Positions 1 to 64,000 of a stretch of DNA of 64,000 bases are shown in pieces. The first letter of the stretch is position 1. Every line of letters starts with the position of its first letter. Origin of the DNA: Leucoraja erinacea. Its lineage: Eukaryota. The stretch is taken from NCBI RefSeq assembly GCF_028641065.1, contig NC_073387.1, positions 21,886,001-21,950,000 on the forward strand, read 5' to 3'. Position numbers and translations under genes: made by a program. The notes beneath the pieces are model-generated. The model ran no database searches and had not been told where the DNA came from. It worked only from the letters and a program-made list of their open reading frames with translations.

Positions 1-2072
1 ATTAAATAAACGTTTGGATCAGGGAAATATTCTGGATCCATCAATAAGATGCTTGTATCCGCGATTCCTTCAGTGCTGTTCTCCAATATTTTAATGTTAA
101 TTGTAACCGTACTGGAGAGGCTTGGCTGCCCGTTGTCCTTCGCCAAGATGACCAGTGTTTGTACAGAAATATCTGACTGTAGGATGTTGCGCGCTGTTCT
201 AATTTCACCGGAATTTTGCCCAACTTTGTACAAACTGGGATGAGTAGATTTCACTATCTGATAAATGAACCGACCATTCTGACCAGAATCTGCATCAGTT
301 GCCATTATCTTGGTGACCAGGTACCCTTGACCCGCTGACCGGGGCACGATCTCCATTGCTGCCGATTCACTCTGTCCTGGCGGTGAAACAAATATCGGAG
401 CATTGTCATTTTGATCCAGAATGATGACATTCAGCATAGCACTGCTGCTCAATGGAGGCACCCCTGCGTCACGGGCTTGAACTTGTATTTGGAAGTTTTT
501 GAGTTTCTCATAATCAAAGGAGTGTAACCCATACATGGTCCCGTTAATTGCGTTGATGCTGAGGTAAGTGGAAACTGGCAGGTTTTCTATGTGTTTATCC
601 ACAATGGAGTAAGATACATAGCAATTTTGTTCTATATCAGCATCCATTGCAGATACTGTGAACATTGATGTACCTGGGGCGTTATTCTCCATCACATATA
701 CATTGTAGGATGATTCAGCAAACCAAGGGGCGTTGTCGTTTACGTCTGAAATGGTAATCTGGATGGTTAGATTTGCGGAGAGTGAAGGCGACCCCAAGTC
801 CCATGCCGAAATAGTCACATTATACTGAGATATCGCTTCACGGTCCAACATTTCACTGGTAATTAATTTGTAATGATCCGATGCTGTTTGTAGTTTAAAT
901 GGTATGTTCTTTGGTAACGAACAGCGGACTTGGCCATTCTCTCCTGAATCACGATCCATAACATTGACCAACGTTATCAAAGTCCCTGGCGGAGCATTTT
1001 CCGAGATTTTATTGGAAGCTGATGTCACCTGTATCTCGGGAGCATTGTCGTTTACGTCCATTATTTTGATCAACACTTTGGAGTGTCCTGTCATTGCAGC
1101 CAAGCCGTGATCTATAGCTTGAACATCTAGATAATAGACCTTTGTTTCTTCAAAATCCAAGTGCCCACCAACTCGAATCTCTCCAGTATCTGGGTCTAAA
1201 CTGAACAAATTACGAACCTTTCGCACGGCGACATCACTAAAAGAATATGATATCTCCCCATTCAGTCCTTCGTCCATATCGTGTGCTTTGACTTTCAATA
1301 CCGAGATACCATTGGCGGAGTTCTCGCTTATACTCCCCCTGTAAATATCCTGGTCGAACACTGGTGGATTATCATTGATGTCCAATACATTAATGCGAAT
1401 CTGAGTTGTGCCTGATCTTTGAGGGGTTCCACCGTCAGTCGCAGTTAGCAAGAGTTGAAATGATGATTGCAGCTCTCGATCCAAAGATTTCTCCAACAAC
1501 AACTCGGCAATTACAAACCCGTCCTCGGTTTTCTGTGTTTTTAGACTGAAGTGCTCACTAGAGCTGATTGTGTAGGCGGCCACGGTATTTATTCCAATGT
1601 CAGGATCTTCTGCGCTCTCGAGACGGAAACGTACACCGGGTGCACTCGCTTCAGATATCTGTAAGGCAATGCTGCCGTGCGGGAAAGCAGGGGGATTGTC
1701 ATTTACATCAAGAATCTCTATTTTTCCGCGATACACCTCCAAGGGATTTTCCAGAACAATTTCGAAGGGTATAATACACACATCCGCTTCTCCACAAATA
1801 CGTTCCCTGTCGATTTTTTCACGGATAGACAACACTCCATTGTCAGCACTAACCTTGATGTACCGTCCGCCATTATCAGAGCTCAGTCGAAATTTGCGAG
1901 CTGACAATTGCCGTATGTTCAGGCCCAGATTTTGAGCGATATTGCCCACAAATGCCCCTTGCTCGATTTCCTCGGGAATAGAATAACGAATTTGCCCGGA
2001 GATTAGATCCGGTGCATATATCGCAAACATGCAAACACACACTGTGAAGACAAACCTCGGTAGGCACGCCAT
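1..2072 (-). CDS. Clustered protocadherin gene G1 (protocadherin-10/gamma-C-like), 3' end runs off the window
   Basis: ATG at 2072 (MACLPRFVF...GQIRYSIPEE). Colinear with G2 down to position 1, with a net length difference of 6 bp (in frame). Missing from the ORF track, most simply because the stop lies outside the window. Confidence 0.9.
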   Translation of the reverse strand, partial: MACLPRFVFTVCVCMFAIYAPDLISGQIRYSIPEEIEQGAFVGNIAQNLGLNIRQLSARKFRLSSDNGGRYIKVSADNGVLSIREKIDRERICGEADVCIIPFEIVLENPLEVYRGKIEILDVNDNPPAFPHGSIALQISEASAPGVRFRLESAEDPDIGINTVAAYTISSSEHFSLKTQKTEDGFVIAELLLEKSLDRELQSSFQLLLTATDGGTPQRSGTTQIRINVLDINDNPPVFDQDIYRGSISENSANGISVLKVKAHDMDEGLNGEISYSFSDVAVRKVRNLFSLDPDTGEIRVGGHLDFEETKVYYLDVQAIDHGLAAMTGHSKVLIKIMDVNDNAPEIQVTSASNKISENAPPGTLITLVNVMDRDSGENGQVRCSLPKNIPFKLQTASDHYKLITSEMLDREAISQYNVTISAWDLGSPSLSANLTIQITISDVNDNAPWFAESSYNVYVMENNAPGTSMFTVSAMDADIEQNCYVSYSIVDKHIENLPVSTYLSINAINGTMYGLHSFDYEKLKNFQIQVQARDAGVPPLSSSAMLNVIILDQNDNAPIFVSPPGQSESAAMEIVPRSAGQGYLVTKIMATDADSGQNGRFIYQIVKSTHPSLYKVGQNSGEIRTARNILQSDISVQTLVILAKDNGQPSLSSTVTINIKILENSTEGIADTSILLMDPEYFPDPNVYL

Positions 2073-2318
2073 TGTTCCGCGCTGTCAATGTCCAAAACCA
2101 GGAATCTCTTAGGTTAATCCGTAAAAAGATTCCAACTACTAGCTTTAAACAAAATCATACATATTCTAAATACCGATTCGAAACAAACGGGAAATCTATC
2201 TTCCTCAGCTTGATTCCGCAATCTAAACGCAGGCACTGCTGACCTCTCTCGTCGCGTCTGACGTTTTTATTCTGGGGTGTGGGAGGGGCAATAGATCCAT
2301 CTGTGTGGTTGAGCTTTC

Positions 2319-2362
2319 CATTGGTAGACAGCGACACAGCCAGTTCTTTTCAATAACTGCAA
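2319..2362 (-). promoter_or_regulatory. Pcdh promoter CSE (CGCT core, CTCF-type site) with adjacent CCAAT, G1
   Basis: Minus strand reads TGCAGTTATTGAAAAGAACTGGCTGTGTCGCTGTCTACCAATG, ~250 bp upstream of the ATG. Same motif and position in five other paralogs; resembles the known clustered-Pcdh CSE. Confidence 0.8.
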
Positions 2363-3888
2363 CTTCAATTCTTAAAGCTGTAACGCTCTCCCAAACATTT
2401 CAGGGTGTACAGCCATAAAGCGTCTTCTTAAAAAGCGAGCTTTCTGCATTTAACTTCGAAACTCAGGGTAGACACATGCAAAGGGATTTTTGATGGAAAA
2501 TGTTATCATGGTCTGTTGTTTCACTCATAAGGCAATACCGAATTAATAGATGGTATCAGTGTTTATATCAGATACATGATCTCTACGTGCAGATTCTCCC
2601 TGCGCGCCTCATCGTAGCAAAAATATATTCATTTAATGACTTCATAATTTTCCTTTCTTTGACGTGAATTCTATTATTATGCCTCTTGCACAAAAATAAT
2701 TTTCGAGTAAAGTTGAGCTAGTTAGCGATCATATAAGATAATCATGAGAATATCAATGCAACTTTCCAAATGTTGAAGTCGCTGCCCGTGCACATTATGC
2801 TTTCCATTAAGTAATTGTTGAACCCATCTCTTGTTTCAAGGAAGTGATTCCTGGAGAAAGGCATCGTCACGTCCATTTCATCTTTGGTTTGCTAACACAT
2901 GCATATGTAAGGTGAGGTCCTGCTGCATTTTAAACCATGTTTCCAGCAACCTCACAGGCTCATGACCCAGCAGACTCCGATTGATATTGTAGGGATCAGA
3001 GAAAACAGGTGTCCATGTCTGGTTGGACATGGAAAAAATTGTGAATTTTTAACTTTTTATTCTTATTTACCTTGAGAATCTCCGTTTCATACTGGGTTTC
3101 TTGCAAAGGATCCTTTATTTCAATTTGCAAGTAAACGACACAATTAACCTTTCATCCATGGATCGTTGCTCATTTAAAATTCACCCGTGAAATCATTACT
3201 CCCCTGTTACCAGATTTATCCTGTAAAACGCCCTTTTCGGTAAATGCCATTCGGAATTTCAGAGCTGCCATCTTTGTTGACATGCGCCATCTTTTGAGGA
3301 GATTTTCCAGAAACAGATACATTTCCTTAGAAACAGATACAGCGGGTAAAATAGAAAAATCGTATTCGCAGGGCAGACTCCAAACCTCTACTTTCTTTTC
3401 CCACATTGAAGGCTGCAACAACCTTGCTACGCGCAGTCATTTGATGCACTCCATTCATTAAAGTCCCAACCCTTACTTGATACGGATTTCAACTTTACTT
3501 TACCGTCATATCCTTTTATCCCAAAGTTGCAGAAATTGGTTATAATGTGATCAAACAACTGCAGTTGGTTAACAGCGGATATTCAACGACGCACATGGTC
3601 TCGTCAAAACGGTGATGGAACAAGTTGTTTATGTCGTGGAAGATAGGATGTTTAATCAAACACAGTATTTCAATATTGGCACCAGATATACCATCGGATT
3701 CTAGTTTTGTGGTAAATAACTTCGGCTGCCTGTCAAATTAGAATCCATGGAAAGACTCAGACGAGCCAACGATAATATTTCGATGACATGATGAGTGTAA
3801 CAATGATGACATTTCGTGCGCGTCAACAACTGAAAATGCTGAAAACACGGATTGCGGAAACATCATCTGCGGAAAGAAATACAATTAA

Positions 3889-4530
3889 AGGGCCTGTCCC
3901 ACTTGGGTGACATAATCCGCGATTCCAGAAGAGTGCCTTCGACTTTCATGCTCGAGGGCACTCTTCTGGAAAGTGGATCGACCGGCCGCGTTGAAACCGN
4001 NNNNNNNNNNNNNNNNNNNNNNNNNNNNNNNNNNNNNNNNNNNNNNNNNNNNNNNNNNNNNNNNNNNNNNNNNNNNNNNNNNNNNNNNNNNNNNNNNNNN
4101 NNNNNNNNNNNNNNNNNNNNNNNNNNNNNNNNNNNNNNNNNNNNNNNNNNNNNNNNNNNNNNNNNNNGGGAAAGCGGATGAGCACTGTCTGCGTGGTGAA
4201 GAGGAAGGTAAACGGCTACCACAGAGCGCGTAAGTCCTTTAGATAGCGCGGGGGGGGGGGGGGGGGGGGGGGGGAGAAGGGAGAGACGGAGAGAGAAGCG
4301 GAGGGAAGGGGGGGGAGACGGGGGAGAGGAGAGAAGGGGGAGAGGAGAGACGGTGGGGAGAAGGAGTGGAGATATATAATAAAGTTTAGCGGGCACTTTA
4401 CCTACCGGTAGGTCTTCCTAGGTCGTGAAACTCCAATGAGCCAATCAAATTGGCCCTCAGCGAAGGAGATGGCCTACGACTGCCCTCCAGTGCCCTCCAG
4501 TGAATAGCGACCGCACTCCCCTGCACCGCA
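3889..4530. mobile_element. Non-autonomous DNA-transposon-like insertion (possibly PIF/Harbinger-like), interrupted by an assembly gap
   Basis: The paralogous spacer sequence (GGAAAGAAATACAAT...) breaks at ~3888 into AGGGCCTGTCCCACTTGGG, a TIR-like start. GC-rich and G-rich interior; the right end was not identified. Confidence 0.35.
4000..4167. other. Assembly gap (168 N)
   Basis: Run of N. Confidence 1.
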
Positions 4531-4544
4531 CTCCAGTGGATGGA

Positions 4545-4738
4545 GAATCTGGCGGATTCATTGCCACAATGTTATGTCGAAGTCGTTATAGTATATTGTT
4601 AAGGCAGAGATTAATAGGTTATTGATTAGTAAGGGTATCAAAGGCTAAGGGAGAGGGGGGAAATAGATCAGCCTTGATCGAATCACGGAGCAGATTCGAA
4701 TGTGCCCGTGGCCTAATTGTGCTCCAATATCTTATGGC
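4545..4738 (+). mobile_element. CR1-type LINE 3'-end fragment
   Basis: GATCAGCCTTGATCGAAT...GGCCTAATTGTGCTCCAATATCTTATG, homologous to the CR1-like 3' ends at 37118 and 60079. Confidence 0.6.
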
Positions 4739-6063
4739 AGTGCCACCGCATTGGGAAGACCAAACATCTACATTACATTGAAAAAAAAAGCGCAAGCAGA
4801 TCACTGCTTTACCGGGAAGATGTTTTGGTCCTGTACAGTGCAAGGGAGTGGTACTGTACAAGAACCTTACATATTTTGTGTTTTCATGCGAAACTGCCAA
4901 CGGAAGGTGAGTGGTTACAAAGCGAGAACAGGGATTAGTGAAGGGGTGATATTTGCCAATTTCTGAACAGGCATGGAAGGGAAATATTTGCCCAGTGAAT
5001 TGCATTGAATGTGAAAACTAGTTAGTAGAATGGGACAAGCAGGGACAACCTGATCTCTTGCCGATTGCTGGGTACGTGAGCACTAAATTACAAAGAGCAA
5101 ATGGATAATGCGAACCTCGCGGTTATCTGCTGCTACATTCACACGTTTTTCCTCCTTATTCTGCTACTCACCAGTTCACCAAACAAGTGTGGTTTCACTT
5201 GTTCTCGGTGTGACAAACAGCCCCGTTTCTCGACATAGCATTTTACTGCTCCACATGTGTAGCCCACATGTTCAGTGGGTCTTGTGTACTACCTGGGATC
5301 CTTAGATAGGGCAGTCCCGTTTAGGCCATTGTTTCCGGCCTGCTATTGTCCGACTAAATTTATCTCCTCATACATCGAATCTATCGCCGGTCCCCCATCC
5401 CTGTCAGGGTTCATGCCATCCTCCATCCGAAAACACCTCACATGTTCTCCATCACTTTAACAACTTGCAGATTTTATGTCAATACTCATTTTTTTATTAT
5501 GGACGACGTCGCTTTGCACTTCCATTAAGCATCAGGAAGACATCAGAACTTTCCGTTTCATCTACGAATGGAGACTCAACCACTTCTCCCCAACTAACAA
5601 TATCCTTCACATTATTACGTGCATCTGCTGATTATTGTAAGTTGTATTTTGTACAACGAACTATTAATAATTAATATATAATGCATGGGAACGCAATCAG
5701 GAAACCTTTCAACGCAAATTTCTCTTATTAATACCTTGCCATGTAACTGGTAACAGGTACACAAATCTTTGAGTACATAACTAAATTACAACACATTTGT
5801 GCACATTATCATGTGACGAGCATAAAGACTGCCTTCAGAATTAATAGATGCATTTTCAAGATGTTTTCAATCCAGTTGCAGGAAATTTTATTTTGGACAA
5901 TTACAAATAGTTTACTCCCAATTACGCGAAAGAGACAATATGCAACAAGGGAATGTTTTCATTAATATTCCACTCGTACTGATTCATATTCCTGGGCAGA
6001 CAAAAATGGCTGCTTTAAAAATAAAATGGTATTCCTTAACACAAGCCATCAGCGGGATTTAGC

Positions 6064-8442
6064 TTAGGAGGTGGAAGCGCCGCATGGTTTCAAGAAGAGA
6101 AAATCGCTTTTCGCTGATTCTGGAGAAAGACAGGCCGAGTATTGATTAAGATCTGACACGCGGACTACACGTCCTGTCCCAGGATTGCGTAAAGTTTCCG
6201 CCATGGCAAGTCTTCCATTGAACGTGCCGTGAGAATTGCCAGGATTGTAGCAATAACTGCGGGAGTTATACGCTTGAATGTTATTTCTGTCTTGTTTACA
6301 CTTGATGCCAATCAACAGAACAATGATCAGAAGAAAGACAACGGACGTACAACTGAAAATCACGATTAAATAAACGTTTGGATCAGATAAATATTCTGGA
6401 TCCATCAATAAGTTGCTTCTTTCCACGATTCCTTCAGTGCTGTTCTCCAAAACTTTAATGTTCACTGTGACCGTGCTGGACAGGCTTGGCTGCCCATTGT
6501 CCTTCACCAAGATGACCAGACTTGTCTGACTTACAGCAGTGTCTGACTGCATGATGTTGCGCGCTGTTCTAATTTCACCGGATATTTGCCCAACTTTGTA
6601 CAAACTGGGATGGGTAGACTTCACCATTTGATAAACGAGCCGAGCGTTCTGACCAGAATCTGCATCAGTTGCCATTATCTTGGTGACCAAGTACCCTTGC
6701 CCCGCTGACCTTGGCACAGTCTCCACCGCTGCTGATCCACTATGTTCTGACGGCGAAACAATTACCGGCGCGTTGTCATTTTGATCCAAGATGATCACAT
6801 TCACCCTGGCGCTGCTGCTCAGCGGAGGCATCCCCGCGTCACGAGCTTGAACGTGGATCTGGAAGTTTTTGAGATTCTCATAGTCAAACGACCGCAGCGC
6901 ATAAATGGTACCGTTCATTGAGTTAATGGTTAGGTAGGTGGACGCTGGCGCGTTTATGACTTGATTCTCATGAAAAGTATAAGAAACACGCGAATTCTGG
7001 TCCAGATCGGGATCCGTTGCTGTTATTGTGAAAATGGACGCACCCGGAGCGTTATTCTCCATAACGTATATGTTGTAGGATGATTCAGCAAACCGAGGGG
7101 CGTTATCATTAATGTCTGAAATTGTAATACTCATGGTTATATTTGCGGACAGTGAAGGCGATCCCAAGTCCCAGGCGGAAATAAGTATTCTGTACTCAGA
7201 TATCGCTTCACGATCAAACATTTCGCTGGTAATTAATTTATAATGATCCGATGCTGTTTGTAGTTTAAAGGGTATGTTCCTTGGTACCGTGCAGCGAACA
7301 TGGCCGTTCTCTCCAGAATCACGATCCAAAACACTGATCAACGTTACTAAAGTTCCTGGCGGAGCATTTTCTGGGATTATGTTGGAAGCTGATGTCACCT
7401 TTATTTCGGGTGCATTGTCGTTCACGTCAATTACTTTGATAAGCACTTTGGAGTGCCCCGTCATTACAGGTGAGCCGTGGTCCACTACTTCAACATTGAG
7501 AGAATAACTGTTTGCTTCTTCAAAATCCAGCTGCCCGCCAACTCGAATCTCCCCGGTCTCTGGGTCTAAACTGAACAAATTACCGACTTTTCGCAAGGCA
7601 ACATCACTAAATGAATATACTATCTTTGCATTCTCTCCTTCGTCCAAATCATTTCCTTTGAGTTTCAACACCAAGGTACCATGCGGTGCGTTCTCACTTA
7701 TGCTGCCCCTGTAAATATCACGTTCGAAAACAGGTGGATTGTCATTGTTGTCCAATACAGTAATGAGAATTTGAGCTGTGCCTGTTCTTCGAGGGGTCCC
7801 ACCATCAGTCGCAGTCAGAAAGAGCTGAAATGATGATTGTAGCTCTCGGTCCAAAGATTTCTCCAACAGCAATTCGGCAATTATAATATCGTCCTCGGTT
7901 TTCTGTGTCCTCAGACTGAAGTACTCACTGGAACTGACTGTATAGGCGGTCACGGTATTTGTTCCAATGTCGGGATCATCCGCGCTCTCGAGACGGAAAC
8001 GTACACCGGGTGCATTCGCTTCCGATATCTGAAGGGCAATGCTGCTCTGCGGGAAAGTGGGCGCATTGTCATTTACATCACGAATCTCTATTTTTCCGCG
8101 GTACACCTCCAAGGGCTTTTCCAATATTATTTCGAAAGGAATAATGCACACATCCGCTTCACCGCAAATACGTTCTCTGTCGATTCTTTCACGAATAGAC
8201 AATATTCCATTGTCCAAACTGACCTTCATGTACCGCCCTCCGTCATCAGCGCCCAGTCGGAATTTGCGAGCTGACAATTGATGTACGTTCAGGCCCAGAT
8301 CTTGAGCGATATTCCCAACAAATGCTCCTTGCTTCATTTCCTCGGGAACAGAATAAATAAGTTGCCCGGAAATTAGACCGGGTGCACATATCGTAAACAT
8401 GCACAGAAACGCATTGAATGCAAACCTCGGTAGGAACGCCAT
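6064..8442 (-). CDS. Clustered protocadherin gene G2, intact (~792 aa)
   Basis: ORF 6064..8460 with likely ATG at 8442. Signal peptide, six EC repeats (DRE/DFE, DxD, DxNDN motifs), EC1 C-X5-C (ICGEADVC), TM YLIVIFSCTSVVFLLIIVLLIGI, tail CLSPESAKSDFLFLKP. Confidence 0.95.
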   Translation of the reverse strand: MAFLPRFAFNAFLCMFTICAPGLISGQLIYSVPEEMKQGAFVGNIAQDLGLNVHQLSARKFRLGADDGGRYMKVSLDNGILSIRERIDRERICGEADVCIIPFEIILEKPLEVYRGKIEIRDVNDNAPTFPQSSIALQISEANAPGVRFRLESADDPDIGTNTVTAYTVSSSEYFSLRTQKTEDDIIIAELLLEKSLDRELQSSFQLFLTATDGGTPRRTGTAQILITVLDNNDNPPVFERDIYRGSISENAPHGTLVLKLKGNDLDEGENAKIVYSFSDVALRKVGNLFSLDPETGEIRVGGQLDFEEANSYSLNVEVVDHGSPVMTGHSKVLIKVIDVNDNAPEIKVTSASNIIPENAPPGTLVTLISVLDRDSGENGHVRCTVPRNIPFKLQTASDHYKLITSEMFDREAISEYRILISAWDLGSPSLSANITMSITISDINDNAPRFAESSYNIYVMENNAPGASIFTITATDPDLDQNSRVSYTFHENQVINAPASTYLTINSMNGTIYALRSFDYENLKNFQIHVQARDAGMPPLSSSARVNVIILDQNDNAPVIVSPSEHSGSAAVETVPRSAGQGYLVTKIMATDADSGQNARLVYQMVKSTHPSLYKVGQISGEIRTARNIMQSDTAVSQTSLVILVKDNGQPSLSSTVTVNIKVLENSTEGIVERSNLLMDPEYLSDPNVYLIVIFSCTSVVFLLIIVLLIGIKCKQDRNNIQAYNSRSYCYNPGNSHGTFNGRLAMAETLRNPGTGRVVRVSDLNQYSACLSPESAKSDFLFLKPCGASTS

Positions 8443-8683
8443 TGTTCCGAGCTCAGTCAATGTCCAAAACTCTCCGAGTAATCCGTAAAAAAGGTTAAAA
8501 CCACAAGATTTAAAAATAAATCAAAGATGTTCTAAATACCGATTCGAAACAGATGGGATATCAATCCTCCTCAGCTTTATTCCGCAATCCAAACCAGGCA
8601 CTGCTAGCCTCGCTGGTCGCGACTGACGTTTTTATTCTGGGATGTGGGAGGGGCAATGGATCCATCTGCGTACTTGAGCTTCT

Positions 8684-8728
8684 CATTGGTAGACAGCGAC
8701 ACGACCAGTTCTTTTCAGCAACTGCAGC
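8684..8728 (-). promoter_or_regulatory. Pcdh promoter CSE, G2
   Basis: Plus strand CATTGGTAGACAGCGACACGACCAGTTCTTTTCAGCAACTGCAG, ~240 bp upstream of the ATG. Confidence 0.8.
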
Positions 8729-10026
8729 TACAATTCTTAAAGCTGTGCTGCTCCCCAAAACATTTAATGTAGCACCAAAAAACATACCCTAGAAAATGGC
8801 GGGATTGTACTAAATATTTGAATTCTTATGTACCTTGAGGATGTGCATTTCACTTTGCTTTCTTTCCATTGGTTCCATTATTGCAATTCAATTACGTAAT
8901 TTCCCATTTATCAGCATGTCTTTTCTCATTTAAATTACACCCTGGTTAACATTAATCTTTTGATGCCGTGTTCCCCTTGTAAAATGGCCTTTTCAGTACG
9001 TTGGTAAGGTGGCCCAACGTACTTGTAATGTGTTCAGACGATTGTAGTTTCATTTCTGCCTTGGAGATCCACAACATCGTACAAGATCCTGGCAAAGCTT
9101 GAATGGGGCAAGTTCTTTATGTCGTAGAGAATAGGACGTTAATCACCTACAGCTACAATTCTTAAAGCTGTATCGCTCTCCTTAATATGTAATGGTGTAC
9201 ATAAACAGTACTCGACAAAAACAGCAGTTCCTTTTTGTTTACAGCGTTTAGCTTCGCAATTCACAGCAGACGTGTTCAGAGGGGATTTAGACCGATAAAT
9301 CGTTTCACTCAGAACGCAATAGCAAGCAAATAAATGGCACCAGTATTTCTATGATGCAGCGTTTCATATCGATAATATAGTCTCCGTTTACAGATGTTGG
9401 GCCACTTACAGTTGCGCCTAAGGGTAGCAACAATATACTTTAATTTAACGACTGTATAGTTGTCCTTTTTTGATATGTGGTGTTTATTATTATGCCCCTC
9501 GCAACACAATACTTTTCAAGCAAAGTTTACCTCTTTAGCGATCAAAGGGCATAACATTGTGAATATTATTGTCACTTTCAGATATTTTTCGTGAACATAG
9601 TGCGTTTGATTAACCAATTGTTGAAGCAAATTCCTGCTTGTCGCTTGATCCTTGGAGAAAGGTATCGTCAAGACCAAATTAAGCCGTTTGTTGACATATG
9701 CACAGAGAAGGTGAGGCGCTGCTGCAGTGTAAAAATGTGTTTGCAGGAACTTCACAGGCACATAACGCCACTGGCCCCGACGGATATTGTGGAAAATGTT
9801 TAAAAAAAATAGGGCGTGAGGTTTTGCGCGGTAAATTTTGTGATTTTTTGAATTCTTATTCACCTTGTGAGGTGTCGTTTCTTCTTTCTTTCTTTCTTTC
9901 CAAAAGTTCCCCTATCGTAATTTGCAAATAAATTATTCAATTGCCCATTGATCTACAGATCATAGATCTTTATAAAAACGCCTTGGATAACACTAATATA
10001 TTGTTGCCAGATGTTTGCAGTAAAAT

Positions 10027-11115
10027 TGCGTTTCAGTGAACGCCATTCGGAATTTCAGATCCATATTGCTGTTATTGTCGGCCTGTCTTCTACCAAACAA
10101 GAATAATTCTACTATAATTATTTAACAATAATGGTAATTAACGGTAATCAGTGAAATATGAAGTTTCATGTGTGACAACAACTGAAAATGCTGAAAATAC
10201 TCATCGACTCAGATATCATCTGAGGGAAGAAATAGAATTAACGCTTCAAGACTGGGATCCTGTGTCAGAACTGCAAAGGAATTAAAATGTTAATTTTTTT
10301 TCAGGAGGATTGAGAATGGGAGGTAAAGCAGAGAAAACATGAATCTCTTTGAGGCCGAGACCAAATAAATGTATACACTTAGAGCAGCTATTAGGGCACG
10401 TTATGCTTTTTGCTTCTGTGGGTCATGGTTAATAGTAACGGAAATGGGCATGCTCGTGTTATTGAACGGACAGGGAGTTGCGGGTAAAATAAAGGTGTTC
10501 TTTAAACATTGGAACACTGGTACACAGGGTTTGAAGAAAGTTGTGAATTATTGTGTGTAGCACAGAACAGAAAGGATTTGGTCAAGCCACAGAAGGAGCT
10601 GAGCAGACTCTCAAGAAGGTTGCCCGGATAGGAAGGCTTACATTAGCAGGGGAGATTGTAAGTCAAGATCTGGAATCCCTGGATTGAAAACAGTTGAGGA
10701 GTGTTATGAGAGAGATACAGAAACATGCGAGACACAGATAGAGTAGATGGCCAATAGCATTTCCAACTATAGGACCGTCCAAAGCTAGAAAATATAGATG
10801 GGTGATACTGGAAACCATTGATGTCAAAACAGCGTGATATGCAAGGATAATGAGATGCAATTGAATGCGTTTCAGTGAACGCCATTCGGAATTTCAGATC
10901 CATATTGCTGTTATTGTCGGCCTGTCTTCCACCAAACAAGAATAATTCTGCTATCGTTATTTAACAATAATGGTAATTAATGGTAATCAGTGAAATATGA
11001 AGTTTCATGTGTGACAACAACTGAAAATGCTGAAAACACTCATCGACAGATATCATCTGAGGGAAGAAATACAACTAACGCTTCAAGACTGGGATCCTTT
11101 GTCAGAACTACAAAG
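10027..11115 (+). repeat. ~250-bp near-identical direct repeat (10027-10278 and 10866-11115)
   Basis: Both copies run TGCGTTTCAGTGAACGCCATTCGGAATTTCAGATCC...CTGGGATCC.TGTCAGAACT.CAAAG with few substitutions. Confidence 0.85.
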
Positions 11116-13211
11116 CTAGAAAAATATAAGATCAGAGAGATGAGTTTTAAAGCTGACCGGGTGTGGCGGACTAATCATTTCAGAAAAAAAAGAGAACATA
11201 GCATCTCGACTGTGATGTCAGTGTAGGTGGTGAAGACGGGAACAGATGAGTATGAAAAATGTACTTAATGGGTATGTGACGTGCAGGGAATTGGTGGAAA
11301 TGGAATTTATGGAAGGATGGAATTCGTTGTGATAAACATGGTGGCCAGCGTCGATGCGTTGTACCGACAGATCTGTTTCTATGTTCTACACCTCTATGCA
11401 AAATAGAATGAAGAACTAAGCCGACATTTTAACAGATGGAAGATGAGGCGCTGTTTTTCAAGCGTGCTCGATCTGGAGTCCTGCAAGTCAGAGACAAAAG
11501 CATCAGCTCATGCTGAAATTTTGAATTAAACTGAAAAGGAACCGGAAAATATGTATCTTTACTGCAGACGTGCTCTGCAAAGAATGGCGCAATCCTCTCA
11601 GTGTTTCAACACACTCGCCACATTGGGTAGACCAATACTTACATTGTATAGGGAGAAGAGAAAGCAAATCACTGCTTCACCGGGGATAATTTCACGTCCT
11701 GTATGGTGGAAGGGAATCTGTAAAATAACGAACGTGAAACGTTTTGTGGTTTCATGGAAAACTGTAAAGAACGGTCAGTGGTCGGTATGGTCAGAAGACC
11801 AGAATAGGGATCGATGAAGGAGTGATACATTTGAACTACGAATCAGGCAGGGTAGTATATATGTGCTCAGTAGCGAAATGTTCGAATTGTATTGAACGTG
11901 AAAGCTAGTGAGTGGAAGATGACAAACACCTACACTTTTTTTAAACGTTTCGTACTGTTTTATCAGGAACTGGATTCTTTTTTTATTGTTTTTATTTTAT
12001 GCGTGAAATGTTTAAGTTTTATGTGCGATGCTCCGGTATTCCCTGGGAAACGTCTTCTCATTTTGTACTGTACAACGTTGCTTTGCAATATGACAATAAA
12101 CGATTATGATGATGATGATGGTGTTAGCAGTACGTTACACATATCAAAAAGCACAATCTGAGCCTCATGGTTACGACTACATTCGCTCGTTTTCCTCTCC
12201 CTCTCAGAGATAAAACATTTATTCCATTAATACCTTCCTCGACTTCTGTTACTTCCAAACTATAGTCTTTTAACTCTTAGTCAGTTTGCCAAATTACCCG
12301 TTTCGCAACATAGAATGTTACTTTGACCCACATGTGCAGCACCGCATGTTCAGTGTTTCTCGTCTCAACTCACATGCTCCCCACCAAATAACAACTTGCA
12401 AATGTTTTGCCAATCCTCATTTTTACCATGAACGATGTCGCCTTGCATTTTCATTCCACATCAGGATATCAAGGCATTCAGTTTCATCTAAGAATAGAGG
12501 TTCAACCAGTTCACCTCAACCTATGCTGACCCCCACATGAATCAACTGGCAAAATTACTATCATCACCTGGATCCACTTGCTATCGGTTGCTCCAAGCCT
12601 TACTATCGACCATTTTCAACCAGCAACCTTCCTCTCCTCTCGTCACCAAGGGTTCGATACCAAACGTCTTATGCCAGTTTATCTCCACAGATGCTGCCTG
12701 ACTTTCTGATTTCCTCCAGCATGTTGAGCTCAAAATTCCAGCATCTGCAATCTCTTGTGATTCTAATATATGAGCATAATTATTTCCTTCGCCAGCTGAT
12801 TATTGTTATAGGTATTGTCTGTACCACAAACTATAAGCAATTATTCAAGAACATGTCGGTAGAATGCACCAGAGAAAACTTCAACCTAAATTCCACATAT
12901 TAGTACTTCAGCCACGTAAGTAGCTCCAGGTACCCTGGTCATTTGCGTAATTGGCTAAATGGCAACGCGGCTGTGCAACATTTTGCAGTGACAAGCTGAA
13001 ATACTGCCTTCGGAATTTAAAGATGCAATTTCATGATGTTTTCATTCCAGTTGCAGGAAATTTTATTTTGGACAATTACAACTTTACACCAATTTAAACG
13101 AAAAAGAGAAAAGATGCACCAAGAGAACGTTTTCTTAAATATTTCACTCGCACTGATTCACATCCTTCAGCAGAAATAAAATGGTCGCACACAAAATTAC
13201 CATTCCTTAAT

Positions 13212-15617
13212 CTACGTATCGACGTAATTTAGCATTGGTCTTGAGAGGTGGGAGCACCACATAGCTTCAGGAACAGAAAATCGCTTTTCGCTGACTCTGG
13301 AGACAGGCAGACCGAGCATTGATTCAGTTCTGGTCCTCGCACTACTCGGCCTGCCCCCAGGATAACGTAATGTTTCCTCCATCGCAGATATTCCATTAAA
13401 CGTGCCATGCGAAACCCCGCCGTTGTAACAATAACTGGGAGAGTTATACTCTTGGGTAATATTTCTGCCCTGTTTGTACTTGATACCAATCAACAGAATG
13501 ATGATCAGAAGAAAGACCACGGAAGTGCAACTGAAAATGACGATTAAATAAACGTTTGGATCAGAGAAATATTCTGGATTCTTCACCAAGGTGCTGCTTT
13601 CGCTGATTCCTTCAGTGCTGTTCTCCAAAACTCTAATGTTCATTGTAATTGTGCTGGACAGGCTTGGCTGCCCTTTGTCCCTAACCAAGATGATTAGAGT
13701 TTGTACAGCAGTGTCTGACTGGAAAACATTGCGCGCTGTTCTAACATCTCCGGAATGTTGTCCAACGTTGTACAAACCGGGGACGGTAGTTTTCACTATT
13801 TGATAAAAGAGCTGCGCGTTCTGACCAGAATCTGCATCAGTTGCCATTATCTTGCTGACCAAGTACCCTTGACCTGCTGACCGGGGTACGGTATCCACTG
13901 CTGCTGACCCACTTAGTTCTGAAGGTGAAATTATTACCGGCGCGTTGTCATTTTGATCCAGGATGACCACGTTCACCATGGCGCTGCTACTCAACGGAGG
14001 CACCCCGGCGTCACGGGCTTGAACATGGATCTGGAAGTTTTTTAGTTCCTCATAATCAAAGGAACGCAGTGCGTAAATAGTACCGTTAATTGAATTGATA
14101 GTGAGGTAAGTGGATACTGGCACATTGTGTATATGGTTATCGAGAAAGGAGAAGGAAATATAGGAATTTTGATCCAGATCAGGATCTGTTGCAGTTACTG
14201 TGGAAATGGACGCACCCGGAGCGTTGTTCTCCATTATATATATGTTGTAGGATGACTCTGTGAATTGTGGTTCGTTATCGTTAACGTCCGAAATTGCAAT
14301 CTGGATGGTTGTATTTGATGAGAGTGACGGCGACCCCAAGTCCCAGGCTGAAATAAGAATGTTATACTCAGGGATGGCTTCACGGTCCAACGTTTCACTC
14401 GTGGTTAATTTATAGTTGTTCGATACCTTTTGCAGTCGAAATGGGACGTTCTTTTGTCTTAACTCGCAACGTACTTGACCGTTCGCTCCAGAATCACGAT
14501 CCATCACATTAATCAGACATATGAAACTTCCTGGTGGCGCATTTTCCGGGATTTTGTTGCAAGGTGATGGTACCTTTATCTCAGGTGCGTTGTCGTTCAC
14601 ATCAGTGACTTTGATCAGTACTTTGGAGTGTCCTGTCATTGCAGGGGAACCGTGGTCCTGGGCTCGAATATCCAGAGAATAGCTGTTTACTTGTTCAAAA
14701 TCTAGAAGCCCTTTGACTCGAAGCTCCCCAGTAACTGGGTCTAAACTGAATAATTTTCGCGCTCTTATCAAAGAAATATCACTAAAACAATACGTCAGCT
14801 CCGAATTCAGTCCTTCGTCCAAATCATTTGCTTTGACTTTCAGCACCAACGTACCCCGCGGCGCGTTCTCACTTACGATGCCTCTGTAAATATCATGATC
14901 GAACACAGGTGGATTATCGTTGATTTCCAATACAGTAATGATAATCTGAGCTGTGGCTGATCTCTGAGGGGTGCCACCATCAGTCGCCGTAAACAAGAGT
15001 TGAAATGATGATTGCTGCTCTCGGTCCAAAGATTTCCCTAACAGCAACTCGGCAATCATAATACCGTCTTCGGCTCTCTGTGTTTTTAGAATAAAGTGCT
15101 CACTGGAGCTGATTGTGTAAGCGGCCACGGTATTTGTACCAATGTCGGGATCATCCGCCCCCTCGAGTCGGAAACGTACACCGGGCGCACTGGCTTCCGA
15201 TATCTGCAAGACAATGCTGCTCTGCGGGAAAGTGGGGGAATTGTCATTTACATCAAGAATCTCCAATTCCCCGTGATACACCTCCAAGGGGTTTTCCAAT
15301 ATTGTTTCGAAATGTACAGTACATTTATCATTCTGTCCACAAATACGATCCCGGTCGATTTTTTCACGAATAGACATTATTCCATTGTCCAAACTGACCT
15401 TCATGTACCGCCCTCCGTCATCAGAGCTCAGTCGGAATTTGCGAGCTGACAATTGCCGTACGTTGAGGCCCAAATCCACAGCGATATTCCCAACAAATGC
15501 CCCTTGCTCCATTTCCTCGGGAATGGAATAACGAATTTGCCCGGAGATAGGACCTGGTGCACATATCGCAAATATGCAAGCAAATGCTATGAGGGCAAAC
15601 CTCGGTACGTACGCCAT
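13212..15617 (-). CDS. Clustered protocadherin gene G3; +1 frameshift in the cytoplasmic tail (conserved stop at 13229)
   Basis: ORF 13212..15635, ATG at 15617; ectodomain and TM intact. One extra C in the C-run at ~13354-13358 moves the conserved tail (GRVVRGPELNQCSVCLSPESAKSDFLFLK) into another frame. Confidence 0.9.
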   Translation of the reverse strand: MAYVPRFALIAFACIFAICAPGPISGQIRYSIPEEMEQGAFVGNIAVDLGLNVRQLSARKFRLSSDDGGRYMKVSLDNGIMSIREKIDRDRICGQNDKCTVHFETILENPLEVYHGELEILDVNDNSPTFPQSSIVLQISEASAPGVRFRLEGADDPDIGTNTVAAYTISSSEHFILKTQRAEDGIMIAELLLGKSLDREQQSSFQLLFTATDGGTPQRSATAQIIITVLEINDNPPVFDHDIYRGIVSENAPRGTLVLKVKANDLDEGLNSELTYCFSDISLIRARKLFSLDPVTGELRVKGLLDFEQVNSYSLDIRAQDHGSPAMTGHSKVLIKVTDVNDNAPEIKVPSPCNKIPENAPPGSFICLINVMDRDSGANGQVRCELRQKNVPFRLQKVSNNYKLTTSETLDREAIPEYNILISAWDLGSPSLSSNTTIQIAISDVNDNEPQFTESSYNIYIMENNAPGASISTVTATDPDLDQNSYISFSFLDNHIHNVPVSTYLTINSINGTIYALRSFDYEELKNFQIHVQARDAGVPPLSSSAMVNVVILDQNDNAPVIISPSELSGSAAVDTVPRSAGQGYLVSKIMATDADSGQNAQLFYQIVKTTVPGLYNVGQHSGDVRTARNVFQSDTAVQTLIILVRDKGQPSLSSTITMNIRVLENSTEGISESSTLVKNPEYFSDPNVYLIVIFSCTSVVFLLIIILLIGIKYKQGRNITQEYNSPSYCYNGGVSHGTFNGISAMEETLRYPGGRPSSARTRTESMLGLPVSRVSEKRFSVPEAMWCSHLSRPMLNYVDT

Positions 15618-15858
15618 TATACCGCGCTCTGTCAAAGTCCAACACAGGGCCTCTCCTCGAGTAATCAGTGCAAATGGTCAAATCACGAAATAAGTATTCA
15701 CAGATATTCCCAATACCGAATCGAAACAGACGGGAAAACTATCCTCTGCCTCTTTCGTCAATCTAAACGCAGACACTGTTCGCTTCTCTCGTCGCGTCTG
15801 ACGTTTTTATTCTGGGATGTGGGAGGGACAATGGATCCATCTCTATACTTGAGCTTCT

Positions 15859-15903
15859 CATTGGTAGACAGCGACACGACCAGTCCTTTTCAACAACTGC
15901 AGC
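15859..15903 (-). promoter_or_regulatory. Pcdh promoter CSE, G3
   Basis: CATTGGTAGACAGCGACACGACCAGTCCTTTTCAACAACTGCAG on the plus strand. Confidence 0.8.
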
Positions 15904-17549
15904 TGCAATTCTTAAAGCTGTACTGCTCTCCTATACATTTAATGGCGTGAATCTGTAAAACGTCCTCTTTAAAAAGAATCTTGAAGAAGGAACTTTTCTT
16001 TACACTTAACTTCGAAAGTGAAATCCCCAGAACGTTATCACGTTCTGTCTGTTCATTCAGAATTCCATAACGAAAACATAGATGGCATCATTATTTCTAT
16101 GATGCCACACATCATATCGGATATATAATTTTTGCTTACAGATGTTTGAACCTTTACAGTCGCACATTAGGGCAGTAAGAAAATATATTAATGCAACGAC
16201 TACATAATTTTCCCTTCTTTGGTAAGGGAATTTCATTATCACTTTTCAAATTTTGGAGAATATAATACTTTCAATTGGCCGATTGTTGAACCAACTTCCT
16301 GTTTAATGTGACTGTTTTAGAAATACATCGTCACGCCCAGGTCAAGCCAGGTTTATTGACACGAGCATGCATAGGCAAGCAGAGGCACTGCTGCAATGTG
16401 AATCTTGCTTGCAGCAGCTTCACTAGCACATAACACAGCAGACCCCGACAGATATTGTAGGAAGCATGGAAAATAGGTGTCGGTGTGAGGTTTTGAGCAG
16501 GAAATTAGGTGAATTGTTGATTCTTATTTAACTTGAGATTCTCTGTTTCGTTTTTCGGGGTTTTTTTCCATTGGTTTTGTTAATGCAATTTGCAACTAAA
16601 TGAATGAATTACTAACTAATCCGCAGATTTGTTCTCATTTAAAATGAGCCCCAGTTAACACTAATCTCTTGGTACTACACTTACCGTGTAAAACTGCCTT
16701 TTCAGTGAACGTTAACAAGGTGGCCCAAAGTACTTGTAATGTTTTTAGGCAATTGGAGTTTCATTTCTGCTGCTGGAGTTTGCAGTGAATGTTCAACGTC
16801 ATACATGACCCAGGCAAAGTTTGAATGGGACACGTTTTGATGACGTGGTGGATAGAATCTACGTCTTCTTTAATTAAACGGAATGCATTGATCATGTTCG
16901 CCATTGGTTGAAAATGTTCTGAATATATCTGATGCCACACTTGGTTCACTGGATGTCAATTGCAAGTCATTCTTAAGTTAGCGCTGGGTTTCACCTTTTA
17001 TATTCCATTGCCAAACAAAGGTTTGCCATGACTGAACCACACGAGACTAGCAAAAAAATTCTAATAGCAATAAAATGAATATCAACCGAATAATTGTAAT
17101 AAAATCTGAAAAAAAGATCCAAATCAACGCGAAACACTGCAGGTGAGATTAGAGATAATTCCTTCCACCAAACAAGAGGCATACTGATATCGCTATATAG
17201 CAATTGAATGACAAGCAGTCAACTGTGCAACAACAACTGAAAATGCTGAAAACGCTCATCGATTCTAATATAATCCGAGGAAAGATATACAATCAACGCT
17301 TCGGGCCCTGGATCCTCTATCTGAACTATGAAATGTGCTATTTTTCCATAACAGCGAGCATGGGAATTAAAGGAGAAAAAATAGGATTTTTTTTCTCAGA
17401 GGCAAGACCAAATGAATATACATCCTGTAATCACCTCAATATAAGAGATCGGCGACTTCATTGTTTCTGTGGTGTATGGCGAACAACATGGGAATGGGAC
17501 CTAGATGAGAATGGGGCCAAGATCGTTCCTTGATGAGACCTAGCAGGAA

Positions 17550-18060
17550 TAAAGGGAATGGGACATGTTCAGGTCATTGAACAGCTGTGGATTTTGGATT
17601 AAAGCAATTTGTTCTTTAAAAATGAGAAGAGTGGTAGACAGGATCGTGTAGAATGCATATGGCATGATTGCCTTCCTCAGTAGCGGTACTGATTGAAATA
17701 GTTGAGGTCTATTGCAGTTGAATAAAACATTGCTTGGGCTGGATTTCAATTATTGTGTGCACGTCTGGTAAGCACAATATGTAAGCGATTGGGTTAAGCC
17801 AGAGTGGGAGCAGGCCACACTCCAAAGAACGTTGCCAGGATGGGAGGGTTATGTCATGAGGGGAGATTGTATAGGCCAGAACTGTATTCCTCTGGATAGA
17901 ACACAGCTGAGCGATGCCATGACCCAAACACTTAGGGCACGGATAAGGTAGATGGCCAATAAGCATATCCAAATGTAAGGCGCCCAAAAACTAGAGGATG
18001 GGTTTTAGGATCAGAAAGAGTACTTTTAAAGTCGACCGGATGGCTAATCATTTCAGAACA
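17550..18060 (+). mobile_element. Old, decayed CR1-type LINE remnant, co-duplicated in several spacers
   Basis: Degenerate coding for the CR1 ORF2 C-terminal stretch (VDR.V..AYGM.AF.S.G...LQL.KTL...LxYCV..W). Paralogous copies near 23955-24450, 33205-33600, 46175-46420 and 56895-57400. Confidence 0.5.
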
Positions 18061-18127
18061 AGGGAATATCGCATGTGGATTGAGATGACAGTTCATGTGG
18101 TGGAAACGGGAACAGGAAAGTGTATAA

Positions 18128-18735
18128 GAAGGAACTGCAGATGCTGGTTTAATCCGAAGATAGACACAAAAATATGGAATAACGCAGAGAGACAGGCAAC
18201 ATCTCTGGAGATAAGAATGGGTGGCGTTTCATGTCGAGATCCCCTTTGAGACCTGTTAGGGATAAGGACAACGAGAGAGGTAGACGACGATGTAGAGAGA
18301 TGAAGAACAATGATTGAAAGATTTGCAAAAGTAACGATCATAAAGGCAACAGGCCGTGGTTAGCTGTTTGTTGGGTGAAAACGAGAAGCTTGTGCGACTT
18401 GGGTGGGGAGGGATAGAGAGAGAGGGAATGCCGGCGTTACTTGAAGTTAGAGAAATCAATATTCATACCACTGTGCTGTAAGCTGTCCAAGCAAGATATG
18501 AGATGTTACTTTACCAATTTACGTTTAGCCTCACTCTGACAATGGATGAGACCTAGGAGAGAAAGGTCTGAGTGCGAAAGGGAAGGAGAATTAAAGTGTT
18601 TAGCAAACGGGCGATCAGGTAGGTTCAGGCGGACTGAGCGAAGGTGTTCAGCGAAACGATCGCCCAGCATCCATTCCTTTTTTTCCAGAGATGATACCTG
18701 TCCCGCTGAGTTACCCCAGCTTTTTGTGTCTATTT
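18128..18735 (-). mobile_element. Penelope-like element fragment (GIY-YIG C-terminus, pLTR, inverted pLTR piece)
   Basis: Minus strand encodes a degenerate LGDRFAEHLRSVRLNLPD...LHCQSEAKRKL...HIL stretch. 18668-18735 is an inverted copy of part of 18160-18225. Flanked by an imperfect ~15-bp TSD (CAG.TAAGTATGTAA); empty sites at ~11245 and ~57455. Confidence 0.8.
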
Positions 18736-20713
18736 CAGCTAAGTATGTAAAAAGTACTTAATGGGAAGGTGAATACATAGGGAATTGATGGATACGGAAT
18801 TAATGCAAGGGTGGAATTAATACAGATAAGCATGATGGTCGGCGTAGATGCGATGTAACGAATGGTTTGTTTATATGCCCAACACCTCGGCACACAACAG
18901 CTCGGCACACAAAAGCGCAAGACTAAACCGAAATGATAACATACAACAGTGGCTTGTCCGTATGGAAGATGAGACGCTATTTTTGAAACGTGCGTCTTTG
19001 CTTTACCCTTGTTCCAATCGTGCTGGAAATCAGAGAAAAAAAAGATTAGCTAGCGTGAAATTGTAAATGAAAATGTTAAACAAACGGGGAAAAAAACTGC
19101 TTAATTCCTGCAGATTGTACGCACGTGTGCTACAATGCAATGTTACAACCATCTTTCAGTGTCTCCAAAACAATGTTACCACAGTGGGAAGACCAAATGT
19201 TTACATTATATTGACGGAAGAGCAAGCAGGTCACTGCTTCACCGGGAAGAATTTGCCGTCCTTTACGCTGGAAGGGAATTGGTAAAAGAACGAAAGTTAC
19301 ACGTTTTGTGGTTTCATAGGAAACTGCCAAAGGATGGTGAATGGCCGGTAAGGTCGGATGACTAGAATAGGGACTGATGGATGAGTGGTACTTTTGAATT
19401 GTTAAACAGGCAGGGAAGGGGAATCTGTACACAGTGAAGGAATTTTGTTTGAATTGAGGTAATTTGCATTGAATGTGAACGTTTGTGAGTGGAAGATAAC
19501 ACATGGGGAAACCATGTTCTTGTTCCATCCAGAGGGGGTGGGTAGTGAGATGTTGGGAACCGATCCCTTCCTGATTTCCGGGCGCGTAGTAGCTTACGTA
19601 GAGCAAAAACACAATTTGAACCGCACGGTCACACCTCCTACTGCTTTCGCTCGTTTTTCTTCTCCCTTTCAGACACAATACATTTATTCCATTAATACAG
19701 ACCTGTTCCTCACCTGTTCAATTAAATGCAAACTAAAGTGGTTTTACTTGTTCCTCAGCACGCCAAACTGCCCGTTCCTCAACATAGAATGCTGCTGTTC
19801 CCCGCATGTGCAGCCCAACGTGCTCTGTGCTTCCAGTCCCTCTTCCCGTGCTCTCCACCATTTTAATAACGTACTTTTTTTTGCCAATCCTCATTTTTAC
19901 AATGGATGACGTCGCTTTGCATTTTTATTCCGCATCAGGATGACATCAAAGCTTTATGATTCATCTAAAAATGGAGACTCAGCCTGTGCTATCCTCCACA
20001 AGAAGCAACTGCCAAAAATCCCCTCCTCACCTGGACCCAACTATCACTTGATATAGTTTTCTCTAAGCCTTCCCCTCGTCCATTTCTAACAACAATGCAA
20101 CTTTCCTGTGGCCATGATGGGCTCGACACCAAACGTCATCTGCCTGTTTCAATCCACGGATGCTGCCTGACTCACTGAGTTCCTCCAGTCAATCGTGCTC
20201 ATAATTATAACTTATTTCATGAATTTCATATAAATGAGCTTAATTATTTCCTTCATATGTTGATTATTATTAAAGTGCCATGCATATTTGTTGTACCGCG
20301 AACTATCAACAATACTTCCAGAATGCATGGATACGGAGTCAATGAACTCTTCAAATCAACTTTCGCATGTTAGCACTTCAGCTAAGTAAGTGGATCCAGG
20401 TACCCAGATCATTTAAGCGATTGACTAAATGGCAAAACGTTTGTGCACTATCCAATGACAAGCAGAAAGACTGCCTTCAGAAATAAAATTTGCAATTTCA
20501 AGATGTTTTCATTGCAGTTTTATTTTATTTTTTTCCAATTACAACCGTACTCCCATTTAAGCGACAGAGAAAAAAATGCAACAAGGGTAGGTTTTCTAAA
20601 CAATGCACTCGCACTGATTCACCCCCCCCCCCCCCCCCTCCTCCCCTACCCCCCAGCAGCAATTAAATGGCCGCATACTAAATGGGATTCTTCAATCTAC
20701 GTACCAGTGTTAT

Positions 20714-23085
20714 TTAGCTTTGAGCTTGAGAGGTGGGAGCGTCGCGTGGCTTCAGGAAGAGAAAATCGCTTTTCGCTGACTCTGGAGACAGACAGATTGA
20801 GTATTGATTCAGTTCTACCCCCCGGACTACGCGGCCCGTCCCAGGATAACACAATGTTTCCTCCATAGCTGATCTTCCATTAAACGTGCCGTGCGTAACC
20901 CCATGATTGTAACAATAACTAGTGGAGTTATGCCCTTGGATAATATTTCTGTCCTGTTTACACTTGATGCCAATCAACAGAATGATGATCAGAAGAAATA
21001 TCACGGAAGTGCAACTGAAAATGACGATTAAATAAACGTTTGGATCAGAGAAATATTCTGGAGTCTTCACCAAGGTACTGAGTTCGCTGATTCCTTCACT
21101 GCTGTTTCCCAAAACTCTAATGTTCATTGTAACTGTGCTGGACAGGCTTGGCTGCCCATTGTCCGTAACCAAGATGACTAGAGATTGTAAAGCAATATCC
21201 GACTGCAAACTATTGCGCGCTGTTCTGACTTCTCCGGAATGTTGTCCAACGTTGTACAAACCGGGGTCGGTAGATTTCACTATCTGATAAAAGAGCCGTG
21301 CGTTCTGACCAGAATCGGCATCAGTTGCCATTATCTTGGTGACCAAGTACCCTTCACCCGCTGACCGGGGTACGGTATCCACTGCTGCTGAAGGTGAAAC
21401 TATTACCGGCGCGTTGTCATTTTGATCCAGGATGATCACATTCACCATGGCGCTGCTACTCAACGGAGGCACCCCGGCGTCACGGGCTTGAACATGGATC
21501 TGGAAGTTTTTTAGTTCCTCATAATCAAAGGAACGCAGCGCGTGAATAGTACCGTTAATTGAATTGATAGTGAGGTAAGTGGATACTGGCATGTTTTGGA
21601 TATGGTTATCGAGAAAGGAGTAGGAAATATGGGAATTTTGTTCCAGATCAGGATCTGTTGCAGTTACTGTGCAAACGGACACACCCGGAGCGTTGTTCTC
21701 CATTATATATATGTTGTAGGATGACTCTGTGAATTGTGGTTCGTTATCGTTAACGTCCGAAATTGCAATCTGGATGGTTGTATTTGATGAGAGTGACGGC
21801 GACCCCAAGTCCCAGACTGAAATAAGAATGTTATACTCAGCGATGGCTTCACGGTCCAACGTTTCACTCGTGGTTAATTTATAGTTGTTCGATACCTTTT
21901 GCAGTCGAAATGGGACGTTCTTTTGTCTTAACTCGCAACGTACTTGACCGTTCGCTCCAGAATCACGATCCATTACATTAATCAGACATATGAAACGTCC
22001 TGGTGGCGCATTTTCCGGGATTTTGTTGCAAGGTGATGGTACATTTATCTCAGGTGCGTTGTCATTCGCATCAGTGACTTTGATCAGTACTTTGGAGTGT
22101 CCTGTCATTGCAGGGGAACCGTGGTCCTGGGCTCGAATATCCAGAGAATAGCTGTTTACTTGTTCAAAATCGAGAAGCCCTTTGACTCGAAGCTCCCCAG
22201 TGACTGGGTCTAAACTGAATAATTTTCGCGCTCTTATCAAAGAAATGTCACTAAAACAATATGTTAGTTCCGAATTCAGTCCTTCGTCCAAATCATTCGC
22301 TTTGACTTTCAGCACCAACGTACCCCGCGGCGCATTCTCACTTACACTGCCTCTGTAAATATCATGATCGAACACAGGTGGATTATCATTGTTATCGAAT
22401 ACAGTAATGAGAATCTGAGCAGTGGCTGATCTCTGTGGGGTTCCACCATCAGTCGCCGTAAGCAAGAGTTGAAATGATGATTGCTGCTCTCGTCCAAAGA
22501 TTTCCCTAACAGCAACTCGGCAATCATAATACCGTCTTCGGCTCTCTGTGTTTTTAGACTGAAGTGCTCACTGGAACTGATTGTATAAGCGGCCACGGTA
22601 TTTGTACCAATGTCGGGATCATCCGCGCCCTCGAGTCGGAAACGTACACCGGGCGCACTAGCTTCCGATATCTGCAAGACAATGCTGCTCTGCGAGAAAG
22701 TGGGGGAATTGTCATTTACATCAAGAATCTCCAATTCCCCGTGATACACCTCCAACGGGTTTTCCAGTATTGTTTCGAAATATACAGTGCATTTATTATT
22801 CTGTCCACAAATACGTTCCCGGTCGATTCTTTCACGAATAGACATGATTCCATTGTCCAAACTGACCTTCATGTACCGCCTTCCGTCATCAGAGCTCAGT
22901 CGGAATTTGCGAGCTGACAGTTCCCGTACATTCAGGCCCAAATCCACAGCGACATTCCCAACATATGCCCCTTGCACCATTTCCTCGGGAATAGAATAAC
23001 GAATTTGCCCGGAGATTGGACCCGGTGCACATATCACAAACATGCAAGCAAATGCTGTGAGGGCAAACCTCGGTATGTACGCCAT
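20714..23085 (-). CDS. Clustered protocadherin gene G4, broken by one 1-bp deletion at ~22492 (young pseudogene or assembly error)
   Basis: ORFs 22342..23103 and 20714..22465 join into a full Pcdh. CTCTCGTCC here vs CTCTCGGTCC in paralogs. Also a 15-bp in-frame deletion at the start of EC6 (SPSAAV vs SPSELSGSAAV). CSE and AATAAA retained. Confidence 0.8.
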
Positions 23086-23329
23086 CATTCCGCGCTCTGT
23101 CAAAGTCCAACACAGGGCCTCTCCTCGAGTAATCCGTGCGAATCGTCAAACCACGAAATAAAAATTCACATATATTCCCAATACCGAATCGAAACAGACG
23201 GGAAATCTATCCTCCTCACCCTGTTTCGTCAATCAAAACGCAGGCACTGCTCGCCTCTCAACACACGTCTGACGTTTTTATTCTCGGATATGGGAGGGAC
23301 AATGGATCCATCTCTGTGCTTGAGCTTTT

Positions 23330-23374
23330 CATTGGTAGACAGCGACACGACCAGTTCTTTTCAGCAACTGCAGC
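23330..23374 (-). promoter_or_regulatory. Pcdh promoter CSE, G4
   Basis: CATTGGTAGACAGCGACACGACCAGTTCTTTTCAGCAACTGCAG. Confidence 0.8.
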
Positions 23375-24528
23375 GACAATTCTTAAAGCTGTACTGCTCT
23401 CCTATATATTTAATGATGTGCAACCATAAAACGCCCTCTTTAAAAAGTAGCTTGAAGAAGGAATTTTCTTCCATTTAACTTCGAAAGTCGAGAGGGGGGT
23501 GTTCGTGAATATAATACTTTCAATTGGTCGATTGTTGAACCAACTTTCTGTTTAAAGTGATTGTTGTAGAAGTACATCGTCACGCCCAGGTCAAGCCAGG
23601 TTTATTGACACGTGCATGCATCGGCAAGCAGAGCCACTGCTGCAATGTAAATCTTGCTTGCAGTAGCTTCACAAGCACATGACACATCAGACCCCGACCG
23701 ATATTGTAGGAAACATGGAAAATAGGTGTCGGTGTGAGGTTTTGCGCAGGAATTCTGGTGGATTTTTGATTCTTATTTAACTTGAGATTTTTTGATTCGT
23801 TTTTCTGTAGTTTTTCCATTGATTTTGATAATGCAATTTATAACTAAATGAATGAATTACTAACTAATCCGCAGATTCGTTCTCATTTAAAATGAGCCCC
23901 AGTTAACACTAATCTCTTGGTACTACACTTACCGTTAAAAATGACCTTTTCAGTGGACATGTTCAGGTCATTGAACAGCTGTGGATTTTGGATGAAACCA
24001 ATTTGTTCTTTAAAAACGTGAAAAGTGGTAGACATGATCGTGAAAAATGCATATGGCATGGCTGCCTCCCTCAGCAGTGGTACTGATTGTAAGAGTTGAG
24101 ATCTAATGTAGGTGTATAAAATATTGCTTAGGCTGGATTTGAATTATTGGGTGCACGTCTGGTAAGCACAATATGTAAGTGATTGGGTTAACCCAGAGTG
24201 GGAGCAGGCCACACTCCAAAGAACGTTGCCAGGATGGGTGGGTATGTCATGAGGGGAGATTGTATAGGCCCGAACTGTATTCCCTGGATAGAACACTATC
24301 CAGGGAATACAGAGCGTGCTATGGCCCAAACACGAACGTCACGGATAGGGTGGTGGCCAATAGACATATCCAAATGTAAGACGCTCCAAAACTAGACGAT
24401 GGGTTTTAGGATCAGAAGGAGTACTTTTAAAGTCGACCGGGTGGCTAATCATTTCAGAACAAGGGAATATCGCATGCGGATTGAGATGACAGTTCAGGTG
24501 GTGGAGACGGGAACAGGTAAGTGTGTAA

Positions 24529-25135
24529 GAAGGAACTGCAGATGCTGGTTTAAACCGACGATAGACACAAAAACATGGAATAACGCAGAGAGACCGGCAA
24601 CATCTCTGGAGACAAAGAATGGGTGACGTTTCGTGTCGAGATCCCTTTTCAGACTTGTTAGAGATAAGAGAAACGAGAGGTAGACGATGCTGTAGAGAGA
24701 TGAAGAACAATCTGAATGAAAGATTTGCAAAAGAGTAACGATCATAAAGGCAACAGACAATTGTTAGCTGTTTGATGGGTGAAAACGAGAAGCTGGTGCG
24801 ACTTCGGTAGGGAAAGATAGAGAGCGAGGGAATGTCGGGGTTATTTGAAGTTAGAGAAATCAATATCCATACCACTGTGCTTTAAGTTGCCCAAGCAAAA
24901 TATGATATGTTACTCTTCCAGTTTGCATTTAGCCTCACTGTGACAATGGAGGAGACCCAGGACAGTAAGGTCTGTGTTCGAAAGGGAAGGAGAATTAAAT
25001 GTTTGGCAAGCGGGCGATCAGGTAGGTTCAGGCGGGCTGAGCGAAGGTGTTCAGCGAAACGATCGCCCAGCACCCATTCCTTCTCTCCAGAGATGTTGCC
25101 TGTCCCGCTGAGTTATTCAGCTTTTGTGTATATTT
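24529..25135 (-). mobile_element. Penelope-like element fragment (paralog of 18128-18735)
   Basis: ORF 24882..25073 (LGDRFAEHLRSARLNLPDRPLAKH) matches the Penelope GIY-YIG C-terminal region. pLTR with degenerate hammerhead motif at 24621-24654; inverted pLTR piece; same TSD. Confidence 0.8.
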
Positions 25136-27060
25136 CAGCTAAGTATGTAAAAGATACTTAATTTGTAGGGAATTGATGGATACGGAATTAATGCAAGGGT
25201 GGAATTAATACAGATAAACATGATGGTCGGCGGAGATTCGATGTAACGAATGGTTTGTTTCTATGTATGAACAACACCTCGGCACACAAGAGTGCAAAGC
25301 TAAACCGAAATGATAACAGACACGAGTGGCGTGTCCATATGGAAGATGACACGCTATTTTTCAAACGTGCGCCTTTGCTTTCCCCTTGTTCCAACAGTGC
25401 TGGAAATCAGAAAAACAAAGATTAGCTAGCGTGAAATTGAGAGTAAAAATGTTAAACAAACGGGGAAAAACCTGTTTAATTCATGCAGATTATACCCACG
25501 TGTGCTACAATGCAATGTTACAACCATCTTTCAGTGTCTCCAAAACAATGTTACCACAGTAGGAAGACTAAATGTTTACATTATATTGACGGACGAGCAA
25601 GCAGGCCACTGCTTCACCGGGAAGAATTTGGCGTTCTGTACGCTGGAAGGGAATTGGTGAAAGAACGAAAGTTACACGTTTTGTGGTTTCATTGGAAACT
25701 GGCAAAGGATGGTGAGTGGCCAGTACGGTCAGATGAGTATATTAGGGACTGATGGATGAGTGATCATTTTGAACTGCTAAACAGGCAGGGAAAGGGAATC
25801 TGCACTCAGACGGAGTTGTGTTTAAATTGAGGTAATTTGCATTGAATGTGAACGTTTGTGAGTGGAAGATAACACATGGGAAACCATGTTCTTGTTCCAT
25901 CTGGGAGGGGGGGGGGGGGGGGGGGTGTTGGGAACCGATCCCTTCCTGATTACTGGGCATGTTTGTAGTAGCTTACATAGGAGCAAAAACACAATTTGAA
26001 CCGCACGGTTACACCTGCTACTACTTTCGCCCGTTTTTCTCCTCCCTTTCAGACACAATTCATTTATTCCATTAAAACTCACCTGTTCCTCACTTGTTCA
26101 ATTAAATCCAAACTAAAGTGGTTTTACTTGTTCCTCAGCGCCCGTTCCTCAACATAGAATGCTGCTGTTCCCCGCATGTGCAACCCAACGTGCTCTGTTT
26201 CCAGTCCCTCTTCCCATGCCGGCTGCCATTTTAATAACTTCCTTTTTTTTTGCCAATCCTCATTTTTACAATGGATGGCGTCCCTGTGCATTTTAATTCC
26301 GCATCAGGATGACATCAAGGCATTTTGATTCATCTAAAAATGGAGATTCAGCTAGTTCTCTCTAACCTGTGCTCTCCCCCACAACAAGCAACTGCCAAAA
26401 ATCCCCTCCTCAACTGGATCCAACTACCACTTGATATAGTTTGCTCTAAGCCTTCCCCTCGTCTATTTGTAACAACAATGCAAATTTCCGGTGGTCTTGA
26501 TGGGCTCGACACCAAACGTCATCTGCCTGTCTCTCTCCACGGGTGCTGCCTGACTCACTGAGTTCCTCCAGCCAGTCGTGCCCATAATTTCAACTTCTTT
26601 CATGAATTTCATATACATGAGCTTAATTATTTCCTTCATATATTGATTATTATTATAGTTCCATTCATATTTGTTGTACCACGAACTAGCAACAATCCGT
26701 CCAGAATGCATGGGTACGCAATCAATAACCCCTTCAACGCAACATGTTAACACTTCAGCTAAGTAAGTGGTTCCATGTACCCAGATCATTTATGATTGAC
26801 TAAATGGCAACACGTTTGTGCACATTATCCAGCGGCAAACAGAAGGACTGCCTTCAGAAATTAAATTTGCAATTTCAAGATGTTTTCATTCCAGTTTTAT
26901 TTTTTTCAATTACAACCGTACTCCCATTTAAGCGACAGAGAAAAACAATGCAACAAGGGTAAGTTTTCTAAACAATGCACTGGCACTGATTAACATCCTC
27001 AAGCAGCAATAAAATGGCCGCATATAAATTGGCATTCTTCAATTTACGTACCAGTGTTAT

Positions 27061-29445
27061 TTAGCTTTGGGCTTGAGAGGTGGGAGCGTCGCGGGGCTTC
27101 AGGAAGAGAAAATCGCTTTTCGCTGACTCTGGAGACAGACAGACTGAGTATTGATTCAGTTCTGCCCCCCGGACTTCCCGGCCCGTCCCAGGATAACATA
27201 ATGTGTCCTCCATAGCTGGTCTTCCATTAAACGTGCCGTGCGAAACCCCATGATTGTAACAATAACTAGGGGAGTTATACTCTTGGATAATATTTCTGTT
27301 CTGTTTACACTTGATGCCAATCAACAGAATGATGATCAGAAGAAATATCACGGAAGTGCAACTGAAAATGACGATTAAATAAACGTTTGGATCAGAGAAA
27401 TATTCTGGATTCTTCACCAAGGTACTGCTTTCGCTGATTCCTTCAGTGTTGTTTCCCAAAACTCTAATGTTTATTGTAACTGTGCTGGACAGGCTTGGCT
27501 GCCCATTGTCCTTAACCAAGATGACTAGAGTTTGTAAAGCATTATCTGACTGGAAAATATTGCGCGCTGTTCTGACTTCTCCGGAATGTTGTCCAATGTT
27601 ATACAACCCGGGCTCGGTAGATCTCACTATCTGATAAAAGAGCCGTGAGTTCTGACCAGAATCTGCATCAGTTGCCATTATCTTGCTGACCAAGTACCCT
27701 TGACCTGCTGACCGGGGTACGGTATCCACTGCCGCCCATTCACTCTGTTCTGAAGGTGAAAAAATTACCGGCACGTTGTCATTTTGATCCAGGATGATCA
27801 CATTCACCGTGACGCTGCTGCTCAACGGAGGCACCCCGGCGTCACGGGCCTGTACATGGATCTGGAAGTTCTTGAGTTCCTCATAGTCAAAGGATCGCAG
27901 CGCGTAAATGGTACCGTTCATTGAATTAATGGAGAGGTAAGTGGACACTGGCATGTTTTGGATATGATTATCGAGAAAGTAGTAGGAAAGATAGGAATTT
28001 TGATCCAGATCGTGATCTGTTGCAGTTACTGTGAAAATGGATACACCCGGAGCGTTATTCTCCATTACATATACGTTGTAGGATGACTCCGCGAATTGCG
28101 GTGCATTGTCATTTACGTCCGAAATAGCAATATGGATGGTTTTATTTGATGTTAGAGAAGGCGACCCCAAGTCCCAGGCTGAAATTACAATGTTATACTC
28201 AGAGATCGCTTCACGGTCCAACGTTTCACTGGTGACTAATTTATAGTGGTTTGATATCCTTTGCAGTCGAAATGGGACGTTCTTTTGTATCTCGCAACGT
28301 ACTTGGCCGTTCGGTCCAGAATCACGATCCATCACATTAATCAGACATATAAAACTTCCTGGTGGAGTATTTTCCTGGATTTTGTTGGAAGCTGATGTCA
28401 CCTTTATCTCAGGTGCATTATCGTTCACGTCAATTACTTTGATCAATATTTTGGAGTGTCCTGTCATTGCAGGGGAACCGTGGTCCTGGGCTTGAATATC
28501 GAGAGAATAGGTGTTTACTTCTTCAAAGTCTAGAGGCCCTTTAACTAGAATCTCCCCAGTGCGTGGATCCAAACTGAATACATGTTGCACTCCTCGCAAA
28601 GCAACATCATTGAAACGATATGTCAGCTCCTCATTCATCCCTTCGTCCAAATCATTCGCTTGTACATTCAGCACCAGCGTACCCCGCGACGCGTTCTCAC
28701 TTACGCTGCTTCTGTAAATATCATGGTCGAACACAGGTGGATTATCGTTCTGGTCGAATACCGTAATCAGAACTTGTGTCGTAGCTGATCTCTGAGGGGT
28801 CCCACCGTCAAACGCAGTAAGCATGAGTTGAAATGATGATTGCATCTCTCGGTCCAAAGATTTCTCTAACAGCAATTCGGCAATTATGATACCGTCTTCG
28901 GATTTCTGTGTTACTAGACTAAAATACTCATTGGAACTGATTGTATAGGCGGCCACGGTATTTGTACCAATGTCGGGATCATCCGCGCCCTGGAGTCGGA
29001 AACGTACACCGGATACACTGGCTTCCGATATCTGCAAGGCAATGCTGCTTTGCGGAAAAGTGGGGGAATTGTCATTTACATCAAGAATCTCCATATCGCC
29101 GTCATACACCTCCAAAGGGTTTTCCAGTATAATTTCGAAACGTATAGTACATTGATCATTCTGCCCACAAATACGTTCCCGGTCGATTCTTTCACGAATA
29201 GACATGATTCCATTGTCCAAACTAATCTTCATGCACCGCCCTCCATCATCGGAGCTCAGCCGGAATTTGCGAGCTGACAGTTGCCGTACGCTCAGGCCCA
29301 AATCCACAGCGATATTCCCAACAAATGCCCCTTGCTCCATTTCCTCGGGAATAGAATAACGAATTTGCCCGGAGATTAGTCCCGGTGCACAAATCGCAAA
29401 TATGCAAGCAAACGGAGTGACGGCAAACCTCGGTAGGTACGCCAT
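27061..29445 (-). CDS. Clustered protocadherin gene G5, intact (794 aa)
   Basis: Full ORF from ATG 29445: signal peptide, six EC repeats, TM, tail ending PTSQAQS*. Confidence 0.95.
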   Translation of the reverse strand: MAYLPRFAVTPFACIFAICAPGLISGQIRYSIPEEMEQGAFVGNIAVDLGLSVRQLSARKFRLSSDDGGRCMKISLDNGIMSIRERIDRERICGQNDQCTIRFEIILENPLEVYDGDMEILDVNDNSPTFPQSSIALQISEASVSGVRFRLQGADDPDIGTNTVAAYTISSNEYFSLVTQKSEDGIIIAELLLEKSLDREMQSSFQLMLTAFDGGTPQRSATTQVLITVFDQNDNPPVFDHDIYRSSVSENASRGTLVLNVQANDLDEGMNEELTYRFNDVALRGVQHVFSLDPRTGEILVKGPLDFEEVNTYSLDIQAQDHGSPAMTGHSKILIKVIDVNDNAPEIKVTSASNKIQENTPPGSFICLINVMDRDSGPNGQVRCEIQKNVPFRLQRISNHYKLVTSETLDREAISEYNIVISAWDLGSPSLTSNKTIHIAISDVNDNAPQFAESSYNVYVMENNAPGVSIFTVTATDHDLDQNSYLSYYFLDNHIQNMPVSTYLSINSMNGTIYALRSFDYEELKNFQIHVQARDAGVPPLSSSVTVNVIILDQNDNVPVIFSPSEQSEWAAVDTVPRSAGQGYLVSKIMATDADSGQNSRLFYQIVRSTEPGLYNIGQHSGEVRTARNIFQSDNALQTLVILVKDNGQPSLSSTVTINIRVLGNNTEGISESSTLVKNPEYFSDPNVYLIVIFSCTSVIFLLIIILLIGIKCKQNRNIIQEYNSPSYCYNHGVSHGTFNGRPAMEDTLCYPGTGREVRGAELNQYSVCLSPESAKSDFLFLKPRDAPTSQAQS

Positions 29446-29679
29446 GTTCCGTGATCAGTCAAAGTCCAACTCTAGGTATTTCTCCGTGTAAATAGTCCAA
29501 GCACAATAAAATAATTCATATATATTCCCAATACCGAATCGAAACAGATGGGATATCTATCCTCCTCAGCCTTTTTCGGCAATCGAAACGCAGGCACTCC
29601 TCGCCTTTCTCGTCGCGTCTGACGTCTTTATTCTGGGATGTGGGCGGGACAATGGATCCATCTATGTACTTGAGCTTTT

Positions 29680-29724
29680 CATTGGTAGACAGCGACACGA
29701 CCAGTTCTTTTGCACAACTGCAGC
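29680..29724 (-). promoter_or_regulatory. Pcdh promoter CSE, G5
   Basis: CATTGGTAGACAGCGACACGACCAGTTCTTTTGCACAACTGCAG. Confidence 0.8.
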
Positions 29725-31314
29725 TACAATTCTTAAAGCTGTACTGCTCTCCTACACATTTGATGGTGTACAACCATAAAACGCCCTCTTTGAAAAGAAG
29801 CTTGAAGAATGTTTTTTTTTCATTTAATGTCGAAATTCACATCAGGCACGTCGGAAGTGGGTTATCCTCAGAACGTAAACATGTTTTGTCGGTTCAGTCA
29901 AAAGTCCACAACGAATAAATAAATGGCATCGTTATTTTTATGATGCAACATATCATATCGGATATACAGTATTTGCTTACACATGTTTGACCCCTTACAA
30001 TCACACCTTAGGGCAGTAAGAAAATATAAGAAGATAGCACAAAAAGCTAGAGTATAACTCACCGGGACGGGCAGCATCTCTATTCATATAACGACTACAT
30101 AATTTCCCTTCTTTGATAAAATTATTTCATTATCACTTTCCAAATTTTGGAGAAGGTGTTCGTGAACATAATACTTTCCATTGACCAATTGTTGAACCAA
30201 CATCCTCTTTAAAGTTATTGGTGGAGAAATGCATCGTCACGTCCAATACAAGCCGAGTTTATTGACTTGTGCATGCATAGGACGCAGAGGTACGGCTGCA
30301 ATATAAATCTTGCATGCAGCAGCTTAACAAGCACATAATTTGCTTGTTGTTGGAAACATCCATGGAAATTTTGTGATTTTTTGAATTCTTATTTAACATG
30401 AGATTCTATTTTTCTTTTTTCTTTTTTACGTGACTGGTTGTGTTACTGCAATTTGCAACTAAATTACTGAATTGTCCATTAATCTGCAGATTTGTTCTCA
30501 TTTTTTGTCAATCCTCATTTTTACAATAGACGACGTCGCTTTGCATTTTCATTCCGCATCAGGATGACATCAGGGCATTCTCGTTCATCTACAAATGGAG
30601 ACTCAGCCAGTTCTCCGCAACCTGTGCTAACCTCCACAAGAAACAACTGCGAAAAATCCTCTCCTCACCTGGATCCAACTACCACTTGATACTGTTTGCC
30701 TTCTCTATGCAGAACGGACCTCTCCACCAATCATGACGGGCTCGACACCAAACGTCATCTGTCTGTTTCTCTCCACAGGTGCTGCCAGACTCTCTGAGTT
30801 TCTCTAGCCAGTCGTCCTCACAATGTCAGCATCAGGCATGAGTTGTGTTGCAAAAAAATGGGCTTAATTATTTATTTCGCCTGTTGATTATTATTATATG
30901 TATATTTTGTGGCACGATCTATCAAGAATTCTTCTAGAATACATGGCTACCCAATCATTAAACTCTTCAACGCAACTTTCGCACATTAGTACTTTCATCC
31001 ACGTAAATGGATCCAGGTACCCAAACCGTTACGTAATAGGTTAAATGGCAACGCGTTTGTGCGCATTATCCAGTGACAAACAGAAGGACTGACTGCCTTC
31101 AGAAATAAAACATGCAATTTCAAGATGGTTTCATTCGAGTTGCAGAACATTTTACTCTTTCAATTACAACCGTACTCCCATTTAACCGATAGAGAAAAAC
31201 GTGCAACAAGGGTAAGTTTTATAAATATTTCACTCGCACTGTTTCACATGCCCCGGCAGAAATAAAATGGCCGCATACAAAATTGGCTTTCTTCAATTTA
31301 CGTATCAGCGTAAT

Positions 31315-31927
31315 TTAACATTGACCTTGAGAGGTGGCAACACTACATGGCTTCAGTAAGAGAAAAATCGTTTTTCGCTGACTGGAGACAGATTTACCGA
31401 GTATTGATTCAGATCTGGCCCGCGGACTGCCCGCTCTGTCCAAGGATAGGGTAACATTTCCTTCATCGCAGATCTTCCATTAAACGTGTCGTGCGAAACC
31501 ACACGATTGTAACAGTAACTGGGGGAGTAATACTCTTGGATAATATTTCTGGCCTGTTTACACTTGAAGCCAATCAATAGAATGATGATCAGAAGACAGA
31601 CCACGAAAGTGCAACGGAAAATGACAATTAAATAACCGTTTGGATCTGAGAAATATTCTTAATTCATCACCAAGGTACTGCTTTCGCTGATTCCTTCAGT
31701 GCTGTTTTCCAAAACTAATGTTCATAGTAAATGTGCTGGACAAGCTTGGCTGTCCATTGTCCTTAAGCAAGATGACTAGAGTTTGTAAAGCAGTACCTGA
31801 CTGCAAAATATTGCGCGCTGTTCTGATTTCTCCAGAATGTTGTCCAACGTTGTACAAACCGGGGTCGGTAGATTTCATAATCTGATAAAGGAGACGTGCG
31901 TTCTGACCAGAATCTGCATCAATTGCC
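31315..31927 (-). pseudogene. Pcdh relic F1 (part of EC6, TM, tail only)
   Basis: ORFs 31696..31878 and 31353..31604 give Pcdh EC6/TM/tail peptides in different frames. At ~31927 the sequence jumps into upstream spacer DNA, so EC1-EC5, the start codon and the CSE are gone. Confidence 0.9.
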
Positions 31928-33753
31928 CTTCATATCACGACTACATAATTTTCCCTTCTTTGATAAGAGTATTTCATTATCGCTTTCCAAATTTTGGAGA
32001 AGGTGTTCATGAACATAATGCTTTCAATTGGCAAATTGTTCAACCGACTCCCTGTTTAATGGAAGTGATGTTTGGGGAGAGGCATCCTCACGTCCAAGTC
32101 AAGCGAAGTTTATCGACACGTACATGCATATGAAGCAGAGGCAATGCTACAATGTAAATCTTGCTTGCAGCAGCTTTGCAAGCACATGACCCAGCAGACT
32201 CCGACAGATGTTTTGGAAACATAGAAAATAGATGTCGGTGTGAAGTTTGGCGCGGAAAATTTGTGAATTTTCGAATTCTTATTTAACTTAGGATTCTCAG
32301 TTTCGTTTTTTCTTTTTTCTTAATTTGTTTTATTACCGCAATTTGCAATGAAGTGACTGGATTACCCATTAATCCGCAGAAGTTTTGTTCATTGAAAATA
32401 CTCCCTAGTTAACATTAATCTCGTGGTACCACACTTTGCGTGTAAACAAGTATTTTTAGTGAACGTTAACACGGTGGTCCAAAGTACTTGTAATGTGGTT
32501 AGACAATTGAAGTTTAATTTCTGCTCCTCGATTTTGCAGTGGATGTTCAACGTCATGCACGATCCCGGCAAAATTTGAATGGGACAAGTTTTTCATGACG
32601 TAGAGGATAGAATCTCTAATCAAACTAAATGGTAATGTTCTCCATTGGTTGAAAATGTTCTGGAGATTTCTGAAGCCACACTTGGGTTATTGGATATCAA
32701 TTCCATATCATTCTCAAGTTAGCGCTGGGTTTCACCTTTTATATTCCATAACCACACAAAAGTTTTACAATGTCTGAACCACGCGCTCCCCGATCAAATC
32801 AAATTGCAATAAAATTCAATCAACCGAATAATTGTAATAAAATCTGCAAAATAAAAACGCAAACATCACGAAAAGCTACAGGTGAGATGATGGATAATTC
32901 CTTCCACCAACCAGGAAGCATGCTGTTTTCGCAATTTAGCAATTAACTGATAAGCAGTCAAAAGCGCAACAGTGTCATGTGCAATAACAACTACAAATGC
33001 TGAAAACACTGATCGATTCAGATATCATCCGTGGAAAGAAATACAATCAATATTTCGGGGCTTGGCTGCTTTATCTGAACGATGCATTATTAAAAATAGT
33101 TAATTTTTCAGTAAGTTTAATGATGGGAAGTAAAGGAGAAAAAAAAGGAAAGAGGCTGATAGGACAAATTATGCTTCGTTGTTTCTGTGGTGTGTGGCTA
33201 ATAGCAAGGGAATGGGACATGTTCAGGTTATTGAACAGACGGGGATTCCGTCTGAAATAAATGTGTTCTTTAAGACTGTGAACAGTGGTGGACAGGGTCT
33301 TACCGACGACATTTGGCACGGTTGTCTCCCTCAGCAGCGGTACTGAATGTAAGAGTCGAGGTGTAATATCTTTGAATAAAACATTGGTTAGGCTGAATTT
33401 GAATTATTGTGTGCACATCTGGTATGCAAAATATATAAGTTGTTGGGTTAAGCCAGATAGGTAACAGGCCGCACTCCAAAGAACGTTGCCATGATGGGCA
33501 GGTTTACGTCATGAGGGGAGATTGTGTAGGCTAGAACTGCATTCCCTGGAGTGAACATAGCTGATCGGTGCCATGACACAATCACGAGCGACAGAGACAG
33601 GGTAGATCTCAGGAAGGTTGCAACTTGTCCATTTGGAAGATGAATGCTGTTTCTCAAGCGTGCACCTTTGCTTTGCACTTGTTCCAACAGTGTTGGAATT
33701 CAGAGGCAAAAATAAAAAATAGTGTGAAATTGTGAACGGAAGTGTTAAACAAA

Positions 33754-33793
<40 letters not shown>

Positions 33794-33858
33794 ATCAGTT
33801 TAATTCCTGCAGACTGCACGCACGTGCTCTACAATGCAATGGCACAATCTTCTTGCAG

Positions 33859-34897
33859 TAGGTATGTTACAAAACCTACCTGAATCGTGTCTGAGAATCT
33901 GCCCCACCCCTTGTGTGTGATTTTGCCGCTGTTTAGAGGGGGCGGGTTTAAAACGCGATTTTTACTAGGCTGTTGCAATCGAAAATGTTCAGCCTAGTAA
34001 ATCATTAACGTAAAATCGCTGAAAGACCCCGTCGCAAAAGGTATTATTAGTTTTTATGGCCTTGTATAATAGTTATAGTAGTTTAAAAACCACTCTCTAA
34101 ACCCGCGACCTCTCGCAGCCCCACGGTTTTATAAAGCAAACAATTAAAGGTATGTACCTTATTTTTACATTAAAAGGGTCTTCTTAAGAACCCTGTATAT
34201 AAAGTTTTCTATAGCGAATAGTTCATTTTGGGCTCTTTATATCCTGCAGTATTTTTCTGGGCATTTGGGGGCACAAATCCACTGCAATGTGAACGTTCTA
34301 AACCAGCGCGTTCACAGGAACCCACTAGAAAGCCGATTTAAATTGACTTTAATTTACAGCAATTGAACACTAAATTCCTTCCATTTGGCCTATAAATTGA
34401 TGTAAATGAGATTTAAAAATCATGTTTTATCGTGAATTATTTGTGAATATTATTTGGACACTTAGGCTATTTAAAAATGTTAATCATTTATTAAGAAATG
34501 GATAGATGTTTAGATCTAGTAATTGAAGTTTGAAATTAGCTACAATTGGGTAACTAACTAATTATATGCTTTAATTTCAGGTCCTCCAAGTAAGATTATT
34601 TTATATTTGTTTCAGAATGGTTCAATCTATGATAACTGAAAATTTCACTCAGTTCTCTTAATTTTTAAGAAGGTTATGGGCTTTTGACTGTCCTCAATCA
34701 CAGCTTTTTTGTTATGTCCATAGAAAATCAATAGGGAACAAGATGCTAATTTCCGAGTATGAAAATGGCCATAACGTTTTTATTACTTGAGATATGAAAG
34801 TGAATTAGGTGTCAAATTAAACTTATTGTTATGCTTTATCTGGTGGGATAAATTGCAGACTTGATTTTTTAAATCTCAAAATGTTGTAACATTGCTA
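33859..34897. mobile_element. Non-autonomous DNA transposon (1039 bp), imperfect 16-bp TIRs, 7-bp TSD CTTGCAG
   Basis: Left end TAGGTATGTTACAAAA; right end reverse complement TAGCAATGTTACAACA. CTTGCAG on both sides (33852-33858, 34898-34904). Empty site TCTTGCAGTGTCTC in the duplicate at ~57871. Confidence 0.9.
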
Positions 34898-35330
34898 CTT
34901 GCAGTGTCTCAAATACAGTGTTACCACATTGGGAAGACCAAATACTTACATTATACTGACAGAAAGGCAAGCAGATCACTATTCCACCGAGAAGAAATTC
35001 GGGTCTTGTATGGTGGAAGGGAACTAGTAAAATAAACGAACGTTACACGTTTTCTGGTCAGTTGACTACCATATAGCTCGATGAAAAACTGTTACATTTG
35101 AACTGCTGAACAGACAGGGAAGGGGGTATCTACTCGGTGACGGAATTGTGTTTAAATTGAGGTAAATTGAATTAAATGTGAAAGTTAGTGAATGGAGGAT
35201 TCAATAAGGAAATGCTGTCCTTGTTCCATCCAGAAGAGCGAAGATGCTGAGAACCGATCCCTTCCTGATTGCTGCGCGTGTTAGCAGTACCTTACCCAGA
35301 ACAAAAAAACACAATTTGAACCTCACGGTC

Positions 35331-37117
35331 CGATATTAGGGGACATGATCAATTTTGAAACGCATAAATGAATAGTTAACATTATCTTTAAAGATTACAA
35401 TGTACGATATTTAATTAAAAACACCGTGTTACACTAACGGGATACACATCTATGTAATAAGCGAGTTCGGTATTCCGTCTGCGCATGCCCAGGTCATAGG
35501 TCGCTGGTTATAAAGTCACCGCAACGGTGGTGCTGCATTGTGTCCAGGCTTTCGTCTCGTCCGTGGCCGGGGACGGGGTGGGGGTCGAGGTGGGGGTGCT
35601 CTTTTTGCTGCTGGGGCGTCCTCGTCACATCCCCAGTGTCCCGTCCCTGTCCGGAGGTGTCCGGGGTAGCTTTGGGCTGGCGGGGCGGCCCCTGACTTGC
35701 AGCCGCTGGCTTCAGATCGGCTGTGCGGGGTGGCCGGCAGCCCTCCACCTCCACCCCCGTCGCCTCAGTTTGACACCGAGATCCTGCTGAAGGTGGTAAG
35801 CCGCCAGCTGGAAGAAGTGGCAGAGGGTACCGTAGGGGCAGAGCGCAGCTCGGCCAGGCCGTGGGCGAACTGGCACCATCCAGCCGCCGCTGCGCCTGTC
35901 CCCGTCCTCTCCCGAGTGTCCCGTCCGTGGGCCACCAGGGACGTCCGGGGCGGCGGGACAGGCAGAATCGAGCTGGGGCCGGCGCCTCCCCTCCGCTGGC
36001 TGCGGGCCTGGGCCAACACTCCCGTCCGCGGACCTTTGGATAGAAGACCCTCCTTTAGACTTCCTACGCATTAGACTTTTGCGCCGTGGTTGGGATGGAT
36101 GGGAGCGGGGATGTCCACGTGTGCAAGCAACAAATGACTTAAAGTTTGCGTTGAGTGAACTGAGTGTTCTTAACGTTCTCGCGGTACACCGGCGATTTGT
36201 GAGTGGTTCGATCCCAGCTTCAGCTCAACAAACGTAGGTCACATTACCCGGACAGGCGGCGGGGGATCTGGAGCTGATTTGAGGCATCGGCGATGCTCTG
36301 GAATCCTAGTCGGCCGCCGCCAAGCAGCCGGTTCGAGGAGGCAGCGCCCGACCCGGGGAGTAGAGGTGTCAGTTCTACCAGCGGCGAGCGGAGAGGCACC
36401 AGCTACCGCGGGCCACTCACCTGTCGGGCGCTGACTCCTCCATTCCGGGATCCAACCACTCTCACAAAACGCCGGTGTACGACAAGGACGGTAAGAACAC
36501 TCAGTTCACTCAACGCAAACTTTAGGTCCTGTGTTCCTTGCGACCGCGGAAATCTCCAGCGTGGTCGAGACGATGTGGTTCTGAAGGTGCATTCTCTCGA
36601 TTGAGGACATTTTATCGACTTTCCTAGAAGCAGTGAGCCATTTCTTTACCAATGGTTGTCTGTCTCGCTGAAATCTCTCTCCCCCACCTCTCACAGTCTC
36701 TCCCTGTCTCCCACTCGCATTTGCCTCTTCTCTCTCGCTGGTGTACCCAGCTCTCCCCACTACCGCTCGTTTTTTTTAAACTCTCGGATGACCTTTGACA
36801 AATCCCACGATTCCTTGTGTTTTTCGAAATACCGAACTGGCTTATTGCAGTCATTTTCTTAACCGTGGTATTCTCTCTATTGTAGATTATCTCCTTCACA
36901 TTCGGAGCCGGAATGTGATGTATAAATTTAACACATCTGCAATTATTGGTGATTGTTCGTGATTGAGAGAATGTCCTTTTGGGTCATGCAATGCCATTAA
37001 CCTGGTTTCCTCATGCACCCGGGGGTGTCCTTTGGGGTCATGCAAAACAATGCCTTGTTTTTTCTTGGTTTGCAGCATACACGACACTTAGTCTAGTACA
37101 CTATGTGTTAACACAGC
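35331..37117. mobile_element. Unclassified GC/CpG-rich inserted element with nested inverted repeats, copy 1
   Basis: Interrupts the paralogous spacer after ...CCTCACGGTC (compare 19621-19650). 25-bp IR at 35453-35477/36825-36849 and ~110-bp IR at 36108-36215/36447-36556. No recognisable protein. Confidence 0.6.
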
Positions 37118-37451
37118 ATAGATAGAGTTGATATGGACAGGATGTTTCTACTGGAGGTAGAGTTTTGTACCAGTGGTCATAGCCTCCGAATTAAAGGGCG
37201 CTCTTTTAGAAAGGAGGCGAGGAGGAACTTCCTGAGTCAGACGGTAGTTAATCTGTGCAACTAATTGCCACAGAGGGTTGTCAGTGGATATGTTTAAAAC
37301 AGAGATAGATAAATTGTTGATTAGAACGGGTGTCAAGGGTTATGGGGAGAAGTCAGGAAAATAAGATTAGGAAGCAGAGATCAGCCATGATTGCATGTCG
37401 GGGGAGGCTCGATGGGCCGACTGGCCTAATTCTACCCCTATAACTTGTGAA
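37118..37451 (+). mobile_element. CR1-type LINE 3' end
   Basis: GGTCATAGCCTCCGAATTAAAGGG...GATCAGCCATGATTG...GGCTCGATGGGCCGACTGGCCTAATTCT, typical of chondrichthyan CR1-like 3' termini as I recognise them. Confidence 0.75.
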
Positions 37452-37984
37452 CCAAGCTGCTAATTGCCTTTACTTTCGCTCGTTTTCTCCTCCCTTTCAC
37501 ACGTAATACATTATTCCATTCATACGTGGTCCTCACCTGTTCCTTTACTTCCAGACTAAAGTGGTTTCAATTTTTCATCAGTGTGCCACACTGCCCGTTT
37601 CGCACATTCCCCCACTTGTGCAGCCCAACATGCTCAATGTTTCCAGTCTCATAACACATACCCCCGACCACTTTATCAACCTGTACATTAATTGCAAATG
37701 CTGATTTTAACCATGGATAACGTCGCTTTGTCTTTCCTCTCCACATCAAGATGACTCAGGGGCTTTCCGATACATCCAAGAATGGTGATTCAGGCATTTT
37801 TCCTCAACCCAGGCTATCCTCAACAAAAATGAACTGCATAAAAAATCCCCTCCTGAACTGAATCCAACCACCACTTGATACTGTTTGCTGTAAGCATCCC
37901 CTCGTCTATTTATACCAACAATGTTCTTCTCCTGATGTCACGAAGGGCTCGACACCAACCGCCATGTGCCTCTCCGCTCTTGTC

Positions 37985-38018
<34 letters not shown>

Positions 38019-38529
38019 ACCACACTCAGATCATTGAGTTCTTCTAGTCAGTAGTGCTCACAATCTCAGCATCTGCCATCAATTCTCTTTCAGATATAGG
38101 AGCTTCATTATTTCCTTCAACTGTTGATTATTGTTATATGTTTTTTTTGTACCACGAACTAACAGCAATTCTTATAGAACGCGTGTGTACGCAATTAGAA
38201 AATTCTTCACCGCAACTTTCCCTTATTAATACCTAGTGGATCTAGGTATCCAGGCACTTTGCGTAATAAACTAAATGGCAACACGTTTATGCACATTATC
38301 CAGTGACAGAATGACTGCCTTCAGAAATAAAATATGCAATTTCAAAATGGTTTCATTCCCGTTTCAGGAATTTTTATTTTTGACAATTGTACTCCAATTT
38401 AAGCAATAGAGAAAAAACGCAAGAAGGGAATGTTTTCCTCAAATTTCACTCGCATCGATTCATATTACTGGGCAGAAAGAAAATGGCCGCATAAGAATAG
38501 GCATCCCTTAATCTACGTATCAGCGTAAT

Positions 38530-40914
38530 TTAGCATTGGGCTTGAGAGGTGGGTGCGCCGCATGGCTTCAAGAAGAGAAAATCGGTTTTCGCTGACTCTG
38601 GAGAAAGACAAACCGAGTATTGATTCGGTTCTTGCACGCGGAGTACCCGGCCCGTCCCAGGATAGCGTAAAGTTTCCTCCAGGGCAGGTCTTCCACTAAA
38701 CGTACCGTGAGAACCCCCATAATTGTGAGAATAACTAGGCGAGTTATACTCTTGGATACTATGTCTATCCTGTTTACACTTGATACCAATCAATAGAATA
38801 ATGATCAAAAGAAAGACCACGGAAGTGCAACTGAATATGACGATTAAATAAACGTTTGGATCAGAGAAATATTCTGGATTCTTCACCAAGGTACTGCTTT
38901 CGCTGATTCCTTCAGTGCTGTTCCACAACAATCTAATGTTGATTCCAACTGTGCTGGACAGGCTTGGCTGCCCATTGTCCTTAACCAAGATGACTAGAGT
39001 TTGTAAAGCATTATCTGACTGCAAAATATTGCGCGCTGTTCTGACTTCCCCGGAATGTTGTCCAATGTTATACAACCCGGTTGCGGTAGATTTCATCATC
39101 TGATAAAAGAGCCGTGCGTTCTGACCAGAATCGGCATCGTTTGCTATTATCTTGGTGACCAAGTACCCTTGACCCGCTGTCTCGGGCACGACCTCCACTG
39201 TTGCTGGGCCACTTTGTTCTGAAGGTGAAACAATTACCGGCGCGTTGTCATTTTGATCCAGGATGATCACATTCATCGTGGCGCTGCTGCTCAACCGAGG
39301 CACCCCGGCGTCACGGGCTTGAACATGGATTTGGAAGTTCTTGAGTTCCTCATAGTCAAAGGGACGCAGCGCGTAAATAGTACCGTTAATTGTGTTAATA
39401 GTGAGGTAAGTGGACACTGGCAAGTTTTGGATATGATTATCGAGAAAGGAGTAGGAAACATGGGAATTTAGATCCAGATCAGGATCCATTGCAGTTACTG
39501 TGGAAACGGACGCACCCGCCGCGTTATTCTCCATTACATATACGTTGTGGGATGTCTCACTGAACTGTGGTGCGTTATCATTAATGTCCGAAATTGAAAT
39601 CTCGATGGTTTTATTTGTTGATAGTGACGGTGAACCCAAGTCCCAGGCTGAAACAAGAATGTTATACTCAGAGATCGCTTCACGGTCCAACGTTTCACTG
39701 GTGACTAATTTATAGTGGTTCGATGTCTTTTGCAGTCGAAATGGGACGTTCTTTTGTATCTCGCAACGCACTTGACCGTTCGTTTCGGAATCGCGATCGA
39801 TCACATAAATCAGGGATATGAAACTTCCTGGTGGAGTATCCTCCTGGATTTTGTTGGAAGCTGATGTCACCCTTATCTCAGGTGCATTGTCATTCGCGTC
39901 AATCACTTTGATCACAACTTTGCAGTGCCCCGTCATTGCAGGTGAACCGTGGTCCTGGGCTTGAATATCGAGAGAATAGCTGTTTACTTCTTCAAAATCT
40001 AGAGGCCCTTTAACTAGAATCTCCCCGGTGCGTGGATCCAAACTGAATAAATGTTGCACTCTTCGCAAAGTAGCATCATGTAAACGATATGTTAACTCCG
40101 CATTCAGTCCTTCGTCCAAATCATTTGCTTGGATTTTCAGCACCAACGTACCCCGCAGTGCGTTCTCACTTACGCTGCCTCTGTAAATATTATGATCGAA
40201 CACAGGTGGATTATCGTTGAAGTCCAGCACAGTAATGAGAATCTGAGCTGTGGCTGATCTCTGAGGGGTTCCGCCATCCATCCCCGTAAGCAAGAGTTGA
40301 AGGGATGATTGCTGCTCTCGGTCCAACAACTTCTCTAACAGCAACTCGGCTATTATAATACCGTCTTCGGCTCTCTGTGTTTTTAGACTAAAGTACTCAC
40401 TGGAACTGATTGTGTAAGCGGCCACGGTATTTGTACCAATGTCGGGATCATCCGCGCCCTCGAGTCGGAAATGTACACCGGGTGCACTGGCTTCCGATAT
40501 CTGCAAGACAATGCTGCTCTGCGGGAAAGTGGGAGAATTGTCATTTACGTCAAGAATCACCAATTCCCCGTGATACATCTCCAAAGGGTTCGCCAGTATG
40601 GTTTCGAAAGGTATAGTGCATTTATCAGTCTGTCCACAAATACGTTCCCGGTCGATTCTTTCACGAATAGACATGATTCCATTGTCCAAACTGACCTTCA
40701 TGTACCGCCCTCCGTCATCAGAGCCCAATCGGAATTTGCGAGCTGACAATTGCCGTACGTTCAGGCCCAAATCCACAGCGATATTCGCAACAAATGCCCC
40801 TTGCTTCATTTCCTCGGGAATAGAATAACGAATTTGCCCGGTGATTAGACCCGGTCGACATATCACAAATATGCAAGCAAACGCAGTGAAGGCAAACCTC
40901 GGTAGGCACGCCAT
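38530..40914 (-). CDS. Clustered protocadherin gene G6, intact ORF (794 aa) but no CSE upstream
   Basis: ORF 38530..41196; the paralog-equivalent ATG is 40914 (MACLPRF). Six EC repeats, TM, tail ending PTSQAQC*. Confidence 0.93.
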   Translation of the reverse strand: MACLPRFAFTAFACIFVICRPGLITGQIRYSIPEEMKQGAFVANIAVDLGLNVRQLSARKFRLGSDDGGRYMKVSLDNGIMSIRERIDRERICGQTDKCTIPFETILANPLEMYHGELVILDVNDNSPTFPQSSIVLQISEASAPGVHFRLEGADDPDIGTNTVAAYTISSSEYFSLKTQRAEDGIIIAELLLEKLLDREQQSSLQLLLTGMDGGTPQRSATAQILITVLDFNDNPPVFDHNIYRGSVSENALRGTLVLKIQANDLDEGLNAELTYRLHDATLRRVQHLFSLDPRTGEILVKGPLDFEEVNSYSLDIQAQDHGSPAMTGHCKVVIKVIDANDNAPEIRVTSASNKIQEDTPPGSFISLIYVIDRDSETNGQVRCEIQKNVPFRLQKTSNHYKLVTSETLDREAISEYNILVSAWDLGSPSLSTNKTIEISISDINDNAPQFSETSHNVYVMENNAAGASVSTVTAMDPDLDLNSHVSYSFLDNHIQNLPVSTYLTINTINGTIYALRPFDYEELKNFQIHVQARDAGVPRLSSSATMNVIILDQNDNAPVIVSPSEQSGPATVEVVPETAGQGYLVTKIIANDADSGQNARLFYQMMKSTATGLYNIGQHSGEVRTARNILQSDNALQTLVILVKDNGQPSLSSTVGINIRLLWNSTEGISESSTLVKNPEYFSDPNVYLIVIFSCTSVVFLLIIILLIGIKCKQDRHSIQEYNSPSYSHNYGGSHGTFSGRPALEETLRYPGTGRVLRVQEPNQYSVCLSPESAKTDFLFLKPCGAPTSQAQC

Positions 40915-41115
40915 TGTTCCGCGCCCTGTCAAAGTCCCAGACCAGGCCTCTCCTCGGGTAATCCGTGCAAACGGTCCACGCACCAGATAAAAAATCTTAT
41001 AGATTTCCAATCCCGAATTCATACAGACGGGAAATCTATCGTCCTCAGCCTGCTTCGGCAATGGAAACGCAGGCACTGCTCGCCTCTCTCGTCGCGTATG
41101 ACGTTTTTTATTCTT

Positions 41116-41780
41116 GTGCACAGTTCTAGTCTGAACGCCATTGGTAGGCGAGCTGGAACCTCCTATTGCAACTCCGGAATTGCAACATTTCTTCAAATCC
41201 CATTCAAAATGAAATCTCTCGTCCTCAGTTTACTCCATACTCAGATGGAGGACATATACAAACTGAAATACCAGCACCCCATATTCCGCATGTGTGGCCT
41301 ACAATCCAAAGGCATGAACCTGCATTGTTCCAATTGTAGATTACCGCCCACCCACCCCCTTCTCCTGCTGATCCATACGGGTCCCCACACTCACATCCTC
41401 CTCTACCCGTCGTACTGTTTCGCATGAGCCTTGCCTGCCCATACTTCTATAGTTTGTTTCGTACATTCCCTTTTTATCGGATCCACCATCTCGTTCTTCT
41501 TTTTCACATGTTAACTCCCGCCTATGTGACCATCTCCATCCGTTGTTTTCCATCTGCAAGCCAAGTTTTCCTTGCCTGGATTCCACTTGCCAGCACTTGC
41601 CTCACCATTTTCATTTACCTCTTTCTACCAGCTAACGCTCCCCTAGTCCGGATTGGAGGGGCGGGGCATCCTGAAACGTTATCTATCCATATCCCAGCTC
41701 ACTTCGGGGCCCACCTGTTTCCCGGTGAGTTTTCCGCCAACTCAATTTATCTTACACAATATTTCAGCTTTCGCATCTTG
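41116..41780 (+). mobile_element. Old Penelope-like relic abutting the G6 proximal promoter
   Basis: ORF 41098..41427 contains LVLSLLHTQMEDIYKLKYQHPIFRMCGLQSKGMNLHCSN, matching the Penelope GIY-YIG C-terminal pattern (LSVLGLLHCQSE..RKLEEQHLIFRLG.LQP.GMN..FSN). A pyrimidine-rich tract and a pLTR-like remnant (CCTGAAACGTTATCTATCC) follow. Confidence 0.65.
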
Positions 41781-42208
41781 TGTTTCTCATTCACTTATTA
41801 TTTTCATTTCCGTCTTCTAAATTTGTTATTTAGTTATTTGCTCTGTACCTATCAGCACTTCATATGGAATATGCTGACGTCGAATTTTTTAATCGTATTT
41901 TTTACTTTAGGCAAGTAAATGGATTTAGCATCCTTAATGTGATTGACCCAGCAGCAATGTATATCATCTGTACGTCGTTCAAAAATAGGCAATATGATTT
42001 CTTCTGAGTTGACAGATACCTCTCAGACGATGGGCTTTATTTGCTAAAAGTTATATATTCGTTACCATTACAACAAATGCACAATTTAAAGGAAATCGAA
42101 AACATGCACAAACATTTTCATAAATATTTCACTCACGAGTTATTCATATGCCTCGAGAGTAAAATGACCCCAAATAAGAAGATGCGTCTTCCTAGAGCAT
42201 ACGCATCA

Positions 42209-44591
42209 TTAGGCCTGAGACGTGGGAGCGCCGTATGGCTTCAAGAAGAGAAAATCACTTTTCGCTGATTCTGGAGAAAGGCAGACCGAGTAGTGATGCG
42301 GTTCCGGCACGCGGCCAACCCGGCCTGTCCTGGGATAGCGTAAAGTTTCCTCTATGGCAGGTCTACCATTAAACGTACCGTGCAACTCTCCACCATGTAA
42401 CAATAACTGGGGGTGTTATACCCTTGGATAATACTTCTGTCCTGTTTACACTTGATGCCAATCAACAGACCGATGATCAGAAGAAACACAACGGAAGTGC
42501 AGCTGAAAATTATGATAAAGTACACATTTGGATCAGAGAAATATACTGGATTCTTCACCAATGTACTGCTTTCGGTGATTCCTTCAGTGCTGTTTTCCAA
42601 AACTCGAATGTTCATTGTAACTGTGCTGGACAGGCATGGCTGCCCATTGTCCCTGACCAAGATGACTATAGTTTGTACAGCAGTGTCGGACTGGAAAATA
42701 TTGCGCGATGTTCTAACATCACCGGAACGTTGTCCGACGTTGTACAAACCGGGGTCGGTAGATTTCACTATCTGAAAAAAGAGCTGTGCGTTCTGACCAG
42801 AATCTGCATCCGTTGCCATTATCTTGCTGACCAAGTACCCTTGACCCGCTGACCGGGGTACGGTATCCACTGATGATGAGCCACTTTGTTCTGAAGGTGA
42901 AACTATTACCGGCGCGTTGTCATTTTGATCCAGGATGATCACATTCACCATGGCGCTGCTACTCAACGGAGACACCCCGGAGTCACGGGCTTGAACATTA
43001 ATCTGGAAGTTTTTTAGTTCCTCATAATCAAAGGAACGCAGTGCGTAAATGGTACCGTTAATTGAATTGATAGTGAGGTAAGTGGATATTGGCACGTTTT
43101 GGATATGGTTATCGAGAAAGGAGTAGGAAATATAGGAATTTTGATCCAGATCAGGATCTGTTGCGGTTACTGTGGAAACGGACACACCCGGAGCGTTGTT
43201 CTCCATTATATATATGTTGTAGGATGACTCTGTGAATTGTGGTTCGTTATCGTTAACGTCCGAAATTGCAATCTGGATGGTTGTATTTGATGAGAGTGAC
43301 GGCGACCCCAAGTCCCAGGCTGAAATAAGAATGTTATACTCAGCGATGGCTTCACGGTCCAACGTTTCACTCGTGGTTAATTTATAGTTGTTCGATACCT
43401 TTTGCAGTCGAAATGGGACGTTCTTTTGTCTTAACTCGCAACGTACTTGACCGTTCGCTCCAGAAGCACGATCCATCACATTAATCAGACATATGAAACT
43501 TCCTGGTGGCGCATTTTCCGGGATTTTGTTGCAAGGTGATGGTACCTTTATCTCAGGTGCGTTGTCGTTCGCATCAGTGACTTTGATCAGTACTTTGGAG
43601 TGTCCTGTCATTGCAGGGGAACCGTGGTCCTGGGCTCGAATATCCAGAGAATAGCTGTTTACTTGTTCAAAATCTAGAAGCCCTTTGACTCGAAGCTCCC
43701 CAGTAACTGGGTCTAAACTGAATAATTTTCGCGCTCTTATCAAAGAAATATCACTAAAACAATATGTCAGCTCCGAATTCAGTCCTTCGTCCAAATCATT
43801 TGCTTTTGACTGTCAGCACCAACGTACCCCCGCGACGCATTCTCACTTACGCTGCCTCTGTAAATATCATGATCGAAACACAGGTGGATTATCGTTGTTG
43901 TCCAATACAGTAATGAGAATATGAGCTGTGGCTGATCTCTGAGGGGTGCCACCATCAGTCGCCGTAAGCAAGAGTTGAAATGATGATTGCTGCTCTCGGT
44001 CCAAAGATTTCCCTAACAGCAAGTCAGCAATCATAATACCGTCTTCGGTTTTCTGTGTTCTTAGACTAAAGTGCTCACTGGAACTGATTGTATAAGCGGC
44101 CACGGTATTTGTACCAATGTCGGGATCATCCGCGCCCTCGAGTCGGAAACGTACACCGGGTGCACTAGCTTCCGATATCTGCAAGACAATGCTGCTCTGC
44201 GGGAAAGTGGGGGAATTGTCATTTACATCAAGAATCGCCAATTCCCCGTGATACACCTCCACGGGGTTTCCAGTATTGTTTCGAAATATACAGTGCATTT
44301 ATCATTCTGTCCACAAATACGTTCCCGGTCGATTCTTTCACGAATAGACATGATTCCATTGTCCAAACTGACCTTCATGTACCGCCCTCCGTCATCAGAG
44401 TTCAGTCGGAATTTGCGAGCTGACAGTTGCCGTACATTCAGGCCCAAATCCACAGCGATATTCCCAACAAATGCCCCTTGCTCCATTTCCTCGGGAATAG
44501 AATAACGAATTTGCCCGGAGATTGGACCCGGTGCACATATCACAAACATGCAAGCAAATACTGTGAGGGCAAACCTCCGTATGTGCGCCAT
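42209..44591 (-). pseudogene. Clustered protocadherin G7, multiple frameshifts, CSE deleted
   Basis: Split across ORFs 44223..44630, 43867..44298, 42352..43794 and 42209..42403. 1-bp indels at ~44265, ~43877, ~43830, ~43805 and ~42395; EC4 DxD changed to DRA; 35-bp promoter deletion. Confidence 0.8.
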
Positions 44592-46422
44592 TATTCCGCC
44601 TCTCCTCGAGTAATCCGTGCAAATCGTCAAACCACGAAATAAATATTCACATATATTCCCAATACCGAATCGAAACAGACGGGAAATCTATCCTCTTCTG
44701 CCTGTTTCGTCAATCAAAACGCACGCACTGCTCGCCTCTCTAAACGCGTCTGACGTTTTTATTCTGAGATATGGGGGGGACAATGGATCCATCTCTGTAC
44801 TGGGGCTTCTCATTGGCAGCTGCAATTCTTAAAGCTGTACTGCTCTCCTATATATTTAATGGTGTGCAACCATAAAACGTCCTCTTTAAAAAGAAGCTTG
44901 AAGAAGGAATTTTCTTCCATTTAACTTCGAAAGTCGAGAGGGGGGTGTTCGTGAATATAATACTTTCAATTGGCCGATTGTTGAACCAACTTCCTGTTTA
45001 AAGTAATTGTTGTAGAAATATATCGTCACGCCCAGGTCAAGCCAAGTTTATTGACACGTGCATGCACAGGCACGCAGAGGCACTGCTGCAATGTAAATCT
45101 TGCTTGCAGCAGCTTCACAAGCACATAACACAGCAGACCCCGACAGATATTGTAGGAAACATTGAAAATAGGTGTCGGTGTGAGGTTTTGCGCAGGAATT
45201 TAGGTGGATTTTTGTTTCTTATTTAACTTGAGATTTTCTGTTTCGATTTTCTGTAGTTTTTTCATTGGTTTTGTTAATGCAATTTGCAACTAAATGACCG
45301 AATTACGAAGTAATCCGTAGATTTGTTCTCATTTAAAATGAGCCTCAGTTAACACTAATCTCGTGGTACTACACTTACCGTGTAAAACCGGTTTTTCAGT
45401 GAACGTTAACAAGGTGGCCCAAAGTACTTGTAATGTTTTTAGGCAATTGAAGCTTCATTTCTGCTGCTGGAGTTTGCAGTGAATGTTGAACCTCATACAT
45501 GACCCAGGCAAAGTTTGAATGGGCCACGTTTTCATGACGTAGAGGATATAATCTACGTCTACTTTAATTAAACGGAATGCATTGGTCATGTTCGCCATTG
45601 GTTGAAAATGTTCTGAATATATCTGATGCCATACTTGGATGTCAATTGTACGTCATTCTCAAGTTAGCGCTGGGTTTCACCTTTTATATTCCATTGCCAA
45701 ACAAAGGTTTGCCGTGACTTAACCTCACGAAACTAGCAAAAAAATTCTAATACCAATAAAATTAATATCAACCGAATAATTGTAATAAAATCTGAAAAAA
45801 ATCCAAATCATCGCGAAACACTACAGGTGAGATTAGGGATAATTCCTTCCACCAAACAAGAGGTATGCTGCTATCGCTATATGGCAATTGAATGACAAGC
45901 AGTCAGCTGTGGAACAACAACTGAAAATGCTGAAAACACTCATCGATTTAGATATCATCCGAGGAAAGAAATACAATCAACGCTTCTGACCGTGGATCGT
46001 CTATCTGTGAAACCATGAAATATAAGTTCCTTTTCAATAACAGCGAGTATGGGAATTAAAGGAGAAAAAAATAGAAATCTTTCTCAGAGGCAAGACCAAA
46101 TAAATGTATATCCTTTAATCACCTCAATGTAAGTGATCGGGGACAAATTGTTTCTGTGGTGTATGGCGAATAGCAAGGGAATGGGACATGTTCAGCTCAT
46201 TGAACAGCTGTGGATTTTGGATGAAAGCAATTTGTTCTTTAAAAATGAGAAGAGTGGCAGAGAGGGTCGTGTAGAATGCATATGGCATGGCTGCCTCCTT
46301 AGGCAGCGGTACTGATTGTAAGAGTTGAGGTCTATTGTAGTTGAATAAAACATTTCTTGGGCTGGATTTGAATTATTGTGTGCAAGTTGTTGTGGTAAGC
46401 ACAATATGTAAGTGATTGGGTT

Positions 46423-47963
46423 CAGATTCAGATTCAGAAAACTTTATTGTCTGTCGTAACAGAAAATCTTCTTTGACGTGGCTCAACATACAGACAGGTC
46501 AATGTACTGATAAGCAGTCATACAGCACAGATTTCTGCGAGCACACACAGTGTGTATGGATCTTAAAAGCAAATATAAAGATTAAAGACGGTAAAAATAG
46601 ACAAGATAAAAGTTGTGGATACGTGTAAAGTGACAATGCGTCAGGGTTAATTTGTCCATTGTTCATTTTTTATTTAAGCTGTTTATGGCAATGGGTATGA
46701 ATGAGTTTTTGTGGATGTTTTTCTTGGATAGGGGGACTTTATATCGGCGGCCTGATGGCAGAAGTTGGAAAGACTTGTCCAGGGGTTGGGTGGGATCCTG
46801 TGTAATGAAATTGGCTTTCCTTTTAACTGCCTGGGTGTGGAGTACTGATGATTTTGAGTTTTGCCAGTTATTTTGCTTGCCTGATTGATGATCCGGGAAA
46901 GCTTTGATTTGTCTTTGACAGAGGTGAGGGTGAACCAGGATGTGATGTTAAAGGTGAGTACAGATTCTATGTGATTTATAGACAGCTGTTAAAATGTCCT
47001 GTCTGACATCAAAGCTCCTGAGTTTCCTCAGCAAGAACAGGCGTTGCTGTGCCTTCTTGTACACAGAGTCTGTGTGCTGGGAGAAGGACAGGCGGGTGTC
47101 AATCTCTGTGCCCAGGTATCTAAAGGCCTCTACCTGCTCAACTGTCTGCCCATTCAGCCTCAGAGGTTCAGAGAGAGGTTGGGGGGAAGATGTTCGCCTC
47201 CCCCCACAACACAGCTCCTTGGTTTTGGAGATGTTAAGCTCCAGAGAGCTCTCTTTGGTCCACAGCATCAGGGTGTTGACCTGCTGATAGTAGGCAGCCA
47301 GAGAAGTGTGGTCCTTGATGTGAGCCACCAGGGCCATATCGTCTGCATACTTAAAAAGGGAAATGTCACTGTTATTGTTTGTTATGCTGTTTGTGTAGAT
47401 GGAAAATAAAATCGGTGATAAGACACAATCCTGGGGGACACCAGTGTTTAAAACCATGTTATTGGATTTAAAACCATTTACCACCACATGCTGAGGCCGG
47501 TCCTGCAGAAAGTCTTTGATCCACAGGATAGGTGATGGGTTGACTTGTAGATCCAGAAGGCGGTTGCAGAGGGTGACCGTGTTAACTGTGTTAAAAGCTG
47601 AAGAAAAATCCATAAATAAAATCCGTGTGTGGGGGTGTGGGGAGTCCAGCTGTCTGCTAACTGTGTCCAGGAGAGTCAAACAGGCATCCTCCACCCCACG
47701 CCTTGCCTTATAGGCAAACTGAAGTGGGTCAAGCCTGTACACCACCATAGCAGCGAGGTGATCACTTACCACCCCCTCCATACACTTGGAAAGAATGGAT
47801 GTGAGTGCCACCGGTCTGTAGTCCTTCATCTCCCTGGCGTTAGATTTATTCGGCACCGGTATGAGTGTGGACTCCTTCCACATCCGTGGGACACAGCTGG
47901 AGTCAAGGAAATGCTGGAATAGCTGAGTGATAACATCACCCAGCTGAACTGAGCATCCCCTCT
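46423..47963 (-). mobile_element. 5'-truncated non-LTR retrotransposon, Rex1/Babar-like, reverse transcriptase ORF 46948..47883
   Basis: RT motifs DYRPVALTS, DPLQFAY, DFSSAFNT, GVPQ, YADD, YLG. 3' end has AATAAA plus an (ATCTGA)n tail. Inserted between GATTGGGTT and AAGCCAGAG, which are contiguous at ~17790. Confidence 0.9.
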
Positions 47964-48250
47964 AAGCCAGAGTGGGAGCAGGCCACACTCCAAACAACGT
48001 TGCTAGGATGGGAGGATTTTGTCATGAGGGGAGATTGTATAGGCCAGAGCAGTATTCCCTGGATAAAACGCAGCTGCGCGATGCTATTACCCAAACACGG
48101 CTACGGTAGATGGTCAATAGACATATCCAAATGCAAGGCACCCCAAAACTAGACGATGGGTTTTAGGCTAATCATTTCAGAACAAGGGAATATCGCATGT
48201 GGATTGAGATGACAGTCAGGTGGTGGAAACGGGAACAGGTAAGTATGTAA

Positions 48251-48866
48251 GAAGGAACTGCAGATGCTGGTTTAATCCGGAGATTTAAAACCGAAGAGAC
48301 AAAAACATGGAATAACGCAGAGAGACAGGCAACATCTCTGGAGATAAGGAATGGGTGACGTTTCGTGTCGAGGTCCCTTTTCAGACGTGTTAGATACAAG
48401 GGAAACGAGAGCGGTAGACGATAATGTAGAGAGATGAAGAACAATAAATGAAAGATTTGGAAAAGAGTAACGACCATAAAGGCAACAGGCCATTGTTCGC
48501 TGTTTGATGGGTGAAAACGAGAAGCTTGTGCGACTTGGGCGGGGAGGAATAGAGAGAGAGGGAATGCCGGTGTTTCTTGAAGTTAGAGAAATCAATATTC
48601 ATACCACTGTAAAGCTGTCCAAGCAAGATATGAGATGGTACTCTGCCAATTTACGTTTAGCCTCCCTCTGACAACGGAGGAGACTTGGGACAGTAAGGTC
48701 TGCGCCCGAAAGGGAAGGAGAATTAAAGTGTTTCGCAAGCGGGCGATCATGTTGGTTCAGGCGGACTGAGCGAAGGTGTTCAGCGAAACGATCGCCCAGA
48801 ACCCATTCCTTCTCTCCAGAGATGATGCCTGCCCCGCTGAGTTACTCAAGTTGTTTGTGTCTATTT
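48251..48866 (-). mobile_element. Penelope-like element fragment (third paralog)
   Basis: Same structure as 18128 and 24529; GMNIDFSNF in ORF 48390..48626; TSD CAGGTAAGTATGTAA / TAGCTAAGTATGTAA. Confidence 0.8.
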
Positions 48867-49207
48867 TAGCTAAGTATGTAAACGGTACTTAATGGGAATG
48901 TGAATATGTAGGGAATTGATGGATAGGGAATTAATGCGAGGGTGGAATTAATACAGATAAACATGATGGTCGGCGTAGATGCGATGTAACGAATGGTTTG
49001 TTTCTATGACCAACACCTCGGCACTCAACAGCTCGGCACACAATAGTGCAAGGTTAAACCGAAATGATAATATACAACAGTGGCGTGTCCATATGGAAGA
49101 TTAGACCCTATTTTTCAAACGTGCGCCTTTGCTTTACCCTTGTTCCAACCGTGCTGGAAATCAGGGGGGAAAATAGATTAGCTAGCGTGAAATTGTGAAT
49201 GAAAATG

Positions 49208-49209
<2 letters not shown>

Positions 49210-49252
<43 letters not shown>

Positions 49253-49297
49253 GGGGGTGTTAAAACAAAGGGCGCTGGGGGGCGGGCCCCCGGGGGG

Positions 49298-49342
<45 letters not shown>
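49210..49342 (+). repeat. Poly-G / G-rich low-complexity tract
   Basis: Two long G runs, absent from the paralogous positions at ~19075 and ~25450. Confidence 0.9.
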
Positions 49343-49345
<3 letters not shown>

Positions 49346-50930
49346 GCTTAATTCCTGCAGATTATACCCACGTGTGCTACAATGCAATGGTACAACCATC
49401 TTTCAGCGTCTCCAAAACAGTGTTACCACAGTGGGAAGACCAAAGACTTACATTATATTGGCGGAAGAGCAAGCAGATCATTGCTTCACCGGGAAGAATT
49501 TGCCGTCCTGTACGCTGGAAGTAAAAATGTAATTGGTAAAAGAACGAAAGTTACACGTTTTATGGTTTCATTGGAAACTGGCAAAGGATGGTGAGTGGCC
49601 GGTAAGGTCGGATGACTAGGATAGGGACTGATAGATGAGTGGTACTTTTGAACTGCTAAACAGGCAGGGTAGGGGAATCTGTTCACAGTGACGGAATGTT
49701 GTTTAAATTGAGGTAATTTGTATTGAATGTGACCGTTTATGAGTGGAAGATAACACATGGGGAAACCATGTACTTGTTCCATCCAGAGGGGCCGGGTAGT
49801 GAGATGTTGGGAACCGATCCCTTCCTGATTACTGGGCGTGTTTGTAGTAGCTTACATAGAGCAAAAACACAATATGAACCGCACGGTTACACCTGCTACT
49901 ACTTTCGCTCGTTTTTCTCCTCCCTTTCAGACACAATTCATTTATTCCATTAATACTCACCTGTTCAATTAAATCCAAACTAAAGTGGTTTTACTTGTTC
50001 GTAAGCACGGCAAACTGTCCGTTCCTCAACATAGAATGCTGCTGTTCCCCGCATGTGCAGCCCAACGTGCGCTGTGTTTCCAGTCCCTCTTCCCGCGCTC
50101 TCCACCATTTTAATAACTTACTCTTTTTTTGCCAGTCCTCTTTTTTTACAATTGATGACGTCGCTTTGCATTTTTATTCCGCATCAGGATGACATCGAGG
50201 CTTTCTGATTCATCTACAAATGGAGACTCAGCCTGTGCTATCCTCCGCAATAAGCAACTGCCAAAAAACCCTTCCTCACCTGGACCCAACTACCACTTGA
50301 TATAATTTGTTCTAAGTCTTCCTCGTCCATTTCTAACAACAATGCAACTTTCCTGTGGTCATGATGGGCTCGATACCAAACGTCATCTGCCTGTTTCTCT
50401 CCACGGGTGCTGCCTGACTCACTGAGTTCCTCCAGTCAATCGTGCTCATAATTACAACTTCTTTCATGAATTTCATATAAATTAGCTTAATTATTTCCTT
50501 CATATGTTGATTATTATTAAAGTTCCATGCATATTTGTTGTACCAAGAACTATCAACAATCCGTCCAGAATGCATGGATACGGAGTCAATAAACTCTTCA
50601 ACGCAACTTTCGCATGTTAGCACTTCAGCTAAGTAAGTGGTTCCAGGTACCCAGATCATTTATGATTGACTAGATGGCAACACGTTTGTGCACATTATCC
50701 AGTGACAAGCAGAAGGACTGCCTTCAGAAATGAAATTAGCAATTTCAAGAAGTTTTCATTCCAGTTTTATTTTTTTCAATTACAACCGTACTCCCATTTA
50801 AGCGACAGAGAAAAACAATGCAACAAGGGTAAGTTTTCTAAACAGTGCACTCGCACTGATTCACATCCTCCAGCAGCAATAAAATGGCCGCATATAAATT
50901 GGCAATCTTCAATTTACCTATCAGTGTTAT

Positions 50931-53315
50931 TTAGCTTTGGGCTTGAGAGGTGGAAGCGTCGCGTGGCTTCAGGAAGAGAAAATCGCTTTTCGCTGACTCT
51001 GGAGACAGACAGACTGAGTATTGATTCAGTTCTGCCCCCCGGACTACGCGTCCCGTCCCAGGATAACACAATGTTTCCTCCATCGCTGGTCTTCCATTAA
51101 ACGTGCCGTGCGAAACCCCATGATTGTAACAATAACTAGGGGTGTTATACTCTTGGATAATATTTCTGTCCTGTTTACACTTGATGACAATCAACAGAAT
51201 GATGATCAGAAGAAAGACCACGGAAGTGCAACTGAAAATGACGATTAAATAAACGTTTGGATCAGATAAATATTCTGGCGTCTTCACCAAGGTACTGCTT
51301 TCGCTGATTCCTTCACTGCTGTTTCCCAAAACTCTGATGTTCATTGTAACTGTGCTGGACAGGCTTGGCTGCCCATTGTCCTTAACCAAGATGACTAGAG
51401 TTTGTAAAGCAGTATCTGACTGGAAAATATTGCGTGCTGTTCTGACTTCTCCGGAACGTTGTCCAACGTTGTACAAACCGGGGTCGGTAGATTTCACTAT
51501 CTGATAAAAGAGCCGTGCGTTCTGACCAGAATCTGCATCAGTTGCCATTATCTTGCTGACCAAGTACCCTTGACCCGCTGACCGGGGCACGGTATCCACT
51601 GCCGCCGATTCACTCAGTTCTGAAGGTGAAATGATTACCGGCGCGTTGTCATTTTGATCCAGGATGATCACATTCACCGTGACGCTGCTGCTCAACGGAG
51701 GCACCCCGGCGTCACGGGCCTGTACATGGATCTGGAAGTTCTTGAGTTCCTCATAGTCAAAGAAACGCAGCGCGTAAATAGTACCGTTCATTGAATTAAT
51801 GGAGAGGTAAGTGGACACTGGCATGTTTTGGATATGATTATCGAGAAAGGAGTAGGAAAGGTAGGAATTTTGATCCAGATCGTGATCTGTTGCAGTTACT
51901 GTGAAAATGGATACACCCGGAGCGTTATTCTCCATTACATATACGTTGTAGGATGACTCCGCGAATTGCGGTGCGTTGTCATTTACGTCCGAAATAGCAA
52001 TCTGGATGGTTTTATTTGATGTTAGAGAAGGCGACCCCAAGTCCCAGGCTGAAATTACAATGTTATACTCAGAGATCGCTTCACGGTCCAACGTTTCACT
52101 GGTGACTAATTTATAGTGGTTCGATGTCTTTTGCAGTCGAAATGGGACGTTCTTTTGTATCTCGCAACGCACTTGGCCGTTAGCTGCGGAATCACGATCC
52201 ATCACATAAATCTGGGATATGAAACTTCCTGATGGAGTATTTTCCTGGATTGTGTTGGAAGCTGATGTTACCTTTATCTCGGGTGCATTGTCGTTCACGT
52301 CAATGACTTTGATCAATATTTTGGAGTGTCCTGTCATTGCAGGGGAACCGTGGTCCTGGGCTCGAATATCGAGAGAATAGGTGTTTACTTCCTCAAAATC
52401 TAAAGGCCCTTGAACTCGAATCTCCCCAGTGCGTGGATCCAACCTGAATACATGTTGCACTGCTCGCAAAGCAACATCATTGAAACGATATGTCAGCTCC
52501 GCATTCAGTCCTTCGTCCAAATCATTCGCTTGCACTTTCAGCGTCAACGTACCCCGCGACGCGTTCTCGCTCACGCTGCTTCTGTAAATATCATGGTCGA
52601 ACACAGGTGGATTATCGTTCTGGTCGAATACCGTAATCAGAACCTGTGTCGTAGCTGATCTCTGAGGGGCCCCGCCGTCAAACGCAGTAAGCATGAGTTG
52701 AAATGATGATTGCATCTCTCGGTCCAAAGATTTCTCTAACACCAATTCGGCAATTATAATACCGTCTTCGGATTTCTGTGTTTCTAGACTAAAGTGCTCA
52801 TTAGAACTGATTGCATAGGCGGCCACGGTATTTGTACCAATGTCGGGATCATCCGCGCCCTCGAGTCGGAAACGTATCCCGGATACACTGGCTTCCGATA
52901 TCTGCAAGGCAATGCTGCTTTGCGGAAAAGTGGGGGAATTATCATTTACATCAAGAATCTCCAATTCGCCGTCAGACACCTCAAACGGATTTTCGAGTAT
53001 TGTTTCGAAATGTATAGCACATTGATCATTCTGTCCACAAATACGTTCCCGGTCGATTCTTTCACGAATAGACATGATTCCATTGTCCAAACTAACCTTC
53101 ATGTACCGCCCTCCGTCATCAGAGCTCAGCCGGAATTTGCGAGCTGACAGTTGCCGTACATTCAGGCCCAAATCCACAGCGATATTCCCAACAAATGCCC
53201 CTTGCTCCATTTCCTCGGGAATAGAATAACGAATTTGCCCGGAGATTAGTCCCGGTGCACAAATCGCAAATATGCAAGCAAACGCAGTGAAGGCAAACCT
53301 CGGTAGGTACGCCAT
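50931..53315 (-). CDS. Clustered protocadherin gene G8, intact (794 aa), duplicate of G5
   Basis: Full ORF from ATG 53315; six EC repeats, TM, tail ending STSQAQS*. Confidence 0.95.
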   Translation of the reverse strand: MAYLPRFAFTAFACIFAICAPGLISGQIRYSIPEEMEQGAFVGNIAVDLGLNVRQLSARKFRLSSDDGGRYMKVSLDNGIMSIRERIDRERICGQNDQCAIHFETILENPFEVSDGELEILDVNDNSPTFPQSSIALQISEASVSGIRFRLEGADDPDIGTNTVAAYAISSNEHFSLETQKSEDGIIIAELVLEKSLDREMQSSFQLMLTAFDGGAPQRSATTQVLITVFDQNDNPPVFDHDIYRSSVSENASRGTLTLKVQANDLDEGLNAELTYRFNDVALRAVQHVFRLDPRTGEIRVQGPLDFEEVNTYSLDIRAQDHGSPAMTGHSKILIKVIDVNDNAPEIKVTSASNTIQENTPSGSFISQIYVMDRDSAANGQVRCEIQKNVPFRLQKTSNHYKLVTSETLDREAISEYNIVISAWDLGSPSLTSNKTIQIAISDVNDNAPQFAESSYNVYVMENNAPGVSIFTVTATDHDLDQNSYLSYSFLDNHIQNMPVSTYLSINSMNGTIYALRFFDYEELKNFQIHVQARDAGVPPLSSSVTVNVIILDQNDNAPVIISPSELSESAAVDTVPRSAGQGYLVSKIMATDADSGQNARLFYQIVKSTDPGLYNVGQRSGEVRTARNIFQSDTALQTLVILVKDNGQPSLSSTVTMNIRVLGNSSEGISESSTLVKTPEYLSDPNVYLIVIFSCTSVVFLLIIILLIVIKCKQDRNIIQEYNTPSYCYNHGVSHGTFNGRPAMEETLCYPGTGRVVRGAELNQYSVCLSPESAKSDFLFLKPRDASTSQAQS

Positions 53316-53549
53316 GTTCCGTGATCAGTCAAAGTCCAACTCTAGGTCTTTCTCCGTGTAAATAGTCCAAGCACAATAAAATAACTCATATATATTCCCA
53401 ATACCGAATCGAAACAGATGGGATATCTATCCTCCTCAGCCTTTTTCGGCAATCGAAACGCAGGCACGCCTCGCATTTCTCGTCGCGTCTGACGTCTTTA
53501 TTCGGGGATGTGGGCGGGACAATGGATCTATCTGTGTACTTGAGCTTTT

Positions 53550-53594
53550 CATTGGTAGACAGCGACACGACCAGTTCTTTTGCACAACTGCAGC
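53550..53594 (-). promoter_or_regulatory. Pcdh promoter CSE, G8
   Basis: CATTGGTAGACAGCGACACGACCAGTTCTTTTGCACAACTGCAG. Confidence 0.8.
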
Positions 53595-55187
53595 TACAAT
53601 TCTTAAAGCTGTACTGCTCGCCTACACATTTGATGGTGTACAACCATAAAACGCCCTCTTTGAAAATAAACTTGAAGAATGTTTTTTTTTCATTTAACGT
53701 CGAAAATCACATCAGGCCCGTCGGAAGAGGGTTATCCCCAGAACGTAAACATGTTTTTTCAGTTCAGTCAAAATTCCACAACGAATAAATAAATGGCATC
53801 GTTATTTTTATGATGCAACATACCATATCGGATATGCAGTATTTGCTTACACATGTTTGACCCCTTACAATCACACCTTAGGGTAGTAAGAAAATATAAG
53901 AAGATAGCACAAAAAGCTAGAGTATAACTCACCGGGACGGGCAGCATCTCTGTTCATATAACGACTACATAATTTCCCTTCTTTGATAAGATTATTTCAT
54001 TAGCACTTTCCAAATTTTGGAGAAGGTGTTCGTGAAAATAATACTTTCAATTGACCAATTGTTGAACCAACTTCCTCTTTAAAGTTATTGCTGGAGAAAT
54101 GCATCGTCACGTCCAATACAAGCCGAGTTTATTGACTTGTGCATGCATAGGACGCAGAGGTACGGCTGCAATGTAAATCTTGCATGCAGCAGCTTAAAAG
54201 CACATAACTTGCTTGTTGTTGGAAACATCCATGGAAATGTTGTGATTTTTTGAATTCTTATTTAACATGAGATTCTATTTTTCTTTTTTCTATTTTTCGT
54301 GATTGGTTGTGTTACTGCAATTTGCAACTAAATTACTGAATTGCCCATTAATCTGCAGATTTGTTCTAATTTTTTTGCCAATCCTCATTTTTACAATGGG
54401 CGACGTCGCTTTGCATTTTCATTCCACATCAGGATGACATCAGGGCATTCTCGTTCATCTACAAATGGAGACTCAGCCAGTTCTCCTCAACCTGTGGTAT
54501 CATCCACAAGAAACAACTGCGAAAAATCCCCTCCTCACCTGGATCCAACTACCACTTGATACTGTTTGCTCTAAGCCTTCTCTATGCAGAACGGACCTCT
54601 CCACCAATCATGACGGGCTCCACACCAAACGTCATCTGTCTGTTTCTCTCCACAGGTGCTGCCAGACTCTCTGAGTTCCTCCAGCCAGTCGTCCTCACAA
54701 TGTCAGCATCAGGCATGAGTTGTGTTGCAAAAAAATGGGCTTAATTATTTCCTTCGCCTGTTGATTATTATTATATGTATATTTTGTGGCACGATCTATC
54801 AAAAATTCTTCTAGAATACATGGGTACCCAATCATTAAACTCTTCAACGCAACTTCCGCACATTAGTACTTTCATCCACGTAAATGGATCCAGGTACCCA
54901 AACCGTTACGTAATAGGTTAAATGGCAACGCGTTTGTGCGCATTATCCAGTGACAAACAGAAGGACTGCCTTCAGAAATAAAACTTGCAATTTCAAGATG
55001 TTTTCATTCCAGTTGCGGGACATTTTACTTTTTCAATTACAACCGTACTCCCATTTAAGCGATAGTGAAAAACGTGCAACAAGGGTAAGTTTTCTAAATA
55101 TTTCACTCGCACTGTTTCACATGCCCCGGCAGAAATAAAATGGCCGCATACAAAATTGGCATTCTTCAATCTACGCATCAGCGTAAT

Positions 55188-55737
55188 TTAACACTGACCT
55201 TGAGACCTTTAACACTACATGGCTTCAGTAAGAGAAAAATCGTTTTTCGCTGACTGGAGACAGACTTACCGAGTATTGATTCAGATCTGGCCCGCGGACT
55301 GCCCGCTCTGTCCAAGGATAGGGTAACATTTCCTTCATCGCAGATCTTCCATTAAACGTGCCGTGCGAAACCCCACGATTGTAACAGTAACTGGGGGAGT
55401 AATACTCTTGGATAATATTTCTGTCCTGTTTACACTTGAAGCCAATCAATAGAATGATGATCAGAAGGCAGACCACGAAAGTGCAACGGAAAATGACAAT
55501 TAAATAACCGTTTGGATCAGAGAAATATTCGTAATTCATCACCAAGGTACTTCTTTCGCTGATCCCTTCAGTGCTGTTTTCCAAAACTAATGTACATCGT
55601 AAATGTGCTGGACAGGCTTGGCTGTCCATTGTCCTTAAGCAAGATGACTAGAGTTTGTAAAGCAGTACCTGACTGCAAAATATTGCGCGCTGTTCTGACT
55701 TCTCCAGAATGTTGTCCAACGTTGTACAAACCGGGGT
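55188..55737 (-). pseudogene. Pcdh relic F2 (duplicate of F1, further truncated)
   Basis: ORF 55225..55629 gives the juxtamembrane/TM/tail peptide. Junction ACAAACCGGGGT|GTTCGTGAAC leads into spacer DNA. Confidence 0.9.
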
Positions 55738-58302
55738 GTTCGTGAACATAATGCTTTCAATTGGCCAATTGTTCAACCGGCTCCCTGTTTAATGGAAGTG
55801 ATGTTTGGAGAGAGGCATCCTCACGTCCAAGTCAAGCCAAGTTTATCGACACGTACATGCATATGAAGCAGAGGCAATGCTGCAATGTAAATCTTGCTTG
55901 CAGCAGCTTTGCAAGCGCATGACCCAGCAGACTCCGACAGATGTTTTGGGAACATAGAAAATAGATGTCGGTGTGAAGTTTGGCGCGAAAAATTTGTGAA
56001 TTTTTGAATTCTTATTTAACTTAGGATTCTCAGTTTCGTTTTTTCTTTTTTCTTAATTTGTTTTATTACCGCAATTTGCAATGAAATTACTGGATTACCC
56101 ATTAATCCGCAGATATTTTGTTCATTGAAAATACTCCCTAGTTAACATTAATATCGTGGTACCACACTTAGCGTGTAAACAAGTATTTTTAGTGAACGTT
56201 AACAAGGTGGCCCAAAGTACGTGTAATGTGGTTAGAGAATTGAAGTTTAATTTCTGCTCCTCGAGTTTGCAGTGGATGTTCAACGTCATGCACGATCCCG
56301 GCAAAATTTGAATGGGACAAGTTTTTCATGACGTAGAGGATAGAATCTCTTATCAAACTAAATGGTAATGTTCTCCATTGGTTGAAAATGTTCTGGAGAT
56401 TTCTGATGCCACACTTGGTTTATTGGATATCATTTCCATATCATTCTCAAGTTAGCGCCGGGTTTCACCTTTTATATTCCATAACCACACAAAGGTTTTA
56501 CAATGACTGAACCACGCGCTCCCCGATCAAATCAAACTGCAATAAAATTCATTCACCCGAATAATTGTAATAAAATCTGCAAATTAAAACGCAAACATCA
56601 CGAAAAACTACAGGTGAGATGATGGATAATTCCTTCCACCAACGAGGAAGCATGCTGTTTTCGCAATTTAGCAATTAACTGATAAGCAGTCAAAAGCGCA
56701 TCGATTCAGATATCATCCGTGGAAAGAAATACAATCAACATTTCGGGGCTTGGCTGCTTTATCTGAACGATGAATTATTTAAAACAGTTCATTTTTCAGT
56801 AAGTTTAATGATGGGAAGTAAAGGAGAAAAAAAAGGAAAGAGGCTGATAGGACAAATTATGCTTCGTTGTTTCTGTGGTGTATGGCTAATAGCAATGGAA
56901 TGGGACATGTTCAGGTTATTGAACAGACGGGGATTCCGTCTGAAATAAATGTGTTCTTTAAAACTGTGAACAGTGGTGGACAGGGTCTCACCGAAGGCAT
57001 ATGGCACGGTTGTCTCCCTCAGCAGCGGTACTGAATGTAAGATTCGAGGTGGAATATCTTTGAATAAAACATTGGTTAGGCTGGATTTGAATTATTGTGT
57101 GCACATCTGGCATGCACAATATATAAGTTGTTGGGTTAAGCCAGATAGGTAGCAGGCCACACTGCAAAGAACGTTACTAGGATGGGCAGGTTTACGTCAT
57201 GAGGGGAGATTGTATAGGCTAGAACTGCATTCCCTGGAGTGAACATTGCTGATCGGTGCCATGACACAATCACGAGCGAGAGAGACAGGGTAGATTCCCA
57301 CAGCCAATTCCAATGTTTGGGCGCTCCAAAACTAGAACATAAGTTTTAGGATCAGAGGGAGTACTTTTAAAGTCGACCGGATGGCTATTAATTTCAGAAA
57401 TACGGAATACGGCAGGTGGATTGAGATGTCAGTTTATGTGACGGAGACGGGAACAGTTAAATATGTAAAAGGTACATAATGGGAATGTGACTATGTAGGG
57501 AATTGATGGACATGGAGTTAATGCTCGGGTGGAATTAGTACAGATAAACGTGATGGTCATCGTAGATGCGACGTAACGAATGGTTTGTTTGTATGATCTA
57601 CACCTCGGCAAACATGATGCAAAACTAAACCGGAATGATAACAGACAAGAGTGGCGAGCTCAAGAAGGTTGCAACTTGTCCATTTGGAAGATGAATGCTG
57701 TTTCTCAAGCGTGCACCTTTGCTTTGCACTTGTTCCAGCAGTGTTGGAATTCAGAGGAAAAATAATAGATAGTGCGAAATTGTGAACGAAAGTGTTAAAC
57801 AAATGGGGAAAAAATCAGTTTAATTCCTGCAGACTGTCCGCACGTGCTCTACAATGCAATGGCACAATCTTCTTGCAGTGTCTCAAATACAGTGTTACCA
57901 CATTGGGAAGACCAAATACATTATATTGGCAGAAAGGCAAGCAGATCACTATTTCACCGAGAAGAATTTCGGGTCTTGTATGGTGGAAGGGAACTGGTAA
58001 AATAAACGAACGTTACACGTTTTCTGATCAGTTGACTACCATATAGCTCGATGAAAAAGTGTTACATTTGAACTGCTAAACAGACAGGGAAGGGGGTATC
58101 TACTCAGTGACGGAATTGTGTTTAAATTGAGGTAAATTGAATTAAATGTGAAAGTTAGTGAATGGAGGATTCAACAAGGAAATGCTGTTCTTGTTCCATC
58201 CAGAAGAGCGAAGATGCTGAGAACCGATCCCTTCCTGATTGCTGGGCGTGTTAGCAGTACCTTACCCAGAACAAAAAAAAACACAATTTGATCCTCACGG
58301 TC

Positions 58303-60078
58303 CGATATTAGGGGACATGATCAATTTTGAAACACATAAATGAATAGTTAACATTATCTTTAAAGATTACAATGTACGATATTTAATTAAAAACACCGTG
58401 TTACACTAACGGAATGTAATGTAATCTATGTAATAAGCGAGTTCGGTATTCCGTCTGCGCATGCCCAGGTCATAGGTCACTAGTTATAAAGTCTCAGCAA
58501 CGGTGGTGCTGCATTGTGTGCAGGCTTACGTTTCGTCCGTGGTCGGGGTCGGGGTGGGGGTCGAGGTGGGGGTGCTCTTTTTGCTGCAGGGCCGTCCTCA
58601 TCACATACCCAGTGTCCCGTCCCTGTCCGGAGGTGTCCGGGGTAGCTTTGGGCTGGCGGGGCGGCCCCTGACTTGCAGCCGCTGGCTTCAGATCGGCTAT
58701 GCGGGGTGGCCGGCAGCCCTCCACCTCCACCCCCCTCCGCTCAGTCTGACACCTAGATCCTGCTGAAGGTGGGCAGCCGCCGGCTGGATGAAGTACCATA
58801 GGGGCAGAGCGCAGCTCGGCCAGGCCGTGGGCGAACTGGCACCATCCAGCCGTCGCTGCGCCCGTCCCCGTCCCCTCCATAGTGTCCGGTCCGGGGTGCG
58901 ACCAGGGACGTCCGTTGCGGCAGGACAGGCAGAATCGAGCTGGGGCCGGCGCCTCCCCTCCGCTGGCTGCGGGCCTGGGCCGACACTCTCGTCCGCGGAC
59001 CTTTGGATAGAAGACCCTCCTTTAGACTCCCTACGCATTAGACCTTTGCGCCGTGGTTGGGATGGATGGGAGCGGGGATGTCCACGGGCGCAAGCAACAA
59101 ATGACTTAACGTTTGCGTTGAGTGAACTGAGTGTTCTTAACCTTCTCGCCGTACACCGGTATTTTGTGAGTGGTTCGATCACAGCTTCAGCTCAACAAAC
59201 GTAGGTTACATTACCTGGACAGGCGGCGGGGGATCTGGAGCTGATATGAGGCATCGGCGATGCTCTGGAATCCTAGTCGGCCGCAGCCAATCAGCTGGGT
59301 CGAGGAGGCAGCGCCCGACCCGGAGAGTAGAGGTGTCAGTTCTACCAGCGTCGAGCGGAGAGGCACCAGCTACCGCGGGCAGCTCACCTGTCGGGCGCTG
59401 ACTCCTCGATTCCGGGATCCAACCACTCTCACAAAATGCCGGTGTACGACAAGGACGGTAAGAACACTCAGTTCACTCAACGCAAACTTTAGGTCAGGTG
59501 TTCCTTGCGACCGCGGAAATCTCCAGCGCAGTCGAGACGAGGTGGTTCTGAAGTTGCATTCTCTCGATTGAGGACATTTTATCGACTCTCCTAGAAGCAG
59601 TGAGCCATTTTTTACCAATGGTTGTCTGTCTAACTGAAACCTCTCTCCCCCACCTCTCACAGTCTCTCCCTGTCTCCCACTCGCATTTGCCTCTTCTCTC
59701 TCGCTGTTGCACCCCGCTCTCCCCACTACCGCGCGTTTTATAAAAAAAATATCGGATGACCTATGACAAATCCAATGATTCCTTGTGTTTTTCGAAATAC
59801 CGAACTGGCTTTTTGCAGTCATTTTCTTAACCGTGTTATTCCCTCTATTGTAGATGATCTCCTTCACATTCGGAGCCGGAATGTGATGTATAAATTTAAC
59901 ACATCTGCAATTATTGGTGATTGCTCGTGATTGAGAGAATGTCCTTTGGGGTCATGCAATGCCATTAACCCGGTTTCCTCATGCACCCGGGGGTGTCCTT
60001 TGGGGTCATGCAAAACAATGCCTTGTTTTTTGTTGGTTTGCAGCATAAAGCATATAGTACACTATGTGTTAACACAGC
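58303..60078. mobile_element. Unclassified GC/CpG-rich element, copy 2
   Basis: Colinear with 35331-37117, including both inverted-repeat pairs. Confidence 0.6.
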
Positions 60079-60412
60079 ATAGATAGAGTTGATATGGAAA
60101 GGATGTTTCCACTGGAGGTAGAGTTTTGTACCAGTGGTCATAGCCTCCGAATTAAAGGGCGCTCTTTTAGAAAGGAGGCGAGGAGGAACTTCTTGAGTCA
60201 GACGGCAGTTAATCTGCGCAACTCATTGCCACAGAGGGCTGTCAGTGGATATTTTTAAGACAGAGATAGATAAATTGTTGATTAGAACGGGTGTCAAGGG
60301 TTATGGGGAGAAGGCAGGAAAATGGGATTAGGAAGCAGAGATCAGCCATGATTGCATGTCGGAGGAGACTCGATGGGCCGACTGGCCTAATTCTACCCCT
60401 ATAACTTGTGAA
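60079..60412 (+). mobile_element. CR1-type LINE 3' end (duplicate of 37118-37451)
   Basis: Near-identical to 37118-37451. Confidence 0.75.
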
Positions 60413-61453
60413 CCAAGCTGCTAATTGCCTTTACTTTCGCTCGTTTTCTCCTCCCTTTCACACGTAATACATTATTCCATTCATACGTGGTCCTCGCCTG
60501 TTCCTTTACTTCCAGACTAAAGTGGTTTCAATTTGTCATCAGTGTGCCACACTGCCCGTTTCGCACATTCGCCCACTTGTGCAGCCCAACATGCTCAGTG
60601 TTTCTAGTCTCACAACACATACCCCCCACCACTTTAACAACTTGTACATTAATTGCAAATGCTGATTTTAACCATTGATAACGTCGCTTTGTCTTTCCTC
60701 TCCACATCAAGATGACAGGGGCTTTCCGATACATCCAAGAATGGTGATTCAGGCATTTTTCCTCAACCCAGGCTATCCTCAACAAAAATGAACTGCATAA
60801 AAAATCCCCTCCTGAACTGAATCCAACCACCACTTGATACTGTTTGCTGTAAGCATCCCCTCGTCTATTTCTACCAACGATGTTCTTCTCCTGAAGTCAC
60901 GAAGGGCTCGACATCAACCGCCATGTGCCTCTCCGCTCTCGTCCCCCCACTCAGATCATTGAGTTCTTCTAGTCAGTAGTGCTCACAATCTCAGCATCTG
61001 CCATCAATTCTCTTTCAGATATAGGAGCTTAATTATTTCCTTCAACTGTTGATTATTGTTATATGTATTTTTGTACCACGAACTAACAACAATTCTTATA
61101 GAACGCGTGGGTACGCAATCAGAAAATTCTTCACCGCAACTTTCCCTTATTAATACGTAGTGGACCCAGATATCCAGACACTTTGCGTAATAAACTAAAT
61201 GGCAACACGTTTATGCACATTATCCAGTGACAGAATGACTGCCTTCAGAAATAAAATATGCAATTTCAAAATGGTTTCATTCCCGTTTCAGGAATTTTTA
61301 TTTTTGACAATTGCACTCCAATTTAAGCAAAAGAGAAAAAACGCAAGAAGGGAATGTTTTCTTCAAATTTCACTCCTATTGATTCACATTACTGGGCAGA
61401 AAGAAAATGGCTGCATAAGAATAGGCATTCCTTAATCTACGTATCAGCGTAAT

Positions 61454-63841
61454 TTAGCATTGGGCTTGAGAGGTGGGTGCGCCACATGGCTTCAAGAAGA
61501 GAAAATCGGTTTTCGCTGACTCTGGAGAAAGACAAACCGAGTATTGATTCGGTTCTTGCACGCGGAGTACCCGGCCCGTCCCAGGATAGCGTAAAGTTTC
61601 CTCCAGAGCAGGTCTTCCACTAAACGTACCATGAGAACCCCCATCATTGTAAGAATAACTAGGCGAGTTATACTCTTGGATACTATGTCTGTCCTGTTTA
61701 CACTTGATACCAATCAATAGAATGATGATCAAAAGAAAGATCACGGAAGTGCAACTGAATATGACGATTAAATAAACGTTTGGATCAGAGAAATATTCTG
61801 GATTCTTCACTAAGGTACTGCTTTCGCTGATTCCTTCAGTGCTGTTCCACAACAATCTAATGTTGATTAGAACTGTGCTGGACAGGCTTGGCTGCCCATT
61901 GTCCTTAACCAAGATGACTAGAGTTTGTAAAGCATTATCTGACTGCAAAATATTGCGCGCTGTTCTGACTTCCCCGGAATGTTGTCCAATGTTATACAAC
62001 CCGGGTGCGGTAGATTTCATCATCTGATAAAAGAGCCGTGCGTTCTGACCAGAATCGGCATCAGTTGCCATTATCTTGGTGACCAAGTACCCTTGACCCG
62101 CTGTCTGGGGCACGACCTCCACTGTTGCTGAGCCAATTTGTTCTGAAGGTGAAACAATTACCGGCGCGTTGTCATTTTGATCCAGGATGATCACATTCAC
62201 CGTGGCGCTGCTGCTCAACGGAGGCACCCCGGCGTCACGGGCTTGAACATGGATTTGGAAGTTCTTGAGTTCCTCATAGTCAAAGGAACGCAGCGCGTAA
62301 ATAGTACCGTTCATTGTGTTAATAGTGAGGTAAGTGGACACTGGCAAGTTTTGGATATGATTATCGAGAAAGGAGTAGGAAACATGGGAATTTAGATCCA
62401 GATCAGGATCCATTGCAGTTACTGTGGAAACGGACGCACCCGCCGCGTTATTTTCCATTACATATACGTTGTAGGATGTCTCACTGAACTGTGGTGCGTT
62501 ATCATTAATGTCCGAAATTGAAATCTCGATGGTTTTATTTGTTGATAGTGACGGTGAACCCAAGTCCCAGGCTGAAACAAGAATGTCATACTCAGAGATG
62601 GCTTCACGATCCAACGTTTCACTGGTAGTTAGTTTATAGTGGTTCGATGTCCTTTGCAGTCGAAATGGGACGTTCTTTTGTATCTCGCAACGCACTTGAC
62701 CGTTCGCTCCTGAATCACGATCCATCACATTAATCAGGGATATGAAACTTCCTGGTGGCGCATTTTCCTGGATTTTGTTGGAAGCTGAAGTTACCTTTAT
62801 CTCAGGTGCATTGTCGTTCACATCAGTGACTTCGATCAGTACATTGGAGTGTCCTGTCATTGCAGGGGAACCGTGGTCCTGGGCTTGAATATCGAGAGAA
62901 TAGCTGTTAACGTCTTCAAAATCTAGTGGCTGTTGGACTCGAATCTCCCCGGTGCCTGGTTCCAAACTGAATACATTTTGCGCTCTTCGCAAAGCAACAT
63001 CACTAAAACGATATGTCAGGACCGCATTCAGTCCTTCGTCCAAATCAATTGCTTTGACTTTCAGCACCAACGTACCCCGCGGCGCGTTCTCACTTACGCT
63101 ACCTCTGTAAATATCATGGTCGAACACAGGTGGATTATCATTGTTATCGAATACAGTAATGAGAATCTGAGCTGTGCCCGATCTCTGAGGGGTCCCGCCG
63201 TCAGTCGCTGTAAGCAAGAGTTGAAATGATGATTGTAGTTCTCGGTCCAAAGATTTCTCCAAGAGCAATTCGACAATTATAATGCCGCTCTCGGTTTTCT
63301 GTGTTCTTAGGCTAAAGTGATCACTCGAACCGATTGTGTAGGCGGCCACGGTATTTGTACCAATGTCGGGATCATCCGCGCTCTCGACTCGGAAACGTGC
63401 ACCAGCAGATGCACTCGCTTCTGACATCTGCAAAGCAATGCTCCTCTGCGGGAAAGTGGGGGAATTGTCATTTACGTCAAGAATCTCCAATTCCCCTTCA
63501 TACACCTCCAAAGGGTTTTCCAGTATTATTTCGAAACGTATAGTACATTGATCATTCTGTCCACAAATACGTTCCCGGTCGATTCTTTCACGAATACTCA
63601 TGATTCCATTGTCCAAACTAACCTTCATGTATCGCCCTCCGCCATCGGAACTCAGTCGGAATTTGCGAGCTGATAATTGATGTACACTCAGGCTCAAATC
63701 CACAGCGATATTCCCAACAAATGCCTCTTCCTCCATTTCCTCGGGAATAGAATAGCGAATTTGCCCGGAGATCAGACCCGGTCGACATATCGCAAATATG
63801 CAAGCAAACACAGTGAAGGCAAACCTCGGTAGATACGCCAT
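61454..63841 (-). CDS. Clustered protocadherin gene G9, intact (795 aa)
   Basis: ORF 61454..63988; the paralog-equivalent ATG is 63841 (MAYLPRF). Six EC repeats, TM, tail ending PTSQAQC*. Its promoter lies beyond the window. Confidence 0.95.
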   Translation of the reverse strand: MAYLPRFAFTVFACIFAICRPGLISGQIRYSIPEEMEEEAFVGNIAVDLSLSVHQLSARKFRLSSDGGGRYMKVSLDNGIMSIRERIDRERICGQNDQCTIRFEIILENPLEVYEGELEILDVNDNSPTFPQRSIALQMSEASASAGARFRVESADDPDIGTNTVAAYTIGSSDHFSLRTQKTESGIIIVELLLEKSLDRELQSSFQLLLTATDGGTPQRSGTAQILITVFDNNDNPPVFDHDIYRGSVSENAPRGTLVLKVKAIDLDEGLNAVLTYRFSDVALRRAQNVFSLEPGTGEIRVQQPLDFEDVNSYSLDIQAQDHGSPAMTGHSNVLIEVTDVNDNAPEIKVTSASNKIQENAPPGSFISLINVMDRDSGANGQVRCEIQKNVPFRLQRTSNHYKLTTSETLDREAISEYDILVSAWDLGSPSLSTNKTIEISISDINDNAPQFSETSYNVYVMENNAAGASVSTVTAMDPDLDLNSHVSYSFLDNHIQNLPVSTYLTINTMNGTIYALRSFDYEELKNFQIHVQARDAGVPPLSSSATVNVIILDQNDNAPVIVSPSEQIGSATVEVVPQTAGQGYLVTKIMATDADSGQNARLFYQMMKSTAPGLYNIGQHSGEVRTARNILQSDNALQTLVILVKDNGQPSLSSTVLINIRLLWNSTEGISESSTLVKNPEYFSDPNVYLIVIFSCTSVIFLLIIILLIGIKCKQDRHSIQEYNSPSYSYNDGGSHGTFSGRPALEETLRYPGTGRVLRVQEPNQYSVCLSPESAKTDFLFLKPCGAPTSQAQC

Positions 63842-64000
63842 TGTTCCGCGCCCCGTCAAAGTCCAAGACCAGGCCTCTCCTCGGTTAATCCGTGCAAATG
63901 TTCCACGCACCAGATACAAAATCTTATATATTTCCAATCTCCAATCTAAACAGACGGGAAATGTATCCTCCTCAGCTTGTTTCGGCAATCGAAACGCAGG

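What the first reader, a model, noticed from the sequence alone, without database searches (positions are those of the whole stretch)
5887..63841. A Pcdh-beta-like array of self-terminating single-exon protocadherins in a probable cartilaginous fish
Seen: every gene whose 3' end is in the window reads through TM and tail to an in-exon stop at a homologous position, with no strong GTRAG donor that I can see before it. Each has minus-strand AATAAA ~150-190 nt downstream (plus-strand TTTATT at 5887, 13062, 20519, 26896, 38373, 42036, 50766, 61297). G7 has it even though its 3' flank is otherwise diverged, while both dead relics have AGTAAA instead (31151, 55024). Known: Pcdh alpha and gamma variable exons splice to shared constant exons; mammalian Pcdh-beta genes are single-exon. 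Inference: this is a recently expanded, CSE-driven, constant-exon-independent neuronal barcode subcluster with a PCDH10-like tail motif, possibly convergent on the beta design.
Basis: partly seen in the sequence, partly recalled or inferred. Interest (0 to 1): 0.75.

Follow-up and report, generated by a model that had tools for sequence, protein, structure and literature searches.

The report
Skate protocadherin-epsilon single-exon gene array
These tandem cell-adhesion genes of a skate belong to protocadherin-epsilon, a group already named in the elephant shark; one gene's counterpart in a related skate ends its RNA just past its own stop signal, so the genes likely work as stand-alone single exons and probably help neurons tell self from non-self, which makes this a new example of a known group.

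Summary
The window is a minus-strand array of nine protocadherin genes (five intact, three frameshifted, one cut by the window edge) and two 5'-truncated relics, most likely from little skate. All ten hexamers are at the stated places. The core claim holds: in a related skate, poly(A) tails start at 38348, 25 nt past the AATAAA at 38373, in 2 of 4 runs, with no joints seen. But the subcluster is not new. Seven window genes group with six elephant-shark Pcdh-epsilon proteins at 100/100 support, apart from nu, mu-like and beta-like rows. Epsilon proteins lack a constant region (0 of 6); nu proteins have one (11 of 11). The tail motif is not PCDH10-specific. The two relics are copies of each other, so their AGTAAA is one event, not two. 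The skate copies are recent and mosaic, with EC1-4 and EC5-tail from different paralog lineages. This scan reached the same epsilon reading before on three other genomes. Verdict: new member of a known kind; interest 0.27.

The parts
1..2072 (-). Pcdh-epsilon gene, 5' 690 codons (runs off the window)
2320..2337 (-). CGCT-box promoter element (CSE-like)
5887..5892 (-). AATAAA, 171 nt after the stop
6064..8442 (-). intact Pcdh-epsilon gene, 792 aa (stop four codons early)
8685..8702 (-). CGCT-box promoter element
13062..13067 (-). AATAAA, 161 nt after the homologous stop
13229..15617 (-). Pcdh-epsilon gene with +1 base at 13358 in a G run (altered tail, ORF 801 aa ending at 13212); lesion or assembly error unresolved
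15860..15877 (-). CGCT-box promoter element
20519..20529 (-). two overlapping AATAAA, 184 and 189 nt after the homologous stop
20714..23085 (-). Pcdh-epsilon gene with -1 at 22492 (stops after 247 codons); mosaic: EC1-5 like 15617/44591, EC6-tail like 53315/29445
23331..23348 (-). CGCT-box promoter element
26896..26901 (-). AATAAA, 159 nt after the stop
27061..29445 (-). intact Pcdh-epsilon gene, 794 aa
29681..29698 (-). CGCT-box promoter element
31151..31953 (-). 5'-truncated relic (part of EC6 to 3' flank) with AGTAAA at 31151; copy of the relic at 55735
38348..38348 (-). poly(A) site (after CA, before a T-rich stretch), seen in reads of a related skate
38373..38378 (-). AATAAA, 151 nt after the stop
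38530..40914 (-). intact Pcdh-epsilon gene, 794 aa; promoter lacks the exact CGCT element
42036..42041 (-). AATAAA, 167 nt after the homologous stop (G7)
42209..44591 (-). G7: Pcdh-epsilon gene with five single-base indels and the CGCT element deleted; EC1-5 95-99% like 15617, tail from another paralog class
50766..50771 (-). AATAAA, 159 nt after the stop
50931..53315 (-). intact Pcdh-epsilon gene, 794 aa
53551..53568 (-). CGCT-box promoter element
55024..55735 (-). 5'-truncated relic with AGTAAA at 55024
61297..61302 (-). AATAAA, 151 nt after the stop
61454..63841 (-). intact Pcdh-epsilon gene, 795 aa; mosaic: EC1-4 of one lineage, EC5-tail 94-98% like 40914; promoter outside the window

Best explanation
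This is part of a skate's Pcdh-epsilon subcluster, tandem protocadherin genes that likely work as single exons: the counterpart of one of them is polyadenylated 25 nt past its own AATAAA in a related skate, and the rest are inferred to do the same. Shown: each intact gene encodes signal peptide, six cadherin domains, a membrane segment and a tail of about 80 aa in one open frame; 6 of 8 visible promoters carry a CGCT element about 250-265 nt before the ATG; the genes group with elephant-shark epsilon; the skate copies are recent, mosaic duplicates. Inferred from mammalian clustered protocadherins: CTCF binds the CGCT element and each neuron switches on a few promoters by chance; the short-tailed proteins recognise their own kind through EC1-4 and pair side by side with constant-region-bearing nu or mu proteins that supply the shared intracellular signal. 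It works like Pcdh-beta but is probably not descended from it.
For: Tree of EC1-3: 7 window genes + 6 elephant-shark epsilon + 13 other elasmobranch short forms are one branch at 100/100 (100 SH-aLRT in the 69-row tree). Window+nu, window+mu-like and window+beta-like as clades are rejected (p-AU 3e-6, 4e-47, 6e-7), epsilon+beta-like at 0.022. Five intact proteins are 50-57% identical to six epsilon and 42-49% to six nu proteins. 0 of 6 epsilon and 11 of 11 nu proteins carry the nu constant region. Of 416 stored proteins, 121 have the epsilon-type tail motif, 125 a constant-region motif, 0 both; 113 of the 121 end within 46 aa of the motif. The same annotation does join nu-type exons to a constant region on a contig of the same length, so joined forms are found where they exist. 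Reads: T-tails at 38348 in X11 (5 reads) and X12 (4 reads); depth 0 below 38324 in 4 of 4 runs; no joints; genomic sequence there is CA then T-rich, not an A run. X11 reads lie at the 3' ends of three genes and hardly in their bodies.
Against: The reads come from a relative (138 of 2730 laid X11 reads were 99% alike or more), both poly(A) runs are from one study, and only one of eight sites was examined closely. Depth dips at 38701-38729 (X13 9.3/4.3, X17 2.3), where the donor-like site 38705 lies; it recovers to 17-22 downstream and no joint or loose end is listed there, but 15 of 26 loose ends were not shown, so minor splicing is not excluded. Protein evidence is gene-model evidence from 90%-cluster representatives. 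The flanking scaffold could not be searched, and no mu, delta or alpha constant region of a shark was in hand. The tree has no mammalian beta, alpha, delta or PCDH10; 'beta-like' and 'mu-like' are my labels. Gene 40914, whose counterpart is transcribed, lacks the exact CGCT element. Neuronal expression and chance promoter choice were not tested.
Confidence: 0.88

Rival explanations
1. Dual use: the exons are polyadenylated on their own but a notable share also splice to downstream mu or nu constant exons, through the G|GTACGT site in the tail or a cryptic donor.
For: Donor-like site before the stop in 3 of 8 genes; depth dip over 38705; nu-type constant exons lie on a contig of the same length; a ray gene model joins an epsilon-type unit directly to a mu-like unit, so the two are neighbours.
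Against: The site is absent in 5 of 8 genes; depth recovers past it; no joints or loose ends listed there; 0 of 121 epsilon-motif proteins carry a constant-region motif and the 8 longer ones share no common extension.
Confidence: 0.08
2. Epsilon and beta share one constant-exon-free ancestor, and lineage-wide homogenisation has hidden the kinship, so the likeness is inherited, not convergent.
For: Same design; recombination between paralogs is active here; all cartilaginous-fish rows group together (96/94), which homogenisation could also cause.
Against: Epsilon+beta-like as one clade is rejected at p-AU 0.022 (quick tree, three beta-like rows, one on a long branch). PMC2764143 (passages) says epsilon, mu and nu have no orthologues in bony vertebrates.
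Confidence: 0.12
3. A new skate-specific subcluster, or an expansion of the non-clustered PCDH10 short form.
For: Automatic names 'protocadherin-10-like' on many relatives; the window genes sit in a ray-and-skate branch without elephant-shark rows (100/100).
Against: That branch nests in the epsilon clade with shark rows as sisters; the same automatic name is given to nu-type proteins; the tail is Pfam Cadherin_C_2, found also in nu-type and lizard gamma proteins. No true PCDH10 was available for the tree.
Confidence: 0.03

Closest known systems
Pcdh-epsilon subcluster of elephant shark (GenBank ABV59322-25, ABV59327, ABV59332; Yu et al. 2008 PNAS 105:3819, not held, not read)
   Same: One clade at 100/100; same length class (796-820 aa), same tail motif, no constant region; a CGCT element was reported for the elephant-shark cluster (PMC2926608, passage).
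   Different: No one-to-one orthologues among the six epsilon rows in hand; tail ends 9-22 aa sooner after the motif; skate copies are recent and mosaic, whereas the elephant-shark cluster is reported to have little gene conversion (PMC2764143, passages).
Mammalian Pcdh-beta
   Same: Tandem single-exon genes without constant exons, own promoters with CGCT, own poly(A) signals (PMC3431597, PMC7811963, passages).
   Different: Separate branch from beta-like bird and snake rows; beta is reported absent from elephant shark (PMC2764143, passage).
Pcdh-nu (elephant shark, skate, sharks)
   Same: Same locus type and domain plan; nu-type skate proteins lie on a contig of the same length.
   Different: Nu exons join a constant region beginning KQPNADW and mostly have a different variable tail; separate clade (p-AU 3e-6).
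PCDH10 (non-clustered delta-2)
   Same: Similar short tail motif (recalled; no PCDH10 sequence was in hand).
   Different: The motif region is Pfam Cadherin_C_2, shared with nu-type and gamma proteins; the window genes are clustered, with CGCT promoters.

Membership tests
Pcdh-epsilon | Ectodomain groups with named elephant-shark epsilon proteins | tested here: met
   100/100; identities
Pcdh-epsilon | Complete protein in one exon, no constant region | tested here: met
   five intact ORFs; no constant-region hit in the window below E 0.4; poly(A) at 38348 in a relative. That this defines epsilon is recalled from Yu 2008 and backed by 0 of 6 epsilon proteins with a constant region
Pcdh-epsilon | Position between delta and mu in the cartilaginous-fish cluster (order recalled) | not testable with these tools
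   no genome held; only hints: nu-type proteins on a contig of the same length, an epsilon-to-mu-like fused ray model
clustered protocadherins | Six cadherin domains, TM and tail in one large exon, tandem same-strand array | tested here: met
clustered protocadherins | CGCT conserved element about 200 bp before the ATG | tested here: met
   6 of 8 visible promoters, about 250-265 nt upstream, none on the other strand; definition from PMC4978886 passages; CTCF binding not tested
clustered protocadherins | Chance, combinatorial expression in single neurons | not testable with these tools
   read laying gives no cell identity or tissue
Pcdh-beta | Single-exon genes without constant exons, own poly(A) signal | tested here: met
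Pcdh-beta | Descent from the beta clade of lobe-finned fishes and tetrapods | tested here: not met
   p-AU 6e-7 (window+beta-like) and 0.022 (epsilon+beta-like); beta-like rows are bird and snake units labelled by me
Pcdh-nu | Ectodomain in the nu clade and spliced to the KQPNADW constant region | tested here: not met
Pcdh-mu | Ectodomain in the mu clade and spliced to mu constant exons | tested here: inconclusive
   window+mu-like rejected, but no source-named mu protein was in hand
PCDH10 | Orthology to the single non-clustered PCDH10 gene | not tested
   no PCDH10 sequence retrieved; one search gave 10 weak unnamed hits, not used

The most novel reading that the evidence does not exclude
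Epsilon is a second, independent origin of the constant-exon-free protocadherin design, kept since the chimaera-shark split, and in skates it is now making new recognition codes by recombining EC1-4 modules onto other paralogs' EC5-tail-poly(A) modules, unlike the stable elephant-shark cluster.
Probability: 0.45. Interest if true: 0.5.

Novelty: new member of a known kind. Interest (0 to 1): 0.27.

Why it matters
The subcluster itself has been named since 2008, so this is not a new system. What the window adds is read-level support that an epsilon gene really ends at its own poly(A) site, which I did not find in print (searches; the 2008 paper could not be read), and evidence of recent module swapping among skate copies. 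If epsilon and beta lost constant exons independently, a tail-less class of recognition molecule would be a repeated solution in vertebrate neuronal codes, testable in skate embryos.

Tried and rejected
No genome is held, so the scaffold could not be searched for constant exons. Yu et al. 2008 is not held. The run search listed no holder on record as RNA; raw-read runs of the coded organism A were laid instead. The first lay (19.8 kb) was swamped by repeats: its listed joints and loose ends all lie in repeats, 902 loose ends and 19 joints unshown. One search returned mostly fused multi-gene models and served only as a source of epsilon names and tree units. One search (tail against 50% representatives) gave 10 weak hits and no PCDH10. 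One search failed on a script bug and was rerun. Rejected: relic AGTAAA as evidence of selection (one duplicated event; AGTAAA is a usable variant signal, recalled); internal priming at 38348 (no genomic A run); three X13 loose ends at 38534, 38556, 38573 as splice junctions (read by eye they are paralog tails or a G7-like 3' flank); donors after the stop (3 of 8 genes, 13-16 nt past it) cannot add a constant region in frame. Tree rows dropped: 25 of 94 units, 43 of 94, 58 of 94, chosen by hand to cut redundancy and remove broken units; 6 proteins gave no full unit; the two genes broken within EC1-3 were left out. No NRSE-like match with a pattern taken from PMC2926608. No structure or complex job was run.
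Full report
What is there. The minus strand holds nine protocadherin genes and two relics. Intact: ATG at 63841 (795 aa), 53315 (794), 40914 (794), 29445 (794), 8442 (792). Broken: 15617 (+1 base at 13358 in a G run, altered tail), 23085 (-1 at 22492, stop after 247 codons), 44591 = G7 (five single-base indels, stop after 122 codons). Gene 2072 runs off the window after 690 codons. The relics at 55735 and 31953 begin within EC6. The protein of 53315 is in the database on a contig of 60,429,722 bases, the same length as the contig of proteins named Leucoraja erinacea, so the window is most likely little skate. Pfam finds six cadherin domains and Cadherin_C_2, and no Cadherin_tail.

The observation. 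The flanks are homologous for hundreds of bases past the hexamer, so their agreement is largely inherited from duplication. G7's flank is the most diverged, still aligns, and has its hexamer at a different column. The relics lie in one duplicated block of 93.7% identity, so their AGTAAA counts once. No GTRAG lies before the stop in the eight genes, but a donor-like G|GTACGT does in 3 of 8 (61629, 42378, 38705, recalled matrix). An 18-base element with a CGCT core lies about 250-265 nt before the ATG in 6 of 8 visible promoters; it is deleted at 44591 and diverged at 40914. PMC4978886 (passages) defines the CSE as a CGCT box about 200 bp upstream and a CTCF site.

Which subcluster. The tail search returned elasmobranch proteins of about 790-800 aa and elephant-shark epsilon9; cluster look-ups gave epsilon4, 5, 6, 7, 14 and nu2-8, and a search with a shark constant region gave nu8, 9, 13, 15, 17 and six L. 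erinacea isoforms with that region on the 60.4-Mb contig. In a careful tree of EC1-3 (51 of 94 units), seven window genes, six epsilon and 13 other elasmobranch short forms make one branch at 100/100; nu, mu-like and beta-like rows lie outside (same in the 69-row tree). AU tests on 36 rows reject window+nu (3e-6), window+mu-like (4e-47), window+beta-like (6e-7) and, less firmly, epsilon+beta-like (0.022). 'Mu-like' and 'beta-like' are my labels (the latter from a recalled tail motif and one automatic name); no mammalian beta, alpha, delta or PCDH10 was in the tree.

Single exon or variable exon. None of six epsilon proteins and all eleven nu proteins carry the nu constant region. Among 416 stored proteins, 121 have the epsilon-type motif, 125 a constant-region motif, none both; 113 of the 121 end within 46 aa of the motif, and the other eight are elephant-shark automatic models or two-gene fusions with no shared extension. 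These are gene models, and the set is biased to cluster representatives. PMC2764143 (passages, section 8) lists constant exons for alpha, gamma, delta, mu and nu, not epsilon. That Yu et al. 2008 call epsilon constant-exon-free is my recollection; the paper is not held.

Reads. No indexed RNA holder was listed, but raw RNA runs of a coded organism A were. It is a relative, not the same species: 138 of 2730 laid X11 reads were 99% alike or more. On 25600-45400 the stranded runs X17 and X20 cover gene bodies from one direction only, as expected for minus-strand RNA, and the single-cell run X11 covers the 3' ends near 26896, 38373 and 42036 and hardly the bodies; the relic bin 30888-31548 has depth 0 in 3 of 4 runs and 0.23 in the fourth. 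On 38150-39000 at 85% likeness, T-tails begin at 38348 in X11 (5 reads) and X12 (4 reads), two samples of one study; the two bulk runs show no listed tail; depth is 0 below 38324 in 4 of 4 runs; there are no joints. The site is 25 nt past the hexamer, after CA and before a T-rich stretch, with no genomic A run. Against: depth dips over 38701-38729, where the donor-like site lies (X13 9.3/4.3 against 26-38/20-32 upstream and 17-22 downstream; X17 2.3 against 15-29 and 17-19). The recovery fits paralog divergence better than splicing, but 15 of 26 loose ends were not shown, so a minor spliced form remains possible. Bulk depth falls at the stop; three loose ends there read by eye as paralog tails or a G7-like flank.

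The tail motif. It lies in Pfam Cadherin_C_2, which also hits a nu-type and a lizard gamma protein. A catshark nu C-type exon (P0348) has TPESAKSDFTFLKP and still joins the constant region. So the motif is neither PCDH10-specific nor a sign of self-termination.

Expansion. Blocks 25.5-41 kb and 49.3-64 kb are about 93% identical, and a skate model outside the window (P0272) holds a further copy of the unit. The window genes fall in a ray-and-skate branch (100/100). Copies are mosaic: the nearest paralog changes along the gene, and neighbouring informative sites are less incompatible than shuffled ones (0.257 against 0.378 +/- 0.008, 0 of 1000 shuffles, 250 sites). An outgroup agrees: 63841 matches thorny-skate P0004 in EC1-4 (90-96%) but P0271 in EC5-6 (95-96%), while P0004 and P0271 are only 81-85% alike there. 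Rate variation or misassembly could contribute. Whether the frameshifts are real is open: most sit in or beside short base runs, NCBI lists a frame-corrected 'low quality' model with the same EC1-3 as 15617, and relative reads lack the G7 indels at 42395 (9 of 9 in X13, 0 of 1 in X17 and X20) and 43804 (3 of 3 in X17, 2 of 6 in X20), though these may come from paralogs.

Mechanism. Shown: one-exon coding, CGCT promoters, one poly(A) site in a relative. Inferred from mammals: CTCF-guided chance promoter choice (PMC4978886, PMC3431597, PMC7811963, passages), homophilic recognition through EC1-4 and side-by-side pairing with constant-region-bearing isoforms (recalled). It works like Pcdh-beta and is a member of Pcdh-epsilon.

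Novelty. Searches found no paper on the skate cluster or on epsilon 3' ends in the held library; listings only were seen for PMC12228417 and most others, and no supplements were opened. Three earlier unreviewed notes of this scan reached the epsilon reading on other genomes, after I had formed mine. Verdict: new member of a known kind, interest 0.27.

Noticed in passing
window 61454-63841, 38530-40914, 20714-23085, 42209-44591: Mosaic paralogs: EC1-4 and EC5-tail come from different lineages, with thorny-skate proteins as outgroup; contrasts with the low gene conversion reported for elephant shark.
   Followed up: partly
window 44850-44870 (upstream of 44591): A deletion of about 35 nt removes the CGCT element from G7's promoter, which is otherwise close to that of 23085.
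   Followed up: partly
window 40914-41500: Promoter of gene 40914 differs from the others beyond about 230 nt upstream and lacks the exact CGCT element, yet its counterpart is transcribed and polyadenylated in a relative.
   Followed up: no
window 46948-47961: Reverse-transcriptase (RVT_1) open frame of a LINE-like element on the minus strand.
   Followed up: no
window 33530-35510 and 36800-37500: Repeats that draw most RNA reads in all four runs, from both strands; related blocks recur at 57869-60400.
   Followed up: no
window 4000-4167; long G or C runs at 4250, 33755, 37987, 49210: An N gap and long single-base runs point to assembly weak spots, which bears on the single-base frameshifts.
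   Followed up: no
window 50917, 27051, 20704: Donor-like sites 13-16 nt after the stop in three genes; could only splice within the 3' untranslated region.
   Followed up: no
P0212, P0262, P0402: Shark nu-type proteins show at least two constant-region endings, and the nu C-type exon has an alternative short ending in some models.
   Followed up: no
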